Assembly (NCBI GenBank): GCA_039802325.1
Contig: JBDRWH010000001.1
Location: 1-36,997 of the forward strand
DNA length: 36,997 nt
Source of the DNA: a candidate division WOR-3 bacterium
GTDB lineage: Bacteria; Hydrothermota; Tepidihabitantia; SM23-42; JAOAFX01
Direction: 5' to 3'
The notes beneath the pieces are model-generated. The model worked only from the letters and a program-made list of their open reading frames with translations. It was not told where the DNA came from and searched no databases. This document shows, one piece after another, positions 1 through 36,997 of the stretch; position 1 is the stretch's first letter; the number at the start of each line of letters is the position of its first letter. Made by a program: the position numbers and the translations under genes.

Positions 1-369
1 TTTGCCTATGCAGCAGCAGTAAGCGGTATTATGATCAGAGAGAAACCCGCAACCAATTTTCTCGTTGGAATGTTCTGGGCAGAATCTTTGATTATGGCTG
101 AGAGCGGTGCATCAACCGGTGCAATACAGATTGCCGGCACTGATGCAGTAACTCAATTACCATTCTTTATCACTGCCTGTGATTATACACTCATTGGTGA
201 GGAATTATATGCGGCAAGTGCTTATATTTCAAGAAATCCTACTTTGTTGGCAGCACTTAAAAGTCAGGATTATAGCAAATTGGTGATTGCAGGTGTGATG
301 GTCATTGCCACAATCCTCGCATTACTGAAATTGGGCATTCCAGTGTTCAATCTGTTCAATATACAGTGA
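1..369 (+). CDS. Module protein A, copy 1 (C-terminal fragment; 5' end lies outside the window); unknown function
   Basis: Frame 1 is open from base 1 (FAYAAAVSGIMIREKPATN...). It aligns colinearly with the C-terminus of the 359-aa protein at 22859..23938 (FAYVSAVDGIMVREKPATN...GEELYAASAY), roughly half identical by eye. It has a C-terminal hydrophobic helix. Confidence 0.85.
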   Translation, partial: FAYAAAVSGIMIREKPATNFLVGMFWAESLIMAESGASTGAIQIAGTDAVTQLPFFITACDYTLIGEELYAASAYISRNPTLLAALKSQDYSKLVIAGVMVIATILALLKLGIPVFNLFNIQ

Positions 370-393
370 CAGAACTTAATAACCATAATAATT

Positions 394-426
394 GGGAAGT
401 TAGAAGTTTACTACTTCCTGCTTCCC
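394..426 (+). repeat. Imperfect palindrome GGGAAGTTAGAAGT / ACTTCCTGCTTCCC in the A1-B1 spacer (same repeat family as 1157..1220 and 18048..18102)
   Basis: The arms at 394..407 and 413..426 pair at 11 of 14 positions. Spacers 370..464 and 1146..1239 share the blocks AACCATAATAA, CTTAATAA, TTTACT, ACTTCCT, CTTTT(C/G)AC and TAAGTTAT. Confidence 0.6.
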
Positions 427-464
427 ACTTTTCACTTTCTAAGTTATCTTAGGAAGGAGGTCTT

Positions 465-1145
465 ATGCAAAGAAAAATACCTTTGATAATTGTTTTGATA
501 ATTGGCATTGCAATGCTTGTCCAATTCTTCATTCCCCATAAGATATCCAAAGATATATATATGAATTTTCTTGACTGGCTTGGCATCATTGCCTCATTTG
601 CGCTGGTCCTTGGATTAGGTAGTCTAATAAATCATCATGTAGACAAAATCCAGAGGAAAAGAGAACACTGGCAATTTTCCTATGTCACCCTGATTGCCAT
701 TGTAATCACTGCCATAATAGGACTATTTGGTGGAATGGAAGGAAAAGGGCCTCTACCAGTTCAACCGCAGATCATGTTGGGTGATAAACTTATCGTGATA
801 AAATACTCAATTCAGACAATTTATGAAAATATCATAACACCACTTGGCGGAACAATGTTTGCCCTCCTGGCATTCTTTATGGCTTCTGCAGCATATCGTG
901 CATTCAGGGCAAGAACATTTGAAGCGACGCTCTTACTCGTCGCAGCCTTTATCGTTATGGTTGGTGTTGTGCCGATTGGATACTATATCTCTCCAAAGCT
1001 TCCCCATCTTGCCCAGTGGATAATGGATGTGCCTAACACTGCATCAAAGAGGGGAATCCTCTTTGGTGTGGGACTTGGAGTCGCCGCCACATCATTAAAG
1101 ATTATGCTCGGTATTGAAAGAAACTGGCTTGGGGGTGGAAAATGA
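465..1145 (+). CDS. Module protein B, copy 1; polytopic membrane protein of unknown family
   Basis: AGGAAGGAGG RBS lies 5 nt upstream of the ATG. Several hydrophobic helices. Paralog of 22239..22862, sharing VDKIQRK, EAT-LLVAA-IVMVG--PIGY, WIM-VPNTA-KRGILFG and LGIER. Confidence 0.85.
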
Positions 1146-1156
1146 AAAACCATAAT

Positions 1157-1228
1157 AACTTAATAAGTGGAAAGTCAAAAGTTTTTTACTTTTTACTTCC
1201 TACTTTTGACTTATTAAGTTATTTTTTT
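1157..1228 (+). terminator. Long AT-rich bulged hairpin followed by T7 between module genes B1 and C1 (terminator/attenuator-like repeat element)
   Basis: AACTTAATAA (1157..1166) pairs with TTATTAAGTT (1211..1220). GTCAAAAGT (1174..1182) pairs with ACTTTTGAC (1202..1210). There is a 7-nt bulge and a 19-nt loop, followed by ATTTTTTT at 1221..1228. Confidence 0.45.
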
Positions 1229-1239
1229 AAGGAGCAGAC

Positions 1240-2103
1240 ATGAAGTTTTGGGAATATTTGTTGAAAATTGACCGAAGGATTGTCTTCTTGCTTGTTGGAC
1301 TCTCTGTATTGGTTCCACTCATATTCCCGTTTGCAATCAAAACAAATATCATGCCGCCAACCCAGAAACTATTCAATACAATAGAAGAGATAAATCCTGA
1401 GGCACAAGGAATATTGATTGCTGCTGATTATGACCCCCAGACAATGCCCGAACTCCATCCGATGTTTATCGCCCTTTTACGACATGCCTTCGCACGGAAA
1501 ATTCCTGTTCTCGTAATGACATCTTATATTCAGGGTCCTGGACTTGCAAAACAGGGGCTTGACCAGGTGACACAGGAATTCAATTCAAAGGCAATTACTT
1601 ACGCAGATTCTATAATCTACGGTAGAGACTATATATTCTTGGGTTTTCCACCCTTATGGCTTGCAGCAGTATTGAGAATGGGTTCTGATATCAGCCAGGC
1701 ATTTCCTGCGGATTACTACAAAAATAGAACCGGATCACTTGAAATGATGAAGAAAATAAAAAATTATAATGACATTGGAATTATTGTTTCAATTGCAGGA
1801 AGCGCAATACCCCAATCCTGGGTCGTTTATGCAAATACAAGATTTGGGGTTAAGGTTGGTTCAGGTGCTACCGCAGTCAGTGCCCCGGATTTTTATCCAT
1901 TCTTGCAGACCGGACAGATGAGTGGAATGATTGCAGGATTAAAAGGTGCTTCTGAATATGAATATCTTGTTAACACAAAATATGATCTAACTGGTCCAAC
2001 TCCAGCAACTAAGGGAATGAGTTCCCAATCAATCGCCCATCTCACGATTCTTTTGCTCGTAATCATTGGCAATATCGGTTATTTCGCCACTCGCAAGAAA
2101 TAA
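1240..2103 (+). CDS. Module protein C, copy 1; N- and C-terminal TM anchors flanking a roughly 230-aa soluble domain; unknown family
   Basis: AAGGAG RBS. Paralog of 21339..22160, sharing DRRI-FLLV, DYDP and GLKGA-EYE-LVN. Hydrophobic helices at both ends and a basic tail (TRKK versus QRRKK). Confidence 0.85.
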   Translation: MKFWEYLLKIDRRIVFLLVGLSVLVPLIFPFAIKTNIMPPTQKLFNTIEEINPEAQGILIAADYDPQTMPELHPMFIALLRHAFARKIPVLVMTSYIQGPGLAKQGLDQVTQEFNSKAITYADSIIYGRDYIFLGFPPLWLAAVLRMGSDISQAFPADYYKNRTGSLEMMKKIKNYNDIGIIVSIAGSAIPQSWVVYANTRFGVKVGSGATAVSAPDFYPFLQTGQMSGMIAGLKGASEYEYLVNTKYDLTGPTPATKGMSSQSIAHLTILLLVIIGNIGYFATRKK

Positions 2104-2281
2104 ACAATTGGTTAAATGGTCATGAAATCTAAATCAGAAACACGAGAAATGCGAAAATCGTTGTACGGTTGCGAAAAGCGAAACGGTTTGTGTTATTTGT
2201 TTCGCTCAACAATAGACGAATTACTACATACGAAACGCTTATCGCAACCAACAGGCCAAACCGTATTCTACAGGAGGTTTT

Positions 2282-2902
2282 ATGAGTCATGATCCCTGGG
2301 TATGGATTGGTGCATTTTTGACCATTGGGATTCTCTCTTTTCTGTATAAAGAGAATCCATTTTATAGATTCTGTGAACATCTGTTTGTTGGTGTCGCAAA
2401 TGGTTATGCAATTGCAGTAACCTGGCATCTCATATTGACCCCAAGGCTGATTATGCCCTTACAGGGTGGAAACTACCTTGTGCTCATTCCTATGATCATT
2501 GGTTTACTATATTTCTGTAGATTCATCCCCAAATTATCCTGGCTTGTGCGGATTCCCATTGCAGTCGCTTTGGGTTTTTCGTCAGGCGTAAGCATTCCCG
2601 CAATAATACAGGCAGATGTGATTAAACAAATCCAAGGTACAGTCGTCTATCCCCATTTATTTGCCAACTGGCAACAGGGTCTGTGGGCAGTTCTGATATT
2701 CATTGGTGTTCTTGCGACGATATTCTTTTTCTTCTTCTCAAGAGAGCACAAAGGTATTCTTAAGCCGGTTTCTTATGTCGGTATTATTTTTATTATGGTG
2801 GGTTTCGGCGCATCATTCGGTTATACAGTAATGGCTCGTCTTTCTCTGTTGATTGGCAGGCTACAATTCTTATTCGGTGACTGGCTGGGAATTATCAAAT
2901 AA
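2282..2902 (+). CDS. Module protein D, copy 1; polytopic membrane protein of unknown family
   Basis: CAGGAGG RBS. Paralog of 20725..21342, sharing SFLYK-NPFY, FVGV--GY and FGASFGYTVMAR-SL-IGR. Confidence 0.85.
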   Translation: MSHDPWVWIGAFLTIGILSFLYKENPFYRFCEHLFVGVANGYAIAVTWHLILTPRLIMPLQGGNYLVLIPMIIGLLYFCRFIPKLSWLVRIPIAVALGFSSGVSIPAIIQADVIKQIQGTVVYPHLFANWQQGLWAVLIFIGVLATIFFFFFSREHKGILKPVSYVGIIFIMVGFGASFGYTVMARLSLLIGRLQFLFGDWLGIIK

Positions 2903-2911
2903 AGAAAAGAC

Positions 2912-2990
2912 AATAGGGAGTAAGTAGTAGGAAGTAAGTAGTAAACAGTAAGGAGTATGTAGTAGGTAGTAAGTAGTATGTAGTATGTAG
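2912..2990 (+). repeat. Nearly C-free G/T/A-rich repeat tract with the 11-mer AGTAAGTAGTA three times
   Basis: AGTAAGTAGTA occurs at 2919..2929, 2933..2943 and 2968..2978, with GTATGTAGTA variants. There is a single C (2946) in 79 nt. Contains GGGAG, AGGAAG and AAGGAG motifs. Lies in the 3' UTR of D1, before the terminator. Confidence 0.8.
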
Positions 2991-3010
2991 CAAAATGAAA
3001 TGTGGGTAAC

Positions 3011-3038
3011 AAAAAGGGGGCTTAAAAGCCCCCTTTTT
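3011..3038. terminator. Bidirectional intrinsic terminator between convergent genes
   Basis: AAAAAGGGGGCTT-aa-AAGCCCCCTTTTT: a GC-rich stem flanked by an A-tract and a T-tract, so it can function on both strands. It lies between the stops at 2902 (+) and 3054 (-). Confidence 0.85.
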
Positions 3039-3053
3039 GTTTATGAGCATTAC

Positions 3054-4661
3054 TTAGTGAGTAACCACCAGTTTGCCTGAAACAGTCTTTTTATCAGTCT
3101 TCAGCACAACCACATAGGCACCATTCGCAAGCTCACGGGTATCAAGTGTCACAGTATAGAATCCCGCATTCCTATTACCCTGATCAATTTTCTGAACCAA
3201 TCTGCCATCAGCGGTGTAGAGATTGATTGAAACACTGCCTGTCTTGGGCAGGGCATAAGAAATACCTGTCTGATTGCGTACAGGATTTGGTGCAACATTG
3301 AGTGCGAGTTTCTTTGGAGTCTCGGTCTTATTCTCAGCAATACCAATGATTGGATTTCTGCCAACATACCAGCGCGCAGCAGTTGGGGATCCATTATTAA
3401 TGTTCCAGTACAGGTCAAGCAATGGGTCTGCTATGGCACAGCCAAAAACAAAGAAAAGTTGACCGTTTCCTGCTGGGTCCAATCTCTTGGCAATCTGCCA
3501 GAGGCTGTTGTTGTGGTCAGTGATATTGCCAGTTAGATTTCTTGGCGTTGACCAGGTTGAGCCATTGTTTGTTGAATAGTTGTAATAAACATCCCAGAAT
3601 GTATACTGACCTGTGCCACTGCGAGGTTGACCAAATAAAACCACCACATAGTTGCCTTCTGCCGCAATTGTTGGATAAAAACATCTGGCATCACTTGCAG
3701 TATTACCAACTTCTATACAATTGGCACCAGAGGCTGTGGAAACATAGATCTTACCACGATAAGGATAAAGGCCTCCGCCATAATCATCACCATGCCAGTT
3801 ATCAAAAACCAGAATCGGATTACCCGCATCTGTCACCGCAACTTGCGTAAAGCCAATAATGTTGCTGGTGTATGGATTGGGCCAGTTTACAGTCCAGGTC
3901 TGCTCAGCACTCCAGTTTACACCATCAGTTGATGACTTGTAATAGACATTGAGAGCATCGTCATAATAGAATACATAGGCAGTTCCACCATTGCAGTCAT
4001 AGCCCCAGTAGTAATTTGTTGCTACTGTTCCGCTCGCAATTGGGGTACCGAGATCAGCTGAGTAGGTCCGATAATAGATTACATTGGCATCCGTAACACT
4101 GATAAACAGAATATTGCCATTTCCCAGTTGGATACCATTGTTTTTGTGAGTAGCAATATTGCCAGGTCCAATATCAACCGGGGCATCCCAGAACGAAGAG
4201 AACCAGCCACCGCTCTCATATTGTCCACCCATACCACCCCAGGCTCCACTGATAAGATAGGGGAATGAAATATGTGGACCAGAACCATCTATTGAACCCA
4301 CTGCAGTAGGATACCGGGCAGGACCAAGATCACCTGCATAGGCAGCAACATCGGTCAATGCGCCGCTGAATATATTATCATTTTGCCAGACATCAAGATT
4401 ACCACTGGTCACAAAATTTCTGCAGACAAATTCCAAATAGCCATCAATAGGTTCATAAGCAAGGCTGGTCTGCATCTGGGTCCACAAGGAATATTCGTTC
4501 GCTGAAGAATCAGCAGCTACAATATCCCTTGTAACCATTACCGGCACATGTCTGTCACAAGAACCTGTGCCATCATCCATTTTTGCCTTATCAATATTTG
4601 CGGGCACAGTTACTGCCCAGATTACACAGGCAAAAACCAGAATAATTGATAGTTTCTTCAT
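3054..4661 (-). CDS. Secreted BNR/Asp-box (sialidase-like beta-propeller) repeat protein with a T9SS-type C-terminal sorting domain
   Basis: AAAGGAG RBS and signal peptide MKKLSIILVFACVIWA. Asp-box motifs STDGVNWS and STNNGSTWS. C-terminal tail is ...NGAYVVVLKTDKKTVSGKLVVTH. Confidence 0.7.
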   Translation of the reverse strand: MKKLSIILVFACVIWAVTVPANIDKAKMDDGTGSCDRHVPVMVTRDIVAADSSANEYSLWTQMQTSLAYEPIDGYLEFVCRNFVTSGNLDVWQNDNIFSGALTDVAAYAGDLGPARYPTAVGSIDGSGPHISFPYLISGAWGGMGGQYESGGWFSSFWDAPVDIGPGNIATHKNNGIQLGNGNILFISVTDANVIYYRTYSADLGTPIASGTVATNYYWGYDCNGGTAYVFYYDDALNVYYKSSTDGVNWSAEQTWTVNWPNPYTSNIIGFTQVAVTDAGNPILVFDNWHGDDYGGGLYPYRGKIYVSTASGANCIEVGNTASDARCFYPTIAAEGNYVVVLFGQPRSGTGQYTFWDVYYNYSTNNGSTWSTPRNLTGNITDHNNSLWQIAKRLDPAGNGQLFFVFGCAIADPLLDLYWNINNGSPTAARWYVGRNPIIGIAENKTETPKKLALNVAPNPVRNQTGISYALPKTGSVSINLYTADGRLVQKIDQGNRNAGFYTVTLDTRELANGAYVVVLKTDKKTVSGKLVVTH

Positions 4662-4730
4662 TTTTTTCTCCTTTCTTTTTTATATAACCAGATGTCTAAC
4701 CACTTTGTGGTTACTCTTTCATATATTTTT

Positions 4731-4739
4731 ATTATAGCA
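4731..4739 (-). promoter_or_regulatory. Candidate extended -10 promoter (TGcTATAAT) upstream of the BNR-repeat gene
   Basis: Minus strand reads TGCTATAAT. No good -35 is present. The 5' UTR contains a 7-bp hairpin, TAACCAC-aaa-GTGGTTA. Confidence 0.3.
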
Positions 4740-4756
4740 TCACCTCCTTTTCCTCT

Positions 4757-7405
4757 TTATTTAACCAACAGCACCTTATTAATGAAGATATGTTCACCGG
4801 CTTGAGCACGGACAAAATAGACACCAGACGCACAACCAGCTGGCAACCATAGAAAATCATTGTCGCCCTTAGATAACCTGCCCTGATAAACCGTTGTGGC
4901 CTTTCTGCCGGCAACATCAAAGACTTCAATTGTTCCAGAAGTTTCTCTGCCAATTGAGAATTGAATATGCAATGGACTACTTGATTTAGCAGGCTGTGGC
5001 ATTATTTTCAAGTAACCAGAAATGCATCTTTCGCAATTTTCTTCAATTCCCACCACATCCTGCTTGATAATCAGCAGTCCAGCACTACCATCAGCAAGGT
5101 AAATCAGATTATTCCTGTAATCAAAACTCACGGCAGTACTGACTGAGAGTGTATAACCAATCTCTGCGGGTGCTGATGGATTGGCAACATTTATCACCCT
5201 AATACCACCTGCTGTTCCGTCAGCAACAAAAATGTGATTATTGAAATACTGGATACCAGAAGCAGTTCCTGGTGTATCAAGCGAACCTAACAGAATAAGC
5301 GTATCAGAACTTGAGGCATCAAAGACTTTAATCCCTGCAGTACCATCTGCAGCATAGACATAATTGCCTGCTTTCGTCACACTGTACGCTATTCCATTTG
5401 TATCATAATATCCTGTTTCAACTGGATTGGAAGGTGTTGAAACATCTATTATTCGCACACCTTTTGTAGCATCCGCAACATAGGCAAAATTATTAGCAAC
5501 AACAACATCATAGGCAAATCCTGCAGTATTGAATGTTCCAAGGATGACGGGATTTGCAGGATCCTGGACATTAACAATGACCAATCCCTGGGAACGAGCA
5601 CAAACATAAAGAATATTGCCTGATATGTATAAACCAAGCACATCATCTGTTAGACTCAGTTTTCCCACCTGAACAGGATTTGATGGATTGGACAATGAAA
5701 GTATTCTCAATGTATCTTCACGGTCACCAACATATAAATATTGAGATGAACCGGTAATCGTGATTGAATTGCCCGGCAGGCTTATTTGATTTACATATTC
5801 AGGTAATGTTGAATCAGCTATATCTACTACAATCAAACCAGCAGTACCATCTGCTATGTATGCATAATTACCAATAATAATAACATCATTTGCCCAGCCC
5901 GGTGTATCAGAATGCCCTATCAAGTTAACATTTGTTGAATGGTTCAATTCTACTACCCGAGACCTTCCAAAACTTCCGTCCGCAGCAAGTCGGGCATTAC
6001 TTGAATTCATGGCTGAAATATTCACCCGCAATGAACAGCCAACAATATCTGTGCAGGTCCAGACATACTTGCCCGTATTGGGAACATTATCGCTAATCAA
6101 TGTCCAGCGTAAGGAATCATAACTATCAAGGTTATTACCTTTTGACCACCATAGCTTCATATGGTCAATATTAGTTCCTTCTGTATGCCAGCGAATTGCA
6201 TATTTTATATTCTTGAACATCACTGGCATATTATAAATATCACCGCCTCTGGGATAGTCAAGAAATACATTATTCGGATTTGAACCACCTGGCACAAGGG
6301 TGACTACATAATCATACGAATAGACACCACTATAATATGTCCACAGGGGCCAGAGCGGTTCATCATTACCCCAGGTTGTATGGACAATGACAAATGTATC
6401 GCTACCTGTGATCTCATAGCCAACACCAGTAATAGAATGATTGATATAATCGGACATTGGAGGATACCAGTAATAGAGAACACTCCAGTGACAGGGTCTC
6501 TGGGCATCAATCTCAGTTTGTATCCAGGAGAAGACATACTGGTTCCAGTTGCCACCCTGTGGTGAAGTAGCAGCGGTAAATGAGTAACCATTATAGGTAT
6601 TGGCAACGGTTAACATACCAGGTCTTATATTACCAATTGTTGTGCCACCGGTCAATGTATCAGTATTCATTGCAATAGCAAGTTCGCGATTGGTATTGGC
6701 ACAATCATTCCATTCATTTTCAGGATTGTCCCAGTGTGTGAAAAAATAGTCAACAAGTTTACCATAGCCACGATAATCCCAGTACCAGAACATCATGGAA
6801 GCAGCGGTAGGAGAACAACCATAGACCCAGTCAATAAAAGGAACTGAATCAACATAATTGCCCCAGCGTGTTCTAAAGTCATCGGTATTAAGATATTTTT
6901 CCCATTTTTGCCTGGTGAGTAATTCAAGTATTTGATCGGATTTACACTCTTTTAATTCTTCATCTCTACGAATTTGTCCATTTCTCACATTTATCAATAT
7001 CTTTTTTCCGTTTACATCAAAACCCGCATATTCTTCCCCAGCCCCAAAATAGTAATTGTGTTGAAATACGGGTTCACCAGAAATTTGTTTTCTCAAATTA
7101 TCCAGTGCTCGGTCATGAAACCTTTCACAATAAGGTGCACCATGATATATCTCACCAATTGGTGATGTCGTGTATCTTGCACCCATCACTATTGTTAGAT
7201 TATCCTTTCCATTTTGAAAAACAAAACCATAAGCATTGGTTTTTTCATCAACACCAAAATAGGTTATTACATTTGCCAATCTGTATTCAGAACCATATCT
7301 CTGATTAACGAACTTATACGCCAGTGCTTCAATTTTTTCCTTGGGTATAAATTCAGAACCAAAGACAATCCCTGCCAGAATCAATAAAACAAAGAATTTC
7401 TTCAT
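4757..7405 (-). CDS. Secreted multidomain protein: papain-fold (C39-like/C10-like) cysteine peptidase domain, LVIVD-repeat beta-propeller and T9SS-type C-terminal domain
   Basis: I place the start at ATG 7405 (AAGAGG RBS, signal peptide MKKFFVLLILAG). The track's 7471 start is a TTG and would put a 13-bp hairpin inside the coding region. Candidate catalytic motifs are YGCSPTAASMMFWYW and NHSITGVGYE. Repeated GLIVVDIAD, GLVIVNVQD, GVRIIDVST, GIKVFDASS and GIRVINVAN. Tail is SGVYFVRAQAGEHIFINKVLLVK. Confidence 0.7.
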   Translation of the reverse strand: MKKFFVLLILAGIVFGSEFIPKEKIEALAYKFVNQRYGSEYRLANVITYFGVDEKTNAYGFVFQNGKDNLTIVMGARYTTSPIGEIYHGAPYCERFHDRALDNLRKQISGEPVFQHNYYFGAGEEYAGFDVNGKKILINVRNGQIRRDEELKECKSDQILELLTRQKWEKYLNTDDFRTRWGNYVDSVPFIDWVYGCSPTAASMMFWYWDYRGYGKLVDYFFTHWDNPENEWNDCANTNRELAIAMNTDTLTGGTTIGNIRPGMLTVANTYNGYSFTAATSPQGGNWNQYVFSWIQTEIDAQRPCHWSVLYYWYPPMSDYINHSITGVGYEITGSDTFVIVHTTWGNDEPLWPLWTYYSGVYSYDYVVTLVPGGSNPNNVFLDYPRGGDIYNMPVMFKNIKYAIRWHTEGTNIDHMKLWWSKGNNLDSYDSLRWTLISDNVPNTGKYVWTCTDIVGCSLRVNISAMNSSNARLAADGSFGRSRVVELNHSTNVNLIGHSDTPGWANDVIIIGNYAYIADGTAGLIVVDIADSTLPEYVNQISLPGNSITITGSSQYLYVGDREDTLRILSLSNPSNPVQVGKLSLTDDVLGLYISGNILYVCARSQGLVIVNVQDPANPVILGTFNTAGFAYDVVVANNFAYVADATKGVRIIDVSTPSNPVETGYYDTNGIAYSVTKAGNYVYAADGTAGIKVFDASSSDTLILLGSLDTPGTASGIQYFNNHIFVADGTAGGIRVINVANPSAPAEIGYTLSVSTAVSFDYRNNLIYLADGSAGLLIIKQDVVGIEENCERCISGYLKIMPQPAKSSSPLHIQFSIGRETSGTIEVFDVAGRKATTVYQGRLSKGDNDFLWLPAGCASGVYFVRAQAGEHIFINKVLLVK

Positions 7406-7422
7406 TTTTATTCCTCTTTTAA

Positions 7423-7453
7423 GGCGGGGTTCTGATAAAATCAGAACCCCGCC
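7423..7453 (-). other. Perfect 13-bp GC-rich hairpin in the porV-peptidase intergenic spacer
   Basis: GGCGGGGTTCTGA-taaaa-TCAGAACCCCGCC. In the minus (sense) orientation it is not followed by a U-tract. It is more likely an mRNA-stability or processing hairpin, or a leaky attenuator, than a full terminator. Confidence 0.6.
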
Positions 7454-7460
7454 TGATTTT

Positions 7461-8573
7461 TCAGAATCCAATAATCAATCCCAGACGATGAGTCGCCTTC
7501 AACACACCCTTATTCATATAGGCGTAGTCAATGCGTAATTCCCTTTCTGCCATCTTGAGATTGAATCCAACACCAGCACAGAGGTTATTAAGAAGCCACT
7601 CGGTATTTTCGCCCCAGTTTGGATAGGTATATTTTTCCTGAGCAGAGTCATACACTGGTTCAGCACCGGTCATTGCCTTCATATAATCCATATTCAAGTA
7701 TACCTTGTATCCTGTCCTCAGAAATATAGTATTCAAGTAGCCATACTCAAGACCAAGGTTTATTGTTTCGTAATTGTCATTCGGGTGATTTAAATCCAGT
7801 GCTACGGTTAGCCTTTGATTTTCACTTTCAACCGGATTCATTGCCAGACCAAATCTGAAGATCAATGGTAAGGGAAACGGAGTCGTCTTAAGAGTGACTG
7901 GAATTTCCTCATAGTCAAGTGGAGAATCAGGGAAAGGATCTGCTGACCTGTCCAATTGTCTGCCGCCGAATGTAATGTCTGAGCCAAAGTTAGCCATTGA
8001 AGCAGCAATCTTCAATCCTTTGAAACCAGTATTATAATGAATACCAAAATCTGTGCCGATTCCACTGGCTGACATATCCCAGATCATTTCTTGCACTGCT
8101 TTGATCGTAAATCCAGCAGCAAGACGGTCAGTGAACATCCTTCCAAAGGAAATGCCAAGGGCAAAATCAGAGGCATTGAAAAAGGTTCCAGTCCCGGTAT
8201 CCTCACGCACGGTTTTGGTATTTGGGTCATCCACTGTTGTATATTCCATTTTACCCATTGTCAGGGCGGTCAAACTGAATCCGAGTGTTCCCATATTAGA
8301 AAGAGGAAGGGCAACTGCGAGATATTCATGTTTTAAATCCGCAATCCATTCATTGTGCTGGAGCGACAGTTGACGATTATTCAAAATGCCCAGCCCGGCC
8401 GGATTCCAGTAGGTGGCTGAGGCATCATCAGAGATAGCAACAAATGCCTCACCCATTGCTGCACCACGACCTACGCCGATCTTTAAGAACTGGGCACCTG
8501 ATGTCCCGAGTTTGGCAAAATCTGCAAACAGGGGAATCGCTAATATCAGGATTATTGTTAGGTACCTTTTCAT
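7461..8573 (-). CDS. porV: PorV/PorQ-family outer-membrane beta-barrel protein (T9SS cargo-shuttle-like)
   Basis: GGAGG RBS and a signal peptide. The N-terminal signature GTSGAQFLKIGVGRGAAMGEAFVAISDDASATYWNPAGLG is typical of the PorV/LptO family. Size is 370 aa and the sequence ends in an aromatic F. Confidence 0.7.
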   Translation of the reverse strand: MKRYLTIILILAIPLFADFAKLGTSGAQFLKIGVGRGAAMGEAFVAISDDASATYWNPAGLGILNNRQLSLQHNEWIADLKHEYLAVALPLSNMGTLGFSLTALTMGKMEYTTVDDPNTKTVREDTGTGTFFNASDFALGISFGRMFTDRLAAGFTIKAVQEMIWDMSASGIGTDFGIHYNTGFKGLKIAASMANFGSDITFGGRQLDRSADPFPDSPLDYEEIPVTLKTTPFPLPLIFRFGLAMNPVESENQRLTVALDLNHPNDNYETINLGLEYGYLNTIFLRTGYKVYLNMDYMKAMTGAEPVYDSAQEKYTYPNWGENTEWLLNNLCAGVGFNLKMAERELRIDYAYMNKGVLKATHRLGLIIGF

Positions 8574-8582
8574 TTTTGCCTC

Positions 8583-11546
8583 CTATCGGATAACGACAAA
8601 TTTACCAACCTGTTCACCAATCTTAGAATCAACATGGAAGATATAGACACCGCTTGCCACAATCTGACGGTTTTCAGTAAGAAGGTCCCACCAGGCATCT
8701 CCACCTGCATCACCCTGAACCGACCCAACGGTTGCCTTGTGCACAATCGTTTTTATCAAATCGCCATTGAGTGTGAAGATCCTTATTGTACATTCATCAG
8801 GGAGATTTATGAACCTCAATCTCCTGATAAGTGATGATTGCTGCCACTCATTATGGAGAAGATATGGATTGGGAACAACTTTCACATTCAGCGTGAGTGT
8901 AGTATCTGTTAGCACACTCGCCGGTGTTGAAAGGATGCCAAATGTGCTCTTGAATGGTGCTGGTACATACTTGGATGAAGCTGTGACAATCCAGACATCA
9001 TTTTCTGAAGGTCTTGGTTCACCACCAGGGTTCAACCAACCTCTGGCAATTCCTATTTTGCCACTGCAGATATATAGAGTTCGTGTTCCAGATTGAGCAG
9101 TTCCATAGATCAATGTATCGCTCGTGTATTGATTTTGCAAGGAACGGAAGCACCAGCCATCAGCCAAGGTGTCTGTTGCAGCATCTTCAAGATAAGGTTT
9201 ATATGGAATTGTATCACCGGTAGCAAGGTCAATTACAGTTACTGTATTCACCTCTCCTGAAGGGTCTTTTTTCTTCCATATGATCCTGAAGTCATTACCA
9301 CGATATGCCCAGTTTACAGCTCTTCCCACAATTGAAGGAGTCAATGAAATTAGAGAATCCGGATAGGTACCTGATTCTTTCGTAACCGTATCAAAAATAA
9401 CCACCGCACCTTTTGTCTTGGTTTTAGTGAATGACGCAGTCACATTAAGACCATTGACCTCTTTGAATTCATAGAAAAGGCTATGGGCGAATGTATCAAG
9501 TGGTATCGTCACCTTGAAGCTATCTATTGCCACAGAATCTTTATCAAGAAGATAGGCTGAATAATTGGGATTTCCATTATCTCTTACAATTGGACCAAAT
9601 CGTAAGAATTGCGGGTCTGAGGTCATATGCAATGGATATGTAATCTTTGCACTCACATTTCCAAGCAACTTTTCGTTACCGCTCACAAAAATAATCGTAT
9701 CTTTTCCAGCTATGTAATTTGCCGGATCTCTTCTTGGTGTTCCGACAACTCCGGTCAGACCGCTTTCAAAATACAATGCCCTTGGTCCCACAACCTTAAT
9801 CGTGTCGTAATCATAGACCCAGAATGTATCATTTCCAATGATTGTATCAATCCACTTGTCACGAATAAAGATTGAATCCAGCATTGTCTTCACTTGATTA
9901 TAGTCAAACGAAGTGACTGCATAGTAATAACCAAATCCATTACGAACATCAGTATCCACAAACGAATGGGTCAAACCAACATCAGTTGCCTGAAGTGCAA
10001 TAGAATCTGCCATTGTGGTATCCTTGAAAGTGATGCCGTTCGCCAGGTCATAGGATGCCAGTAAAGACCAGGAACCGGTCTTTCCTGATGGACTTCGCCA
10101 TAACCGATAACCTTCAAAATCATACTGTTTGTAGTATGGGTCATAGTTCTGTCCGGGTTTGCTGACGACATCATAGTATGGATCAGGCGTAATTTCTGAG
10201 GTATTATCCCAGATTAAGGTTACCTTTGCATCACCCGGAACACAGGTCAATTTTGGTGGTGGAGGCGGTCCTGGCAATAACCAGTTCATATCATATATGT
10301 ACTGAACGGTCTGGTCAAGTTTTACCAGTTCAGTATCAGGACGCGCATGAGTATGATCCCAATCAGTAAGCATTACTCCCACAAGGACTATGGCAATCGA
10401 ATCAGCATCCAGTTCAAATGGTCCACTGCATTGCAAGAAACGCTGGTCATCTGCCTGAGGTGGTAGAGTATCAAATGGCTCGTAGTTCATTGTCTTGAAG
10501 TTATAACCTGCAAGGGTAATATAACGCTCATTATCTTTGTTCGGTTCAAGATTCAATGTGAAACGCTTGAATGCAGTCATACCTAACTGAGGAATCTCTG
10601 AAGGATCGCGCCAATCAGGAGTGCCGTCCGCGTCTACATCCCATTGATCAGGTGGCACATTTTCCGCATAATATGCACTATCCCGCTCATACTGGTCAGG
10701 AATACCATCGTTATCCTTGTCTTCTCCTTCTTTTAAATCCCAGGGACTCTGAAGATAATCAAAGCCAATTGTACCGGTAAGTTGCCAACCAGGTTCAATT
10801 GGTGATTGCCATTGATAACCAAGATTATCAACCCAAAGCGAATCACCATCAATCACATACCACTGTCCCACAATGCCCGAGATAATATCATTGGCATTTG
10901 TTCCTGACTCATTACCAATATCATTATCAGTGCACACACCAAAATAGCAGTTGGTCAATTTTTTACCGCTGATGTTCTTCAGTTCGTATCTTACAAAGAC
11001 AATATCCTTGGTCGTATTCAGATTCCAGGCATAGACAGTCTGATAAACTTCAAGCCCTATTGGTCTTGTATCACCAGGAATGTGTTGATTTATATCAAGG
11101 TCATTGTAAGCACACCAGGAATCCTGATGGGATTTGTTAATCTGCGGAGCCATAGGAAATACATCAGCAGGAGGTGGCCAGGGTGATGGATACATAAAGA
11201 TAATAGCATTTGGATCACTGGATGCCATATCCTGCAATCCTGGAGTAAATTCAGCTTCTCCACCATGTGGACCATAGCCAATGGTTACAAGTGTATCATT
11301 GCCATCAAGCGTGCCAAACCAGGGTCCAGCACCAAAGATATATGTGTTTCCTGTTCCCTTGGGCCAGAACAAACCTGAATTACCTGCCTGGGTCTGACCA
11401 AACTTACCGTAGTTTGAGACACACATTTCCACATTATTGATGTCGTGCTTTTTTATCTCAAATGGACGGTACTGGGGTGTAGATGTTACCGTCCTGGCAA
11501 ATAGGATAATTGCCATCAAAAGCACCAAAGTCAATGTCTTTTTCAT
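8583..11546 (-). CDS. Large secreted surface protein (987 aa) with Asp-rich calcium-binding-like motifs, an FN3-like segment and a T9SS/FlgD-Ig-like C-terminal domain
   Basis: CAGGAGG RBS and signal peptide MKKTLTLVLLMAIILFA. Contains DKDNDGIPDQYERD and DVDADGTPDWRD (thrombospondin-type-3-like) and a PPPPP linker. Tail is SGVYIFHVDSKIGEQVGKFVVIR. Confidence 0.6.
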   Translation of the reverse strand: MKKTLTLVLLMAIILFARTVTSTPQYRPFEIKKHDINNVEMCVSNYGKFGQTQAGNSGLFWPKGTGNTYIFGAGPWFGTLDGNDTLVTIGYGPHGGEAEFTPGLQDMASSDPNAIIFMYPSPWPPPADVFPMAPQINKSHQDSWCAYNDLDINQHIPGDTRPIGLEVYQTVYAWNLNTTKDIVFVRYELKNISGKKLTNCYFGVCTDNDIGNESGTNANDIISGIVGQWYVIDGDSLWVDNLGYQWQSPIEPGWQLTGTIGFDYLQSPWDLKEGEDKDNDGIPDQYERDSAYYAENVPPDQWDVDADGTPDWRDPSEIPQLGMTAFKRFTLNLEPNKDNERYITLAGYNFKTMNYEPFDTLPPQADDQRFLQCSGPFELDADSIAIVLVGVMLTDWDHTHARPDTELVKLDQTVQYIYDMNWLLPGPPPPPKLTCVPGDAKVTLIWDNTSEITPDPYYDVVSKPGQNYDPYYKQYDFEGYRLWRSPSGKTGSWSLLASYDLANGITFKDTTMADSIALQATDVGLTHSFVDTDVRNGFGYYYAVTSFDYNQVKTMLDSIFIRDKWIDTIIGNDTFWVYDYDTIKVVGPRALYFESGLTGVVGTPRRDPANYIAGKDTIIFVSGNEKLLGNVSAKITYPLHMTSDPQFLRFGPIVRDNGNPNYSAYLLDKDSVAIDSFKVTIPLDTFAHSLFYEFKEVNGLNVTASFTKTKTKGAVVIFDTVTKESGTYPDSLISLTPSIVGRAVNWAYRGNDFRIIWKKKDPSGEVNTVTVIDLATGDTIPYKPYLEDAATDTLADGWCFRSLQNQYTSDTLIYGTAQSGTRTLYICSGKIGIARGWLNPGGEPRPSENDVWIVTASSKYVPAPFKSTFGILSTPASVLTDTTLTLNVKVVPNPYLLHNEWQQSSLIRRLRFINLPDECTIRIFTLNGDLIKTIVHKATVGSVQGDAGGDAWWDLLTENRQIVASGVYIFHVDSKIGEQVGKFVVIR

Positions 11547-11558
11547 CTTGACCTCCTG

Positions 11559-14330
11559 TTAAAATCCTAAACCAACACCGAGTCGTATCCGAAAAGGATT
11601 ATTATAGTTTGTCGGATCAAGATAGTAATCTGTTCTGGTTGCCATGTATGCTGTTTTCATTTCAGGTGGTGTAATTAAACCATCATGATTATAGTCTGCC
11701 TGTGGTGAGTATCTGGTTGAGGCAATAGTGATATTACCAAACTGGGTAAGTGTAGGTTCAGCATCACCATGGTTGTCCGGATCTCCAGTAGTAGTATAGA
11801 CGTCAATTATCTGTCTGTTATTAAAGAGATTTTCAACAAGTGCACTTATTAAGAATTTTGCCGGACCAATTTTTATCATTTTGCTTGCATTCATATCAAC
11901 ACCCCACCAGCCTGGCATTCTTGCTGAATTCTCATCACCGAGCTTGTTTCCTCTCAAGTCAACTGGTGTATAAGGATGTCCTGAATGGAATGAGAACACA
12001 AACGAAGAATTGAAGTCCTGTAAGGGTATAAAGATAAAATCGTGAGGCAATGACAGGTCAAGGTTTGCATTCACAATATTCCGCTCGTCAAAATCAAGCC
12101 AGTAATCAATGACCGGCGGTTGCAAAGGTAATCCTGTAATCGGATCATTACCACCATAGTAGAAGTCATAATAGAACTCACCTGCATAAGACGCAGTTCC
12201 TTTTGCAAATTGCAGTGTGTAACTGAGACCAAATGCCCATATAGTATTGGACATCAGTTTGTCAAGCCGGATCTCAAACCCCTTAATATTTCCGTAGTCA
12301 ACATTGAAAAACTGGAAATAAGGCATTGGCAGGGCAATGACCTGACGAATCTGTGACAGGTCGTAGACATCTTTGAAATAAGCGGTAAAGCCTAAAACCA
12401 CATCCTGGGTAAACTGATTTTCAATGCCGACTTCATACTGAACTGTCTTTTCCGGTTTCATAAAGATGTTTCCAACAATGGTATTGCCTCTTGAGAGTGC
12501 AAGCCTGATAACTGCGGTATCCGTTGTACCGAACATATCGTCCAGTGCAGGCAACTGGAAATAATGCCCGTAATTGAAACGGAATTTCATTCTTTCGGTA
12601 ACTGGCAAAGAAAAACCAATTCTCGGTGAGACCCTGTAACTCTTTTCTGCGTAACTTAGCGTATCATTCCTGGGGTCATTGGGAACTTTGTAAGTGAAAC
12701 TCTTGGGATCAAAATAATCAAACCTGAGCCCAAGCCGTGCAATCAGACCTTCAAAATCCATTTTGTCCTGGATATAAGCAGCAACTTTGTAGGGTGTCCG
12801 CTCATAGTAATCCCAGAATGGATTTGCAACCCAGGGAAGATTATTATCATAGTATTTCAGATTGTAATTCACATAGTCAATACCTGTTTTGAATTCATGA
12901 ATTTTGCCGATTGCATGGGAAACATCAAATCTCGCCTGGATATCATCATTCTGCCAGTATCTCCAGACCCGATAATCACCATAAGTGTAGAACCAGTTTT
13001 CAATTCCATAAGGATTATGCCGTAATGCGAATTCTCCGCTATTCTCATATTCAGTGTGATATTGCATTACACTATCAACGATTACATCTTTGGGCGGAAG
13101 GTCACCCGTGGTTAAATATTCTATACAATGCTCTGCCTTGAGACGATAATCAGAATACCATTGATAGTTATTATCCTGTTCCCACTCATAGTCTCTTGTT
13201 CCATAGAGACGGTCATAATGGGTCATACCTGCTTTCAGTGAAAACAGGGTTTGTGCGGTAAGCATGTAATTGAATGTTGACGAAAGTATGTAGTTTTTCG
13301 TTCGGCTCATTGGCCTATTCTGGAAATATTTCAAACTCCCTGATGACCAGGTAACATACTGATCCCGTGAATTGAATCCACTCAAGGTGACCTTACCTTT
13401 ATTATTGGGCATCGTATACGAAAGTCGTGCCTGTGCACGATAAGTATTCCTTGGTGAAGGCACTTTGTATAATGCCTCGGCATAAGCATCAGTCAAGGTC
13501 AATTCTCCAGAGAGGAAGTATTTTATTCTCTGAACCGCAGGTAGAGGACCACCCAGAGATAAATCATAAAAGTTATAACCGGTGTTCAATTTATCTTTGA
13601 CAGCATCCATGGAAAAGATTTCATCGGTGAGATAACGGAAACTACCTGATGGCTTTGTACCACCTTCTTTTGTCACCACATTGATGATGCCGGAGAGCGC
13701 ATCGCCATATTCTGCATCAAAACCACCACTGACTACTGATACTTCTTCTACCGCTGAAGCATTTATCTGGGTTGATAATGCACCTGTGTGTGGCACCTTG
13801 GTCATAATACCATCAACATAGTAAGTAACCTCTTCATTTCTGCCACCACGAATATGGGTTCCCAGATTAGAAGTTGATACACCCGCTTGTAGGGTAACGA
13901 CCTGATTGATCGTAGTCACAGGCAAACGGGCAATATCCTGAGAGGTTACTGAATGTCCACTCTGTACCTGAGAAGCGACAATTGGTGGTTTTTCAGCAAC
14001 AACCGTAACTTTTTCCACTTCAATCACCGTGGGTTTTAGCCGGAAATTCAGATTAGTGGTCTGGTCAGCATTGACAATCACCTGGGTATAAGTGTAAGGG
14101 TCATAACCCAAATATGAAGCAGTTACTACATAGGTTCCTGCAGGTACATATAGAACCACATAATCACCTTTTTCATCAGTTGCCGCACCAAGTTCTGTTC
14201 CTTCCAGAATCACATCAGCACCAATCAAAGGTTCACCGGTTTCAGCGTCCCTTACCTTACCGGTAATTTTTCCATATTCAGCGCCAAACAATAGTGCCCC
14301 GGCAAGGATTAACGCCCATAGTCTTTTCAT
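11559..14330 (-). CDS. TonB-dependent receptor-like outer-membrane protein with an N-terminal carboxypeptidase-regulatory-like domain
   Basis: GGAGG RBS and a signal peptide. GKITGKVRDAETGEPLIGADVILEG...DEKGDYVV...AGTYVVTASYLGY fits a CarbopepD_reg fold. This is followed by a plug-like region and a long beta-barrel ending ...RIRLGVGLGF. Confidence 0.75.
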   Translation of the reverse strand: MKRLWALILAGALLFGAEYGKITGKVRDAETGEPLIGADVILEGTELGAATDEKGDYVVLYVPAGTYVVTASYLGYDPYTYTQVIVNADQTTNLNFRLKPTVIEVEKVTVVAEKPPIVASQVQSGHSVTSQDIARLPVTTINQVVTLQAGVSTSNLGTHIRGGRNEEVTYYVDGIMTKVPHTGALSTQINASAVEEVSVVSGGFDAEYGDALSGIINVVTKEGGTKPSGSFRYLTDEIFSMDAVKDKLNTGYNFYDLSLGGPLPAVQRIKYFLSGELTLTDAYAEALYKVPSPRNTYRAQARLSYTMPNNKGKVTLSGFNSRDQYVTWSSGSLKYFQNRPMSRTKNYILSSTFNYMLTAQTLFSLKAGMTHYDRLYGTRDYEWEQDNNYQWYSDYRLKAEHCIEYLTTGDLPPKDVIVDSVMQYHTEYENSGEFALRHNPYGIENWFYTYGDYRVWRYWQNDDIQARFDVSHAIGKIHEFKTGIDYVNYNLKYYDNNLPWVANPFWDYYERTPYKVAAYIQDKMDFEGLIARLGLRFDYFDPKSFTYKVPNDPRNDTLSYAEKSYRVSPRIGFSLPVTERMKFRFNYGHYFQLPALDDMFGTTDTAVIRLALSRGNTIVGNIFMKPEKTVQYEVGIENQFTQDVVLGFTAYFKDVYDLSQIRQVIALPMPYFQFFNVDYGNIKGFEIRLDKLMSNTIWAFGLSYTLQFAKGTASYAGEFYYDFYYGGNDPITGLPLQPPVIDYWLDFDERNIVNANLDLSLPHDFIFIPLQDFNSSFVFSFHSGHPYTPVDLRGNKLGDENSARMPGWWGVDMNASKMIKIGPAKFLISALVENLFNNRQIIDVYTTTGDPDNHGDAEPTLTQFGNITIASTRYSPQADYNHDGLITPPEMKTAYMATRTDYYLDPTNYNNPFRIRLGVGLGF

Positions 14331-14341
14331 TGCACACCTCC

Positions 14342-15376
14342 TTAATTAACCCTGATGGGTATAAGCCAGAATCTTGCTAATAATGGACTGGCAGGAGTTA
14401 CATAGTAGAATCCATCGGTCACAATTGCTTCAATCACGAGATTTTTCACACCTGTACCAGAAATTCCAATTTTTCCTGAACCATCAGGCAATTGAATTTT
14501 CTTGCCATCCTGAATCGCAAAGAATGTGCAGAGATCACTTGTAATTGTTCCAGAAAGCGTAAGAGTAATGGTCACGGAATCTCCCGCACTGTATTCCAGA
14601 AGTGAATCTATTGCGCAGAAGCGGTTCATCGCATGATGTTGATATAGGGTATCAGTATTACTTGCCCAGACCGTATCAACCTTTGAAGTATTTTGAGAAG
14701 TCAAAATTGCAGTGTAAATATATGGAATACTCGCAGCACGGTTTGGCAATCCATAATTGCCATATGAAATTCTTTTCAAGACCCATTCTCTTGGTTCTTT
14801 AATCTTGTCCACTGAATCGCCCAGTTCTTCATCCCATACTTTTTCTTTCACAGGTTCTACATAGAGATGGCGCAGACCTTCAACAGTTATTGTATCATAA
14901 GAATAATAGCCACCTGCTGTTTCTACTATTACGGTATCAAGTTTCTTTCCTGTATCACCCTGCCAGAAATAATAACCTTTGTACAAAGCATCATAATGGA
15001 CCTCCTGTATCAGGTTAAATGTATCACGAAGATACACTGTGCAGGTCGTATCTTTTGTATACCAGAGGTCCTTAAAACGGGAACTTGATGCAATCTTGTC
15101 ACGCAGACTATCCACATGCTGTTTGACAAGCACTGATTCAGTTTTGAAGTATGAATCTGCTACTGGAAATGTAACAGCAGCAAGTGTAACAGGAATGTAA
15201 CTGTCTAAAAATATGTCATCGGTCTTAAGAAATTCCGCATGTCCATCAAGTACAGCATTGATCAATGTGTCATCTCTTGGTGTCCCGTCATAGAAACCTT
15301 CTGGTGGCTCATTACCACAATTAACAAACACTAACGCCAATGTTGCTAATAGGCAAAGCCAGTTCATCTTGTTCAT
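14342..15376 (-). CDS. Secreted protein, possibly a lipoprotein, of unknown function (344 aa)
   Basis: AAAGGAGG RBS. Signal peptide MNKMNWLCLLATLALVFVNCG has a Cys at position 20, but the lipobox is non-canonical. The stop lies 11 nt upstream of the receptor gene. Confidence 0.6.
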   Translation of the reverse strand: MNKMNWLCLLATLALVFVNCGNEPPEGFYDGTPRDDTLINAVLDGHAEFLKTDDIFLDSYIPVTLAAVTFPVADSYFKTESVLVKQHVDSLRDKIASSSRFKDLWYTKDTTCTVYLRDTFNLIQEVHYDALYKGYYFWQGDTGKKLDTVIVETAGGYYSYDTITVEGLRHLYVEPVKEKVWDEELGDSVDKIKEPREWVLKRISYGNYGLPNRAASIPYIYTAILTSQNTSKVDTVWASNTDTLYQHHAMNRFCAIDSLLEYSAGDSVTITLTLSGTITSDLCTFFAIQDGKKIQLPDGSGKIGISGTGVKNLVIEAIVTDGFYYVTPASPLLARFWLIPIRVN

Positions 15377-15467
15377 TTATGCCTCCTTTGCTTTATTTCA
15401 TTATTTTTTTCCAGCCTGTTTTTTGTTTTTATTTCTCACCCCCTTTTTCCTACAATATTCTATTTAT

Positions 15468-15495
15468 ATTATATTAAAAAAGGAGAACTTGTCAA
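15468..15495 (-). promoter_or_regulatory. Sigma70-type promoter of the lipoprotein/receptor/cargo/PorV operon: TTGACA-N16-TATAAT
   Basis: Minus strand has cccTTGACA at 15495..15490 and TATAAT at 15473..15468. A purine-rich leader of about 91 nt ends in AAAGGAGG. Confidence 0.6.
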
Positions 15496-15501
15496 GGGTG
15501 A

Positions 15502-16110
15502 TTATTTGAATTTGAATTCTATCTTTCTGAAAACCCAAACCCTGACAAGTTTATCCCGTTGTTTTGCTGGAGTAAATCTATATTTCCAGACGCTTGCCAC
15601 TGCTGCTTCATCAAGAAGTTGATTACCACTGGATTTGACAACCTGGACATCAATTACACTGCCATCTATATTTACCAGAAATTTTACCTGGAGACTTCCT
15701 TCAATCCCTGCCCTTTTTACCAGTTCTGGCCATTCAGGCGGTGGCATTGATATGGGTTGTGGTTTTACCTCTACTTTAAAATATGGAACCACTTCAATCT
15801 CAGGACCCGTAGGCTGGGTTCTTATTATGTCTTCCCGGAATTCGGTTGCTGCAATTGTTTCAACTGCTTCTTCAGCAACTTCAGTTGCGGCTGCTGCCAC
15901 TGCCACCTTTGGCCTTTCCACCGGTGGTGGCTCTTCGTATTTTTCTATCTCAGCTGAGATTTGCTCAACCATTGTTACAATCTCTTTCCTTAATTTATAG
16001 GGTTCAACTTCAGCATACGGCAAGAATAGAAACAACAAAATCAGAATGATTATGCCCAGAAGCATACCGGTGCGGAAATATACACCATACATCAATTTAT
16101 GGTCGCGCAT
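15502..16110 (-). CDS. tonB: Energy transducer TonB (N-terminal TM, Pro/Glu-rich linker, TonB C-terminal domain)
   Basis: I place the start at ATG 16110, with GGAGG 5 nt upstream inside the last codons of exbD; the track's 16134 start is a TTG. TM helix, then EEPPPVERPKV linker. The C-terminal segment PEWPELVKRAGIEGSLQVKFLVNIDGSVIDVQVVKSSGNQLLDEAAVASVWKYRFTPA is typical of TonB_C. Confidence 0.8.
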   Translation of the reverse strand: MRDHKLMYGVYFRTGMLLGIIILILLFLFLPYAEVEPYKLRKEIVTMVEQISAEIEKYEEPPPVERPKVAVAAAATEVAEEAVETIAATEFREDIIRTQPTGPEIEVVPYFKVEVKPQPISMPPPEWPELVKRAGIEGSLQVKFLVNIDGSVIDVQVVKSSGNQLLDEAAVASVWKYRFTPAKQRDKLVRVWVFRKIEFKFK

Positions 16111-16111
16111 A

Positions 16112-16531
16112 TCAACCTCCAAATTCAGTGGCAAAAGTTATCTTAAATGCTCGGGCTTCCTTCAATTGGTCAAGGACAACATCCACAATACCATACTCAA
16201 TATTTTCATCAATGTTCAAAATTGTAACCAGTTCCGAATTCTCAGCAATCTTCGGAATCATTTTTGTACTCACCCTTTCTTTTGGAACCAAACTATCATC
16301 AATAAACACCCTGCCGTTACTATCAACCCAGACATGGGTGATGTTTCTTCGGATCAAAATCCTTTCTGTTGATTTTGCCTTTGGCAGGACAAGTTTAAGA
16401 TTAAGCGCAGTTGCCCTGAACACGGTAGTCACCATAAAGAAAAGAATCAACAAAAATGCAACATCAGCAGTTGATGCAGTGGGAATATCCGGGGTTTTTG
16501 TAAACCTTCTTATAATACTTTTGCGCATCAT
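16112..16531 (-). CDS. exbD: ExbD/TolR-family biopolymer transport protein (second copy)
   Basis: Single N-terminal TM (ADVAFLLILFFMVTTVF) followed by a periplasmic domain. ATGA overlap with the upstream exbD. Confidence 0.8.
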   Translation of the reverse strand: MMRKSIIRRFTKTPDIPTASTADVAFLLILFFMVTTVFRATALNLKLVLPKAKSTERILIRRNITHVWVDSNGRVFIDDSLVPKERVSTKMIPKIAENSELVTILNIDENIEYGIVDVVLDQLKEARAFKITFATEFGG

Positions 16532-16992
16532 TCCTCACTGGTTGGTATCAAACTTATCTTATTTGCCCTCAACTCCCTGCCATCCTGGGTAACAACCCTG
16601 CACAGTTTTATCTGGTCAAGTACTGAAATCATTGCCTGATATCTTGCATCCTTACTTGTCCTCAATGAAACTACAAGCAAGGTATCCCGTTCAAGAAGTT
16701 TCTCTTCAACTATTCTGCGCACCTCAGAGTATTGCTGTGGAGAGATATCAATTCCGTCATATCCTGAAGCCCTTAATTTCAGTGCCCCTTCAGGATTGAT
16801 CAAGATTGAAACAACATTTTCAGGTTTTACTTTTGTCTCAGTCTGAGATTTTTCAGGCAGGAGCATTTTAATACCTTTTTCCCGGGTAAACACTGTGGTG
16901 GTCATAAAGAAAATGATTATCAGAAACGCAATATCACCCATTGAGGCAGTCGGAATGATTGCATTTATTTTTTTCTTTGCCCTCAACTCCAT
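16528..16992 (-). CDS. exbD: ExbD/TolR-family biopolymer transport protein (first copy)
   Basis: Motif MGDIAFLIIIFFMTTTVF plus a periplasmic domain. Directly abuts the exbB stop. Confidence 0.8.
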   Translation of the reverse strand: MELRAKKKINAIIPTASMGDIAFLIIIFFMTTTVFTREKGIKMLLPEKSQTETKVKPENVVSILINPEGALKLRASGYDGIDISPQQYSEVRRIVEEKLLERDTLLVVSLRTSKDARYQAMISVLDQIKLCRVVTQDGRELRANKISLIPTSEE

Positions 16993-17616
16993 CTATTTTT
17001 TCCTTTTCTGATAATGCTCAATCATATAGTCAATCAAACCTGCAGCAACTTCTTCCATATCCTTTGTGTATCCATCAACTTTACCAGAAAAGAGAATATG
17101 CAATATTGCAAGCGGGGTTGCGATAATCAAACCCCATTTGGTCGTAATCAATGCCTCAGAGATACCGCTGGCAACGATTGTCGGTTCAACCTCACCTGCT
17201 GCTGCTATTGCTGCGAAAGCACGAATCATGCCGGTAACCGTGCCTAAAAATCCAAGGAAGGGAGCGACCGTGGTCAAACCCGCTAACAAAGCCATCCCCC
17301 GGTCCAAAAATCCCAATTCAATTGCTGCAGCACGGGCAGCAACTTCTTCCATTGCATCCTTACCTTTATCTGCCTTTTGCAGAATTTCCTTGGCAATTTT
17401 TGCAGCCGGAGATGGTGTATGGTCACACAGCGCAATACCAGCATCAACACCCTGGGCATCAATTGTGGAAACGAGTTTTTCCAAGAAGCTCTTTGGATTT
17501 AATCTTATTTTTATCAAAAGTGAAAAAAGACGCTCAAGTATTATGCCCAATGCCAGTATAATGCACACCAATAATAGCCACATTACACCGCCACCAATTG
17601 AAAATTCCCTAACCAT
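16993..17616 (-). CDS. exbB: MotA/TolQ/ExbB-family proton channel protein
   Basis: AAGGAGG RBS. Three TM helices. The conserved C-terminal core LAGLTTVAPFLGFLGTVTGMIRAF...GISEALITTKWGLIIA is typical of ExbB/TolQ. Confidence 0.85.
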   Translation of the reverse strand: MVREFSIGGGVMWLLLVCIILALGIILERLFSLLIKIRLNPKSFLEKLVSTIDAQGVDAGIALCDHTPSPAAKIAKEILQKADKGKDAMEEVAARAAAIELGFLDRGMALLAGLTTVAPFLGFLGTVTGMIRAFAAIAAAGEVEPTIVASGISEALITTKWGLIIATPLAILHILFSGKVDGYTKDMEEVAAGLIDYMIEHYQKRKK

Positions 17617-17643
17617 AGAATAAGCCTCCTTTCATTATTTTAG

Positions 17644-17671
17644 ATTATATAAAAATTACTAACAATGTCAA
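17644..17671 (-). promoter_or_regulatory. Sigma70-type promoter of exbB-exbD-exbD-tonB: TTGACA-N16-TATAAT
   Basis: Minus strand has cccTTGACA at 17671..17666 and TATAAT at 17649..17644. A 27-nt leader contains AAGGAGG. Confidence 0.6.
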
Positions 17672-17674
17672 GGG

Positions 17675-18025
17675 TCATTTTGAACTTGCACTATAATAGA
17701 GAATACCCCCAATAAGCGGGAAAAGACCCGCACCAAAAAACAGAAAACTCTCATACCGTGCAAGCGCAAGAGAACGGACAATCAAATCAAAAATGTCACC
17801 TGGACCAGCAACGCTCAGAAGCGGAAAGTAAAAGACAATACGGTATATATGGAACACTGCCACCGCAATCAGGAATACACAACCGATCACAGGGAAAATC
17901 CATATTCCTTTACCACCGATCAAATTCAACAATCTTTTCAGAATTAGACCAAAAATAATTAAAGAAACAATGGCGAGCAATATTGCCACCATAAAGATAA
18001 TTTCTGCCAAAATATCAGCCCTCAT
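17675..18025 (-). CDS. Small integral membrane protein (116 aa, about 4 TM), unknown function
   Basis: AGGAGG RBS and a uniformly hydrophobic helical sequence. Last gene of the module-2 operon. Confidence 0.6.
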   Translation of the reverse strand: MRADILAEIIFMVAILLAIVSLIIFGLILKRLLNLIGGKGIWIFPVIGCVFLIAVAVFHIYRIVFYFPLLSVAGPGDIFDLIVRSLALARYESFLFFGAGLFPLIGGILYYSASSK

Positions 18026-18047
18026 GAGACCTCCTATTTAGAAAATT

Positions 18048-18102
18048 GAAGTTAAGAAGTTCTGAAGTTATGTGGTTATGAACCTTGGAACTTCCTAACT
18101 TC
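18048..18102 (-). repeat. 15-bp-stem hairpin (GAAGTTAGGAAGTTC / GAACTTCTTAACTTC on the minus strand) between the two small membrane-protein genes
   Basis: The arms at 18048..18062 and 18088..18102 have one G-U position in the minus-strand RNA and enclose a 25-nt loop. One arm overlaps the stop codon of 18101..18469. The arm sequence resembles GGAAGTTAGAAGTT at 395..408. Confidence 0.65.
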
Positions 18103-18469
18103 ATTTTCCTTTGGTTACTCCATAAAATCTCAAGTTTGCTACAAGCGAAAGGATTCCTGAGAGGAAGAACAAGCCATAAGCAAGGTAATTTATTCCACCC
18201 TTTGGAAGCATCATTTTTCCACCAATGCCGCAGAATATTAATTGAATCAATGCAAAAAGCAGAATGCCAGTAGGTGCAATCATCATAAACTGCCAGTTTG
18301 TCTTTTCCCCAAGCACAATCTCATACCTGCGGGCAATTATGCCTAAAAAAATAAAAGCAAGCCATAGCAGTACCGCACCAAGAACTAACACATAGTTCGG
18401 GAAAATTGCCAGTGCTTGATATGTAGAAGGCTCAATCCCGAATGGTGCGGAAAATAGAATCAATTCCAT
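18101..18469 (-). CDS. Small integral membrane protein (122 aa, about 4 TM), unknown function
   Basis: AAGGGGG RBS-like sequence upstream and four hydrophobic segments. Confidence 0.6.
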   Translation of the reverse strand: MELILFSAPFGIEPSTYQALAIFPNYVLVLGAVLLWLAFIFLGIIARRYEIVLGEKTNWQFMMIAPTGILLFALIQLIFCGIGGKMMLPKGGINYLAYGLFFLSGILSLVANLRFYGVTKGK

Positions 18470-18489
18470 AAAACCCCCTTTTTCTCAAA

Positions 18490-19077
18490 TCATTTCAGTT
18501 TTCCTAAAAGCTTATTCGTGAGATCTTTGCCCTTGGTTGGTCCGATAATCATACCTGCTGCCTTGCCCAGGGCAAAAATGAATCTTCTTATATCTTCTTC
18601 ATAAAGTTCATCCGCTTTGATTCTTTGGGCCTTGAGTTGATTTTGATATACCCTCTCAGTAAAATCACCTAAATAATCCTGGACAACTGCTTTCAGTTGA
18701 TCAAGAAACTCTGGTGCAAATCTCTCTTTTGGTTTTTCTGCTTCAACAACCTCTACCTTTTGCTTAGCTCTAATCTCTTTAATTGCGTTCCAGATAGTAT
18801 CCAGAATTTGCGCCTGGGTTGTAGCATAAATGTGTCCAATCAGTTCATTTTCAGCAATATCACAAACCAGGCTCTGGTTATTTCCAACAATTTCAATAGT
18901 ATCAATCTTAACATCACCCACTGCACCGATGGATTCAAAAAGTACTGTTCCGGTCTGCGAAAACTTTGTCTTTTTCTGTTCACCACCCTTAGAAGTGATT
19001 GTCTCTCCATCTTTCATTACGATAAAAGGCAAACCCAGCCCTCGTTCTTCAATCTTATTCAGTATCTCTTCATTCAT
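18490..19077 (-). CDS. Cytoplasmic protein with a possible Roadblock/LC7-like N-terminal domain, charged linker and helical C-terminal domain
   Basis: AAGGAGG RBS. Same overall layout as the upstream gene: an alpha/beta N-domain (...LPFIVMKDGETITSKG...), a KQKVEVVEAEKPKE linker and a helical tail. The Roadblock assignment is weaker than for 19089..19874. Confidence 0.45.
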   Translation of the reverse strand: MNEEILNKIEERGLGLPFIVMKDGETITSKGGEQKKTKFSQTGTVLFESIGAVGDVKIDTIEIVGNNQSLVCDIAENELIGHIYATTQAQILDTIWNAIKEIRAKQKVEVVEAEKPKERFAPEFLDQLKAVVQDYLGDFTERVYQNQLKAQRIKADELYEEDIRRFIFALGKAAGMIIGPTKGKDLTNKLLGKLK

Positions 19078-19088
19078 CTCTTACCTCC

Positions 19089-19874
19089 TTATATCTGCTT
19101 CATCTTTTCAATTACTGCCTGGACTTTTACCCTTGCTTGAGATGATCCCATTTCCTCAACTGCCTTCTTAACAAGAAAGTCAATCACCGTACGCAGTATC
19201 TGCACAATATCATCTTCTTTTTCAGATGGTGGAGTTTGTTTAAACTCTATTTTTTCGCCAATAATACCTATCATTGGCAATATTTCAGTGGCAATCACGC
19301 CAAGACCCTGATTAAGAATACCAAGCCAGTGCTCTTTTTTTCCGCCACTTCCAAATTCCTCAATCAGTAAGTTTATCTGGGTCAATTTTGAATTGATACT
19401 CCTGGACAATTGAATTTCGACCTTTGGAGGTACTACTGAAGGTTTTTCCGCTTCAACGACTTTTTCTTCAACTACCTTCTCCTCAACTTTTTCCTCAACA
19501 ATTTTGACTTCAGGTTCTTTCTCCACCTTCTCTTCTATCTTCTCCTCTTTGACTTTCTCCTCTTTTACCGGCAGAAGTTGTTCCTTAATCCTTTCAATAA
19601 TATCCAGGGGTTTTTCATCCCTTACCACCTCAACCCCGAGGTATTTACCGTTATGAAAAAAAATTATTAGACGATTTGCTCCATAACACATAGAAACAAA
19701 TTTTATTTCACCTAAATTCAGTGTATTCTTTATCACCTCGGCAGCCGAGGAGAAAAAGGCGGTAAGGTCACCAAGGGGTGAAGTTGATGAACCCTTGACT
19801 TTTTCAATTGAACCATCCTCGGCATTGACCACTGCATAGTTAATAATTCCTGGAATCTTATCCAATATTTCCAT
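19089..19874 (-). CDS. Roadblock/LC7 (MglB-like fold) domain protein with an (EEKV)n linker and helical C-terminal domain
   Basis: AAGGAG RBS. The N-terminus ILDKIPGIINYAVVNAEDGSIEKVKG...LTAFFSSAAEVIKN...ANRLIIFFHNGKYLGVEV fits the Roadblock/LC7 pattern (L--iPGv--a-vv--dG-i). Residues 103-145 are a Glu/Lys/Val repeat. Confidence 0.6.
   Translation of the reverse strand: MEILDKIPGIINYAVVNAEDGSIEKVKGSSTSPLGDLTAFFSSAAEVIKNTLNLGEIKFVSMCYGANRLIIFFHNGKYLGVEVVRDEKPLDIIERIKEQLLPVKEEKVKEEKIEEKVEKEPEVKIVEEKVEEKVVEEKVVEAEKPSVVPPKVEIQLSRSINSKLTQINLLIEEFGSGGKKEHWLGILNQGLGVIATEILPMIGIIGEKIEFKQTPPSEKEDDIVQILRTVIDFLVKKAVEEMGSSQARVKVQAVIEKMKQI
19440..19568 (-). repeat. In-frame low-complexity coding repeat encoding a Glu/Lys/Val-rich (EEKV)n linker
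   Basis: Residues 103-145 of the Roadblock-like protein are VKEEKVKEEKIEEKVEKEPEVKIVEEKVEEKVVEEKVVEAEK. Confidence 0.8.
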
Positions 19875-19887
19875 TCCCGACTCCTTT

Positions 19888-20724
19888 CTATTTTAATCCA
19901 GTACGGAGCTCATCAATCTTCTTCTTAAACAACAATTTTCCGTAAAGCTGTGGACCTTCGCTATTTACGAATTGCTCAAATTTTCTTCTGAAGCTATCAA
20001 TCTGATCCTGAGTCAATGGATTTTGCAAACCAACCTCTAAGGTTTCTTCATCCACTCTTAACGCTGAACCCAATGATTGATTTTCTGGTTCCATTTCACA
20101 CCATCTCTTGTACCAGTTCAATCCATTTTTTCCGAATGTTCTGAAAAAGACATTGAAATAACGGATCAAGACCGCCATCAATCTTTCTGCCTCTTTTGGG
20201 TCATAGATAAGACCCTGTTCTTTAAGCCAGATAATGGTCTTTATTGTTTCATAACCGCCTAATTGTGATTGGCTAATGATTTCATTTAATGTTCTCTTGC
20301 CGTCAACCATTGCCAGAACCTGCCAGTCTGTACGCCGCAGTGCAACTGCAGAAGGTAATTCTTTTGTTGATTTTGCTAAGACTGCGTCTCGTGGTGGCAG
20401 GCGGTCCTTGATTTTCTCAAATTCAACACGCCTCTTTTCAATATTTTCGTTTAGCTTTCCTACATCTTCAGAGATTGTCTGCTCGTTTGTCCTTACCCCT
20501 GACTCAAATGTAGCATGGTCAAGTCGGGCAAGAGAAAGATTTAGGAGTGATTCAAATCCCTTTTCCAGGCCATCAGTGGCATGTACAATATATCCTTCCT
20601 TGACATATATCTCACCACTCAATTCTCCGCTCACCCTTATTAGACCGGTTTTCTTTAACTGCACGAGAAAACTCAATAAATCAGAAACACTAAATTCCTT
20701 TAAATTGATTTCAATATCAGCCAT
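19888..20724 (-). CDS. DUF4388 (PatA-N-like) domain protein
   Basis: The ATG directly follows the TAA of module gene D2 (TAAATG). The N-terminus LKEFSVSDLLSFLVQLKKTGLIRVSGELSGEIYVKEGYIVHA matches the DUF4388 signature (L--f-l-dllq-l----ktG-L-v-----g-i-f-~G-iv-A). Confidence 0.65.
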   Translation of the reverse strand: MADIEINLKEFSVSDLLSFLVQLKKTGLIRVSGELSGEIYVKEGYIVHATDGLEKGFESLLNLSLARLDHATFESGVRTNEQTISEDVGKLNENIEKRRVEFEKIKDRLPPRDAVLAKSTKELPSAVALRRTDWQVLAMVDGKRTLNEIISQSQLGGYETIKTIIWLKEQGLIYDPKEAERLMAVLIRYFNVFFRTFGKNGLNWYKRWCEMEPENQSLGSALRVDEETLEVGLQNPLTQDQIDSFRRKFEQFVNSEGPQLYGKLLFKKKIDELRTGLK

Positions 20725-21342
20725 TTATATTGCTCCTAACCAATTGTGCAAAAGAAAATATATTCTACCGATAAACAGCGAGACACGAGCCATAACTGTA
20801 TAGCCGAAAGATGCACCAAACGATACCATCATAAACCAGATACCGATCTTTGCACCGATACCTAAAGCACCTCGGTGCTCTTTGGAAAAATAGAAATAGA
20901 GAAGAGTGAAGATTACACCAAGGATAATCAGCATATTGGAGAATGTAGAAAAAACAGACATATTTGTCAAAGGCAGGAATGTTGCCTGTAACTGCGGGAA
21001 AATATCGCCCTGGATTATCTGAGTAATAGATACTGCCATTGCTATACCCATGGTAAATGTGAGTGGAATGCGAATCATCCATGATATCCTGGGGATGAGT
21101 GGAGCGAACATCAAAAAACCTATGAAAATAGGAAAGATATTATACCATTGCCCTCTCTGGAATAAGGGCTCAAAAAGATTGGGCCAGGCAAAATCATACC
21201 AGAGCACAACTGCCCAGTATCCTGCAGAAACACCAACAAAAATATTCTCGGCGATCTTGTAAAAAGGATTATCTTTATACAAAAATGAATATATCGCTAA
21301 GGTTAATAGGGCAGCAATCCATATACCAATCGTGCTTATCAT
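20725..21342 (-). CDS. Module protein D, copy 2; polytopic membrane protein of unknown family
   Basis: Paralog of 2282..2902. ATGA overlap with C2, and its stop abuts the DUF4388 gene start. Confidence 0.85.
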   Translation of the reverse strand: MISTIGIWIAALLTLAIYSFLYKDNPFYKIAENIFVGVSAGYWAVVLWYDFAWPNLFEPLFQRGQWYNIFPIFIGFLMFAPLIPRISWMIRIPLTFTMGIAMAVSITQIIQGDIFPQLQATFLPLTNMSVFSTFSNMLIILGVIFTLLYFYFSKEHRGALGIGAKIGIWFMMVSFGASFGYTVMARVSLFIGRIYFLLHNWLGAI

Positions 21343-22160
21343 TTCTTTCTCCTCTGGGAAACCAATATCACATTGCCAAGCACAATGAACCCAACAAGAA
21401 GAAGGTGAACAATAGACTGAGCATCCATTCCTCTCAATCCTCTGCCTTTCCTATTTACGAGTGTCTCATATTCTGCAGCACCTTTTAATCCACCTAAAAG
21501 CCCAACTAACTGTCCTGAGCTCAAATATGCATATTGTTGCGGTGCCATAATCGCGGTTGTTGCCCCGCAAATTGGCACTCCATACCGGGCGTGGAAATAG
21601 ATTATCCAGTGTAGAATACCAGGATCACCAGCAGAAAAGGTCATTACTGCCTTAAGATCCTTTGCTGATTTTACTGCCCTGCCCAAAGCAAAAGAGTCTA
21701 TGGGGATACCTTGATAATCAACTTTTATTACATCCGAAAAATTGCGTCCCAGACTCAAGAGCATTACTGCACCACCAGGTCTATAACCAACATTGATATA
21801 GTCCTCACCATATTTTTTGTCATAAATTTGAGCAAGGTTGTTAAGTGCAATATTCCCAAGTTCACTACCAGCAGGCCATAAGCCCATCATATATATTCTT
21901 AAGTTCTTACGAAAACAATGTTCAATCACTGCCTCAGTTGCGGGATAGAGTTCTGCCTCACTACCTGGGTCGTAATCAGTGGAAATAAGTACTATAGAAC
22001 CGCTGGGTAATGACTCAATCTTATTGTAGACATTTTTGACCGGTTTTGTAATATCAACCGGTAAATTCAATGGTACAATCATTGGAATGATAACTGCCAG
22101 TGCAACAAGAAGAAAAATAATCCTGCGGTCAAGATGACTCAACCTTTCAATGAGATTCAT
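21339..22160 (-). CDS. Module protein C, copy 2; bitopic protein with a soluble central domain
   Basis: Paralog of 1240..2103 with TM helices at both ends. Confidence 0.85.
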   Translation of the reverse strand: MNLIERLSHLDRRIIFLLVALAVIIPMIVPLNLPVDITKPVKNVYNKIESLPSGSIVLISTDYDPGSEAELYPATEAVIEHCFRKNLRIYMMGLWPAGSELGNIALNNLAQIYDKKYGEDYINVGYRPGGAVMLLSLGRNFSDVIKVDYQGIPIDSFALGRAVKSAKDLKAVMTFSAGDPGILHWIIYFHARYGVPICGATTAIMAPQQYAYLSSGQLVGLLGGLKGAAEYETLVNRKGRGLRGMDAQSIVHLLLVGFIVLGNVILVSQRRKK

Positions 22161-22195
22161 GAAACCGCCGCTCCCGGGAAAACCTTATAGTTTAT

Positions 22196-22239
22196 GAATT
22201 CGGATTCATTTGAAATTTGCAATTTGAAATTTGGAATCC
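22196..22239. promoter_or_regulatory. Tandem 12-nt direct repeat ATTTGAAATTTG x2 (14-nt period) flanked by inverted GGATTC/GAATCC in the B2-C2 spacer
   Basis: Repeats at 22208..22219 and 22222..22233, each containing the near-palindrome AAATTT. Flanks are at 22202..22207 and 22234..22239. Confidence 0.4.
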
Positions 22240-22862
22240 TAATGTTCACCTCCTCCCATATAACTCCTTTCAATTCCCAGCAGAACGCGCAACGCCATTG
22301 ATATTAATCCTAAGTCAATGCCAAACAAGATACCCCGCTTCGCAGCAGTATTCGGAACCTGCATTATCCACTCAACAAGGTCAGGGAATTTGTGCCAGAT
22401 TGAATAACCGATAGGAATCCTGCCAACCATCACAATCACCGCAGCGACAAGAAGCATTGTCGCTTCGGGTGTCTTTGCCCTGAAAGCCCTGAATGACGCT
22501 GAGGCAACAAAAAAAGCAAGCAAAGAAAACATGGTCGCCCCAAGTGGAACCTGAAAATTTTCAAAGAAGTACAAAAACACTCTTGAATCCCTGCCACCGA
22601 CAAACCCGGTACCAAGCATAATGCCGAGAAAGGATAGTAGAACTATGCTGTATTGCCAATCCCGTAATTTGCGTTGAATCTTATCAACATTTATTCTTAT
22701 TAAATTAAAGATTCCAATAAAGACAAAAAACGCAGCAACGCCCTGATACCACAACTGAAGCAGTTGAGAACTATCCTGGGCAAATTTTGCAGGAATAAAA
22801 AAAGTTATCAGCATATAGAAACCACAACAGAACACAATTATTAAAGGTATAATTGTTTTCAT
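22239..22862 (-). CDS. Module protein B, copy 2; polytopic membrane protein
   Basis: Paralog of 465..1145. ATGA overlap with A2. Confidence 0.85.
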   Translation of the reverse strand: MKTIIPLIIVFCCGFYMLITFFIPAKFAQDSSQLLQLWYQGVAAFFVFIGIFNLIRINVDKIQRKLRDWQYSIVLLSFLGIMLGTGFVGGRDSRVFLYFFENFQVPLGATMFSLLAFFVASASFRAFRAKTPEATMLLVAAVIVMVGRIPIGYSIWHKFPDLVEWIMQVPNTAAKRGILFGIDLGLISMALRVLLGIERSYMGGGEH

Positions 22863-23938
22863 TCTATCGTATTAAAGATATTAACAAAAAATTGCCAGTT
22901 TAATATCTGGCTAAAAACCCCGATGATTATAACACTAATGAATATCAGTTTCCCGAGATCTTGTCCTTTCAGTGATCCTAACTGGACTGGTTCTTGAGAA
23001 AGATAAGCACTTGCTGCATACAATTCTTCACCCAGGAGCGTAAAATCACAGGCTGCTACAAAAAATGGTAGTTGATCAGGCATTGCAGTGCCCGCAATCT
23101 GAACTGCACCTGTCGAATGACCGGTTTCAGCAAGAATCAGTGATTCAGCATAAAAGGTGCCAAGGTATAAATTTGTTGCTGGCTTTTCACGAACCATAAT
23201 ACCATCCACTGCTGATACATAGGCAAATTGGTCGTCTGTTATATAACGGATGTTATCTGAATTATACCAATCAGAACGACCAGTTCTGGTCGCTGACTCT
23301 TTCACAACCTGTTGTGCCATAGTCATTGCCATTGAATGGCAGGTTGGTACATATAAAGGTGTACCGTATTCTGCAGTCTTCTCAGCAACTCTTGACAGAA
23401 TACTCATTGAGGCAATCGTCTGAGGGTCATCAATATCCATGATTCCCGGCACATACAAAACAGGTTTACCCATTTCAGTTGCCCTGCCAATTGCCTCTTC
23501 AATGGCACTGAGCGCTGGTATCTTTCTGATAAACAGTTTACCACCCTTCTTCGCCTGGCTTATGTAGAAAAGAACTGATGCGAAAAGGACCATCATACAT
23601 ATTGCCAGAGGCAGGCGATATAGGTTAAAATATTGAATAACAGGTTTTACAGGACCAACAAGGTTGGAAAAAACGGCATTGGAATCAGTCATACCAGCGA
23701 TCCGGTAATAGTAACCTGCACCGGGCATTAAATTGTAATCCTGATATGTATACTCAGAACCCTCAATCTCACCAATTTTTTCAAAAATCCCTTCTGGTTC
23801 AACTCCCCTGAATATTTCGATAACTCTATAGTGATTGTCAAGTTGCCAGTTTAGAGTAATGCTTGAACCATCATCATTGGGCGTGTCCAAAGCCCGCAAA
23901 TTGATGCTATATATAATATATAGTGCAACTGAAAACAT
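22859..23938 (-). CDS. Module protein A, copy 2 (full length, 359 aa): N-terminal FN3-like domain, TM helix, roughly 210-aa soluble domain, C-terminal TM helix
   Basis: The N-terminal LDTPNDDGSSITLNWQ...GAGYYYRI resembles FN3-like surface modules. TM helix is LPLAICMMVLFASVLFYI. The C-terminal third is paralogous to 1..369. A promoter sits immediately upstream of the ATG. Confidence 0.8.
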   Translation of the reverse strand: MFSVALYIIYSINLRALDTPNDDGSSITLNWQLDNHYRVIEIFRGVEPEGIFEKIGEIEGSEYTYQDYNLMPGAGYYYRIAGMTDSNAVFSNLVGPVKPVIQYFNLYRLPLAICMMVLFASVLFYISQAKKGGKLFIRKIPALSAIEEAIGRATEMGKPVLYVPGIMDIDDPQTIASMSILSRVAEKTAEYGTPLYVPTCHSMAMTMAQQVVKESATRTGRSDWYNSDNIRYITDDQFAYVSAVDGIMVREKPATNLYLGTFYAESLILAETGHSTGAVQIAGTAMPDQLPFFVAACDFTLLGEELYAASAYLSQEPVQLGSLKGQDLGKLIFISVIIIGVFSQILNWQFFVNIFNTIE

Positions 23939-23944
23939 CTAATA

Positions 23945-23972
23945 ATTTTACTCAAAATAATTGCAATGTCAA
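23945..23972 (-). promoter_or_regulatory. Sigma70-type promoter of the module-2 operon: TTGACA-N16-TAAAAT, with the ATG 6 nt after the -10
   Basis: Minus strand has TTGACA at 23972..23967 (overlapping the GT2 stop codon) and TAAAAT at 23950..23945, then TATTAG, then ATG at 23938. Confidence 0.55.
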
Positions 23973-24766
23973 GCGTTTATTTTACGCCATTTTTTGAAAT
24001 ACTTGATTGCACTTATCAAATGGAACCAGAAGAATTTGTTAAATAGTAGGTCAACTCCTTTTGTTCTTGCTGACCATCTGGGATATTGATGAAGAAATTT
24101 TGCCCCGGGGAAATAGATAACTCTAAACCCGTGATTTTGAAAACGGCGACACCAATCAACATCTTCAAAATACAGAAAAAATCTCTCATCCATAAAACCG
24201 ATTTTTTCTATCAAAGATTTTTTTGTCATCATTGCAGCTCCTAATACCCAATCCACTTCCCTTGTCATTTGATGATCAAAATCCAGCATCAGATACCTTA
24301 TAAGTTCTTTTTTCCCAAAAGATAGATTTTTTAAACAGGTTCGTCTTATAAAAGGTGTCCAGATTTTTGGAAAACGCAAACAAGAATTTTGAATTGTATG
24401 GTCATAATTCAGCATTTGTGGTGCCAGGATACCAATGTTTTTCTCTTGTTCAAAAAACGAAATCATTTTTCCAATTGCGCCCGAAATGATTTGAATATCG
24501 GGATTGATGATCAAAATGTATTCTCCACGAGCATTTTTTATCCCTTGATTCACGGCTCGAGCATAGCCGAGGTTCGTCTGGTTTTCTACTAATAACAACT
24601 TCAAAAATTGTTGATATTCTGTAACCAAATGCCCCAATGAAAATGTTGTAATATTGTTAACAATGATAACTTCAGCATCAGATTCTGACAACACTATCCT
24701 AAGATTTTCCAGACAATTTCTTAAAACGTAGACTGGATTGTAGTTAACAATTACTACTGAAATCAT
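23969..24766 (-). CDS. Family 2 glycosyltransferase
   Basis: MISVVIVNYNP start, NLGYARAVNQG, a DxD-like region (INPD) and FFLYFEDVDWCRR are all typical of GT2. The start is uncertain: ATG 24766 is preferred over the track's TTG at 24787. Confidence 0.75.
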   Translation of the reverse strand: MISVVIVNYNPVYVLRNCLENLRIVLSESDAEVIIVNNITTFSLGHLVTEYQQFLKLLLVENQTNLGYARAVNQGIKNARGEYILIINPDIQIISGAIGKMISFFEQEKNIGILAPQMLNYDHTIQNSCLRFPKIWTPFIRRTCLKNLSFGKKELIRYLMLDFDHQMTREVDWVLGAAMMTKKSLIEKIGFMDERFFLYFEDVDWCRRFQNHGFRVIYFPGAKFLHQYPRWSARTKGVDLLFNKFFWFHLISAIKYFKKWRKINA

Positions 24767-25418
24767 TTTTCTTTTTAAGAACAACAAGTGTCATGGGAAT
24801 ATGCTCTAAAGGGGTAAAGACCTTTTCAATTTTCATGGAAAAATTTCTTTGGTGAAGTTTCTTTTCTGCCTGTTTCAATTCATCTGCAACAGCCATAGTT
24901 TTGTAGAAAATCGCCCTTCCTTCAGGTGCGATCAATTGGTCAATTGTCTTAACGAGATAACTGATTCTACCTGCTGCTCTGACAAGAATTAAATCAAATT
25001 TTCTTCCTTTGTAATTGTAATGCTCTGCTCGCTCATCAATTACTTCAATGCCTGATAGGCTCAATTGCTTAATCAAATCTCTTAGAAAATGTGCCCTTTT
25101 TTTCACCGATTCAAAAAGGGTAAAATCTACTTCTGACTTTAGAATCTTAACGGGTATTGATGGAAAACCTGCTCCTGCCCCAATATCACACGCATATTTT
25201 TCACTGCCAAGAAATCTCAAAACAATTAAAGATGGCAGAAAGTGTTTCAGACTTATTCGCTTGAAATCATTGCGAGAAATAAGATGTAACCGACCCTCAA
25301 AACTGTAGAGGATCTTCAAGTAATCGGAAAACTTGTTGATAGCACTCTCCGAATAATCTATGTTCATTTCTTTAAGACCCTTTTTCAGCACTGCAATTTC
25401 TTTATCAACTGAGTGCAT
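24744..25418 (-). CDS. rsmG: 16S rRNA (guanine527-N7)-methyltransferase RsmG (GidB)
   Basis: SAM-binding motif DIGAGAGFPSIPVKIL, RsmG-like length and flanking conserved blocks (HFLPSL..., LVRA). Confidence 0.8.
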   Translation of the reverse strand: MHSVDKEIAVLKKGLKEMNIDYSESAINKFSDYLKILYSFEGRLHLISRNDFKRISLKHFLPSLIVLRFLGSEKYACDIGAGAGFPSIPVKILKSEVDFTLFESVKKRAHFLRDLIKQLSLSGIEVIDERAEHYNYKGRKFDLILVRAAGRISYLVKTIDQLIAPEGRAIFYKTMAVADELKQAEKKLHQRNFSMKIEKVFTPLEHIPMTLVVLKKKNDFSSNC

Positions 25419-25436
25419 AATCTTGAATCTATGTTC

Positions 25437-26195
25437 TTAGCTTTTTCTCTTTTTGATCCGGTCCCACACCTGGTCCATTTCTTCAAGACTCAATGATGAA
25501 ATATCCCTCTTTTGTTTTCCTAATATCTTCTGCATAATTCTGAATCTTTTTACAAATTTCTTATTTGCCCTGCGCAGTGCTTCTTCGGGATCAATCTTTA
25601 AATGCCTTGCAATATTTACGCAGGAAAACAGCAAATCACCCATCTCTTCTACTAATTCCCTTCTTAATTTCGTTCTGTTCAATTCATTAATCTCCTCAAT
25701 CAATTTTTCTTTCGGTCCTTCAGCATTATCCCAATCAAATCCTACACGTGCGGCTCGTTCTTGAATTAATTTCGCTGCAAGTAGAGCAGGCAGTGAATAT
25801 GGAATACCGTGGAAAATATCTTTTTTTGAACTATGCCAGAATTTTACAATTTCGTTCGTGCTCCTAAATTTTTTTGATTTGAAGACATGGGGGTGCTTGG
25901 TTTGATACTTCTTTATGGTCGTAGAAATGATTTCTTTTATTGGTACACCTTTTTCCTCAAGAATCTGACCCAAAAAAAAACCCAGAAAAAGTAAATCCCC
26001 GATTTCTTCTTTAATACCGGTGAGATTATTTTCCTCAATTGCGCTGACAACTTCATATGCCTCTTCAATGACATTATTTTTTATAGTTTTGAGGGTTTGC
26101 TTTCTATCCCAGGGACATTTTTTGCGCAGCGTCTTAACTAATGCAATAAGTTCAACAACTAAATCAGAATTCTTCAACTTCGTTTTTTTCTTCAC
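25437..26195 (-). CDS. mazG: Nucleoside triphosphate pyrophosphohydrolase MazG
   Basis: LRKKCPWDRKQTLKTIKNNVIEEAYEV and a second EE-GDLLF module indicate the tandem MazG-domain architecture. Confidence 0.8.
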   Translation of the reverse strand: MKKKTKLKNSDLVVELIALVKTLRKKCPWDRKQTLKTIKNNVIEEAYEVVSAIEENNLTGIKEEIGDLLFLGFFLGQILEEKGVPIKEIISTTIKKYQTKHPHVFKSKKFRSTNEIVKFWHSSKKDIFHGIPYSLPALLAAKLIQERAARVGFDWDNAEGPKEKLIEEINELNRTKLRRELVEEMGDLLFSCVNIARHLKIDPEEALRRANKKFVKRFRIMQKILGKQKRDISSLSLEEMDQVWDRIKKRKS

Positions 26196-26847
26196 TGTCT
26201 GCCTTTACAAGATAGCCAGCATTCTGGAAATCTGCGTAAAAATCTTCTTCAAAATTTAAACAGCAAAGCAACTTTCCACAAATTCCTGATAGTTTACTTG
26301 GTGCAACAAAGATTTTCTGTTCCCGTGCCATTCTCAATGATATTGATTTTAGATCTCTCAAAAATGTAGCACAACAGATTCTTCTTCCGCAAGGACCAAT
26401 CCCACCCACATAACGCACATAATCACGTACACCAATTTGTTTTATCACAACTCGCTTATTCAGTTTTTGAGAGATGTACCGATGGAGTTTACGAAATTTC
26501 ATCTTTTTTTCGGCAGTAAAATAAAATATCACCCGTTCCTCATCAAATTGACAATGAGCATATACTACCTTCATATTTACCTCAAACTCCCTTATTGCAT
26601 TTTTCAACTCGATCAGGCAAAATTCTTCATATTCTCTCAGTTCTTCTATTTTGGCTGAATCTTCATCATGTAAGGGTCGCAGAATCTCTCCAACCACAGG
26701 CTCTAACTCATCAGTCTGAAAACCAATAATTCTGCCCACATCAACACCATCGCTACTCTTAAAAAGAACTTGATCTCTGAGTGTGTATATACCTTCTCCA
26801 CCTACACATACGATCCAGAATGGAGTGACTTCTAAATGATAATTCAT
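26164..26847 (-). CDS. PSP1 domain protein (RicT/YaaT-like)
   Basis: Cys-rich PSP1 C-terminal signature GPCGRRICCATFL...LSGICGKLLCCLNFE. Confidence 0.75.
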   Translation of the reverse strand: MNYHLEVTPFWIVCVGGEGIYTLRDQVLFKSSDGVDVGRIIGFQTDELEPVVGEILRPLHDEDSAKIEELREYEEFCLIELKNAIREFEVNMKVVYAHCQFDEERVIFYFTAEKKMKFRKLHRYISQKLNKRVVIKQIGVRDYVRYVGGIGPCGRRICCATFLRDLKSISLRMAREQKIFVAPSKLSGICGKLLCCLNFEEDFYADFQNAGYLVKADSEEKNEVEEF

Positions 26848-27122
26848 TGTTTCAGAAAATATACCTTCTCACCCTTCTTGATCATTCCCAGATCATCCCT
26901 TGCTCGTGTTTCAACAAACAACCCTCTCCGGTAGTCATCGATCCTCTTCTTCAACAATTCATTTTCAGCAGAAAGGATAAGAATTTGTTTTTGCAATATT
27001 CTCTCAGTATGAAAGGCATTAATGAGCAAAAATAATTTCCTCCCAAAATATAATAAGGGAATAAGAACAAAGACAACTAATAAAATCCAGCGTTTTAGTG
27101 ATGATAGTATTTCCCTCTTCAT
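26844..27122 (-). CDS. Septum formation initiator family protein (FtsB/DivIC-like)
   Basis: 92 aa with an N-terminal TM and a coiled coil (ENELLKKRIDDY). The C-terminus ETRARDDLGMIKKGEKVY is typical of the family. Confidence 0.7.
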   Translation of the reverse strand: MKREILSSLKRWILLVVFVLIPLLYFGRKLFLLINAFHTERILQKQILILSAENELLKKRIDDYRRGLFVETRARDDLGMIKKGEKVYFLKQ

Positions 27123-27143
27123 TTTTCCCTCACAAGAAAATCT

Positions 27144-29462
27144 TCAGGCGTGAGGTTTGTAGTGTTGATAGTAGTAATAATAACGGTGCCGATAGTATCG
27201 TTGTGTAACATCAACCCCATTCAATACATAGCCGACAATTTTCTCACCAGCACGTTCCAGTTCTTCCTTAACTTCAAGAACTGCATCTCTATTTGTTTTT
27301 CCGGTCATGACCACAACAAGAATTCCATCACAGATCTTGCCCAGGACCCTCGCATCGGCTATCCCCAGGGCAGGTGGGGCATCAATCAGTATGAATTCGT
27401 AATTGTTCTTGAGATCCGCAACGGTTTCTATCATTCGTGCCGAACCAAGTAATTCAGCAGGGTTAGATGGAATTGTCCCGCTGGTAACAAAATGAAGGTT
27501 TTCAAAAGGAGATCTCAAAACTGCATCCTTTAGTTTTATCCGATTGATTAGAACATCAGACAGACCGTTGTGATTATCTCGTACAATATCCCTGAAATAT
27601 TGATGTAACTTAGGTCGGCGGAAATCACAATCAAGAATGACAACTTTATGCCCGACCTGGGCAAGTGTAATCCCAAGATTGATGCAGGTTGTTGTCTTTC
27701 CTTCCTGGGGAATAGTGGAAGTAAATAACAGAGATTTTATGGGTCGAGCAGCCGCAGAGAAAGAGAGATTTGTTCGTAATATCCGATAAGCCTCTGCAAT
27801 GTCTGAATGCGGTTCCTGAATTGTTGGAATATCAATGGGGTGTTTGTTTTTTACGAGTGGAATTGTTGCCAGCACAGAAATGCCTGTTAGTTCTTCAATC
27901 TCTTTAGAAGTCTTTACTGAAGTATCAATATATTCAAGCAAAAATGCACCACCGATACCAATGAGCAAACCAAGCAACAAACCAAGTATCCCATTCTGTT
28001 TTGGTTTTGGTTCAACTGGTTCGTCTGGTATGATGGCGTAGTCAATAATCCTTGCCTGGCTTATCTGCATTGCTTCAGCAATCTTGGATTCCTCAAGTTT
28101 GCCAAGAAGCATTGTATATATCTCTTCGTTTGCCTTTTTCTGCCTTTCCAGTTGTGCTAAATTCACCTCTGCTTCAGGCAATTGTTTCAAGCGGCGATTA
28201 TGCCGGTCAATTATCTGATTCAAAGCATCAATCCTGCTTTGCAGTGCGATGAGACGGGTTTCACTGTTAATGATATTTGTAATAACTGCTTGAAATACCG
28301 GATCACCAATTGAGGGACCGGCCAGAGCAATCTGTTTGCTCGTCTGATTTATCTCTTGTTCAACCCGGGCAATTTGTTCTTCAATCTGCCTTGATTTTGC
28401 TGGATCGCCCTGAAATTCCTGTTTCTTCACTTCAAGTTCCTTCAACTGTTCTTTTAATTTCAGTATTAATGGACTATTGGAGATAGTGGGGAAAGAGGCC
28501 ATCTTTTTATAATAGCCATAACTTGCCTCATCACGGGCAAGTTCATTTTCAAGTTTCTTAATACTACTTTCGGTCTCATTCAACTCCACAATCGCTTTCT
28601 CTTTTTCAACCTCAAATTGGGCAAGCGAGTTGATGATTTCCTTCGCAGTTTCGCTTAACAAAAATACACCGCTCTTTTGTTTGTATTCACGGAGATTTTC
28701 TTCAGCACTATCAAGTTCTGTACCGAAAATCTTAATCTGACTTTCAATAAACTCCTTGGAACCACGAGCAGATTCCCGCAAACTCTCTAAGGTGTATAGA
28801 ATATACTCTTGAGATAAAGCATTCGCAATCTTCGCGGCGAGTTCTGGCAACGAAGAACGGGCCTTCAATAACACAAGTGCGGTATTTTTGATCTGGTTTG
28901 CAGAAATATTACCCATTAATTCTTCGGTTGCCTTCTCTATGTTCATCACCGAAAACTCAATATAATCCCGTGCTGGCTTCTCTCTTAAGATAAATTTCAA
29001 ACCGTTATCATCAAAAAACTCTCCTACTGTGCCCCTGCCGATGACCTCTTCTTTTGTGTTAAAAATAATGAACTTGTTGTTATCCTCAAATTTTAAGAGA
29101 TACTTGCCTGGTAGAAAATTATCACCCACCTGAACAGAATCAAAAAGTTGTCGGCTATGGTTATTAACCGCAAAATTCAAAGCAAGTTTTTTTACTACTG
29201 CCCTTGACAGAGCCCGGCTACGAATGATTTCAAGTTCGCTTTCAACAGGGTCAACTCTTTGCGGTGTGTATAATTCTGTGAAGAACACGGGTTTTGCCTC
29301 AGAAAGTTCTAACTTAAATCTGACCTTTGCCTCATAGATTTTTGGAAGTTGCAAACTTATGATAATAGCGCCGAGTGTCGCAACCACTACACAAATGATT
29401 ACCAGGTTGCGTCTCTTTAACACAATATCAAGATAATCCTGAAATGTTGGTTCTTTGTTCAT
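27144..29462 (-). CDS. Polysaccharide co-polymerase / tyrosine autokinase (Wzc/GumC-like)
   Basis: Wzz-like N-terminal TM, long coiled coil and second TM. Kinase domain has Walker A PQEGKTT, VVILDCDFRRP and Walker B FILIDAPP. The tail is Tyr-rich (RYYRHRYYYYYQHY). I place the start at ATG 29462 (MNKEPTFQDYLD, ATGA overlap with the upstream stop). ATG 29519 is an alternative. Confidence 0.8.
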   Translation of the reverse strand: MNKEPTFQDYLDIVLKRRNLVIICVVVATLGAIIISLQLPKIYEAKVRFKLELSEAKPVFFTELYTPQRVDPVESELEIIRSRALSRAVVKKLALNFAVNNHSRQLFDSVQVGDNFLPGKYLLKFEDNNKFIIFNTKEEVIGRGTVGEFFDDNGLKFILREKPARDYIEFSVMNIEKATEELMGNISANQIKNTALVLLKARSSLPELAAKIANALSQEYILYTLESLRESARGSKEFIESQIKIFGTELDSAEENLREYKQKSGVFLLSETAKEIINSLAQFEVEKEKAIVELNETESSIKKLENELARDEASYGYYKKMASFPTISNSPLILKLKEQLKELEVKKQEFQGDPAKSRQIEEQIARVEQEINQTSKQIALAGPSIGDPVFQAVITNIINSETRLIALQSRIDALNQIIDRHNRRLKQLPEAEVNLAQLERQKKANEEIYTMLLGKLEESKIAEAMQISQARIIDYAIIPDEPVEPKPKQNGILGLLLGLLIGIGGAFLLEYIDTSVKTSKEIEELTGISVLATIPLVKNKHPIDIPTIQEPHSDIAEAYRILRTNLSFSAAARPIKSLLFTSTIPQEGKTTTCINLGITLAQVGHKVVILDCDFRRPKLHQYFRDIVRDNHNGLSDVLINRIKLKDAVLRSPFENLHFVTSGTIPSNPAELLGSARMIETVADLKNNYEFILIDAPPALGIADARVLGKICDGILVVVMTGKTNRDAVLEVKEELERAGEKIVGYVLNGVDVTQRYYRHRYYYYYQHYKPHA

Positions 29463-30034
29463 TTTGCGTAATAGATTATCTGTAGAATTAAAGTGCCAAT
29501 AGTAAAAAGAACTGACCATTCCTGAAGTGCCGGCATAAATCTCCTGGGGACAATAACAACATCCCCGGGTTCCAGATCAAGTTCTTCTATCTTTTTACCA
29601 TTTTTCAATATCTTCTCAAAGTTTACAGTTCTTTCTTTACCTAAATTCAGAACGCGAATCCGACCCAGGTTGCCATTTGCGGTTGGACCACCAGCTATCG
29701 CAAGGAGATTTGAAAGATTTTCACTGCTTTTCAGATAATACTTTCCTGGTGATTTTACTTCACCAAAAATATTTATCTGATAATAAACATTCACCGTAAG
29801 AAATACATCTCCATAGTACTTGTGAAATTCATCAATCAACATTTTTTCAAGGGAATCAGCCGGAATCTGCTTGATACTCAATTTACCTAAAAGTGGAATG
29901 TTCAAACTTGTATCCGCATCTACCAGATACTTACCGCTCAAAGTAGGTTGATGCCATATCTCAATTTCTATTGCATCATTAGGAGTTAAATATACATGCG
30001 GGGAAATGGCAAGTAGAAATGTCAATATGAACAT
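29459..30034 (-). CDS. Short polysaccharide export protein (Wza-like Poly_export + SLBB domains)
   Basis: IPLLGKLSIKQ, FGEVKSPGKYYL and PGDVVIVP are typical of Poly_export/SLBB. Short hydrophobic N-terminus. The promoter lies directly at the ATG. Confidence 0.65.
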   Translation of the reverse strand: MFILTFLLAISPHVYLTPNDAIEIEIWHQPTLSGKYLVDADTSLNIPLLGKLSIKQIPADSLEKMLIDEFHKYYGDVFLTVNVYYQINIFGEVKSPGKYYLKSSENLSNLLAIAGGPTANGNLGRIRVLNLGKERTVNFEKILKNGKKIEELDLEPGDVVIVPRRFMPALQEWSVLFTIGTLILQIIYYAK

Positions 30035-30039
30035 ATTAA

Positions 30040-30067
30040 ATTATATGCAATAAGAAGCGGTTGTCAA
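30040..30067 (-). promoter_or_regulatory. Sigma70-type promoter of the wza-like operon: TTGACA-N16-TATAAT, with the ATG 5 nt after the -10
   Basis: Minus strand has TTGACA at 30067..30062 and TATAAT at 30045..30040, then TTAAT, then ATG at 30034. Confidence 0.55.
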
Positions 30068-30070
30068 GAA

Positions 30071-31294
30071 TCAAAATAAACCAAGCTGTGAGTCACTTGA
30101 TGTCTGTTGTTCAAAGAGTTTTACCATACCGAATTCTCCATCATAACCCGGATTGATGATAACATCGCCACGTCGTGCCCGTTCAATACCCTGCACAATC
30201 TTTTCTTGAGTGTTATTCTTCAGTTCTTCTATTGGTGTATTAAGCAGAATTTCAAATTCATTTCCAAAAACTTTGCAGAGTCTTTGATATTCATTCTTCA
30301 CACCAACCGTATCCCTGCCCACACCCATTGCCTCAGCAATGACCTCTTCAAGCGGTATAAGGTTCTTGTATGGGATGTGTTTTTCTGGCACATATCCCTC
30401 TGGGCGATCAGCGAGGATTTCAACCCTGTGCAGTACACCCACAGTAATGCTTCGTGAACATACCGGACAGAGATTATTGTTTAATCTCGCCTCTTTAGGA
30501 GATAATCTTACCTGACACCGACGATGACCATCAAAATGATATTTCCCCTCTTCGGGATAGAATTCAATCGTATACAAAAATCTCTTGGTATCTTTGTTTC
30601 TTAGCACTTCCTTCAGGGAGAAATAATTCAGTTCTTCACTAAAAACATTTGCCTCACGACCCAGACGATTAGGAGAATGCGCATCAGAATTGGAAATGAG
30701 TGTGTGATTGTCAAGCATTGAAAGTCGCCAGTTCATTGCCGGATCTGAGGACAGACCGGTTTCCAAGGCGAAGATTTCATTCGTAAGTTGACCGAAACAT
30801 TCTTCAATTGTATCAAATCCTGCATTGGAACCGAATAAAGAAAACCATGGTGTCCAGATATGCGACGGCACAAGAAAAATCTCGGGAGAAATATCAAGTA
30901 GCGCACCCAGCATATCATCGGTTGCTAAAGAAAGAGTTGGTCTTCCATCAGATTCAAGTTTCCCATACTTGCCAAGATAACTATTGATTTTCTCAACGGT
31001 TTGAAAATCAGGAGCAAAAATGATGTTGTGAATCCTGCGCAATTTTCCATTCTTAGTGTAGATATTGTTCACTTCAACTGTAAGTATGAACTTTATCCCT
31101 GAGTATTCGTATACTCCATCCTTGAATTGAAGGTATTCTTTGAGTTCTTTCAACCAACCTGAATGCGTAAAATCACCCGTGCCTACCATTCCAATACCCT
31201 TCAATTTTGCATATTCAGCAATCTTTGGAATCGTCATGTCCTGAGAAGTTGCCCTGGAAAATCTTGAATGGATGTGTAAGTCGGCAATCATCAT
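30071..31294 (-). CDS. Endonuclease Q-like PHP-domain protein
   Basis: N-terminal PHP metal-binding motif ADLHIHSRFSRA...VGTGDFTH and later NSDAHSP. Zn-finger-like CPVCSRSITVGVLHRV near the C-terminus. About 407 aa, matching the EndoQ architecture. Assigned by eye. Confidence 0.6.
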   Translation of the reverse strand: MMIADLHIHSRFSRATSQDMTIPKIAEYAKLKGIGMVGTGDFTHSGWLKELKEYLQFKDGVYEYSGIKFILTVEVNNIYTKNGKLRRIHNIIFAPDFQTVEKINSYLGKYGKLESDGRPTLSLATDDMLGALLDISPEIFLVPSHIWTPWFSLFGSNAGFDTIEECFGQLTNEIFALETGLSSDPAMNWRLSMLDNHTLISNSDAHSPNRLGREANVFSEELNYFSLKEVLRNKDTKRFLYTIEFYPEEGKYHFDGHRRCQVRLSPKEARLNNNLCPVCSRSITVGVLHRVEILADRPEGYVPEKHIPYKNLIPLEEVIAEAMGVGRDTVGVKNEYQRLCKVFGNEFEILLNTPIEELKNNTQEKIVQGIERARRGDVIINPGYDGEFGMVKLFEQQTSSDSQLGLF

Positions 31295-32058
31295 GGTTTT
31301 ACTGCAATCCCAAGAATTCTTGTATCTAACTCAGTTGCTGGATTGAATGTCAGGTGCCTGTATAGTGTGATATCAAATCCCGCATCATTGCTGATTTTTT
31401 TAATTACATCAAGGGCATATGCCTTTTCCTGATGGATTTCCTTGAAGGTCACAACCTTGCTATCTTCATATACATTAATGGTCAATTTCAGTGTTGACAC
31501 GTGTGTCGTGCTATCAAAGGTATTGTCCCATATAGAATGAATTGGTCCGTCTCTTCTTTCAAAGATTTGATTTCCCCATTCATCCTGCAGGGCATGAATC
31601 GTATTCATATCAAACACAAAGATACCTTTTCTGGTCAGGTTTGTATACACTGCATTGAAACAACTCAACAATTCATCTTCACCTAACAGATAATTTAGAC
31701 TATCATACAAACAGGTAACTACTGGAACCTGTGCATTAAGAAAAAAATTTCTCAAATCACCCTGTATCAACTGAACCTCGCCATTCTTGAATGAAGCCTC
31801 GGAGAACCTACCCCTGCAGATCTCAAGCATTGCCTCAGAAGCATCAAGTCCGATTACACGATAGCCTTTTTCAAACCACATCTCAAGGCAAACCCCGGTT
31901 CCACAGGCAATATCCAAAATTACTTTTTCCTTGATTTTATGCATAAGAATTATCCGCTCAATGTAGCTTACCCATGAGCGATAGTTAACAAAGGACATCA
32001 AGCGGTCATAGTATGGTGCGATTTTTGTAAAAGGCTGATCAAAACCCTCTAATTTCAT
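31291..32058 (-). CDS. Class I SAM-dependent methyltransferase, substrate unknown
   Basis: Motif I ILDIACGTGVCLE followed by GLDASEAML. ATGA overlap with the endonuclease-Q-like gene. Confidence 0.7.
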   Translation of the reverse strand: MKLEGFDQPFTKIAPYYDRLMSFVNYRSWVSYIERIILMHKIKEKVILDIACGTGVCLEMWFEKGYRVIGLDASEAMLEICRGRFSEASFKNGEVQLIQGDLRNFFLNAQVPVVTCLYDSLNYLLGEDELLSCFNAVYTNLTRKGIFVFDMNTIHALQDEWGNQIFERRDGPIHSIWDNTFDSTTHVSTLKLTINVYEDSKVVTFKEIHQEKAYALDVIKKISNDAGFDITLYRHLTFNPATELDTRILGIAVKP

Positions 32059-33502
32059 AATTCGGTGCTTCTTTAGTTATTGTAATATCATGCGGATGGC
32101 TTTCTCTTAGACCGGCTGGGCTGATTCTGATAAACCTTGCCTTTTTCTGAAGAGTCTTGATATCCTTTGCCCCACAATAACCCATGCCTGATTTTAGACC
32201 TCCGATAAGTTGGAATATTACATCTTTGACCAGACCCCGATAAGGAACCCGTCCTTCAACACCTTCAGGAACAAGTTTTTTTGCTGCTTCCTGGAAATAC
32301 CGATCTGCAGAACCACGGCGCATAGCCGACAATGAACCCATTGCTCGATATTCCTTGTATCTTCTACCCTCAAGCAGAATGGTTTCACCTGGACTTTCTT
32401 CGGTGCCAGCAAAGAGATTTCCGATCATAACGCAATCAGCACCACAAGCAAGTGCCTTGACAATGTCGCCTGAATACCTGATCCCACCATCGGCAATGAT
32501 AGGAATTCTATATCTCTTTGCAATCCTGGAGCACTCCATAATTGCGGTAACCTGTGGTACACCAATGCCGGCAATAATTCTGGTTGTACAGATTGAGCCC
32601 GGTCCAATACCTACTTTAATTGCATCAACGTCAAGTTTGGCAAGATGCTGCGCTGCCTCAGGATTACCAATATTACCTGCAACCAATTCCATTTGTGGAA
32701 ATTTTCTTCTTATCTCTCTTATCAGCTTAGTCACACTATACGAATGGGCATGGGCAACATCAATGACAATTGCATCAACTTCAGCCTCAACAAGGGCTGA
32801 TACACGATCCATCGTTCTTTTATCCACACCCACAGCTGCAGCACAACGCAATCTTCCGGTCCTGTCAAATATCGCATTGGGATGTTCCATTTTCTTTATT
32901 ATGTCCTTTATTGTTATCAATCCCTTTAATCTTCCGTTACGATCAATTATTGGCAGTTTTTCTATTTTGTGCTTTTTTATGATTTTGCGCGCCCGCTCCA
33001 GGGTCGTTCCCTCAGATGCAGTAATCAAATTCTTGCTGGTCATTGCATCTTTTACTCTTTTGCTGAGATTATCCTCAAATATTATGTCTCTGTTGGTTAA
33101 CATGCCGACCACACGAAATTCTTTGTTTACCACTACCACCCCTGAAATCCCGTTTTTTTCCATCAATTCCTTTGCCTCCCGCACTGTCATATTTTCTGTT
33201 ACGGTAATCGGATTGATGATCATTCCGCTTTCTGCCCTTTTGACCTTTCTCACTTCCTTTTGTTGTTCATCAATCATCAAGTTTTTATGGATAACACCAA
33301 TACCGCCTTCCTGGGCAAGGGCAATTGCTGTAGCTGATTCAGTTACGGTATCCATTGCAGCACTTACTAAAGGAATATTCAAGATAATATTTCTTGAAAA
33401 TTTTGTCTTAACATCACAGTCACGCGGTAAGACATTGGAAAACTGGGGGATCAATAAAATATCATCAAATGTAAGTCCTTCTTTTATGTTAGTTTTTTTC
33501 AT
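32039..33502 (-). CDS. guaB: IMP dehydrogenase
   Basis: LTFDDILLIP N-terminus, a tandem CBS insert and catalytic loop GIGPGSICTTR, plus GGIRYSGDIVKALA. 487 aa. Confidence 0.95.
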   Translation of the reverse strand: MKKTNIKEGLTFDDILLIPQFSNVLPRDCDVKTKFSRNIILNIPLVSAAMDTVTESATAIALAQEGGIGVIHKNLMIDEQQKEVRKVKRAESGMIINPITVTENMTVREAKELMEKNGISGVVVVNKEFRVVGMLTNRDIIFEDNLSKRVKDAMTSKNLITASEGTTLERARKIIKKHKIEKLPIIDRNGRLKGLITIKDIIKKMEHPNAIFDRTGRLRCAAAVGVDKRTMDRVSALVEAEVDAIVIDVAHAHSYSVTKLIREIRRKFPQMELVAGNIGNPEAAQHLAKLDVDAIKVGIGPGSICTTRIIAGIGVPQVTAIMECSRIAKRYRIPIIADGGIRYSGDIVKALACGADCVMIGNLFAGTEESPGETILLEGRRYKEYRAMGSLSAMRRGSADRYFQEAAKKLVPEGVEGRVPYRGLVKDVIFQLIGGLKSGMGYCGAKDIKTLQKKARFIRISPAGLRESHPHDITITKEAPNYEIRGF

Positions 33503-33507
33503 TTTTT

Positions 33508-33535
33508 ATTATAATGAATATTAGAGATTTGTCAA
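33508..33535 (-). promoter_or_regulatory. Sigma70-type promoter of guaB: TTGACA-N16-TATAAT, with the ATG 5 nt after the -10 (probable leaderless mRNA)
   Basis: Minus strand has TTGACA at 33535..33530 and TATAAT at 33513..33508, then AAAAA, then ATG at 33502. There is no room for an SD. Confidence 0.6.
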
Positions 33536-33541
33536 TACAAA

Positions 33542-35227
33542 TCAGAATTTCCTCTTGAAAAGATAGACCTTCTGACTCACAGGATTCCAATCCATATTGG
33601 GGAAATCGGGTTCAAATTCAAATCCCAGGATATTAAATTTCCTTTCAAAGACTTTAATGAGCTTGTAATCATTCTGATTAAACAGCTGGCGAAGAAAATT
33701 GCGACTATTAACCTCTCCCACTATGCTATAGGGCAATTCTTCACATTCAATTTGCGTAATAAAGAAATATTCAGGCAAATAATACAGGAGTGAATAGTAA
33801 TCATAATTAGTTTTGACAAAATCATAATAAAGGTTGTTCAACAGTTCATCATCCTTTGGTGCGATACCTTCTCCGTCGTAGCCGGGCCACTCAACCGGTG
33901 GCGTGTACCTAAAGGGCATAACAGTAGCAGCTCCTACTTTGGTTCCCTCCGGGATATTCTTAAACATCCAGTCAGCAAACTGATACCGGGTATCAGGATA
34001 TTTCATTCTATCAATCATTGCTACTGTAAACAATGATGTATACAACAGGACAACTGCGGTGAAGCCAAGTAAGATATATGGGAGATATTTATTCTTAATG
34101 CGCGCTATCAATTCAGTCATTGCACCGGCGATGATAAGCGAAATAAAAGGCATAACTGGTAAAGAGTGCCGCAGGTGGGGTGAAGGCGATATTGCAAGTA
34201 TAATATAGAAAGGAATTAGATAGGAAAGGAGTATTTTATCAGCGAAACTTCTACGATAAATCACATATCCAATGCACAAAAAAGCGAGAATTGCAAGAGG
34301 CGGTCTCAAGGAGTAGTAAAAGATATAGCCCAATGGTTTTACGGGATTGGCAGGATAATTATTATAAGCAAACAGACCTTTGGCACCGAAGATGCCACCG
34401 AATTCATCAGGTCCTCCAAAGAGAAATTGACGGTAAGATAGCAGACAATGTGGGGTTGTGAGCACAAATACGATAAGCATGACCATAATTGAGAGGAGGA
34501 CATATTTCCAACCCATTTTGCGAAATTTTAGTACAAAAATCATAACGAAAGGGAAAACAATTAACAGATTCATATACTTTGTTCCCAGCGCTAAACCAAG
34601 TAAAAAACCTGTCAAAATGAACCATCTTATCTTTATCTCTTTTTTATTGCTCACCGTAACGAGATGATATAAGCATAACATTGACCAGAAAACCGCAGGA
34701 CTGTCCACAACAAAAAAATGTGATTGAAAAACATGTGTCGGTAGAATTGCAAAAATGAACGAAGCAATCAAGCCGGTCTTTTTATCATAGAGTTTTAAGC
34801 CAATTAAATATACGAGTAAGACGGTCAAAATTCCTTCAATCATTGTAATGATCCTGCCAATCACATACAATTTATGATAATCATCAAGTATTATCTTCTC
34901 AACTGGCTGCCCCTGCAAATTAGTCATTACCGGTTGGGCAAAAGTTTTGACATAGCCGAGCAAATGCGCCATTTTCATTGCAATAACCAATGTATAATAG
35001 TGAAAAGAAGGATTGATAAAATAATGCAGATTGAGATCCTCGGGATCCATTCGCAATATTAGATTTATGACAAAAGACTCATCCTGATACCCAGCACGAT
35101 AATATGGTTTGTCGGGTACTGCCCACTCAAATCCACTGAAGCGCAGGTACGAGGCAAGAATAATAATCAACAAGAATAAGACAAAATAGATTTTCTGTTT
35201 CTTAATCTTAGCAAAAAAATTTCTCAT
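33542..35227 (-). CDS. GT-C fold (family 39 / ArnT-PMT-like) membrane glycosyltransferase
   Basis: 561 aa with about 11-12 TM helices. Acidic first-loop motif (YQDES). C-terminal soluble domain. Confidence 0.55.
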   Translation of the reverse strand: MRNFFAKIKKQKIYFVLFLLIIILASYLRFSGFEWAVPDKPYYRAGYQDESFVINLILRMDPEDLNLHYFINPSFHYYTLVIAMKMAHLLGYVKTFAQPVMTNLQGQPVEKIILDDYHKLYVIGRIITMIEGILTVLLVYLIGLKLYDKKTGLIASFIFAILPTHVFQSHFFVVDSPAVFWSMLCLYHLVTVSNKKEIKIRWFILTGFLLGLALGTKYMNLLIVFPFVMIFVLKFRKMGWKYVLLSIMVMLIVFVLTTPHCLLSYRQFLFGGPDEFGGIFGAKGLFAYNNYPANPVKPLGYIFYYSLRPPLAILAFLCIGYVIYRRSFADKILLSYLIPFYIILAISPSPHLRHSLPVMPFISLIIAGAMTELIARIKNKYLPYILLGFTAVVLLYTSLFTVAMIDRMKYPDTRYQFADWMFKNIPEGTKVGAATVMPFRYTPPVEWPGYDGEGIAPKDDELLNNLYYDFVKTNYDYYSLLYYLPEYFFITQIECEELPYSIVGEVNSRNFLRQLFNQNDYKLIKVFERKFNILGFEFEPDFPNMDWNPVSQKVYLFKRKF

Positions 35228-35245
35228 AATTTGATTCCCGATAAA

Positions 35246-35273
35246 ATAATATTTAATTAGTGAATAAAATCAA
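35246..35273 (-). promoter_or_regulatory. Candidate divergent promoter of the GT39-like gene: TTGATT-N16-TATTAT
   Basis: Minus strand has TTGATT at 35273..35268 and TATTAT at 35251..35246. The ATG is at 35227. Confidence 0.35.
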
Positions 35274-35314
35274 GACGATTTTTAAACTCTTTAATCCGAT
35301 TGCATGTTTGGATA

Positions 35315-35342
35315 TTGGCTATAGTGATTTTAATGGTATAAT
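35315..35342 (+). promoter_or_regulatory. Candidate promoter of the 35363 gene: TTGGCT-N16-TATAAT (TGG precedes the -10)
   Basis: TTGGCT at 35315..35320 and TATAAT at 35337..35342. A short leader carries GGAGG. Confidence 0.45.
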
Positions 35343-35362
35343 ATAACATGAATGGAGGTAAT

Positions 35363-36214
35363 ATGAAAAGATTGATTTTTCTCTCTGCCGTTATTTTCAT
35401 TGTAGCACAAGCCGACACAACCGAAGTCATTATTGGCACCCCTTATATAGGTAATTATATACCTTTCTGGGGACAATCTTATGATGCCTGTAGATTCCAG
35501 GTGTTATTTCTCCAAACCGAGATAAATACGCTTGGGAAAATCATAAAATTTGCATTTCAACCTTCTGAGAATTACGTTGGCATTTACAATAACTTTCGAT
35601 TCTATCTTTGTCATACCACTGTCGCTCAGCTAACCGCCGTGTTTAATGATAATTATGCCGGGAATACACCCCAATTGCAAATTGATTCTTCTTCATTTAC
35701 TGTTGGTGGTTCTGCAAATAATTGGCTTGAATGGCCGGTCAATTTTGAATATGACAATACCTCTAATCTTCTTGCGGAGATTCGCTGGAATGGTGATAAT
35801 GGAGTAGGTGTTTCAATGTGGAGGACAAATGAGGCAATACCCCGTAGGGTATATAATATGACCAGTGATAATGCTTCAACCGGGACAACCCAGAATACGG
35901 GCAATTATGTGAAATTGACTATTGACCGTGGTACAGGAGTTGAAGAAATTGTAATCGGTGCTGAAAAGATAAAAAATCAATTATTCGTTACACCAAACCT
36001 TGTGCGCAAAGGCAACAGGGTTTTAATAGAATGTGCAACTCCGACTCGATTAGAAATTTATGACACAGCGGATAAACTTATTCAAACACTTGATACTCCC
36101 ACCACCAATAGACTGTTCTGGAATTTAACTGATTATAGGGGAAACCAGATAAGCGCCGGGGTTTATTTTATAAAGAATAATCTTAGCAGCGTGAGAGTGG
36201 TTGTGATTGAATAA
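35363..36214 (+). CDS. Small secreted protein with a T9SS-type C-terminal sorting domain
   Basis: I place the start at ATG 35363, with GGAGG at 35354..35358 and signal peptide MKRLIFLSAVIFIVAQA. The track's start is 35348. Tail is AGVYFIKNNLSSVRVVVIE. Confidence 0.65.
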   Translation: MKRLIFLSAVIFIVAQADTTEVIIGTPYIGNYIPFWGQSYDACRFQVLFLQTEINTLGKIIKFAFQPSENYVGIYNNFRFYLCHTTVAQLTAVFNDNYAGNTPQLQIDSSSFTVGGSANNWLEWPVNFEYDNTSNLLAEIRWNGDNGVGVSMWRTNEAIPRRVYNMTSDNASTGTTQNTGNYVKLTIDRGTGVEEIVIGAEKIKNQLFVTPNLVRKGNRVLIECATPTRLEIYDTADKLIQTLDTPTTNRLFWNLTDYRGNQISAGVYFIKNNLSSVRVVVIE

Positions 36215-36226
36215 TATCTCTGAACC

Positions 36227-36997
36227 TTACTGATAATAAAAGCAACAGGCACGACAGACGGAAAAGAATCTTTTACCAATGATAAGTTTGCGGAGTTCTT
36301 TCATATTATGATTATTCCAACATTCTAAAAATCTGTTTTGTTTTATATTACCTAAAATGTAATCCGGACAGGATTCTATACTGCCATCAGGAAGTATCGT
36401 GGCGGTATTCCACATTGCCCGACATCTGCCTTTGTAAATTTTATCAAATTCCCGTGGTGATTTATAGTATACTAAAAATTGTTCACCATTAAAATTGGGG
36501 AATATATCAATTGTTAATTTCTTTTTTGGCAATCTATTTATTACCGATTGAATCGCAAAAAAATCACCCAAAGCAGGTCTATAATGGCCTGCATAACACC
36601 AATAATTCAGATTTTTTTTAATTTTATTTAGTAAAAATCTCCTGTGATTCAATATTGCATCTTCATCAAGATAAAGCGGATAAATAAATTGAATTATACT
36701 TATTCCATATTCTTGCGCAATATGAACGATATCATTCATCGTTTCAGGATGAGAAAAGTTTATTATTGAATTTATCTTCAAAATTGGTAGGTGCTTTTTA
36801 GTATCATTTAGTCTTTTAAGCCCCTTAATGATCTTATCAAAAGTCCCATCAACCCCACGAATTCTGTCATGAACATCTTTCGGTCCATCAATTGAAATAT
36901 CAATCCGATTGACACTAAATCTTATAATTTCTTCTGCATAATCTTCAAGAAATGTCCCATTGGTTGTAATGTGAAGATATAACTTATTTTTCTTTAT
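36227..36997 (-). CDS. Radical SAM enzyme with SPASM/twitch C-terminal domain (N-terminus outside the window)
   Basis: The reading frame stays open from the track's TTG (36781) up to base 36997 (IKKNKLYLHITTNGTFLEDYAEE...DISIDGPKDVHDRIRG). The C-terminal Cys cluster is CRAMWNTATILPDGSIESCP...CRACC. The CxxxCxxC motif is not visible in the window. Confidence 0.65.
   Translation of the reverse strand: MKKNKLYLHITTNGTFLEDYAEEIIRFSVNRIDISIDGPKDVHDRIRGVDGTFDKIIKGLKRLNDTKKHLPILKINSIINFSHPETMNDIVHIAQEYGISIIQFIYPLYLDEDAILNHRRFLLNKIKKNLNYWCYAGHYRPALGDFFAIQSVINRLPKKKLTIDIFPNFNGEQFLVYYKSPREFDKIYKGRCRAMWNTATILPDGSIESCPDYILGNIKQNRFLECWNNHNMKELRKLIIGKRFFSVCRACCFYYQ

Follow-up and report, generated by a model that had tools for sequence, protein, structure and literature searches.

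A conserved gene array in a WOR-3 bacterium as a possible super-locus for TonB-dependent transport

Results

The locus occupies positions 3054 to 23938 of the window, by which we mean the whole stretch of DNA analyzed (36,997 nt, from an uncultured WOR-3 bacterium). Its 19 open reading frames all lie on the minus strand, running from 23938 down to 3054 (Table 1). The computed spacers agree with the short distances originally described: from A to the gene for the 535-aa protein they measure -4, 78, -4, 0, 13, 11, 20, 75, and 58 nt and then 0, -4, -23, 125, 11, 12, 9, 55, and 95 nt (negative values are overlaps), so that one of the 18 exceeds 100 nt. Co-directionality by itself is no evidence of a unit, since the minus-strand run goes on past 23938: 12 further, unrelated genes extend it as far as 35227, and GC skew is negative throughout. 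The gene identities proposed earlier largely hold, with family-model matches for DUF6754 and the receptor and matches above cutoff for PATAN, ExbB, both ExbD copies, TonB_C, and the PorV/PorQ-family barrel, and the cellular layers then assigned match the hydropathy-based topology. A second ABCD paralogue converges on the array; its proteins are 57, 48, 33, and 46% identical to A, B, C, and D, respectively, no PATAN or Exb genes lie behind it in the window, and the convergent placement recurs in three other loci (L085, L086, and L095).

Table 1. Genes and other features of the locus, in the direction of transcription of the array
Feature	Position	Strand	Basis or remark
P1, promoter-like, TTGACA-16-TAAAAT	23945..23972	-	11/12 matches; 6 nt upstream of A start
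A, DUF6754	22859..23938	-	Pfam PF20539, 391 bits
B, polytopic membrane protein, ~6 TM	22239..22862	-	Hydropathy; no known family
C, TM helix, Rossmann-like alpha/beta/alpha domain, TM helix	21339..22160	-	AF2 model
D, polytopic membrane protein	20725..21342	-	No known family
E, cytoplasmic PATAN (DUF4388)	19888..20724	-	PF14332, 36.5 bits (cutoff 25)
F, Roadblock/LC7-like N terminus, E/K-rich linker, conserved helical C-terminal domain	19089..19874	-	Alignment
G, cytoplasmic, three-part layout as in F (fold putative)	18490..19077	-	Alignment
H, small membrane protein, 3-4 TM	18101..18469	-	Best-conserved protein of the array
I, small membrane protein, 3-4 TM	17675..18025	-	Hydropathy, conserved synteny
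P2, promoter-like, TTGACA-16-TATAAT	17644..17671	-	12/12 matches; precedes exbB
ExbB, MotA/TolQ/ExbB proton channel	16993..17616	-	PF01618, 90.4 bits
ExbD copy 1, Asp in TM segment	16528..16992	-	PF02472, 64.9 bits
ExbD copy 2, Asp in TM segment	16112..16531	-	PF02472, 72 bits
TonB, N-terminal TM anchor, Pro/Ala-rich linker, TonB_C	15502..16134	-	PF03544, 70.7 bits; hydropathy
P3, promoter-like, TTGACA-16-TATAAT	15468..15495	-	12/12 matches; precedes lipoprotein/receptor operon
Putative lipoprotein, 344 aa	14342..15376	-	Conserved before receptor; only in WOR-3/Stahlbacteria version
TonB-dependent transporter, Oar class, 923 aa	11559..14330	-	PF13620 74.8, PF07715 35.3, PF00593 99.1 bits
P987, 987 aa	8583..11546	-	Signal peptide, conserved N-terminal domain, Fn3, variable region, T9SS-type C-terminal domain
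PorV/PorQ-family outer-membrane barrel	7461..8573	-	NF033709, 201.9 bits (cutoff 90)
Hairpin, 15-bp perfect	7422..7454		Between PorV-like stop codon and next gene's ATG
C39-like peptidase domain, LVIVD beta-propeller, T9SS tail	4757..7405	-	LVIVD 124.6, Peptidase_C39_2 25.8, TIGR04183 24.0 bits (cutoff 23)
535-aa secreted protein, two Asp-box-like motifs, T9SS tail	3054..4661	-	Por_Secre_tail 36.4, TIGR04183 38.7 bits
Intrinsic terminator, bidirectional	3008..3041		Perfect inverted repeat, 16-bp arms; A-run on one side, T-run on the other
A'B'C'D', second ABCD paralogue	1..2902	+	Convergent; A' cut by window start
B'	465..1145	+	Second ABCD paralogue
C'	1240..2103	+	Second ABCD paralogue
D'	2282..2902	+	Second ABCD paralogue

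Where the original prediction counted three, possibly four, promoters, we find three near-consensus sigma-70 sites (scored as matches to the consensus hexamers, out of 12) before A, exbB, and the lipoprotein gene, all exactly within intergenic gaps. Comparable 11/12 sites precede A in loci L001, L006, and L042; P2 is kept at 11 to 12 matches in 16 of 18 syntenic relatives and P3 in all 18, the P3 leader carrying a conserved Shine-Dalgarno-like AAAGGrGGTGA. A search of the leaders for riboswitches found none. Because the three promoters are conserved, the array is predicted to comprise three adjacent transcription units, which speaks against its being the operon of a single apparatus. The inverted repeat at the array end bears out the strong bidirectional terminator described there. 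For the C39/LVIVD gene, the most likely start is ATG 7405, downstream of the hairpin at 7422 to 7454, and not TTG 7471.

Protein A combines a signal-like N terminus, a periplasmic Fn3 domain (supported by PDB matches), a TM helix, the alpha/beta DUF6754 domain, and a C-terminal TM helix; its AF2 model has a pLDDT of 69, with the best-conserved stretch, residues 260 to 306, unmodelled. It has at least ~8000 homologues, and B follows it in 75 of 80 loci. Neither B nor D matched anything in Pfam or the PDB, and hhalign detected no homology between them. The sequence of C likewise had no match in Pfam or the PDB; its model (pLDDT 90.7, pTM 0.87) places a Rossmann-like domain, probably periplasmic, between its TM helices and retrieved with Foldseek only generic Rossmann matches in the PDB (TM-score ≤0.35). 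Across Pfam, PDB, and Foldseek, recognizable relatives of ABCD were thus DUF6754 for A, Fn3, and the generic Rossmann fold. ABCD units exist as many paralogues, sometimes in two to three tandem copies, dispersed among housekeeping genes, with 128 flanking proteins that matched 180 Pfam families, none enriched, and in this distribution ABCD behaves like a transporter family.

Downstream of ABCD, the orthologues of E carry the PatA_N label. The description "Roadblock-like" applies to F by transitive homology: F itself had no direct Robl_LC7 match in Pfam and no supporting PDB match, but its remote relative P0248 (E 5e-5) reaches 23.3 bits for Robl_LC7 (cutoff 23), and relatives of this kind are named roadblock/LC7 by NCBI. 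G has no match in Pfam or the PDB and no detectable homology to F, which it follows in all loci compared. H is 75 to 98% identical across relatives and occurs also in Edwardsbacteria and in a WOR-3 locus lacking ABCD.

By family membership, ExbB and the two ExbD copies make up a proton-driven stator, with TonB spanning the periplasm. The order ExbB-ExbD-ExbD-TonB is the ordinary one in the FCB group. The 344-aa putative lipoprotein that opens the next operon had no Pfam match. The transporter has a CarboxypepD_reg N-terminal extension, a Plug domain, a TonB_dep_Rec barrel, and, spotted by eye, a TonB-box-like VTVVAE; as a SusC candidate it failed the equivalog model (72 versus 368 bits). Together with ExbB/ExbD/TonB, this plug-bearing transporter makes the proposed proton-motive-force-driven, envelope-spanning system the natural reading. 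P987, with DxDxDG motifs in its conserved N-terminal domain, directly follows the receptor in 22 of the P987-centred loci, and the PorV/PorQ-family barrel, which missed the equivalog scores for PorV, PorQ, and PorV2, directly follows P987 in ~25. These three genes form a tight cassette (spacers of 8 to 19 nt, or overlap) with or without Exb and ABCD. Of the three cargo proteins said to carry T9SS tails, the 535-aa and C39/LVIVD proteins are supported by TIGR04183, whereas the P987 tail falls below the T9SS family thresholds and was recognized by a 107-aa alignment with that of the 535-aa protein. The "BNR propeller" of the latter amounts to two Asp-box-like motifs seen by eye, with no Pfam BNR match.

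Across lineages, five modules recombine: T (ABCD), R (PATAN, F, G, H, and I), E (exbB-exbD-exbD-tonB), O (lipoprotein, Oar-class transporter, P987, and PorV/PorQ-family barrel), and M (an ASKHA ATPase and a 375-aa protein, found only in other phyla). The order T-R-E-O is kept in ~20 WOR-3/Stahlbacteria loci, even where identity has dropped to 49% for A and 30% for F. Fermentibacteria/Aegiribacteria have T-TBDR-E-P987-PorV, preceded in Fermentibacteria by M, and Effluviviaceae have two ABCD units followed by transporter, P987, and PorV. The R-E pair occurs without ABCD, including in a WOR-3 locus, in M-R, PATAN-F-G-H-I stands beside a MutL-like ATPase while ABCD and Exb are both absent, and O is also found alone. 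Two different paralogue lineages occupy the ABCD slot while the Exb, TonB, and H genes stay orthologous, which argues for selection on the adjacency of ABCD to the TonB block. Recurrence in other phyla makes it probable that the linkage of ABCD, regulators, TonB, and transporter is functional. The link drawn in the original prediction, which allowed that adjacency might be coincidental, is thus supported as non-coincidental by kept order, rearranged recurrence, and paralogue replacement. The prediction had also named separate occurrence in relatives, along with uncorrelated expression, as what would refute it, and, because the modules are separable, separate occurrence is formally what we see: the linkage recurs, but ABCD mostly stands without Exb, R-E without ABCD, and M-R without either.

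Discussion

Our preferred reading, to which we assign a probability of roughly 45%, is that the three operons constitute a conserved super-locus for TonB-dependent outer-membrane transport, with T9SS-displayed partners and the ABCD inner-membrane complex alongside. Proton flow through ExbB/ExbD would pull on TonB, which would engage the TonB box of the transporter and displace the plug. P987 may leave the cell through the T9SS, with its cognate PorV/Q-type barrel retaining it at the surface in the way PorQ retains PorZ, and might capture substrate next to the transporter, a role filled elsewhere by SusD and surface lipoproteins, while the C39-like/LVIVD and Asp-box proteins may bind or cut polymers outside the cell. 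The PATAN/Roadblock-like set would act as adaptor and regulator of the Exb motor, to which we ascribe it because it accompanies ExbBD-TonB even without ABCD. ABCD itself would be an inner-membrane complex, repeatedly recruited to the TonB-dependent system, in which two polytopic subunits join C, with its periplasmic Rossmann-like domain, and A, whose Fn3 lies in the periplasm and whose alpha/beta domain lies in the cytoplasm. Most plausibly, it would handle the inner-membrane stage, either by taking up the material that the transporter brings in or by coupling uptake to the cytoplasm; this is the weakest step.

The super-locus reading draws on the family identities and on three promoters placed in exact gaps and conserved in relatives, on an order conserved down to 30 to 50% identity and the rearranged linkage in Fermentibacteria/Aegiribacteria and Effluviviaceae, on in situ replacement of ABCD by another paralogue lineage, on the tight transporter-P987-PorV cassette and R-E without ABCD, and on the transporter-family-like behavior of ABCD, its hydropathy-based topology, and the fold of C. 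Against it counts that searches of Pfam and the PDB, by sequence and with Foldseek, yielded no relatives of ABCD from which a biochemical function could be derived, and that TonB genes are missing within 10 kb of most ABCD units. The commonest partner of ABCD is the MutL-like ASKHA ATPase with the 375-aa protein, a partnership that the uptake model leaves unexplained. To our knowledge, moreover, PATAN and Roadblock proteins regulate motility and polarity machines, not nutrient uptake.

Compared with TonB-ExbB-ExbD transporters and the SusC/SusD loci of Bacteroidota, the locus shares ExbB, ExbD, TonB_C, Plug, a 22-strand-type barrel, and the CarboxypepD_reg extension, as well as the clustering of a receptor gene with surface-exposed accessory proteins and secreted enzymes. 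In contrast, it lacks a SusD-like lipoprotein and its transporter misses the SusC equivalog score; a T9SS-tailed protein accompanied by a PorV/Q-type barrel of its own serves as the surface partner, PATAN/Roadblock-type and two small membrane proteins precede the Exb genes, and the four-protein ABCD module replaces a recognizable permease. The Porphyromonas gingivalis T9SS attachment complex contains the pairs PorZ-PorQ and PorU-PorV, and here too a T9SS C-terminal-domain protein is encoded beside a PorV/PorQ-family barrel (NF033709). Here, however, the barrel scores below the three equivalogs, P987 is unrelated to PorZ/PorU except in its tail, and a gene for a TonB-dependent transporter is joined to the pair, an arrangement without a described counterpart in the attachment complex.

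Alternatively, though we consider it unlikely, the array could encode a regulated envelope-spanning machine, gliding-like or T9SS-like, that moves or handles surface proteins, as originally proposed: an ExbBD-TonB motor under PATAN/Roadblock control would pass force across the periplasm to T9SS-tailed surface proteins and barrels in the outer membrane, on a platform in the inner membrane and cytoplasm formed by ABCD (joined in other phyla by the actin-like ATPase). The Myxococcus xanthus Agl-Glt gliding machinery works with MglA/MglB, and the Roadblock protein MglB regulates a motility/polarity machine. Like Agl-Glt, the array has one TolQ/ExbB-type, two TolR/ExbD-type, and TonB-like proteins, outer-membrane barrels, and a Roadblock-type cytoplasmic protein (F, by transitive homology). 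In several lineages the PATAN-F-G-H-I block is firmly tied to ExbB-ExbD-ExbD-TonB, an actin-fold ASKHA ATPase pairs with this block and with ABCD in other phyla, T9SS-tailed LVIVD and Asp-box proteins adjoin the modules even in Edwardsbacteria, and a housekeeping PorV gene lies near R-E in two lineages. Yet the likeness to Agl-Glt, on which the original prediction built, is one of parts lists: no MglA-type GTPase was found in the window, no Glt- or Gld-specific families were detected, the plug and TonB-box-like motif of the barrel are typical of importers, the FCB-ordinary Exb cluster has a consensus promoter of its own, and two to three complete tandem ABCD copies would be unusual for a machine. 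Cyanobacterial PATAN regulators bind to the ATPase of a motility motor (10.1101/2021.06.11.447907); here, a PATAN protein is similarly encoded with a molecular motor, on which it presumably acts, but it lacks a receiver domain and is paired, in place of PilB, with an ExbBD-type proton motor (or with ABCD or the MutL-like ATPase).

Rather improbable is that three functionally independent operons (a housekeeping TonB system, a locus for a nutrient receptor, and an unrelated membrane-protein operon) are neighbors by descent, their synteny reflecting shared ancestry in one phylum. Three separate strong promoters, a co-directional run that reaches obviously unrelated genes, the occurrence of each module alone, and the origin of most syntenic loci in one phylum-level group would all fit. 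This would not, however, account for linkage in other orders in Fermentibacteria/Aegiribacteria and Effluviviaceae, for paralogue displacement in the ABCD slot, or for synteny that outlasts divergence to 30 to 50% protein identity. Nor does ABCD have recurrent neighbors other than the M, E, and O modules.

Quite improbable, finally, is an outward-acting transporter, in which an Oar-class barrel with a dedicated Ton system exports proteins (P987 or others) across the outer membrane or installs them there, for the PorV-like barrel to receive: the Oar-like PF13620 extension, Plug, and barrel beside dedicated ExbB/ExbD/TonB (PMC6434023) and the close coupling of transporter, P987, and PorV-like barrel in many lineages would suit it, but the signal peptide and T9SS-type tail give P987 a separate export route already, and the CarboxypepD_reg extension is common in FCB importers and dispensable for secretion in Oar (PMC6434023). 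In M. xanthus, Oar and a dedicated Ton system are required for secretion of the protease PopC (PMC6434023). Oar itself has no PorV-type partner, ABCD, or PATAN modules, and the neighbor protein here, unlike in that system, bears a signal peptide and a T9SS tail; common to both are the PF13620 extension, Plug, barrel, and their own adjacent ExbB/ExbD/TonB genes.

Organization of the minus-strand array

By its best database matches, the window belongs to candidate division WOR-3. The ORF listing of the window contains 19 consecutive minus-strand genes, from 23938 down to 3054, separated by spacers of -4, 78, -4, 0, 13, 11, 20, 75, 58, 0, -4, -23, 125, 11, 12, 9, 55, and 95 nt (negative values denote overlaps). 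This bears out the original prediction of a co-directional array with spacers mostly below 100 nt. The predicted bidirectional terminator is likewise real, and hydropathy agrees with the cellular layers to which the products had been assigned. The strand bias is in itself no evidence of a unit, since the minus-strand run goes on through 12 further unrelated genes to 35227; GC skew is uniformly negative.

The three promoters that had been proposed were found as near-consensus sites before A, exbB, and the lipoprotein gene. A consensus scan placed TTGACA-16-TATAAT with 12 of 12 matches exactly in the gap between I and exbB and again exactly in that between tonB and the lipoprotein gene, and a promoter-like site with 11 of 12 matches lies 6 nt before A. 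Among 18 syntenic loci, the site preceding exbB is present with 11 or 12 matches in 16 and that preceding the lipoprotein gene in all. The position of these sites in the gaps and their retention in syntenic relatives argue for three transcription units.

Features of the window, with coordinates where available
Feature	Coordinates	Strand	Description
A'B'C'D'	1-2902	+	Convergent paralogue set of ABCD; A' cut by the window start
AGTAAGT repeat	2919-2990		Tandem 7-nt repeat, ~10 copies, 80% matches, between D' stop codon and bidirectional terminator
Bidirectional terminator	3008-3041		
Array	23938-3054	-	19 consecutive genes
C39/LVIVD gene start	7405 (probable)	-	Behind the 15-bp hairpin
Hairpin	7422-7454		Perfect 15-bp stem, no T-run, between PorV-like stop codon and C39/LVIVD ATG
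P987	8583-11546	-	987-aa T9SS-tailed protein
Transporter	11559-14330	-	923-aa Oar-class TonB-dependent barrel
Leader	15376-15468		Leader of the lipoprotein/transporter operon
I	17675-18025	-	Small membrane protein
H	18101-18469	-	Small membrane protein
Genes beyond the array	23969-35227	-	Envelope-polysaccharide genes (GT2, Wzz/tyrosine-kinase-like, Poly_export/SLBB, PMT-like glycosyltransferase) interspersed with housekeeping genes (GidB, MazG, PSP1, DivIC, IMPDH)
Unit 1		-	A to I
Unit 2		-	exbB-exbD-exbD-tonB
Unit 3		-	lipoprotein-transporter-P987-PorV-(hairpin)-C39/LVIVD-535-aa protein

A TonB motor and a plug-bearing transporter

Judged by their sequence features, ExbB, ExbD, and TonB belong to the TonB-ExbB-ExbD energy-transduction systems and are predicted to depend on the proton-motive force and on contact between TonB and a receptor. 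ExbB (PF01618, 90.4 bits; cutoff, 22.9) shows three hydrophobic segments in hydropathy analysis, fitting the MotA/TolQ/ExbB family with its three transmembrane (TM) helices. The two ExbD/TolR proteins (PF02472, 64.9 and 72 bits) each hold an Asp in the TM segment, within GDIAFL and ADVAFL, respectively, and TonB (PF03544, TonB_C, 70.7 bits) combines a TM segment at residues 23 to 41 with a Pro-rich spacer, EEPPPVERPKV, as linker. The 923-aa transporter carries both a plug (PF07715, 35.3 bits; cutoff, 23.9) and a barrel domain (PF00593, 99.1 bits; cutoff, 27), together with CarboxypepD_reg; VTVVAE at residues ~107 to 112 resembles a TonB box by eye only.

A polysaccharide utilization locus of the SusC/SusD type has a SusC/RagA transporter followed by a SusD-like lipoprotein, an arrangement from which this locus departs: the transporter scores 72 bits against a cutoff of 368 with the SusC model TIGR04056, and no neighbor of the transporter matches the SusD family. 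The lipoprotein, the core of P987, the regulators F and G, the small membrane proteins H and I, and the inner-membrane proteins B, C, and D matched nothing in Pfam (E up to 10) or NCBIfam.

T9SS-tailed proteins and the transporter-P987-PorV cassette

The type A C-terminal domain of T9SS substrates (TIGR04183/PF18962; TIGR04183 cutoff, 23) was found in the 535-aa protein at 38.7 bits and in the C39/LVIVD protein at 24.0 bits, while the T9SS-type tail of P987 is visible in pairwise alignment only (E = 0.001), along with a weak match to the PorZ tail. The "BNR" label given earlier to the 535-aa protein found no direct support. The outer membrane protein encoded next to P987 belongs to the PorV/PorQ family (NF033709, 201.9 bits; cutoff, 90) and did not reach the equivalog models for PorV, PorQ, or PorV2. 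T9SS core genes (SprA/Sov, PorK/L/M/N) were absent from the window ORFs, and we found no literature on WOR-3 together with type IX secretion. A P987 profile searched against PDB sequences returned only Fn3 domains.

Scanning metagenome contigs with a P987 profile rebuilt from true relatives yielded 47 loci; candidates from Zixibacteria and Cloacimonadota were rejected, the T9SS tail being the only common feature. In these loci, P987 lies directly 3' of the transporter gene in 22 and directly 3' of TonB in 7 of the Fermentibacteria type, and PorV directly follows P987 in ~25. WOR-3-type contigs keep the order transporter-P987-PorV-C39/LVIVD-535-aa protein, followed by a convergent D'C'B'A'. Transporter-P987-PorV is a tight cassette. 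It occurs with ExbBD-TonB but no visible ABCD in one relative locus (L118) and alone in others (L105, L119-L123, and L128). In these unrelated metagenome contigs, its genes overlap or are separated by spacers of ~8 to 19 nt. As far as we are aware, this combination of T9SS components and a TonB-dependent transporter is undescribed.

PATAN and the putative Roadblock-like regulators

The fifth gene of the array encodes a PATAN/DUF4388 protein (PF14332, 36.5 bits; gathering score, 25). F and G share a three-part layout, and regulators of the array had been labeled Roadblock-like. Neither F nor G matched Roadblock/LC7 (PF03259) directly in Pfam when 20 orthologues were searched at E up to 10, and profiles of F, of G, and of their combined N-terminal domains recovered no Roadblock/LC7 protein from PDB sequences, Fn3 domains being the only matches across the profile searches; hhalign detected no homology between F and G. 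The label is nevertheless supported for F by transitive homology. Its N-terminal domain matched only 11 clusters among 1.84 billion representatives, and of these relatives P0248 (E = 5e-5 to F) reaches 23.3 bits with Robl_LC7 (cutoff, 23), P0247 matches the same family weakly, and P0245, P0248, and P0249 are named roadblock/LC7 proteins by NCBI. In a further relative, the 1,417-aa P0251, the F-like N-terminal domain is apparently repeated about six times within an NB-ARC/AAA plus TPR protein.

No genes of the array are better conserved than H and I. H remains 75 to 98% identical where A to D are 43 to 51% identical, and both follow PATAN, F, and G in every lineage possessing them.

ABCD, an uncharacterized inner membrane family

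A is a DUF6754 protein (PF20539, 391 bits; 168 bits for the truncated A') in which a periplasmic Fn3 domain and a TM helix precede an alpha/beta domain and a C-terminal TM helix. Conservation in A peaks at residues 260 to 306, a stretch that is rich in conserved Glu and Asp and could not be modeled from A alone; the poor model of the DUF6754 core accounts for Foldseek matches being limited to Fn3. C has a confidently predicted Rossmann-like domain between two TM helices, for which Foldseek returned generic Rossmann-fold matches but no specific relative. B and D are polytopic and mutually unrelated, and A and C likewise showed no homology in hhalign. Profiles of all four proteins matched only Fn3 domains among PDB sequences, and we found no mention of DUF6754 in the literature. 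ABCD is a genuinely uncharacterized inner membrane family.

Two more specific assignments were rejected. An Rnf/Nqr-like complex had been prompted by the RnfA/E-like sizes of B and D and by the weak RnfC_N-type barrel-sandwich match of a 375-aa partner protein; B and D lack any Pfam match, Rnf/Nqr included. A GldF/GldG-like arrangement for C fell likewise, since C has no Pfam match of any kind.

Recombination of five modules

An A-centered scan with one genome per species gave more than 570 relatives, of which the best 80 loci were examined. These derive from WOR-3, Stahlbacteria, Zixibacteria, Coatesbacteria, Fermentibacteria/Aegiribacteria, Latescibacteria, Cloacimonadota, Poribacteria, Ignavibacteria, and Effluviviaceae. 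In them, A-B-C-D form an invariant quartet, of which there are often two or three copies, arranged in tandem or convergently. Two proteins recur most often beside the quartet: a MutL-like ASKHA ATPase (PF13941, ~600 aa) and a soluble ~375-aa protein whose barrel-sandwich match is weak. A small conserved protein often lies 5' of the pair. ExbB, ExbD, transporter, and TonB come next, in 13 to 16 loci. The remaining flanks are heterogeneous: 128 flanking proteins match 180 Pfam families, with at most four members per family. The GT2 gene lies just 30 nt from A in the window, but this adjacency is not kept in other lineages.

The complete order ABCD-PATAN-F-G-H-I-ExbB-ExbD-ExbD-TonB-lipoprotein-transporter was found in nine WOR-3/Stahlbacteria loci among these 80, with A down to 49% identical, and also in a locus whose F is only 30% identical. 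Fermentibacteria/Aegiribacteria have MutL-375-ABCD-transporter-ExbB-ExbD-ExbD-TonB-P987(-PorV), and Effluviviaceae two copies of ABCD followed by transporter-P987-PorV. The contexts of F relatives are decisive for modularity. A divergent WOR-3 lineage has PATAN-F-G-H-I-ExbB-ExbD-ExbD-TonB without ABCD or transporter, another lineage PATAN-F-G alone, and "Candidatus Edwardsbacteria" an LVIVD T9SS protein, a small protein, the MutL-like ATPase, a 373-aa protein, two small proteins, and an LplA-like ligase, then PATAN-F-G-(insert)-H-I and an Asp-box protein, with neither ABCD nor Exb.

Five recombining modules can be distinguished: T (ABCD), R (PATAN-F-G-H-I), E (ExbB-D-D-TonB), O [(lipoprotein)-transporter-P987-PorV], and M (small protein, MutL-like ATPase, 375-aa protein). 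They were seen as T-R-E-O, R-E, M-R, M-T-(O/E), M-T, T-T-O, E-O, and O alone. That the pairwise links recur in other orders and in other lineages is an argument for a functional network, and the separability of the modules, together with the three promoters, argues against a single obligate apparatus.

ABCD paralogues have also been displaced. In three relative loci (L042, L049, and L056), the ABCD located 5' of PATAN is only 43 to 51% identical to that of the window and 57 to 69% identical to the unlinked ABCD of Latescibacteria and L061. Downstream, L056 and the relatives L003, L004, and L006 share 79 to 85% identity in ExbB, 66 to 80% in TonB, and 68 to 74% in H. Compared with the window and L001-L006, these three loci hold a different ABCD paralogue lineage in the slot beside PATAN-Exb, while the downstream genes stay orthologous. 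One ABCD lineage has therefore taken the place of another, a result on which identity tables and a neighbor-joining tree of A agree. Selection for the adjacency is difficult to avoid as an explanation.

Functional interpretation

The locus is a TonB-dependent system with unprecedented accessories, and its best-supported mechanism is TonB-dependent outer membrane transport with T9SS-displayed partners. In such a system, the R module would supply the Exb motor with adaptors, and ABCD would be a recruited inner membrane component. TonB systems are usually regarded as unregulated housekeeping energizers, and we know of none with dedicated polarity-type regulators or T9SS-anchored partners. Here, PATAN/Roadblock-type proteins are hard-wired to an ExbBD-TonB motor, a widely conserved cassette joins a transporter gene with those of a T9SS-tailed surface protein and of the PorV/Q-type barrel that goes with it, and a four-protein inner membrane family with thousands of metagenomic members and no literature has been recruited repeatedly to the TonB system. 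If these links are functional, they would tie both type IX secretion and small-regulator modules to TonB transport in FCB candidate phyla, a poorly known group, and would for the first time set the DUF6754 module in a functional context.

The original prediction of a trans-envelope apparatus stands as to the array observed and is supported in part as to its interpretation. The proposed likeness to the Agl-Glt gliding machine fails in the features compared, although the reading of a regulated machine is kept alive by the PATAN/Roadblock proteins that accompany the Exb motor: no GTPase family occurs in any window ORF, hence no MglA, the Ras-like partner of the Roadblock protein MglB; no families matching Glt-specific envelope proteins or nontransporter outer membrane barrels were found among the window proteins; and of the array barrels, one is instead a TonB-dependent transporter with a plug and the other belongs to the PorV/Q family. 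The multicopy tandems of ABCD and their scatter among housekeeping genes would suit a transporter family better than a machine. Possibly, the transporter has an outward role similar to that of Oar (PMC6434023). We consider it unlikely that T, R, M (with its actin-fold ATPase), E, and O are exchangeable components of a single, as yet undescribed machine that spans the envelope in FCB candidate phyla. In such a machine, a spatially regulated ExbBD-TonB motor would drive surface proteins with T9SS tails to be exported, anchored, or moved, as an alternative T9SS or gliding motor, and would not serve nutrient import.

Additional features of the locus and its relatives

The M trio, whose ~375-aa protein has a weak RnfC_N/lipoyl-like match, accompanies ABCD in other phyla. 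It was found in L007-L010, L013-L020, L029, L039, L045, L052, L066, L073, L080, and L129, and beside the PATAN block in Edwardsbacteria. Glycine-cleavage genes adjoin it in Fermentibacteria and Edwardsbacteria, the LplA-like ligase in Edwardsbacteria only.

A'B'C'D' are 57, 48, 33, and 46% identical to A to D, respectively, and are not followed by PATAN or Exb genes. A search for the upstream context of A' via B' returned only a 1.2-kb contig. The convergent position facing the array terminator is kept in L085, L086, and L095.

Rfam searches of the window and of the leader of the receptor operon gave no riboswitch. Taken together with the tonB-lipoprotein gaps of L001-L102, the leaders of the lipoprotein/transporter operon are 35 to 210 nt long, and nearly all those of relatives contain a Shine-Dalgarno-like AAAGGrGGTGA shortly past the -10 box and far ahead of the actual ribosome-binding site. 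This sequence, which has no Rfam match, may be an mRNA-stabilizing element or a tiny upstream ORF. The hairpin inside the third operon, in turn, could act in attenuation or mark a site of RNA processing.

Follow-up and report, generated by a model that had tools for sequence, protein, structure and literature searches.

A self-contained set of PATAN, Roadblock-like and small membrane protein genes beside a TonB system in an uncultured WOR-3 bacterium

Five adjacent genes of an uncultured candidate division WOR-3 bacterium, here called P5 to P9, constitute a rare, self-contained set encoding one PATAN protein, two MglB-like Roadblock proteins and two tiny membrane proteins. They lie on the minus strand of the 36,997-nucleotide stretch of DNA that was analysed (the window; GCA_039802325.1 JBDRWH010000001.1:1-36997), in the order A2-B2-C2-D2, P5-P9, exbB-exbD-exbD-tonB, lipoprotein gene and TonB-dependent receptor gene (Table 1). 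The five genes travel as a block through several genomic contexts, and we give close to an even chance to the reading that they encode an autonomous, membrane-tethered Roadblock/PATAN platform controlling a TonB-powered envelope machine, rather than a constitutive subunit of the A-D complex.

Table 1. Genes, junctions and promoter-like sites of the window, with positions counted from its first nucleotide.
Feature	Position	Strand	Description
A-D copy 1	31..2902	+	Convergent gene next; P5-P9 partners absent
TonB-dependent receptor gene	11559..14330	-	N-terminal CarboxypepD_reg, then Plug and barrel
Lipoprotein-like gene	14342..15376	-	344 aa
Second perfect promoter	15468..15495	-	Before lipoprotein gene; 12/12 match
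tonB	15502..about 16110	-	Pfam TonB_C 1.4e-19; ATG start inferred from orthologues
exbD, second	16112..16531	-	Pfam ExbD 6e-20
exbD, first	16528..16992	-	Pfam ExbD 9.7e-18
exbB	16993..17616	-	Pfam MotA_ExbB 9.9e-26
Promoter in P9-exbB gap	17644..17671	-	Perfect TTGACA-16-TATAAT, sigma-70-type, 12/12
P9	17675..18025	-	116 aa, three predicted TM segments
P8	18101..18469	-	122 aa, three predicted TM segments, highly conserved
P7	18490..19077	-	195 aa, soluble; MglB-like Roadblock 1-113, three-helix C-terminal tail
P6	19089..19874	-	261 aa, soluble; Roadblock/LC7-fold 1-100, linker 105-144, domain X ~155-260
P5	19888..20724	-	278 aa, soluble; N-terminal PATAN/DUF4388, C-terminal domain X
TAAATG junction	20722..20727	-	D2 TAA 20727..20725, P5 ATG 20724..20722, no spacer
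D2	20725..21342	-	Last gene of A-D copy 2
A2-B2-C2-D2	20725..23938	-	DUF6754 module copy 2; Pfam DUF6754 E 2.5e-117
Promoter-like site, A2...P9 unit	23945..23972	-	TTGACA-16-TAAAAT, 11/12 consensus match

Consistent with an earlier note on this DNA, which had described P5 as DUF4388-like, the Pfam family PF14332 gives P5 a score of 36.5 bits, the cut-off being 25, and is matched by all 12 of the P5 orthologues aligned (best E value of 5.6e-15); precomputed tables assign the label PatA_N to distant homologues of P5. The alignment spans residues 7-158 of P5 and covers only part of the profile of this domain, for which an alpha-helical insertion has been described (Makarova 2006). No transmembrane (TM) segment is predicted in P5 from hydropathy, and no Pfam match to Response_reg is found, so that P5 has no C-terminal REC domain of the PatA-type PATAN-REC kind. 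The ~100 C-terminal residues of P5 are common to P6 (hhalign E value of 5.6e-5), and blastp aligns the same region between P5/P6 paralogue pairs in loci L023 (5.6e-18) and L132 (1.3e-10). This region, termed domain X, is a domain not described before.

The two Roadblock-like proteins of the earlier note (P6 and P7) show no match to Pfam at E <= 1, Robl_LC7 (PF03259) included, nor does any of their homologues have an entry in the precomputed Pfam field. Their AlphaFold models (pLDDT values of 83.5 for P6 and 84.8 for P7) both display an a-b-b-a-b-b-b-a topology, and the best 50 PDB matches returned for them by Foldseek all belong to the Roadblock superfamily (E values of 2e-5 to 1e-3, target-normalised TM scores of 0.5-0.7). 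The best matches of P6 are LAMTOR, Asgard (archaeal) Roadblock proteins and dynein LC7 (E value of 2.5e-5 and weaker), and those of P7 are MglB of M. xanthus and T. thermophilus (6izw_B at 2.3e-5, 6hjm, 3t12 and 1j3w). A transitive Pfam link also exists for P6, whose family profile reaches P0393 (E value of 5.8e-4), itself a Robl_LC7 protein (E value of 3.7e-9). Both proteins, as modelled, have the Roadblock fold. No sequence similarity is detectable between their N-terminal domains, and neither has a TM segment predicted from hydropathy. The P6 linker is disordered, rich in Glu, Lys and Val and of differing length across the family, and the C-terminal tail of P7 carries the motif ALGKAAGMIIGP, invariant in the family alignment. 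Both folds named in the earlier note are thus present, the first found by Pfam in P5 and the second by structure in P6 and P7.

P8 and P9 are indeed small membrane proteins, as had been proposed, each with three predicted TM segments. Median identity reaches 77% for P8 (48 loci), 71% for P9 and 74% for ExbB, and 44-54% for P5-P7; P8 and P9 are conserved to about the same degree as ExbB, and the soluble trio evolves faster, a common trait of adaptors and regulators. P8 matches no Pfam or NCBIfam family, its HMM-detectable homologues come after P7 in L132, L136, L138 and L142, and P9 homologues are present in distant loci. The full-length hhalign alignment between P9 and P8, at an E value of only 0.01, makes it possible that P9 is a distant paralogue of P8.

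The D2 stop codon directly precedes the P5 start codon, as first noticed in the earlier note, which had also described spacers of 10-20 nt with ribosome-binding sites between the genes that follow. Such spacers separate P5 from P6 (13 nt, with AAAGGAG), P6 from P7 (11 nt, with GGAGG) and P7 from P8 (20 nt, with AAAGGGGG), but not P8 from P9, where a GGAGG ribosome-binding site lies within 75 nt. In 10 genome loci, D and P5 are spaced by 0, -1 or -4 nt, and in 30 metagenome loci the distance ranges from -4 to +16 nt (median -1); far from being unique to one genome, the adjacency is kept in 40 related loci. Since gene order is conserved among related loci, the arrangement exceeds chance. The trio is tightly coupled (median spacers of 13 nt for P5-P6 and 2 nt for P6-P7 over 39-46 loci), P7 and P8 are less closely spaced (a median of 67 nt and a range of 8-552 across related loci), and a true gap of 26-185 nt precedes exbB in every related locus (58 nt in the window).

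The promoter-like site ahead of A2, earlier taken as the single visible promoter for nine genes, holds up as a consensus match: a consensus scan from this site to the end of P9 finds no other 11/12 or 12/12 match, the strongest internal one being 10/12 at 20970..20942. Its -10 box ends 6 nt ahead of the A2 ATG, so the A2...P9 mRNA may be leaderless. The combination of CTTGACAT and a -10 box also occurs 5' of A in L001, L002, L006 and L007, the four orthologous loci with an intergenic region ahead of A; upstream of A in L068, TTGACA is present and a clear -10 box is absent. In the gap between P9 and exbB, a CTTGAC(A/T)...TATAAT box is found in 10/10 orthologous genome loci. Because exbB has its own conserved promoter, its co-regulation with P5-P9 is not obligatory. 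The lipoprotein and receptor genes likewise lie behind a perfect promoter that is conserved (Table 1).

Many FCB-type candidate phyla have the A-D module, which frequently occurs as 2-3 tandem copies, and a literature search found no paper on DUF6754. Protein A combines Fn3 and DUF6754 domains and has 2 predicted TM segments, whereas the TM predictions make B and D polytopic and C bitopic at both ends; the Fn3 part of A matches titin domains (E value of 1.4e-8). According to the earlier view, P5-P9 would be dedicated cytoplasmic or accessory subunits of copy 2 of this complex, in keeping with the D2 stop and P5 start that abut or overlap in the 40 related loci, with the lack of any strong internal promoter and with the proximity of A-D to P5-P7 in the more distant lineages L023 and L136. 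However, D and P5 are separated by other genes in both of these, and P5-P9 are missing from 29 of the 40 informative A-D loci (those continuing for 2 kb or more beyond D), which belong to other phyla, as well as from copy 1, whose lack of these partners had been correctly reported. Conversely, the module is found without A-D in L132, L138/L139 and L142/L143, as is P5-P7 in L086, L140 and L144, and P5-P9 do not consistently co-occur with A-D across lineages. This phyletic pattern weakens the subunit reading, which we consider very improbable; the idea of adaptors for A-D remains partly right, but the claim that they are 'hard-wired' to it is not supported. Given that A-D occurs without P5-P9 and P5-P9 without A-D, the P5-P9 module is autonomous, and its coupling to D2 results from an operon fusion specific to one clade.

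The most widespread neighbour of this module is the TonB system, which the earlier note had missed along with the lipoprotein and receptor genes. In the window, the genes at 11559..17616 have the composition of an ExbB-ExbD-TonB/receptor locus, with all Pfam matches above their cut-offs, and P5-P9 lie outside this definition; the lipoprotein and receptor genes are collinear in related loci. P5-P9 stand beside a TonB-dependent receptor gene and exbB-exbD-exbD-tonB, with no A-D, in L132, and the same arrangement recurs in L138/L139, but with P5 not detectable. L136 brings together two A-D copies, an lplA-like gene, P5-P9 and exbBD-tonB, and L087 has A-D, P5-P9, lipoprotein and receptor genes and lacks exbBD-tonB. 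The neighbourhood is also tied to TonB transport independently of P5-P9: seven Fermentibacteria/Aegiribacteria loci present A-D, then receptor, then exbB-exbD-exbD-tonB. We know of no described TonB locus with PATAN/Roadblock proteins or a DUF6754 module, and a literature search found no paper linking WOR-3 and TonB.

Other contexts are of a housekeeping kind. In L142/L143, P5-P9 have pgk on one side and a pgi-like gene on the other, without A-D, and the P5-P7 triad stands alone beside ruvB in L086, L140 and L144, with no P8/P9, A-D or exbB nearby, which indicates that the trio can work without its proposed partners as neighbours. An MCP and CheB are encoded nearby in the triad-only lineage of L144/L145. 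Such contexts, in which ruvB-panB are joined by stop-start overlaps or gap-pgk and pgi-like genes form the flanks, and the differing neighbours among lineages would suit a general cell-biology module (for example, for membrane organisation or division) that has no specific tie to A-D or TonB and owes its position to operon shuffling in small, gene-dense genomes. We hold this to be quite unlikely: exbB-exbD-exbD-tonB and/or the receptor adjoins the module in four arrangements (the WOR-3 clade, L132, L136 and L138), and strict collinearity is kept in ~40 loci while P5-P7 have diverged to 31-54% identity, which makes persistence without selection unlikely.

The statement that no GTPase is encoded here extends from the window to 63 related loci. 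A search of the window, 12 genome loci and 51 metagenome loci totalling 534 kb found no open reading frame combining a Walker A/G1 motif with a [NT]KxD G4 motif; the Pfam tables of neighbours contain no Ras, Arf or Roc family, and an MglA-type GTPase is absent within 10 kb in every locus examined. As no GTPase is encoded nearby, the P6 and P7 genes are 'orphan' Roadblock genes. Their designation as unusual on this account was overstated, since 328 of 749 MglB homologues had previously been recognised as orphans (PMC4316618) and neighbourhoods combining PATAN with MglB have been described as well (Makarova 2006, as cited in PMC4316618).

The closest structures to P7 are those of MglB complexed with MglA, mglA and mglB have PATAN genes as known neighbours (PMC4316618), and the paired Roadblock paralogues recall MglB/MglC (PMC7949163). 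These likenesses, and the MCP and CheB near the triad in L144/L145, would fit a classical MglB-type module in which P6/P7, together with P5, serve an MglA-like small GTPase encoded elsewhere as its GAP, GEF or scaffold and determine cell polarity or where motility or secretion machines are placed, the operon position pointing to one target. However, MglA-family GTPases had an MglB homologue at most four genes away in 390 of 449 cases in a 2014 census (PMC4316618), and none of the loci listed above contains an open reading frame with G1 and G4. In addition, MglB lacks the extra C-terminal domains of P6/P7 and their dedicated TM partners. We therefore regard an MglB-type module as unlikely, if worth keeping in view.

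In the favoured autonomous platform, P6 and P7 would form a pair by way of their Roadblock domains, the general habit of Roadblock proteins, and P5 would join them through domain X. P8 and P9 may hold the soluble trio at the inner membrane, by analogy with LAMTOR1, a lipid-anchored protein that holds Ragulator Roadblock dimers. In the WOR-3 clade, the module has been inserted between A-D and the exbB-exbD-exbD-tonB, lipoprotein and receptor genes, and through the overlap of the D2 stop and P5 start it is produced stoichiometrically with A-D. The platform might then decide where or when the neighbouring TonB/ExbBD-energised envelope machine assembles or is active, with A-D as its likely inner-membrane partner, and would work either GTPase-free or with a GTPase encoded elsewhere. 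Precedents exist: PATAN domains dock onto the membrane motor PilB/PilC (bioRxiv 10.1101/2021.06.11.447907), and Myxococcus MglB is recruited to a TolQR/ExbBD-type motor machine (PMC11761067).

A bolder version, which we consider a long shot, makes the module the cytoplasmic switch of a TonB/ExbBD-type motor powered by the proton-motive force and the whole WOR-3 cluster (A-D, P5-P9, exbB-2xexbD-tonB, the lipoprotein and the receptor, together with a protein of 987 aa, a barrel resembling PorV and proteins that bear a T9SS sorting tail) a single unrecognised envelope-spanning surface machine. If this is true, the FCB lineage would possess a counterpart of the Myxococcus MglB-Agl-Glt coupling that works without a locally encoded GTPase, and the machine would serve motility, adhesion or spatially controlled macromolecule capture, its place and time of action being set by Roadblock proteins.

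The modelled fold of P7, and less specifically that of P6, is common to MglB/MglC of M. xanthus and T. thermophilus, and the present locus likewise has two adjacent genes for Roadblock paralogues, with a PATAN gene close by, as reported for some mglA/mglB loci (PMC4316618). Unlike MglB/MglC, which belong to Myxococcota and Deinococcota, the proteins of WOR-3 and its relatives have no MglA-type GTPase gene nearby and no direct Robl_LC7 match, each carry an extra C-terminal domain and are accompanied by two dedicated small TM proteins. P5 shares membership of PF14332 with the PATAN regulators PatA, PixE/PixG and SgnC, and a role similar to that of the Synechocystis PATAN output domain docking onto PilB/PilC (bioRxiv 10.1101/2021.06.11.447907) is proposed for it; in contrast to these regulators, it carries domain X instead of REC, and its neighbours are TonB/ExbBD and DUF6754 rather than type IV pilus genes. 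Ragulator/LAMTOR provides the best PDB matches of the P6 model, and both concepts place Roadblock heterodimers on a membrane through a separate anchor, but the present system is bacterial, has no Rag-type GTPases and would be anchored by two polytopic TM proteins instead of lipidated LAMTOR1. The Streptomyces conservon CvnA-D is likewise an operon placing a Roadblock protein, CvnB, in a membrane-associated heterocomplex (Komatsu 2006, as cited in PMC4316618), whereas its sensor kinase and GTPase CvnD are absent here.

The Agl-Glt gliding machinery of M. xanthus spans the envelope, is driven by one protein of the TolQ/ExbB kind and two of the TolR/ExbD kind and includes TonB-C-terminal-like domains as well as barrels in the outer membrane; a cytoplasmic platform to which MglB, a Roadblock protein, is recruited governs its activity (PMC11761067). 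The WOR-3 locus similarly has exbB, two exbD, tonB, an outer-membrane barrel, a lipoprotein and Roadblock proteins, but only these generic motor, TonB-like and Roadblock parts are shared, and MglA, AglZ and MreB were not found nearby. An arrangement of exbB-2xexbD-tonB with a Plug receptor is also an ordinary nutrient-uptake layout. The likeness is one of logic, not of membership. Canonical ExbB-ExbD-TonB/SusC-like receptor loci of the FCB group are alike in MotA_ExbB, two ExbD, TonB_C, CarboxypepD_reg, Plug and barrel.

P5, P6 and P7, the first three products of the five-gene module P5–P9, contain no hydrophobic segments. The DUF4388-like nature proposed for P5 in an earlier note made from sequence alone is borne out by Pfam DUF4388/PATAN matches above threshold, in the window protein and in all 12 aligned orthologues. 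Direct Pfam and NCBIfam scans yield nothing useful for P6, P7, P8 or P9, and PDB sequences compared with the P5, P6 and P7 family profiles give only low-complexity matches to designed repeat proteins. For the Roadblock fold that the same note ascribed to P6 and P7, and for which it proposed a structure search, AlphaFold models built with family alignments and Foldseek results agree. The P6 model (pLDDT 83.5) has an α–β–β–α–β–β–β–α Roadblock topology over residues 1–100 and a helix–helix–hairpin–helix–helix C-terminal domain, and the P7 model (pLDDT 84.8) consists of a Roadblock domain (residues 1–113) and a helical tail. The top 50 Foldseek matches in the PDB are exclusively Roadblock-superfamily proteins for each, including LAMTOR subunits, Asgard Roadblock proteins and dynein LC7 for P6 (best E value 2.5e-5) and the Myxococcus and Thermus MglB proteins for P7 (best E value 2.3e-5). 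At the sequence level, the P6-family profile recovers 35 proteins at E ≤ 1e-3 from 1.84 billion cluster representatives (50% clustering); one weak match, P0393, is a genuine Pfam Robl_LC7 protein and provides a transitive sequence link between P6 and Robl_LC7. Comparison of the P6 and P7 profiles gives no significant match, so that the two are not demonstrably recent paralogues. The linker of P6 (residues 105–144; window 19440..19560) is Glu/Lys/Val-rich, of low complexity and disordered (pLDDT < 50), and its length varies among orthologues from almost nothing to ~80 residues. An analogous Glu/Lys/Pro-rich linker, also variable, is present in P7 homologues.

Over its last 100 residues, P5 shows homology to the domain that ends P6 (hhalign E value 5.6e-5, with cross-family HMM matches). 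The clearest evidence for this common domain comes from distant lineages, in which P5 and P6 are related by blastp (E values of 5.6e-18 at locus L023 and 1.3e-10 at locus L132). One and the same uncharacterised domain, named here X, is therefore fused to a PATAN domain in P5 and to a Roadblock domain in P6. P8 and P9, described earlier as small membrane proteins, indeed have three predicted transmembrane segments each; they align over their full length, but with an hhalign E value of 0.01 only, and are possibly related.

The contig derives from a candidate division WOR-3 metagenome-assembled genome, and the layout of the locus is given in the table below, where A–D denotes the DUF6754 membrane module.

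Features of the window, with median spacers to the next gene (range in brackets) in metagenome loci
Feature	Position	Strand	Assigned by	Spacer to next gene (nt)
A2	22859..23938	minus		
B2	22239..22862	minus		
C2	21339..22160	minus		
D2	20725..21342	minus		-1 (-4 to 16)
P5	19888..20724	minus		13
P6	19089..19874	minus		2
P7	18490..19077	minus		67 (8-552)
P8	18101..18469	minus		9
P9	17675..18025	minus		98 (26-185)
exbB	16993..17616	minus	Pfam	
exbD, first	16528..16992	minus	Pfam	
exbD, second	16112..16531	minus	Pfam	
tonB	15502..about 16110	minus	Pfam	164
Lipoprotein-like gene, 344 aa	between tonB and receptor	minus		
TonB-dependent receptor (CarboxypepD_reg, Plug and barrel domains)	11559..14330	minus		
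987-aa protein without family match; PorV/UPF0164-like outer-membrane barrel (past receptor)	within 3054..11546	minus		
Two T9SS C-terminal sorting-domain proteins, one LVIVD-repeat/peptidase_C39-like	within 3054..11546	minus		

The P5 ATG directly follows the D2 TAA with no spacer, as the earlier note had it. The 10–20 nt spacing that it reported for the next genes holds for P5–P6 (13 nt), P6–P7 (11 nt) and P7–P8 (20 nt), but not for P8–P9 (75 nt); GGAG-type ribosome-binding sites precede P6, P7 and P8. A P8–P9 spacer of this length (18026..18100, minus) is found only in the window and in its closest relative, L001, where it measures 76 nt; most loci have 1–21 nt. In the window it carries GGAAGTTCC followed by three AACTTC repeats that could pair with this sequence.

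A consensus scan recovers the promoter noticed ahead of A2 (23972..23945, 11/12 positions matched) and finds no match better than 10/12 inside the nine-gene stretch A2–P9. Because the −10 box of this promoter (TAAAAT) ends 6 nt ahead of the A2 ATG and no Shine-Dalgarno sequence lies upstream of that start (window 23938..23972, minus), the A2 message may be leaderless; L001, L002, L006 and L007 have the same layout ahead of A. The first account of the locus ended at P9, leaving unmentioned the exbB-exbD-exbD-tonB genes, the lipoprotein, the receptor and the genes that follow. In this downstream part, 12/12 promoter matches occur at 17671..17644, within the 58-nt gap between P9 and exbB, and at 15495..15468. 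A CTTGAC(A/T)...TATAAT box occupies the P9–exbB gap in 10/10 genome loci, and a box of the same type the tonB–lipoprotein gap in all eight genome loci that include it. These boxes point to three likely transcription units: A to P7, probably extending through P8–P9; exbB to tonB; and the lipoprotein, the receptor and the genes beyond.

The tonB–lipoprotein gap also holds a conserved AAAGG(A/G)GGTGA element (window 15376..15501, minus; L001–L007, L068 and L078), located ~15–25 nt downstream of a perfect TTGACA-16-TATAAT and ~60–130 nt ahead of the actual start codon, with no match in Rfam. A short upstream ORF starting from the conserved GGAGGTGA element/GTG in this gap was rejected, neither its length (2–22 codons) nor its sequence being kept. 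Scans against Rfam, with gathering as well as E-value thresholds, detect no riboswitch or other RNA hinting at the receptor substrate.

Conservation was assessed by mapping all window proteins onto 80 loci from a genome scan (one genome per species), for which an alignment of A (DUF6754) proteins served as query, and by a metagenome scan with the P7 profile, which added 51 loci. Ten WOR-3/Stahlbacteria-type loci have the full collinear order A-B-C-D-P5-P6-P7-P8-P9-exbB-exbD-exbD-tonB-lipoprotein-receptor, with a D–P5 spacing of 0, −1 or −4 nt in 10/10, so that the adjacency first noticed in the window is not unique to its genome. Gene order is the same throughout the metagenome loci with enough flanking sequence. 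Median identity to the window protein is 54% for P5, 51% for P6 and 44% for P7, and 77% for P8, 71% for P9, 74% for ExbB and 75% for D; the soluble P5–P7 evolve faster than the membrane proteins.

DUF6754 proteins give at least 8,000 matches, ranging over WOR-3, Zixibacteria, Coatesbacteria, Latescibacteria, Fermentibacteria, Aegiribacteria, Cloacimonadota, Stahlbacteria and Ignavibacteria, and A–D often occurs as two or three tandem copies. The co-occurrence of A–D with P5–P9 that was to be checked in other genomes does not hold generally: P5–P9 is absent from 29 of the 40 A–D loci with at least 2 kb past the last D gene, and HMM searches reveal no diverged P5–P9 in other A–D loci (Zixibacteria, Fermentibacteria, Ignavibacteria and others). 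Copy 1 of A–D in the window likewise lacks these partners, as had been remarked. The tie of P5–P9 to A–D is limited to this WOR-3 clade. That P5–P9 are dedicated subunits of A–D, as the stop–start coupling to D2 might suggest, is very doubtful given these 29 loci and copy 1. The two window copies are 33–57% identical, and the copy adjoining P5 in Stahlbacteria-type loci is ~45–50% identical to copy 1 and to copy 2 alike. Two or three tandem A-B-C-D sets occur in Zixibacteria and Ignavibacteria (L015, L024, L032, L041, L043, L046, L049, L054, L057, L064, L069, L075 and others), and an exbB-exbD pair lies ~5 kb upstream, on the opposite strand, in L043, L049 and L069.

Seven Fermentibacteria/Aegiribacteria loci (L021, L022, L027, L030, L035, L061 and L070) show A–D followed directly by a receptor and exbB-exbD-exbD-tonB without P5–P9, which constitutes a link of A–D to TonB-dependent transport in a second phylum, independent of P5–P9. 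No paper on DUF6754, nor one linking WOR-3 with TonB, was found in the literature searched, and this TonB-adjacent placement in two phyla is the first contextual clue to DUF6754 modules.

The loci of distant P6 relatives, checked by HMM, place the module in varied contexts. P5–P9 lies between an lplA-like gene and genes for a 473-aa protein, a receptor and exbB-exbD-exbD-tonB in L132, with A–D absent from 9 kb upstream; P6–P9 precedes exbB-exbD-exbD-tonB and a receptor in L138/L139, also without A–D. L136 has A–D twice, an lplA-like gene, P5–P9 and exbB-exbD-exbD-tonB, and L087 has A–D, P5–P9, a lipoprotein and a receptor without exbBD-tonB. In L142/L143 the module is flanked by gap-pgk and a pgi-like gene, envelope-related neighbours being absent. 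P5–P7 follows A–D and three unrelated genes in L023, and stands alone, overlapping ruvB, in L086, L140 and L144/L145. P5–P9 moves between contexts as one unit. Together with the Fermentibacteria/Aegiribacteria loci, these contexts therefore define three separate modules (DUF6754 A–D, P5–P9, and the TonB system plus receptor) that combine in pairs and all three together, the TonB/receptor set being the neighbour common to both A–D and P5–P9. The earlier description of the Roadblock-type proteins as hard-wired to an unknown membrane complex, here A–D, fits the coupling to D2 in this clade, but not the loci with P5–P9 and no A–D (L132, L142/L143). Given the recurrent TonB neighbour, hitch-hiking of P5–P9 without functional link to its neighbours appears distinctly unlikely, although the range of contexts would fit it. 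Assignment of P8 and P9 to the ExbBD operon was rejected, because exbB has its own promoter and exbBD is absent in L087 and L142/L143, yet P8 and P9 remain with P5–P7.

In three separate lineages, a lipoate-protein-ligase-like gene (LplA-B_cat/BPL_LplA_LipB, ~255 aa) lies directly ahead of the PATAN gene (L023 16881..17657; L132 8143..8931; L136 8369..9133); it is missing from this position in the window's clade. At triad-only loci, the beginning of ruvB overlaps the gene for the P7 homologue (L086 8023..12041; L140 1154..5124; L144 9153..12332). ruvB, a recurrent and unexpected operon partner of P5–P7, is followed by panB in L086 and L140 and by an MCP gene in L144. A ~1000-aa protein is also encoded after the receptor in L087, as the 987-aa protein is in the window.

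Bacterial Roadblock/MglB proteins have relatives among the GTPase scaffolds of eukaryotes, for example Ragulator, longin/Roadblock GEFs and dynein LC7. Consistent with the earlier statement that no GTPase is encoded locally, neither the window nor 12 genome loci nor metagenome loci totalling 534 kb contain an ORF with both a G1 P-loop and an [NT]KxD G4 motif, and the neighbour tables of distant P6 relatives contain no Ras-type Pfam family. As judged from these searches, P6 and P7 are thus ‘orphan' MglB-like proteins at these loci. An MglB-type module could also serve a GTPase encoded elsewhere in the genome, which we consider unlikely. Orphans without a neighbouring GTPase make up 328 of 749 MglB homologues, none characterised as of the 2014 census (PMC4316618).

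We tentatively favour, with slightly less than even confidence, a reading in which P5–P9 is a membrane-tethered control platform or adaptor for a neighbouring TonB/ExbBD-energised machine. P6 and P7 would form a Roadblock heterodimer, since proteins of this fold generally dimerise, and P5 would be recruited to it via domain X. P8 and P9, as the sole membrane proteins accompanying P5–P7 in most contexts, would tether the trio to the inner membrane, where it could act as adaptor or control platform of the adjoining machine, with A–D as the probable inner-membrane partner of the latter. Two precedents make such a platform plausible: in PatA-type regulators it is the PATAN domain that localises to the membrane and binds PilB and PilC, motor proteins of the pilus (bioRxiv 10.1101/2021.06.11.447907), and in Myxococcus an MglB-recruiting cytoplasmic platform switches a motor machine that is of the TolQR/ExbBD type and has TonB-like domains (PMC11761067). 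If the link is functional, Roadblock platforms would control TonB-type motors spatially or temporally in some candidate phyla. To our knowledge, the Myxococcus gliding machine is the sole precedent for Roadblock-platform control of such a motor. The module is a defined orphan-Roadblock case, with fixed partners and a recurrent TonB/ExbBD motor–receptor neighbour, and a well-defined starting point for work on both orphan Roadblock proteins and an uncharacterised membrane module. The organisms are uncultured, and tests must therefore be structural or heterologous.

Compared with known systems, P5 has PATAN in common with PatA-type regulators but lacks a REC domain, and is therefore a member of the PATAN family rather than a PatA-type regulator. 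P6 and P7 share the fold of Roadblock/MglB/LAMTOR proteins, yet do not match the Pfam sequence model; they at least look like MglB/LAMTOR-type scaffolds, whereas without a coupled GTPase they are not members of coupled MglA–MglB systems. PATAN–Roadblock neighbourhoods are already known (PMC4316618). New are the fixed five-gene architecture with its common extra domain X and two dedicated transmembrane proteins, the rarity of the module (35 representatives at 50% clustering) and its recurrent placement next to TonB systems and DUF6754 modules.

Follow-up and report, generated by a model that had tools for sequence, protein, structure and literature searches.

A conserved four-gene membrane-protein module of mostly uncultured bacterial phyla, possibly an inner-membrane transporter of undescribed type

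Introduction

Some TonB-dependent uptake systems have a dedicated inner-membrane importer, an ABC importer of the FhuBCD or BtuCDF type, and expansion of paralogs to two or three modules per locus is common among uptake systems. Here we describe a module of four genes, A-B-C-D (ABCD), in a 36,997-nucleotide stretch of DNA from a candidate division WOR-3 bacterium (contig JBDRWH010000001.1, positions 1 to 36,997; "the window"). Like TonB-dependent uptake systems, ABCD is found beside a TonB-dependent receptor and ExbB/ExbD/TonB, with an ATPase gene adjacent in some lineages, and it shares with binding-protein-dependent importers a fast-diverging outward receptor part and a conserved cytoplasmic part. 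It differs from FhuBCD and BtuCDF in lacking an ABC ATPase, an ABC permease family and a two-lobed binding protein; its candidate ATPase belongs to the ASKHA type (GlmL-like), and the periplasmic domain of C is single-lobed and held by two transmembrane (TM) helices.

Two other described systems bear some likeness to ABCD. The Na+-NQR and Rnf complexes also combine two oppositely oriented six-TM subunits of ~200 aa with a membrane-anchored periplasmic-domain subunit, and a neighbour of ABCD can carry, at its N-terminus, a barrel-sandwich domain resembling that of NqrA/RnfC. However, there is no sequence similarity between the membrane subunits, cofactor motifs are absent, C has another fold and the gene order is different. 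The Wzz co-polymerases share with C the arrangement of a periplasmic domain between two TM helices, and polysaccharide genes lie nearby in the window, but the C domain is a compact α/β sheet without a long helical hairpin and gives no structural match.

Results

The initial annotation had described the four genes as a colinear duplicate on opposite strands. This was correct: all eight open reading frames were recovered and paired by BLASTP, module 1 on the minus strand and module 2 on the plus strand within positions 1-2902.

23945..23972, minus strand: promoter-like site TTGACA-16-TAAAAT, ending 6 nt before the A1 ATG, 11/12 consensus positions
22859..23938, minus strand: A1, 359 aa, with signal peptide, FN3 domain, TM, cytoplasmic region and TM
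23639..23905, minus strand: A1 FN3 domain, residues 12-100, pLDDT 84-92 (AlphaFold)
23204..23548, minus strand: A1 small α/β part, residues 131-245, with motifs GRATEMGKPV and TDDQF
22964..23203, minus strand: A1 ultra-conserved semi-hydrophobic helical region, residues 246-325
22239..22862, minus strand: B1, 207 aa, 6 TM, N- and C-terminus inside (predicted)
21339..22160, minus strand: C1, 273 aa, with TM, Rossmann-like domain and long helix ending in TM
21459-22046, minus strand: C1 periplasmic six-stranded Rossmann-like domain, residues 39-234
20725..21342, minus strand: D1, 205 aa, ~6 TM, N-terminus outside (predicted)
1..369, plus strand: A2, C-terminal 122 aa of a second DUF6754 protein (PF20539, E 1.8e-54, 185 bits), incomplete since the contig start cuts the gene
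465..1145, plus strand: B2, 226 aa, paralog of B1
1240..2103, plus strand: C2, 287 aa, paralog of C1
2282..2902, plus strand: D2, 206 aa, paralog of D1

Identity between the copies is 58.3 % for A1/A2 (120 aa, E 8e-47), 48.2 % for B1/B2 (226 aa, E 1.5e-67), 32.6 % for C1/C2 (288 aa, E 7.5e-58) and 46.3 % for D1/D2 (203 aa, E 4e-60); BLASTP between the copies detected no similarity across the four families, the best pair being B1-D2 with E 0.26. The conserved strings reported earlier (VDKIQRK, EAT.LLVAA.IVMVG, KRGILFG, SFLYK.NPFY, FGASFGYTVMAR and GLKGA.EYE) are each present in the translations. The overlaps A1/B1 and C1/D1 both measure 4 nt, and a promoter upstream of A1 is suggested by its consensus match only.

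The four proteins had been assigned to no recognised family. For B, C and D this view stands: Pfam and NCBIfam scans of the eight proteins returned DUF6754 in A only, and profile searches of all PDB sequences matched only the FN3 domain of A, so that no characterised complex was found that would overturn it. It does not stand for A, since A1 is a member of PF20539 (residues 102-354, from TM1 to TM2; 391 bits against a gathering cut-off of 27 bits, E 2.5e-117). This family is catalogued as uncharacterised (DUF6754), with no function assigned, and a literature search for DUF6754 or PF20539 found no paper mentioning either. A homologue 100 % identical to A1 is annotated in a WOR-3 metagenome-assembled genome (MAG).

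The proposed topologies, bitopic for A and C and polytopic for B and D, are backed by hydropathy, AlphaFold models and positive-inside counts. The FN3-like module described in A is confirmed by a profile match to titin FN3 among PDB sequences (E 2e-9), by Foldseek matches to FN3 domains (probability 1.00, rmsd ~2-3 Å) and by precomputed PF00041 assignments of homologues; it is predicted to be periplasmic or extracytoplasmic. The α/β part, with 28 of 115 columns invariant in 38 sequences and a helix/strand pattern taken from the AlphaFold model, is assigned to the cytoplasm because the K+R count directly after TM1 is 4.7. The GRATEMGKP segment, as read from the alignment, is not a Walker A motif (G-x4-GK[ST]). 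The helical region that follows (motifs FYAESLILAETG, IQIAGTA, QLPFFVAACD and GEELYAASAYLS) is invariant in 41 of 80 columns, with a mean column conservation of 0.90 and a mean hydropathy of 0.5-0.9. It was modelled by AlphaFold as four short helices at low monomer confidence, and it probably either re-enters the membrane or forms an interface with B and D.

In B, the N-terminus and even-numbered loops have K+R counts of 1.8, 4.6 and 2.9; some D homologues have one additional N-terminal TM. Neither protein matched Pfam, NCBIfam or PDB (the last compared by sequence profiles only), and scanning 25 members of the B family and 24 of the D family against Pfam gave only noise. Both families contain numerous invariant small and polar residues. 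The C1 model is confident (pLDDT 89.8, pTM 0.86), and both termini of C1 are placed in the cytoplasm because they are K/R-rich. C had no match in Pfam, in NCBIfam or, by sequence profile, in the PDB, and Foldseek returned only generic Rossmann folds with TM-scores of ≤0.35. CARDB and HEAT repeats are inserted into the outer domain of some C members.

Searches for particular classes were also negative. No ABC_tran or ABC permease family was detected in A-D; Pfam and NCBIfam gave no match to TRAP, TTT or PTS-mannose components (DctQ/DctM, TctA/TctB, EII-C/EII-D) in any subunit or family member; and the stator families MotA_ExbB (PF01618), ExbD and TolQR are absent from A-D, matching only separate genes at 16112-17616.

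The initial annotation had inferred an obligate four-subunit complex from order and duplication within this genome. Outside it, 80 loci of at least 10 phyla contain 100 modules that have all of B, C and D and keep the A-B-C-D order. All 80 loci are from MAGs, mostly of uncultured phyla, and include Zixibacteriota, WOR-3, Cloacimonadota, Fermentibacteria, Latescibacterota, Coatesbacteria, Edwardsbacteria, Stahlbacteria, Poribacteria, Acidobacteriota and others. Nearly all exceptions to the full module are at contig ends, and elsewhere the order is kept; of two that are not, one has a B missed by the open reading frame search and the other is a locus without a match at that level. Single modules number 46 and arrays of 2-3 tandem modules ~27, each module type holding a fixed rank in the array across genomes. 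Median identity between paralogs is 64 % in the cytoplasmic part of A, 46-48 % in B and D, 40 % in C and 30 % in FN3, the fastest-evolving part of A1. That A-B-C-D form one obligate complex is our inference from the strict synteny, the 4-nt overlaps between genes and the way the topologies complement each other; physical association has not been shown. It could be argued instead that the four are independent membrane proteins that are merely co-inherited as neighbours, as there is no evidence of physical assembly and no natural fusion of A-D genes was found (an apparent C-D fusion was a frameshift artefact). Such an arrangement is highly improbable given that order and completeness persist in 100 modules through repeated whole-module duplications, with overlapping genes inside the module and flanking genes that vary freely.

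Downstream of D1 is a block of accessory genes, followed by a TonB system.

19888-20724, minus strand: PATAN/DUF4388 protein (PF14332, E 5.6e-9), abutting D1 without a gap
19089-19874, minus strand: 261-aa protein, accessory
18490-19077, minus strand: 195-aa protein, accessory
18101-18469, minus strand: small membrane protein, 122 aa, accessory
17675-18025, minus strand: small membrane protein, 116 aa, conserved in locus L083
11559..17616, minus strand: TonB system cluster (Pfam matches), which also encodes a 344-aa unknown protein
16993-17616, minus strand: ExbB (Pfam)
16528-16992 and 16112-16531, minus strand: two ExbD genes (Pfam)
15502-16134, minus strand: TonB (Pfam)
11559-14330, minus strand: TonB-dependent receptor with CarboxypepD_reg domain (Pfam)

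The accessory block (17675..20724, minus strand) is specific to WOR-3, and the same genes follow ABCD in loci L031, L043, L071, L082 and L083. The PATAN gene, which WOR-3 and Stahlbacteria conserve together with three to four small genes, raises the question of whether ABCD is a signalling, polarity or motor platform, which would sense the periplasm, recruit cytoplasmic regulators such as the PATAN protein or the ASKHA ATPase and control, for instance, TonB/ExbBD-type motors, surface motility or type IX secretion (T9SS). PATAN regulators are reported to interact with the cyanobacterial type IV pilus motor (bioRxiv 10.1101/2021.06.11.447907). ExbB/ExbD lie downstream of ABCD in three lineages, and the window holds T9SS cargo and a PorV/FadL-like outer-membrane protein. 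We nevertheless consider a platform decidedly unlikely: there is no output of the kinase, receiver, GTPase or DNA-binding kind, the accessory genes are lineage-specific whereas ABCD is universal, and two six-TM subunits with invariant small and polar residues suit a conduit better than a sensor. Read by eye, the 261-aa and 195-aa proteins seemed roadblock-like, but none of Pfam, PDB profiles and hhalign supported this.

Upstream of A1, at 30 nt, is a GT2 glycosyltransferase gene, with a cluster of Wzz/tyrosine-kinase, Wza-like and PMT_2 genes beyond it. Module 2 groups with a type of WOR-3 module in which D is followed by a Wzi-like outer-membrane protein in four other WOR-3 loci; in Cloacimonadota an ABC ATPase gene is upstream of the module and an AMP-binding (acyl-ligase-like) gene directly downstream. 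These contexts, together with the co-polymerase-like topology of C and the GT-B halves that are its best Foldseek matches, would fit an exporter for envelope biogenesis, moving a polymer or lipid outward (a capsule or exopolysaccharide, a lipid-linked intermediate or a lysophospholipid) with FN3 and the C domain handling the product in the periplasm. We regard this as unlikely, because polysaccharide genes are not enriched among the 148 immediate neighbours, the promoter-like site separates GT2 from A1 and the GT-B matches are weak (TM-scores ≤0.35). C also has no Wzz/GNVR Pfam signal, no match to the Wzz fold and no periplasmic helical hairpin; the Wzz/GNVR signal of the window is in an unrelated gene (27144-29519).

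Genes in the order CL2-GlmL-like-CL1 adjoin ABCD in 23 of the 80 loci. The GlmL-like ATPase and CL1 occur in Zixibacteria, Fermentibacteria and Acidobacteriota, and in one Acidobacteriota MAG the CL1 and A genes share 4 nt, all of which makes an ATPase partner plausible. CL1 has an N-terminal barrel-sandwich hybrid domain; of 12 members, 5 matched RnfC_N (best E 3.9e-5) and 3 matched NQRA_N. With this peripheral subunit, ABCD could be laid out as an ion-translocating energy converter resembling Rnf or Na+-NQR, in which B and D (~205 aa each) would be the two oppositely oriented membrane subunits, C the TM-anchored periplasmic one, and several modules would cooperate; the fixed rank of module types and the energy-metabolism genes upstream in one Zixibacteria locus count in favour of this layout. 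This is very unlikely in view of the subunits themselves. The six-TM subunits of Rnf/Na+-NQR (PF02508) were not matched by any of the 25 B or 24 D proteins scanned, even at E ≤0.5, and no member of any family matched Rnf-Nqr, NQR2_RnfD_RnfE (RnfD/NqrB) or FMN_bind (RnfG/NqrC): A matched only DUF6754, and C is Rossmann-like, without the FMN_bind fold. Furthermore, the B and D families contain no invariant cysteines and no Fe-S or flavin motifs, B and D have no detectable homology to each other, and the barrel-sandwich domain is widespread and unspecific.

TonB systems recur elsewhere. The same TonB-dependent receptor subfamily is found directly after D in eight loci of other phyla as well as in the window, including Fermentibacteria, Aegiribacteria and two other MAGs (full-length copies, E 1e-86 to 1e-91), and ExbB is within 6 kb of ABCD in 10 loci from three or more lineages. 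In the window, the cluster of TonB, receptor and T9SS-cargo genes has one module on either side. In most of the 80 loci neither is present within 6 kb, a Pfam census of the 148 immediate neighbours found no enriched family, and some contexts are those of central metabolism (transketolase, 2-oxoacid:ferredoxin oxidoreductase).

Discussion

Our preferred reading, held only tentatively, is that ABCD is a hetero-oligomeric inner-membrane complex of an undescribed type, a transporter forming the inner-membrane stage of a trans-envelope pathway; its assembly, transport activity, direction and energy source are all inferred. That it works with outer-membrane barrels is an equally tentative proposal, and this function has not been shown. 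In several lineages a TonB-dependent receptor, energised by ExbB/ExbD/TonB from adjacent genes, would bring the substrate across the outer membrane. The substrate would then be received by the fast-evolving outward parts, the FN3 domain of A and the Rossmann-like domain of C, with the conserved acidic and glycine-rich loops of the latter taking part. The translocation path might be formed by B, D and the nearly invariant helical region of A, and the cytoplasmic α/β part of A may couple this path to partners: the GlmL-like ASKHA ATPase and the RnfC/NqrA-like-N protein in Zixibacteria, Fermentibacteria and Acidobacteriota, and the PATAN protein and small proteins in WOR-3.

Several lines of evidence are consistent with a transporter. 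The predicted topologies are complementary, placing domains on both faces of the membrane beside two polytopic subunits; the conservation gradient resembles, by analogy, that of binding-protein-dependent importers; the CARDB and HEAT insertions in C would be binding-type modules; and gene linkage suggests ties to outer-membrane barrels and TonB. However, neither B nor D showed a transporter family or fold or an internal inverted repeat, the helical region of A on which the path depends is modelled at low confidence, and the WOR-3 operon encodes no ATPase. Most loci have no receptor or ExbB nearby, no neighbouring family is enriched and some contexts belong to central metabolism. The fixed rank of modules would also fit cooperating parts of a larger machine rather than independent substrate-specific transporters, and the presence of FN3, CARDB and HEAT suggests that the partners are macromolecules and not small solutes.

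A broader form of this reading, which we consider rather unlikely, is that ABCD is the core of a new class of envelope transporter or energy-coupling system unrelated to ABC, MFS, TRAP, Rnf, Nqr or stator folds. It may have arisen as an ancient inverted pair, with A and B in one orientation and C and D in the opposite one. It would be driven in several phyla by an ASKHA-type (GlmL-like) rather than an ABC/P-loop ATPase, with up to three cooperating modules per cell in Zixibacteria, WOR-3, Cloacimonadota, Fermentibacteria and relatives. If true, a transporter with such a non-ABC energiser would be a new architectural class in membrane transport.

Phyla carrying the module are dominant in many anoxic sediments, digesters and hot springs; their cultured members are few or lacking, and the function of ABCD is at present invisible in metabolic reconstructions of these lineages. 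As a conserved membrane complex of this abundance, it is likely to carry a core physiological function, for example nutrient uptake across the diderm envelope, envelope assembly or energy coupling. With synteny this strict and thousands of sequences to draw on, it lends itself to co-evolution analysis, multimer prediction and cryo-EM. The C family alone numbers ~4,850 clusters at 50 % identity, and the module itself is present in at least 10 phyla, often in two or three copies.

Two copies of the module in the window

The initial annotation placed two copies of a four-gene membrane-protein module (A-B-C-D) on opposite strands, and an ORF search returned all eight genes exactly where it had put them:

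22859-23938, minus strand: ORF, A1
22239-22862, minus strand: ORF, B1
21339-22160, minus strand: ORF, C1
20725-21342, minus strand: ORF, D1
1-369, plus strand: ORF, A2, truncated by the contig start
465-1145, plus strand: ORF, B2
1240-2103, plus strand: ORF, C2
2282-2902, plus strand: ORF, D2

The window spans an entire contig (36,997 bp) of a candidate division WOR-3 MAG, and exact protein matches to it bear locus tags of the form ABIL20_000xx. Module 2 is, as had been claimed, a colinear paralog of module 1 (BLASTP E values of 1e-47 to 1e-67 for the four pairs), with identities of 58% for A, 48% for B, 33% for C and 46% for D, and all of the conserved strings quoted at that stage are found in the window proteins. 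BLASTP comparison of different subunits within the window detected no mutual similarity. A1 and B1 overlap by 4 nt, as do C1 and D1, and the next gene abuts D1. One promoter-like element precedes the first gene of module 1:

23938-23972, minus strand: TTGACA-16-TAAAAT, ending 6 nt before the A1 ATG

No Shine-Dalgarno sequence is visible there and, judged from the sequence alone, the mRNA of the module may be leaderless.

Properties of the four subunits

The earlier view that none of the four proteins belongs to a recognised family needs correcting for A, which matches Pfam DUF6754 (PF20539; residues 102-354, E = 2.5e-117), a family whose function is not known; it holds for B, C and D, which have no Pfam or NCBIfam match. 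A check for a known complex with Pfam and NCBIfam profiles on all eight proteins returned DUF6754 alone, and three of the four families are without a model in either database. B, C and D are all named "hypothetical protein" in the databases, and a literature search on DUF6754, PF20539, PF13941 and PATAN found nothing on the module and no mention of DUF6754 or PF20539.

The A chain starts with a short signal peptide, followed by an FN3 domain and then by DUF6754. The FN3-like module had been proposed by eye, and three lines of evidence agree on it: a profile search of PDB sequences (titin FN3, E = 2e-9), a pLDDT of 84-92 and FN3 matches by Foldseek. FN3 was also the sole match of A in both the profile search of all PDB sequences and the Foldseek search with its model; the only family memberships that hold anywhere in the module are DUF6754 and FN3, both for A. 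Among 110 A homologues, 106 have one FN3 domain and three have two. The strong K/R richness directly after TM1 of A (4.7 per 15 residues) indicates that the chain is cytoplasmic at this point, and it continues with a small α/β part (131-245), four short semi-hydrophobic helices (246-325) and TM2. The helical region is the most conserved stretch of the whole system, with 41 of 80 columns invariant and a mean column conservation of 0.90 (38 sequences), and is poorly modelled in the AlphaFold monomer (pLDDT < 55). The poor monomer model would fit packing of this region against partner proteins within the membrane or at its surface. Invariant residues of A include E265, E271, Q280, D298 and E304/E305. 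Proteins of ~1,000 aa that resembled a long form of A at two loci (L055 and L074) result from ORFs called too long in high-GC DNA.

B and D are polytopic proteins of ~205 aa each. By positive-inside counts, B spans the membrane six times and its N- and C-termini are inside; D spans it about six times, with the N-terminus outside and an ambiguous C-terminus. Pfam searches with the window B and D proteins and 25 B and 24 D relatives gave nothing above noise (hydrophobic matches such as TMD0_ABC and 7TMR-DISM), and neither profile matched any PDB sequence. An inverted AB/CD duplication is backed by topology only, as hhalign comparisons of A with C, of B with D, of B and D for internal repeats and of the A helical region with B and D were all negative (probability < 7%).

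The AlphaFold model of C is confident (pLDDT 89.8, pTM 0.86) and consists of an N-terminal TM helix, a six-stranded Rossmann-like α/β domain (39-234) and, at the C-terminus, a long helix whose last part is a TM segment. Both termini of C are rich in K/R, which places the domain in the periplasm. The topologies of the subunits are complementary, with domains on either side of the membrane. The invariant residues D62, D64, E70, G125/P128, G178, T202, K226, E230 and E232 map to predicted post-β-strand loops. Loops after β-strands are the usual ligand site of Rossmann-like folds. Foldseek searches of the PDB with the C model found generic Rossmann matches only (TM-scores ≤ 0.35), and the C profile matched no PDB sequence. 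The family has 4,850 representatives at 50% identity (E ≤ 1e-3), and no C homologue listed from a collection of 5.8 billion proteins has a Pfam domain. In some homologues the periplasmic domain is interrupted near position 112-118 by an insert, either of ~560 aa with CARDB or of ~345 aa of HEAT repeats, and another has a duplicated domain instead:

P0255 and P0335: C-family proteins with large periplasmic-domain inserts (CARDB and HEAT-repeat types)
P0288: C-family protein with a duplicated domain

Median identities between paralogs of the same locus were 64% for the cytoplasmic region of A, 48% for B, 46% for D, 40% for C and 30% for FN3. Together with the inserts and duplication in C, these values indicate a fixed cytoplasmic and membrane core and diversifying outward-facing parts.

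Distribution and inheritance of the module

The search with A gave at least 8,000 candidates, and an A-profile scan of one genome per GTDB species confirmed at least 592 stretches, the best 80 loci of which were examined. These 80 are without exception from MAGs, and derive from Zixibacteriota, WOR-3, Cloacimonadota, Fermentibacteria/Aegiribacteria, Latescibacterota, Coatesbacteria, Stahlbacteria, Edwardsbacteria, Poribacteria, Acidobacteriota and unclassified bacteria; no cultured organism was among the best matches of two A queries. A-B-C-D co-occur well beyond this genome, with B, C and D all present in 100 modules of these loci, and phmmer searches with the window B, C and D found their order after A kept in practically all loci long enough to show it. 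Of the arrangements, 46 are single modules and 17 are ABCDABCD arrays, several with a third copy; a convergent pair resembling that of the window was seen once. Module types keep their rank within arrays (group 3, then group 1, then group 8 in Zixibacteria-type arrays), and this clustering of types with a fixed rank implies that the duplications are old and the copies differentiated. Window module 1 groups with modules of Eisenbacteria-like MAGs that have a transketolase gene on one side and a Zincin_1 gene on the other, and module 2 with a second WOR-3 type.

The four genes are inherited and duplicated strictly as a unit, and from this body of evidence we infer that their products form one complex. 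That they are merely co-inherited neighbours is conceivable but highly improbable.

At L087 (11908-13560), in a Zixibacteria assembly from long reads, a 550-aa "C-D fusion" lacks the C-terminal TM of C and is an out-of-frame read-through, most likely an indel artefact and not a natural fusion. In L032 (CP070824.1, Zixibacteriota), tblastn reported an A homologue and ORF-based phmmer found no A-D ORFs, a discrepancy that may be due to frameshifts or masked sequence.

Gene neighbourhoods

Downstream of D1 lie the gene for a PATAN/DUF4388 protein, two genes for proteins of unknown fold (261 and 195 aa) and two for small membrane proteins (122 and 116 aa). The following features flank the module in the window:

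17675-18025, minus strand: small membrane ORF of 116 aa, between the 122-aa gene and ExbB; conserved in a WOR-3 contig (L083, 8315-8665)
17644-17671, minus strand: sigma-70 consensus TTGACA-16-TATAAT (12/12), just upstream of ExbB
11559-14330, minus strand: TonB-dependent receptor with an N-terminal CarboxypepD_reg domain
3054-8573, minus strand: secreted and outer-membrane genes
24744-36214: housekeeping and polysaccharide genes, upstream of the module

The set from PATAN to the 122-aa gene also lies downstream of ABCD in other WOR-3 and in Stahlbacteria genomes. The PATAN link is the basis for reading the module as a signalling or polarity platform, which we consider unlikely. These accessory genes showed no homology to the GlmL-like, CL1, CL2 and CL6 set of other lineages, and a by-eye impression that the 261-aa and 195-aa proteins are paralogous and roadblock/LC7-like was unsupported on testing.

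Past the sigma-70 site follow ExbB, two ExbD genes, TonB, a 344-aa protein and the receptor. Because the consensus upstream of ExbB is perfect, the TonB cluster appears to be a transcription unit apart from ABCD and the accessory genes. Beyond the receptor lie genes for a 987-aa protein, an outer-membrane protein of PorV/FadL-like type and two proteins with T9SS tails. In the 3054-8573 stretch, a 535-aa protein carries a T9SS C-terminal sorting domain; a 904-aa protein combines LVIVD repeats and a C39-like peptidase domain with a T9SS-tail match that is weak and falls short of the Pfam cut-off (E = 0.006); and a 370-aa outer-membrane protein matches UPF0164 and has weak FadL/PorV-like matches. 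Module 2 converges on the same TonB/receptor cluster from the opposite side. The receptor subfamily recurs directly after D in Fermentibacteria/Aegiribacteria and two other MAGs (full-length copies against the window receptor, E = 1e-86 to 1e-91), with ExbB within the fetched flank after the receptor in three of these loci; ExbB is near ABCD in 10 loci.

The upstream region contains rsmG/GidB, MazG, PSP1, a Wzz-GNVR tyrosine-kinase-type protein, a Wza-like exporter, a methyltransferase, IMP dehydrogenase, a PMT_2 glycosyltransferase and a 407-aa protein with merely weak PHP hints; the window contains neither a tRNA nor an Rfam element. It is possible, if doubtful, that the module exports envelope polymers or lipids, as a GT2 upstream of the module, the Wzz-like topology of C and Wzi-like neighbours (an outer-membrane protein after D in four WOR-3 loci) all support such a role.

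A trio absent from the window flanks ABCD in 23 of 80 loci, in Zixibacteria, Fermentibacteria, Acidobacteriota and others. Its members are a 135-aa protein (CL2), a 617-aa GlmL/MutL-like ASKHA ATPase and a 374-aa protein (CL1), and the trio is itself uncharacterised:

L006, 2297-5804: trio
L078, 2538-5899: trio
L020, 1452-5239: trio
20 further loci: trio

The ATPase matches PF13941 (E = 1e-126) with intact DxGSTxTK and DIGGATTD motifs and has an extra C-terminal region of ~110 aa. CL1, whose gene overlaps A by 4 nt in one Acidobacteriota MAG, has an N-terminal barrel-sandwich hybrid domain (Biotin_lipoyl in 10, RnfC_N in 5 and NQRA_N in 3 of 12 members); it has no other Pfam match outside its N-terminus, and its profile matched nothing in the PDB. 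This NqrA/RnfC-like N-terminus and a similar subunit inventory would count for an Rnf/Nqr-like ion-translocating machine, but every test of membership failed, which leaves that reading improbable; tests for ABC, TRAP/TTT/PTS, MotA/ExbB and Wzz membership were likewise run and none was met. In Cloacimonadota loci, an ABC ATPase gene precedes the module and a gene for an AMP-binding enzyme follows it. A Pfam census of 148 immediate neighbours showed no enriched family beyond those already identified.

Possible function

The module is best regarded as a membrane complex that is new and widespread and whose function is unknown, with a remote structural kinship of B and D to a known transporter fold not excluded. 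We tentatively rank a role as a transporter first, at somewhat less than an even chance, because there are two polytopic subunits and an invariant semi-hydrophobic helical region in A, because the periplasmic side is receptor-like and diverging rapidly, because outer-membrane barrels and TonB machinery are repeatedly paired with the module, because an ATPase is adjacent in several phyla, and because modules multiply.

That module types hold a fixed rank in tandem arrays does not fit any of the readings considered cleanly, and the same is true of the macromolecule-binding-type modules on the outside.
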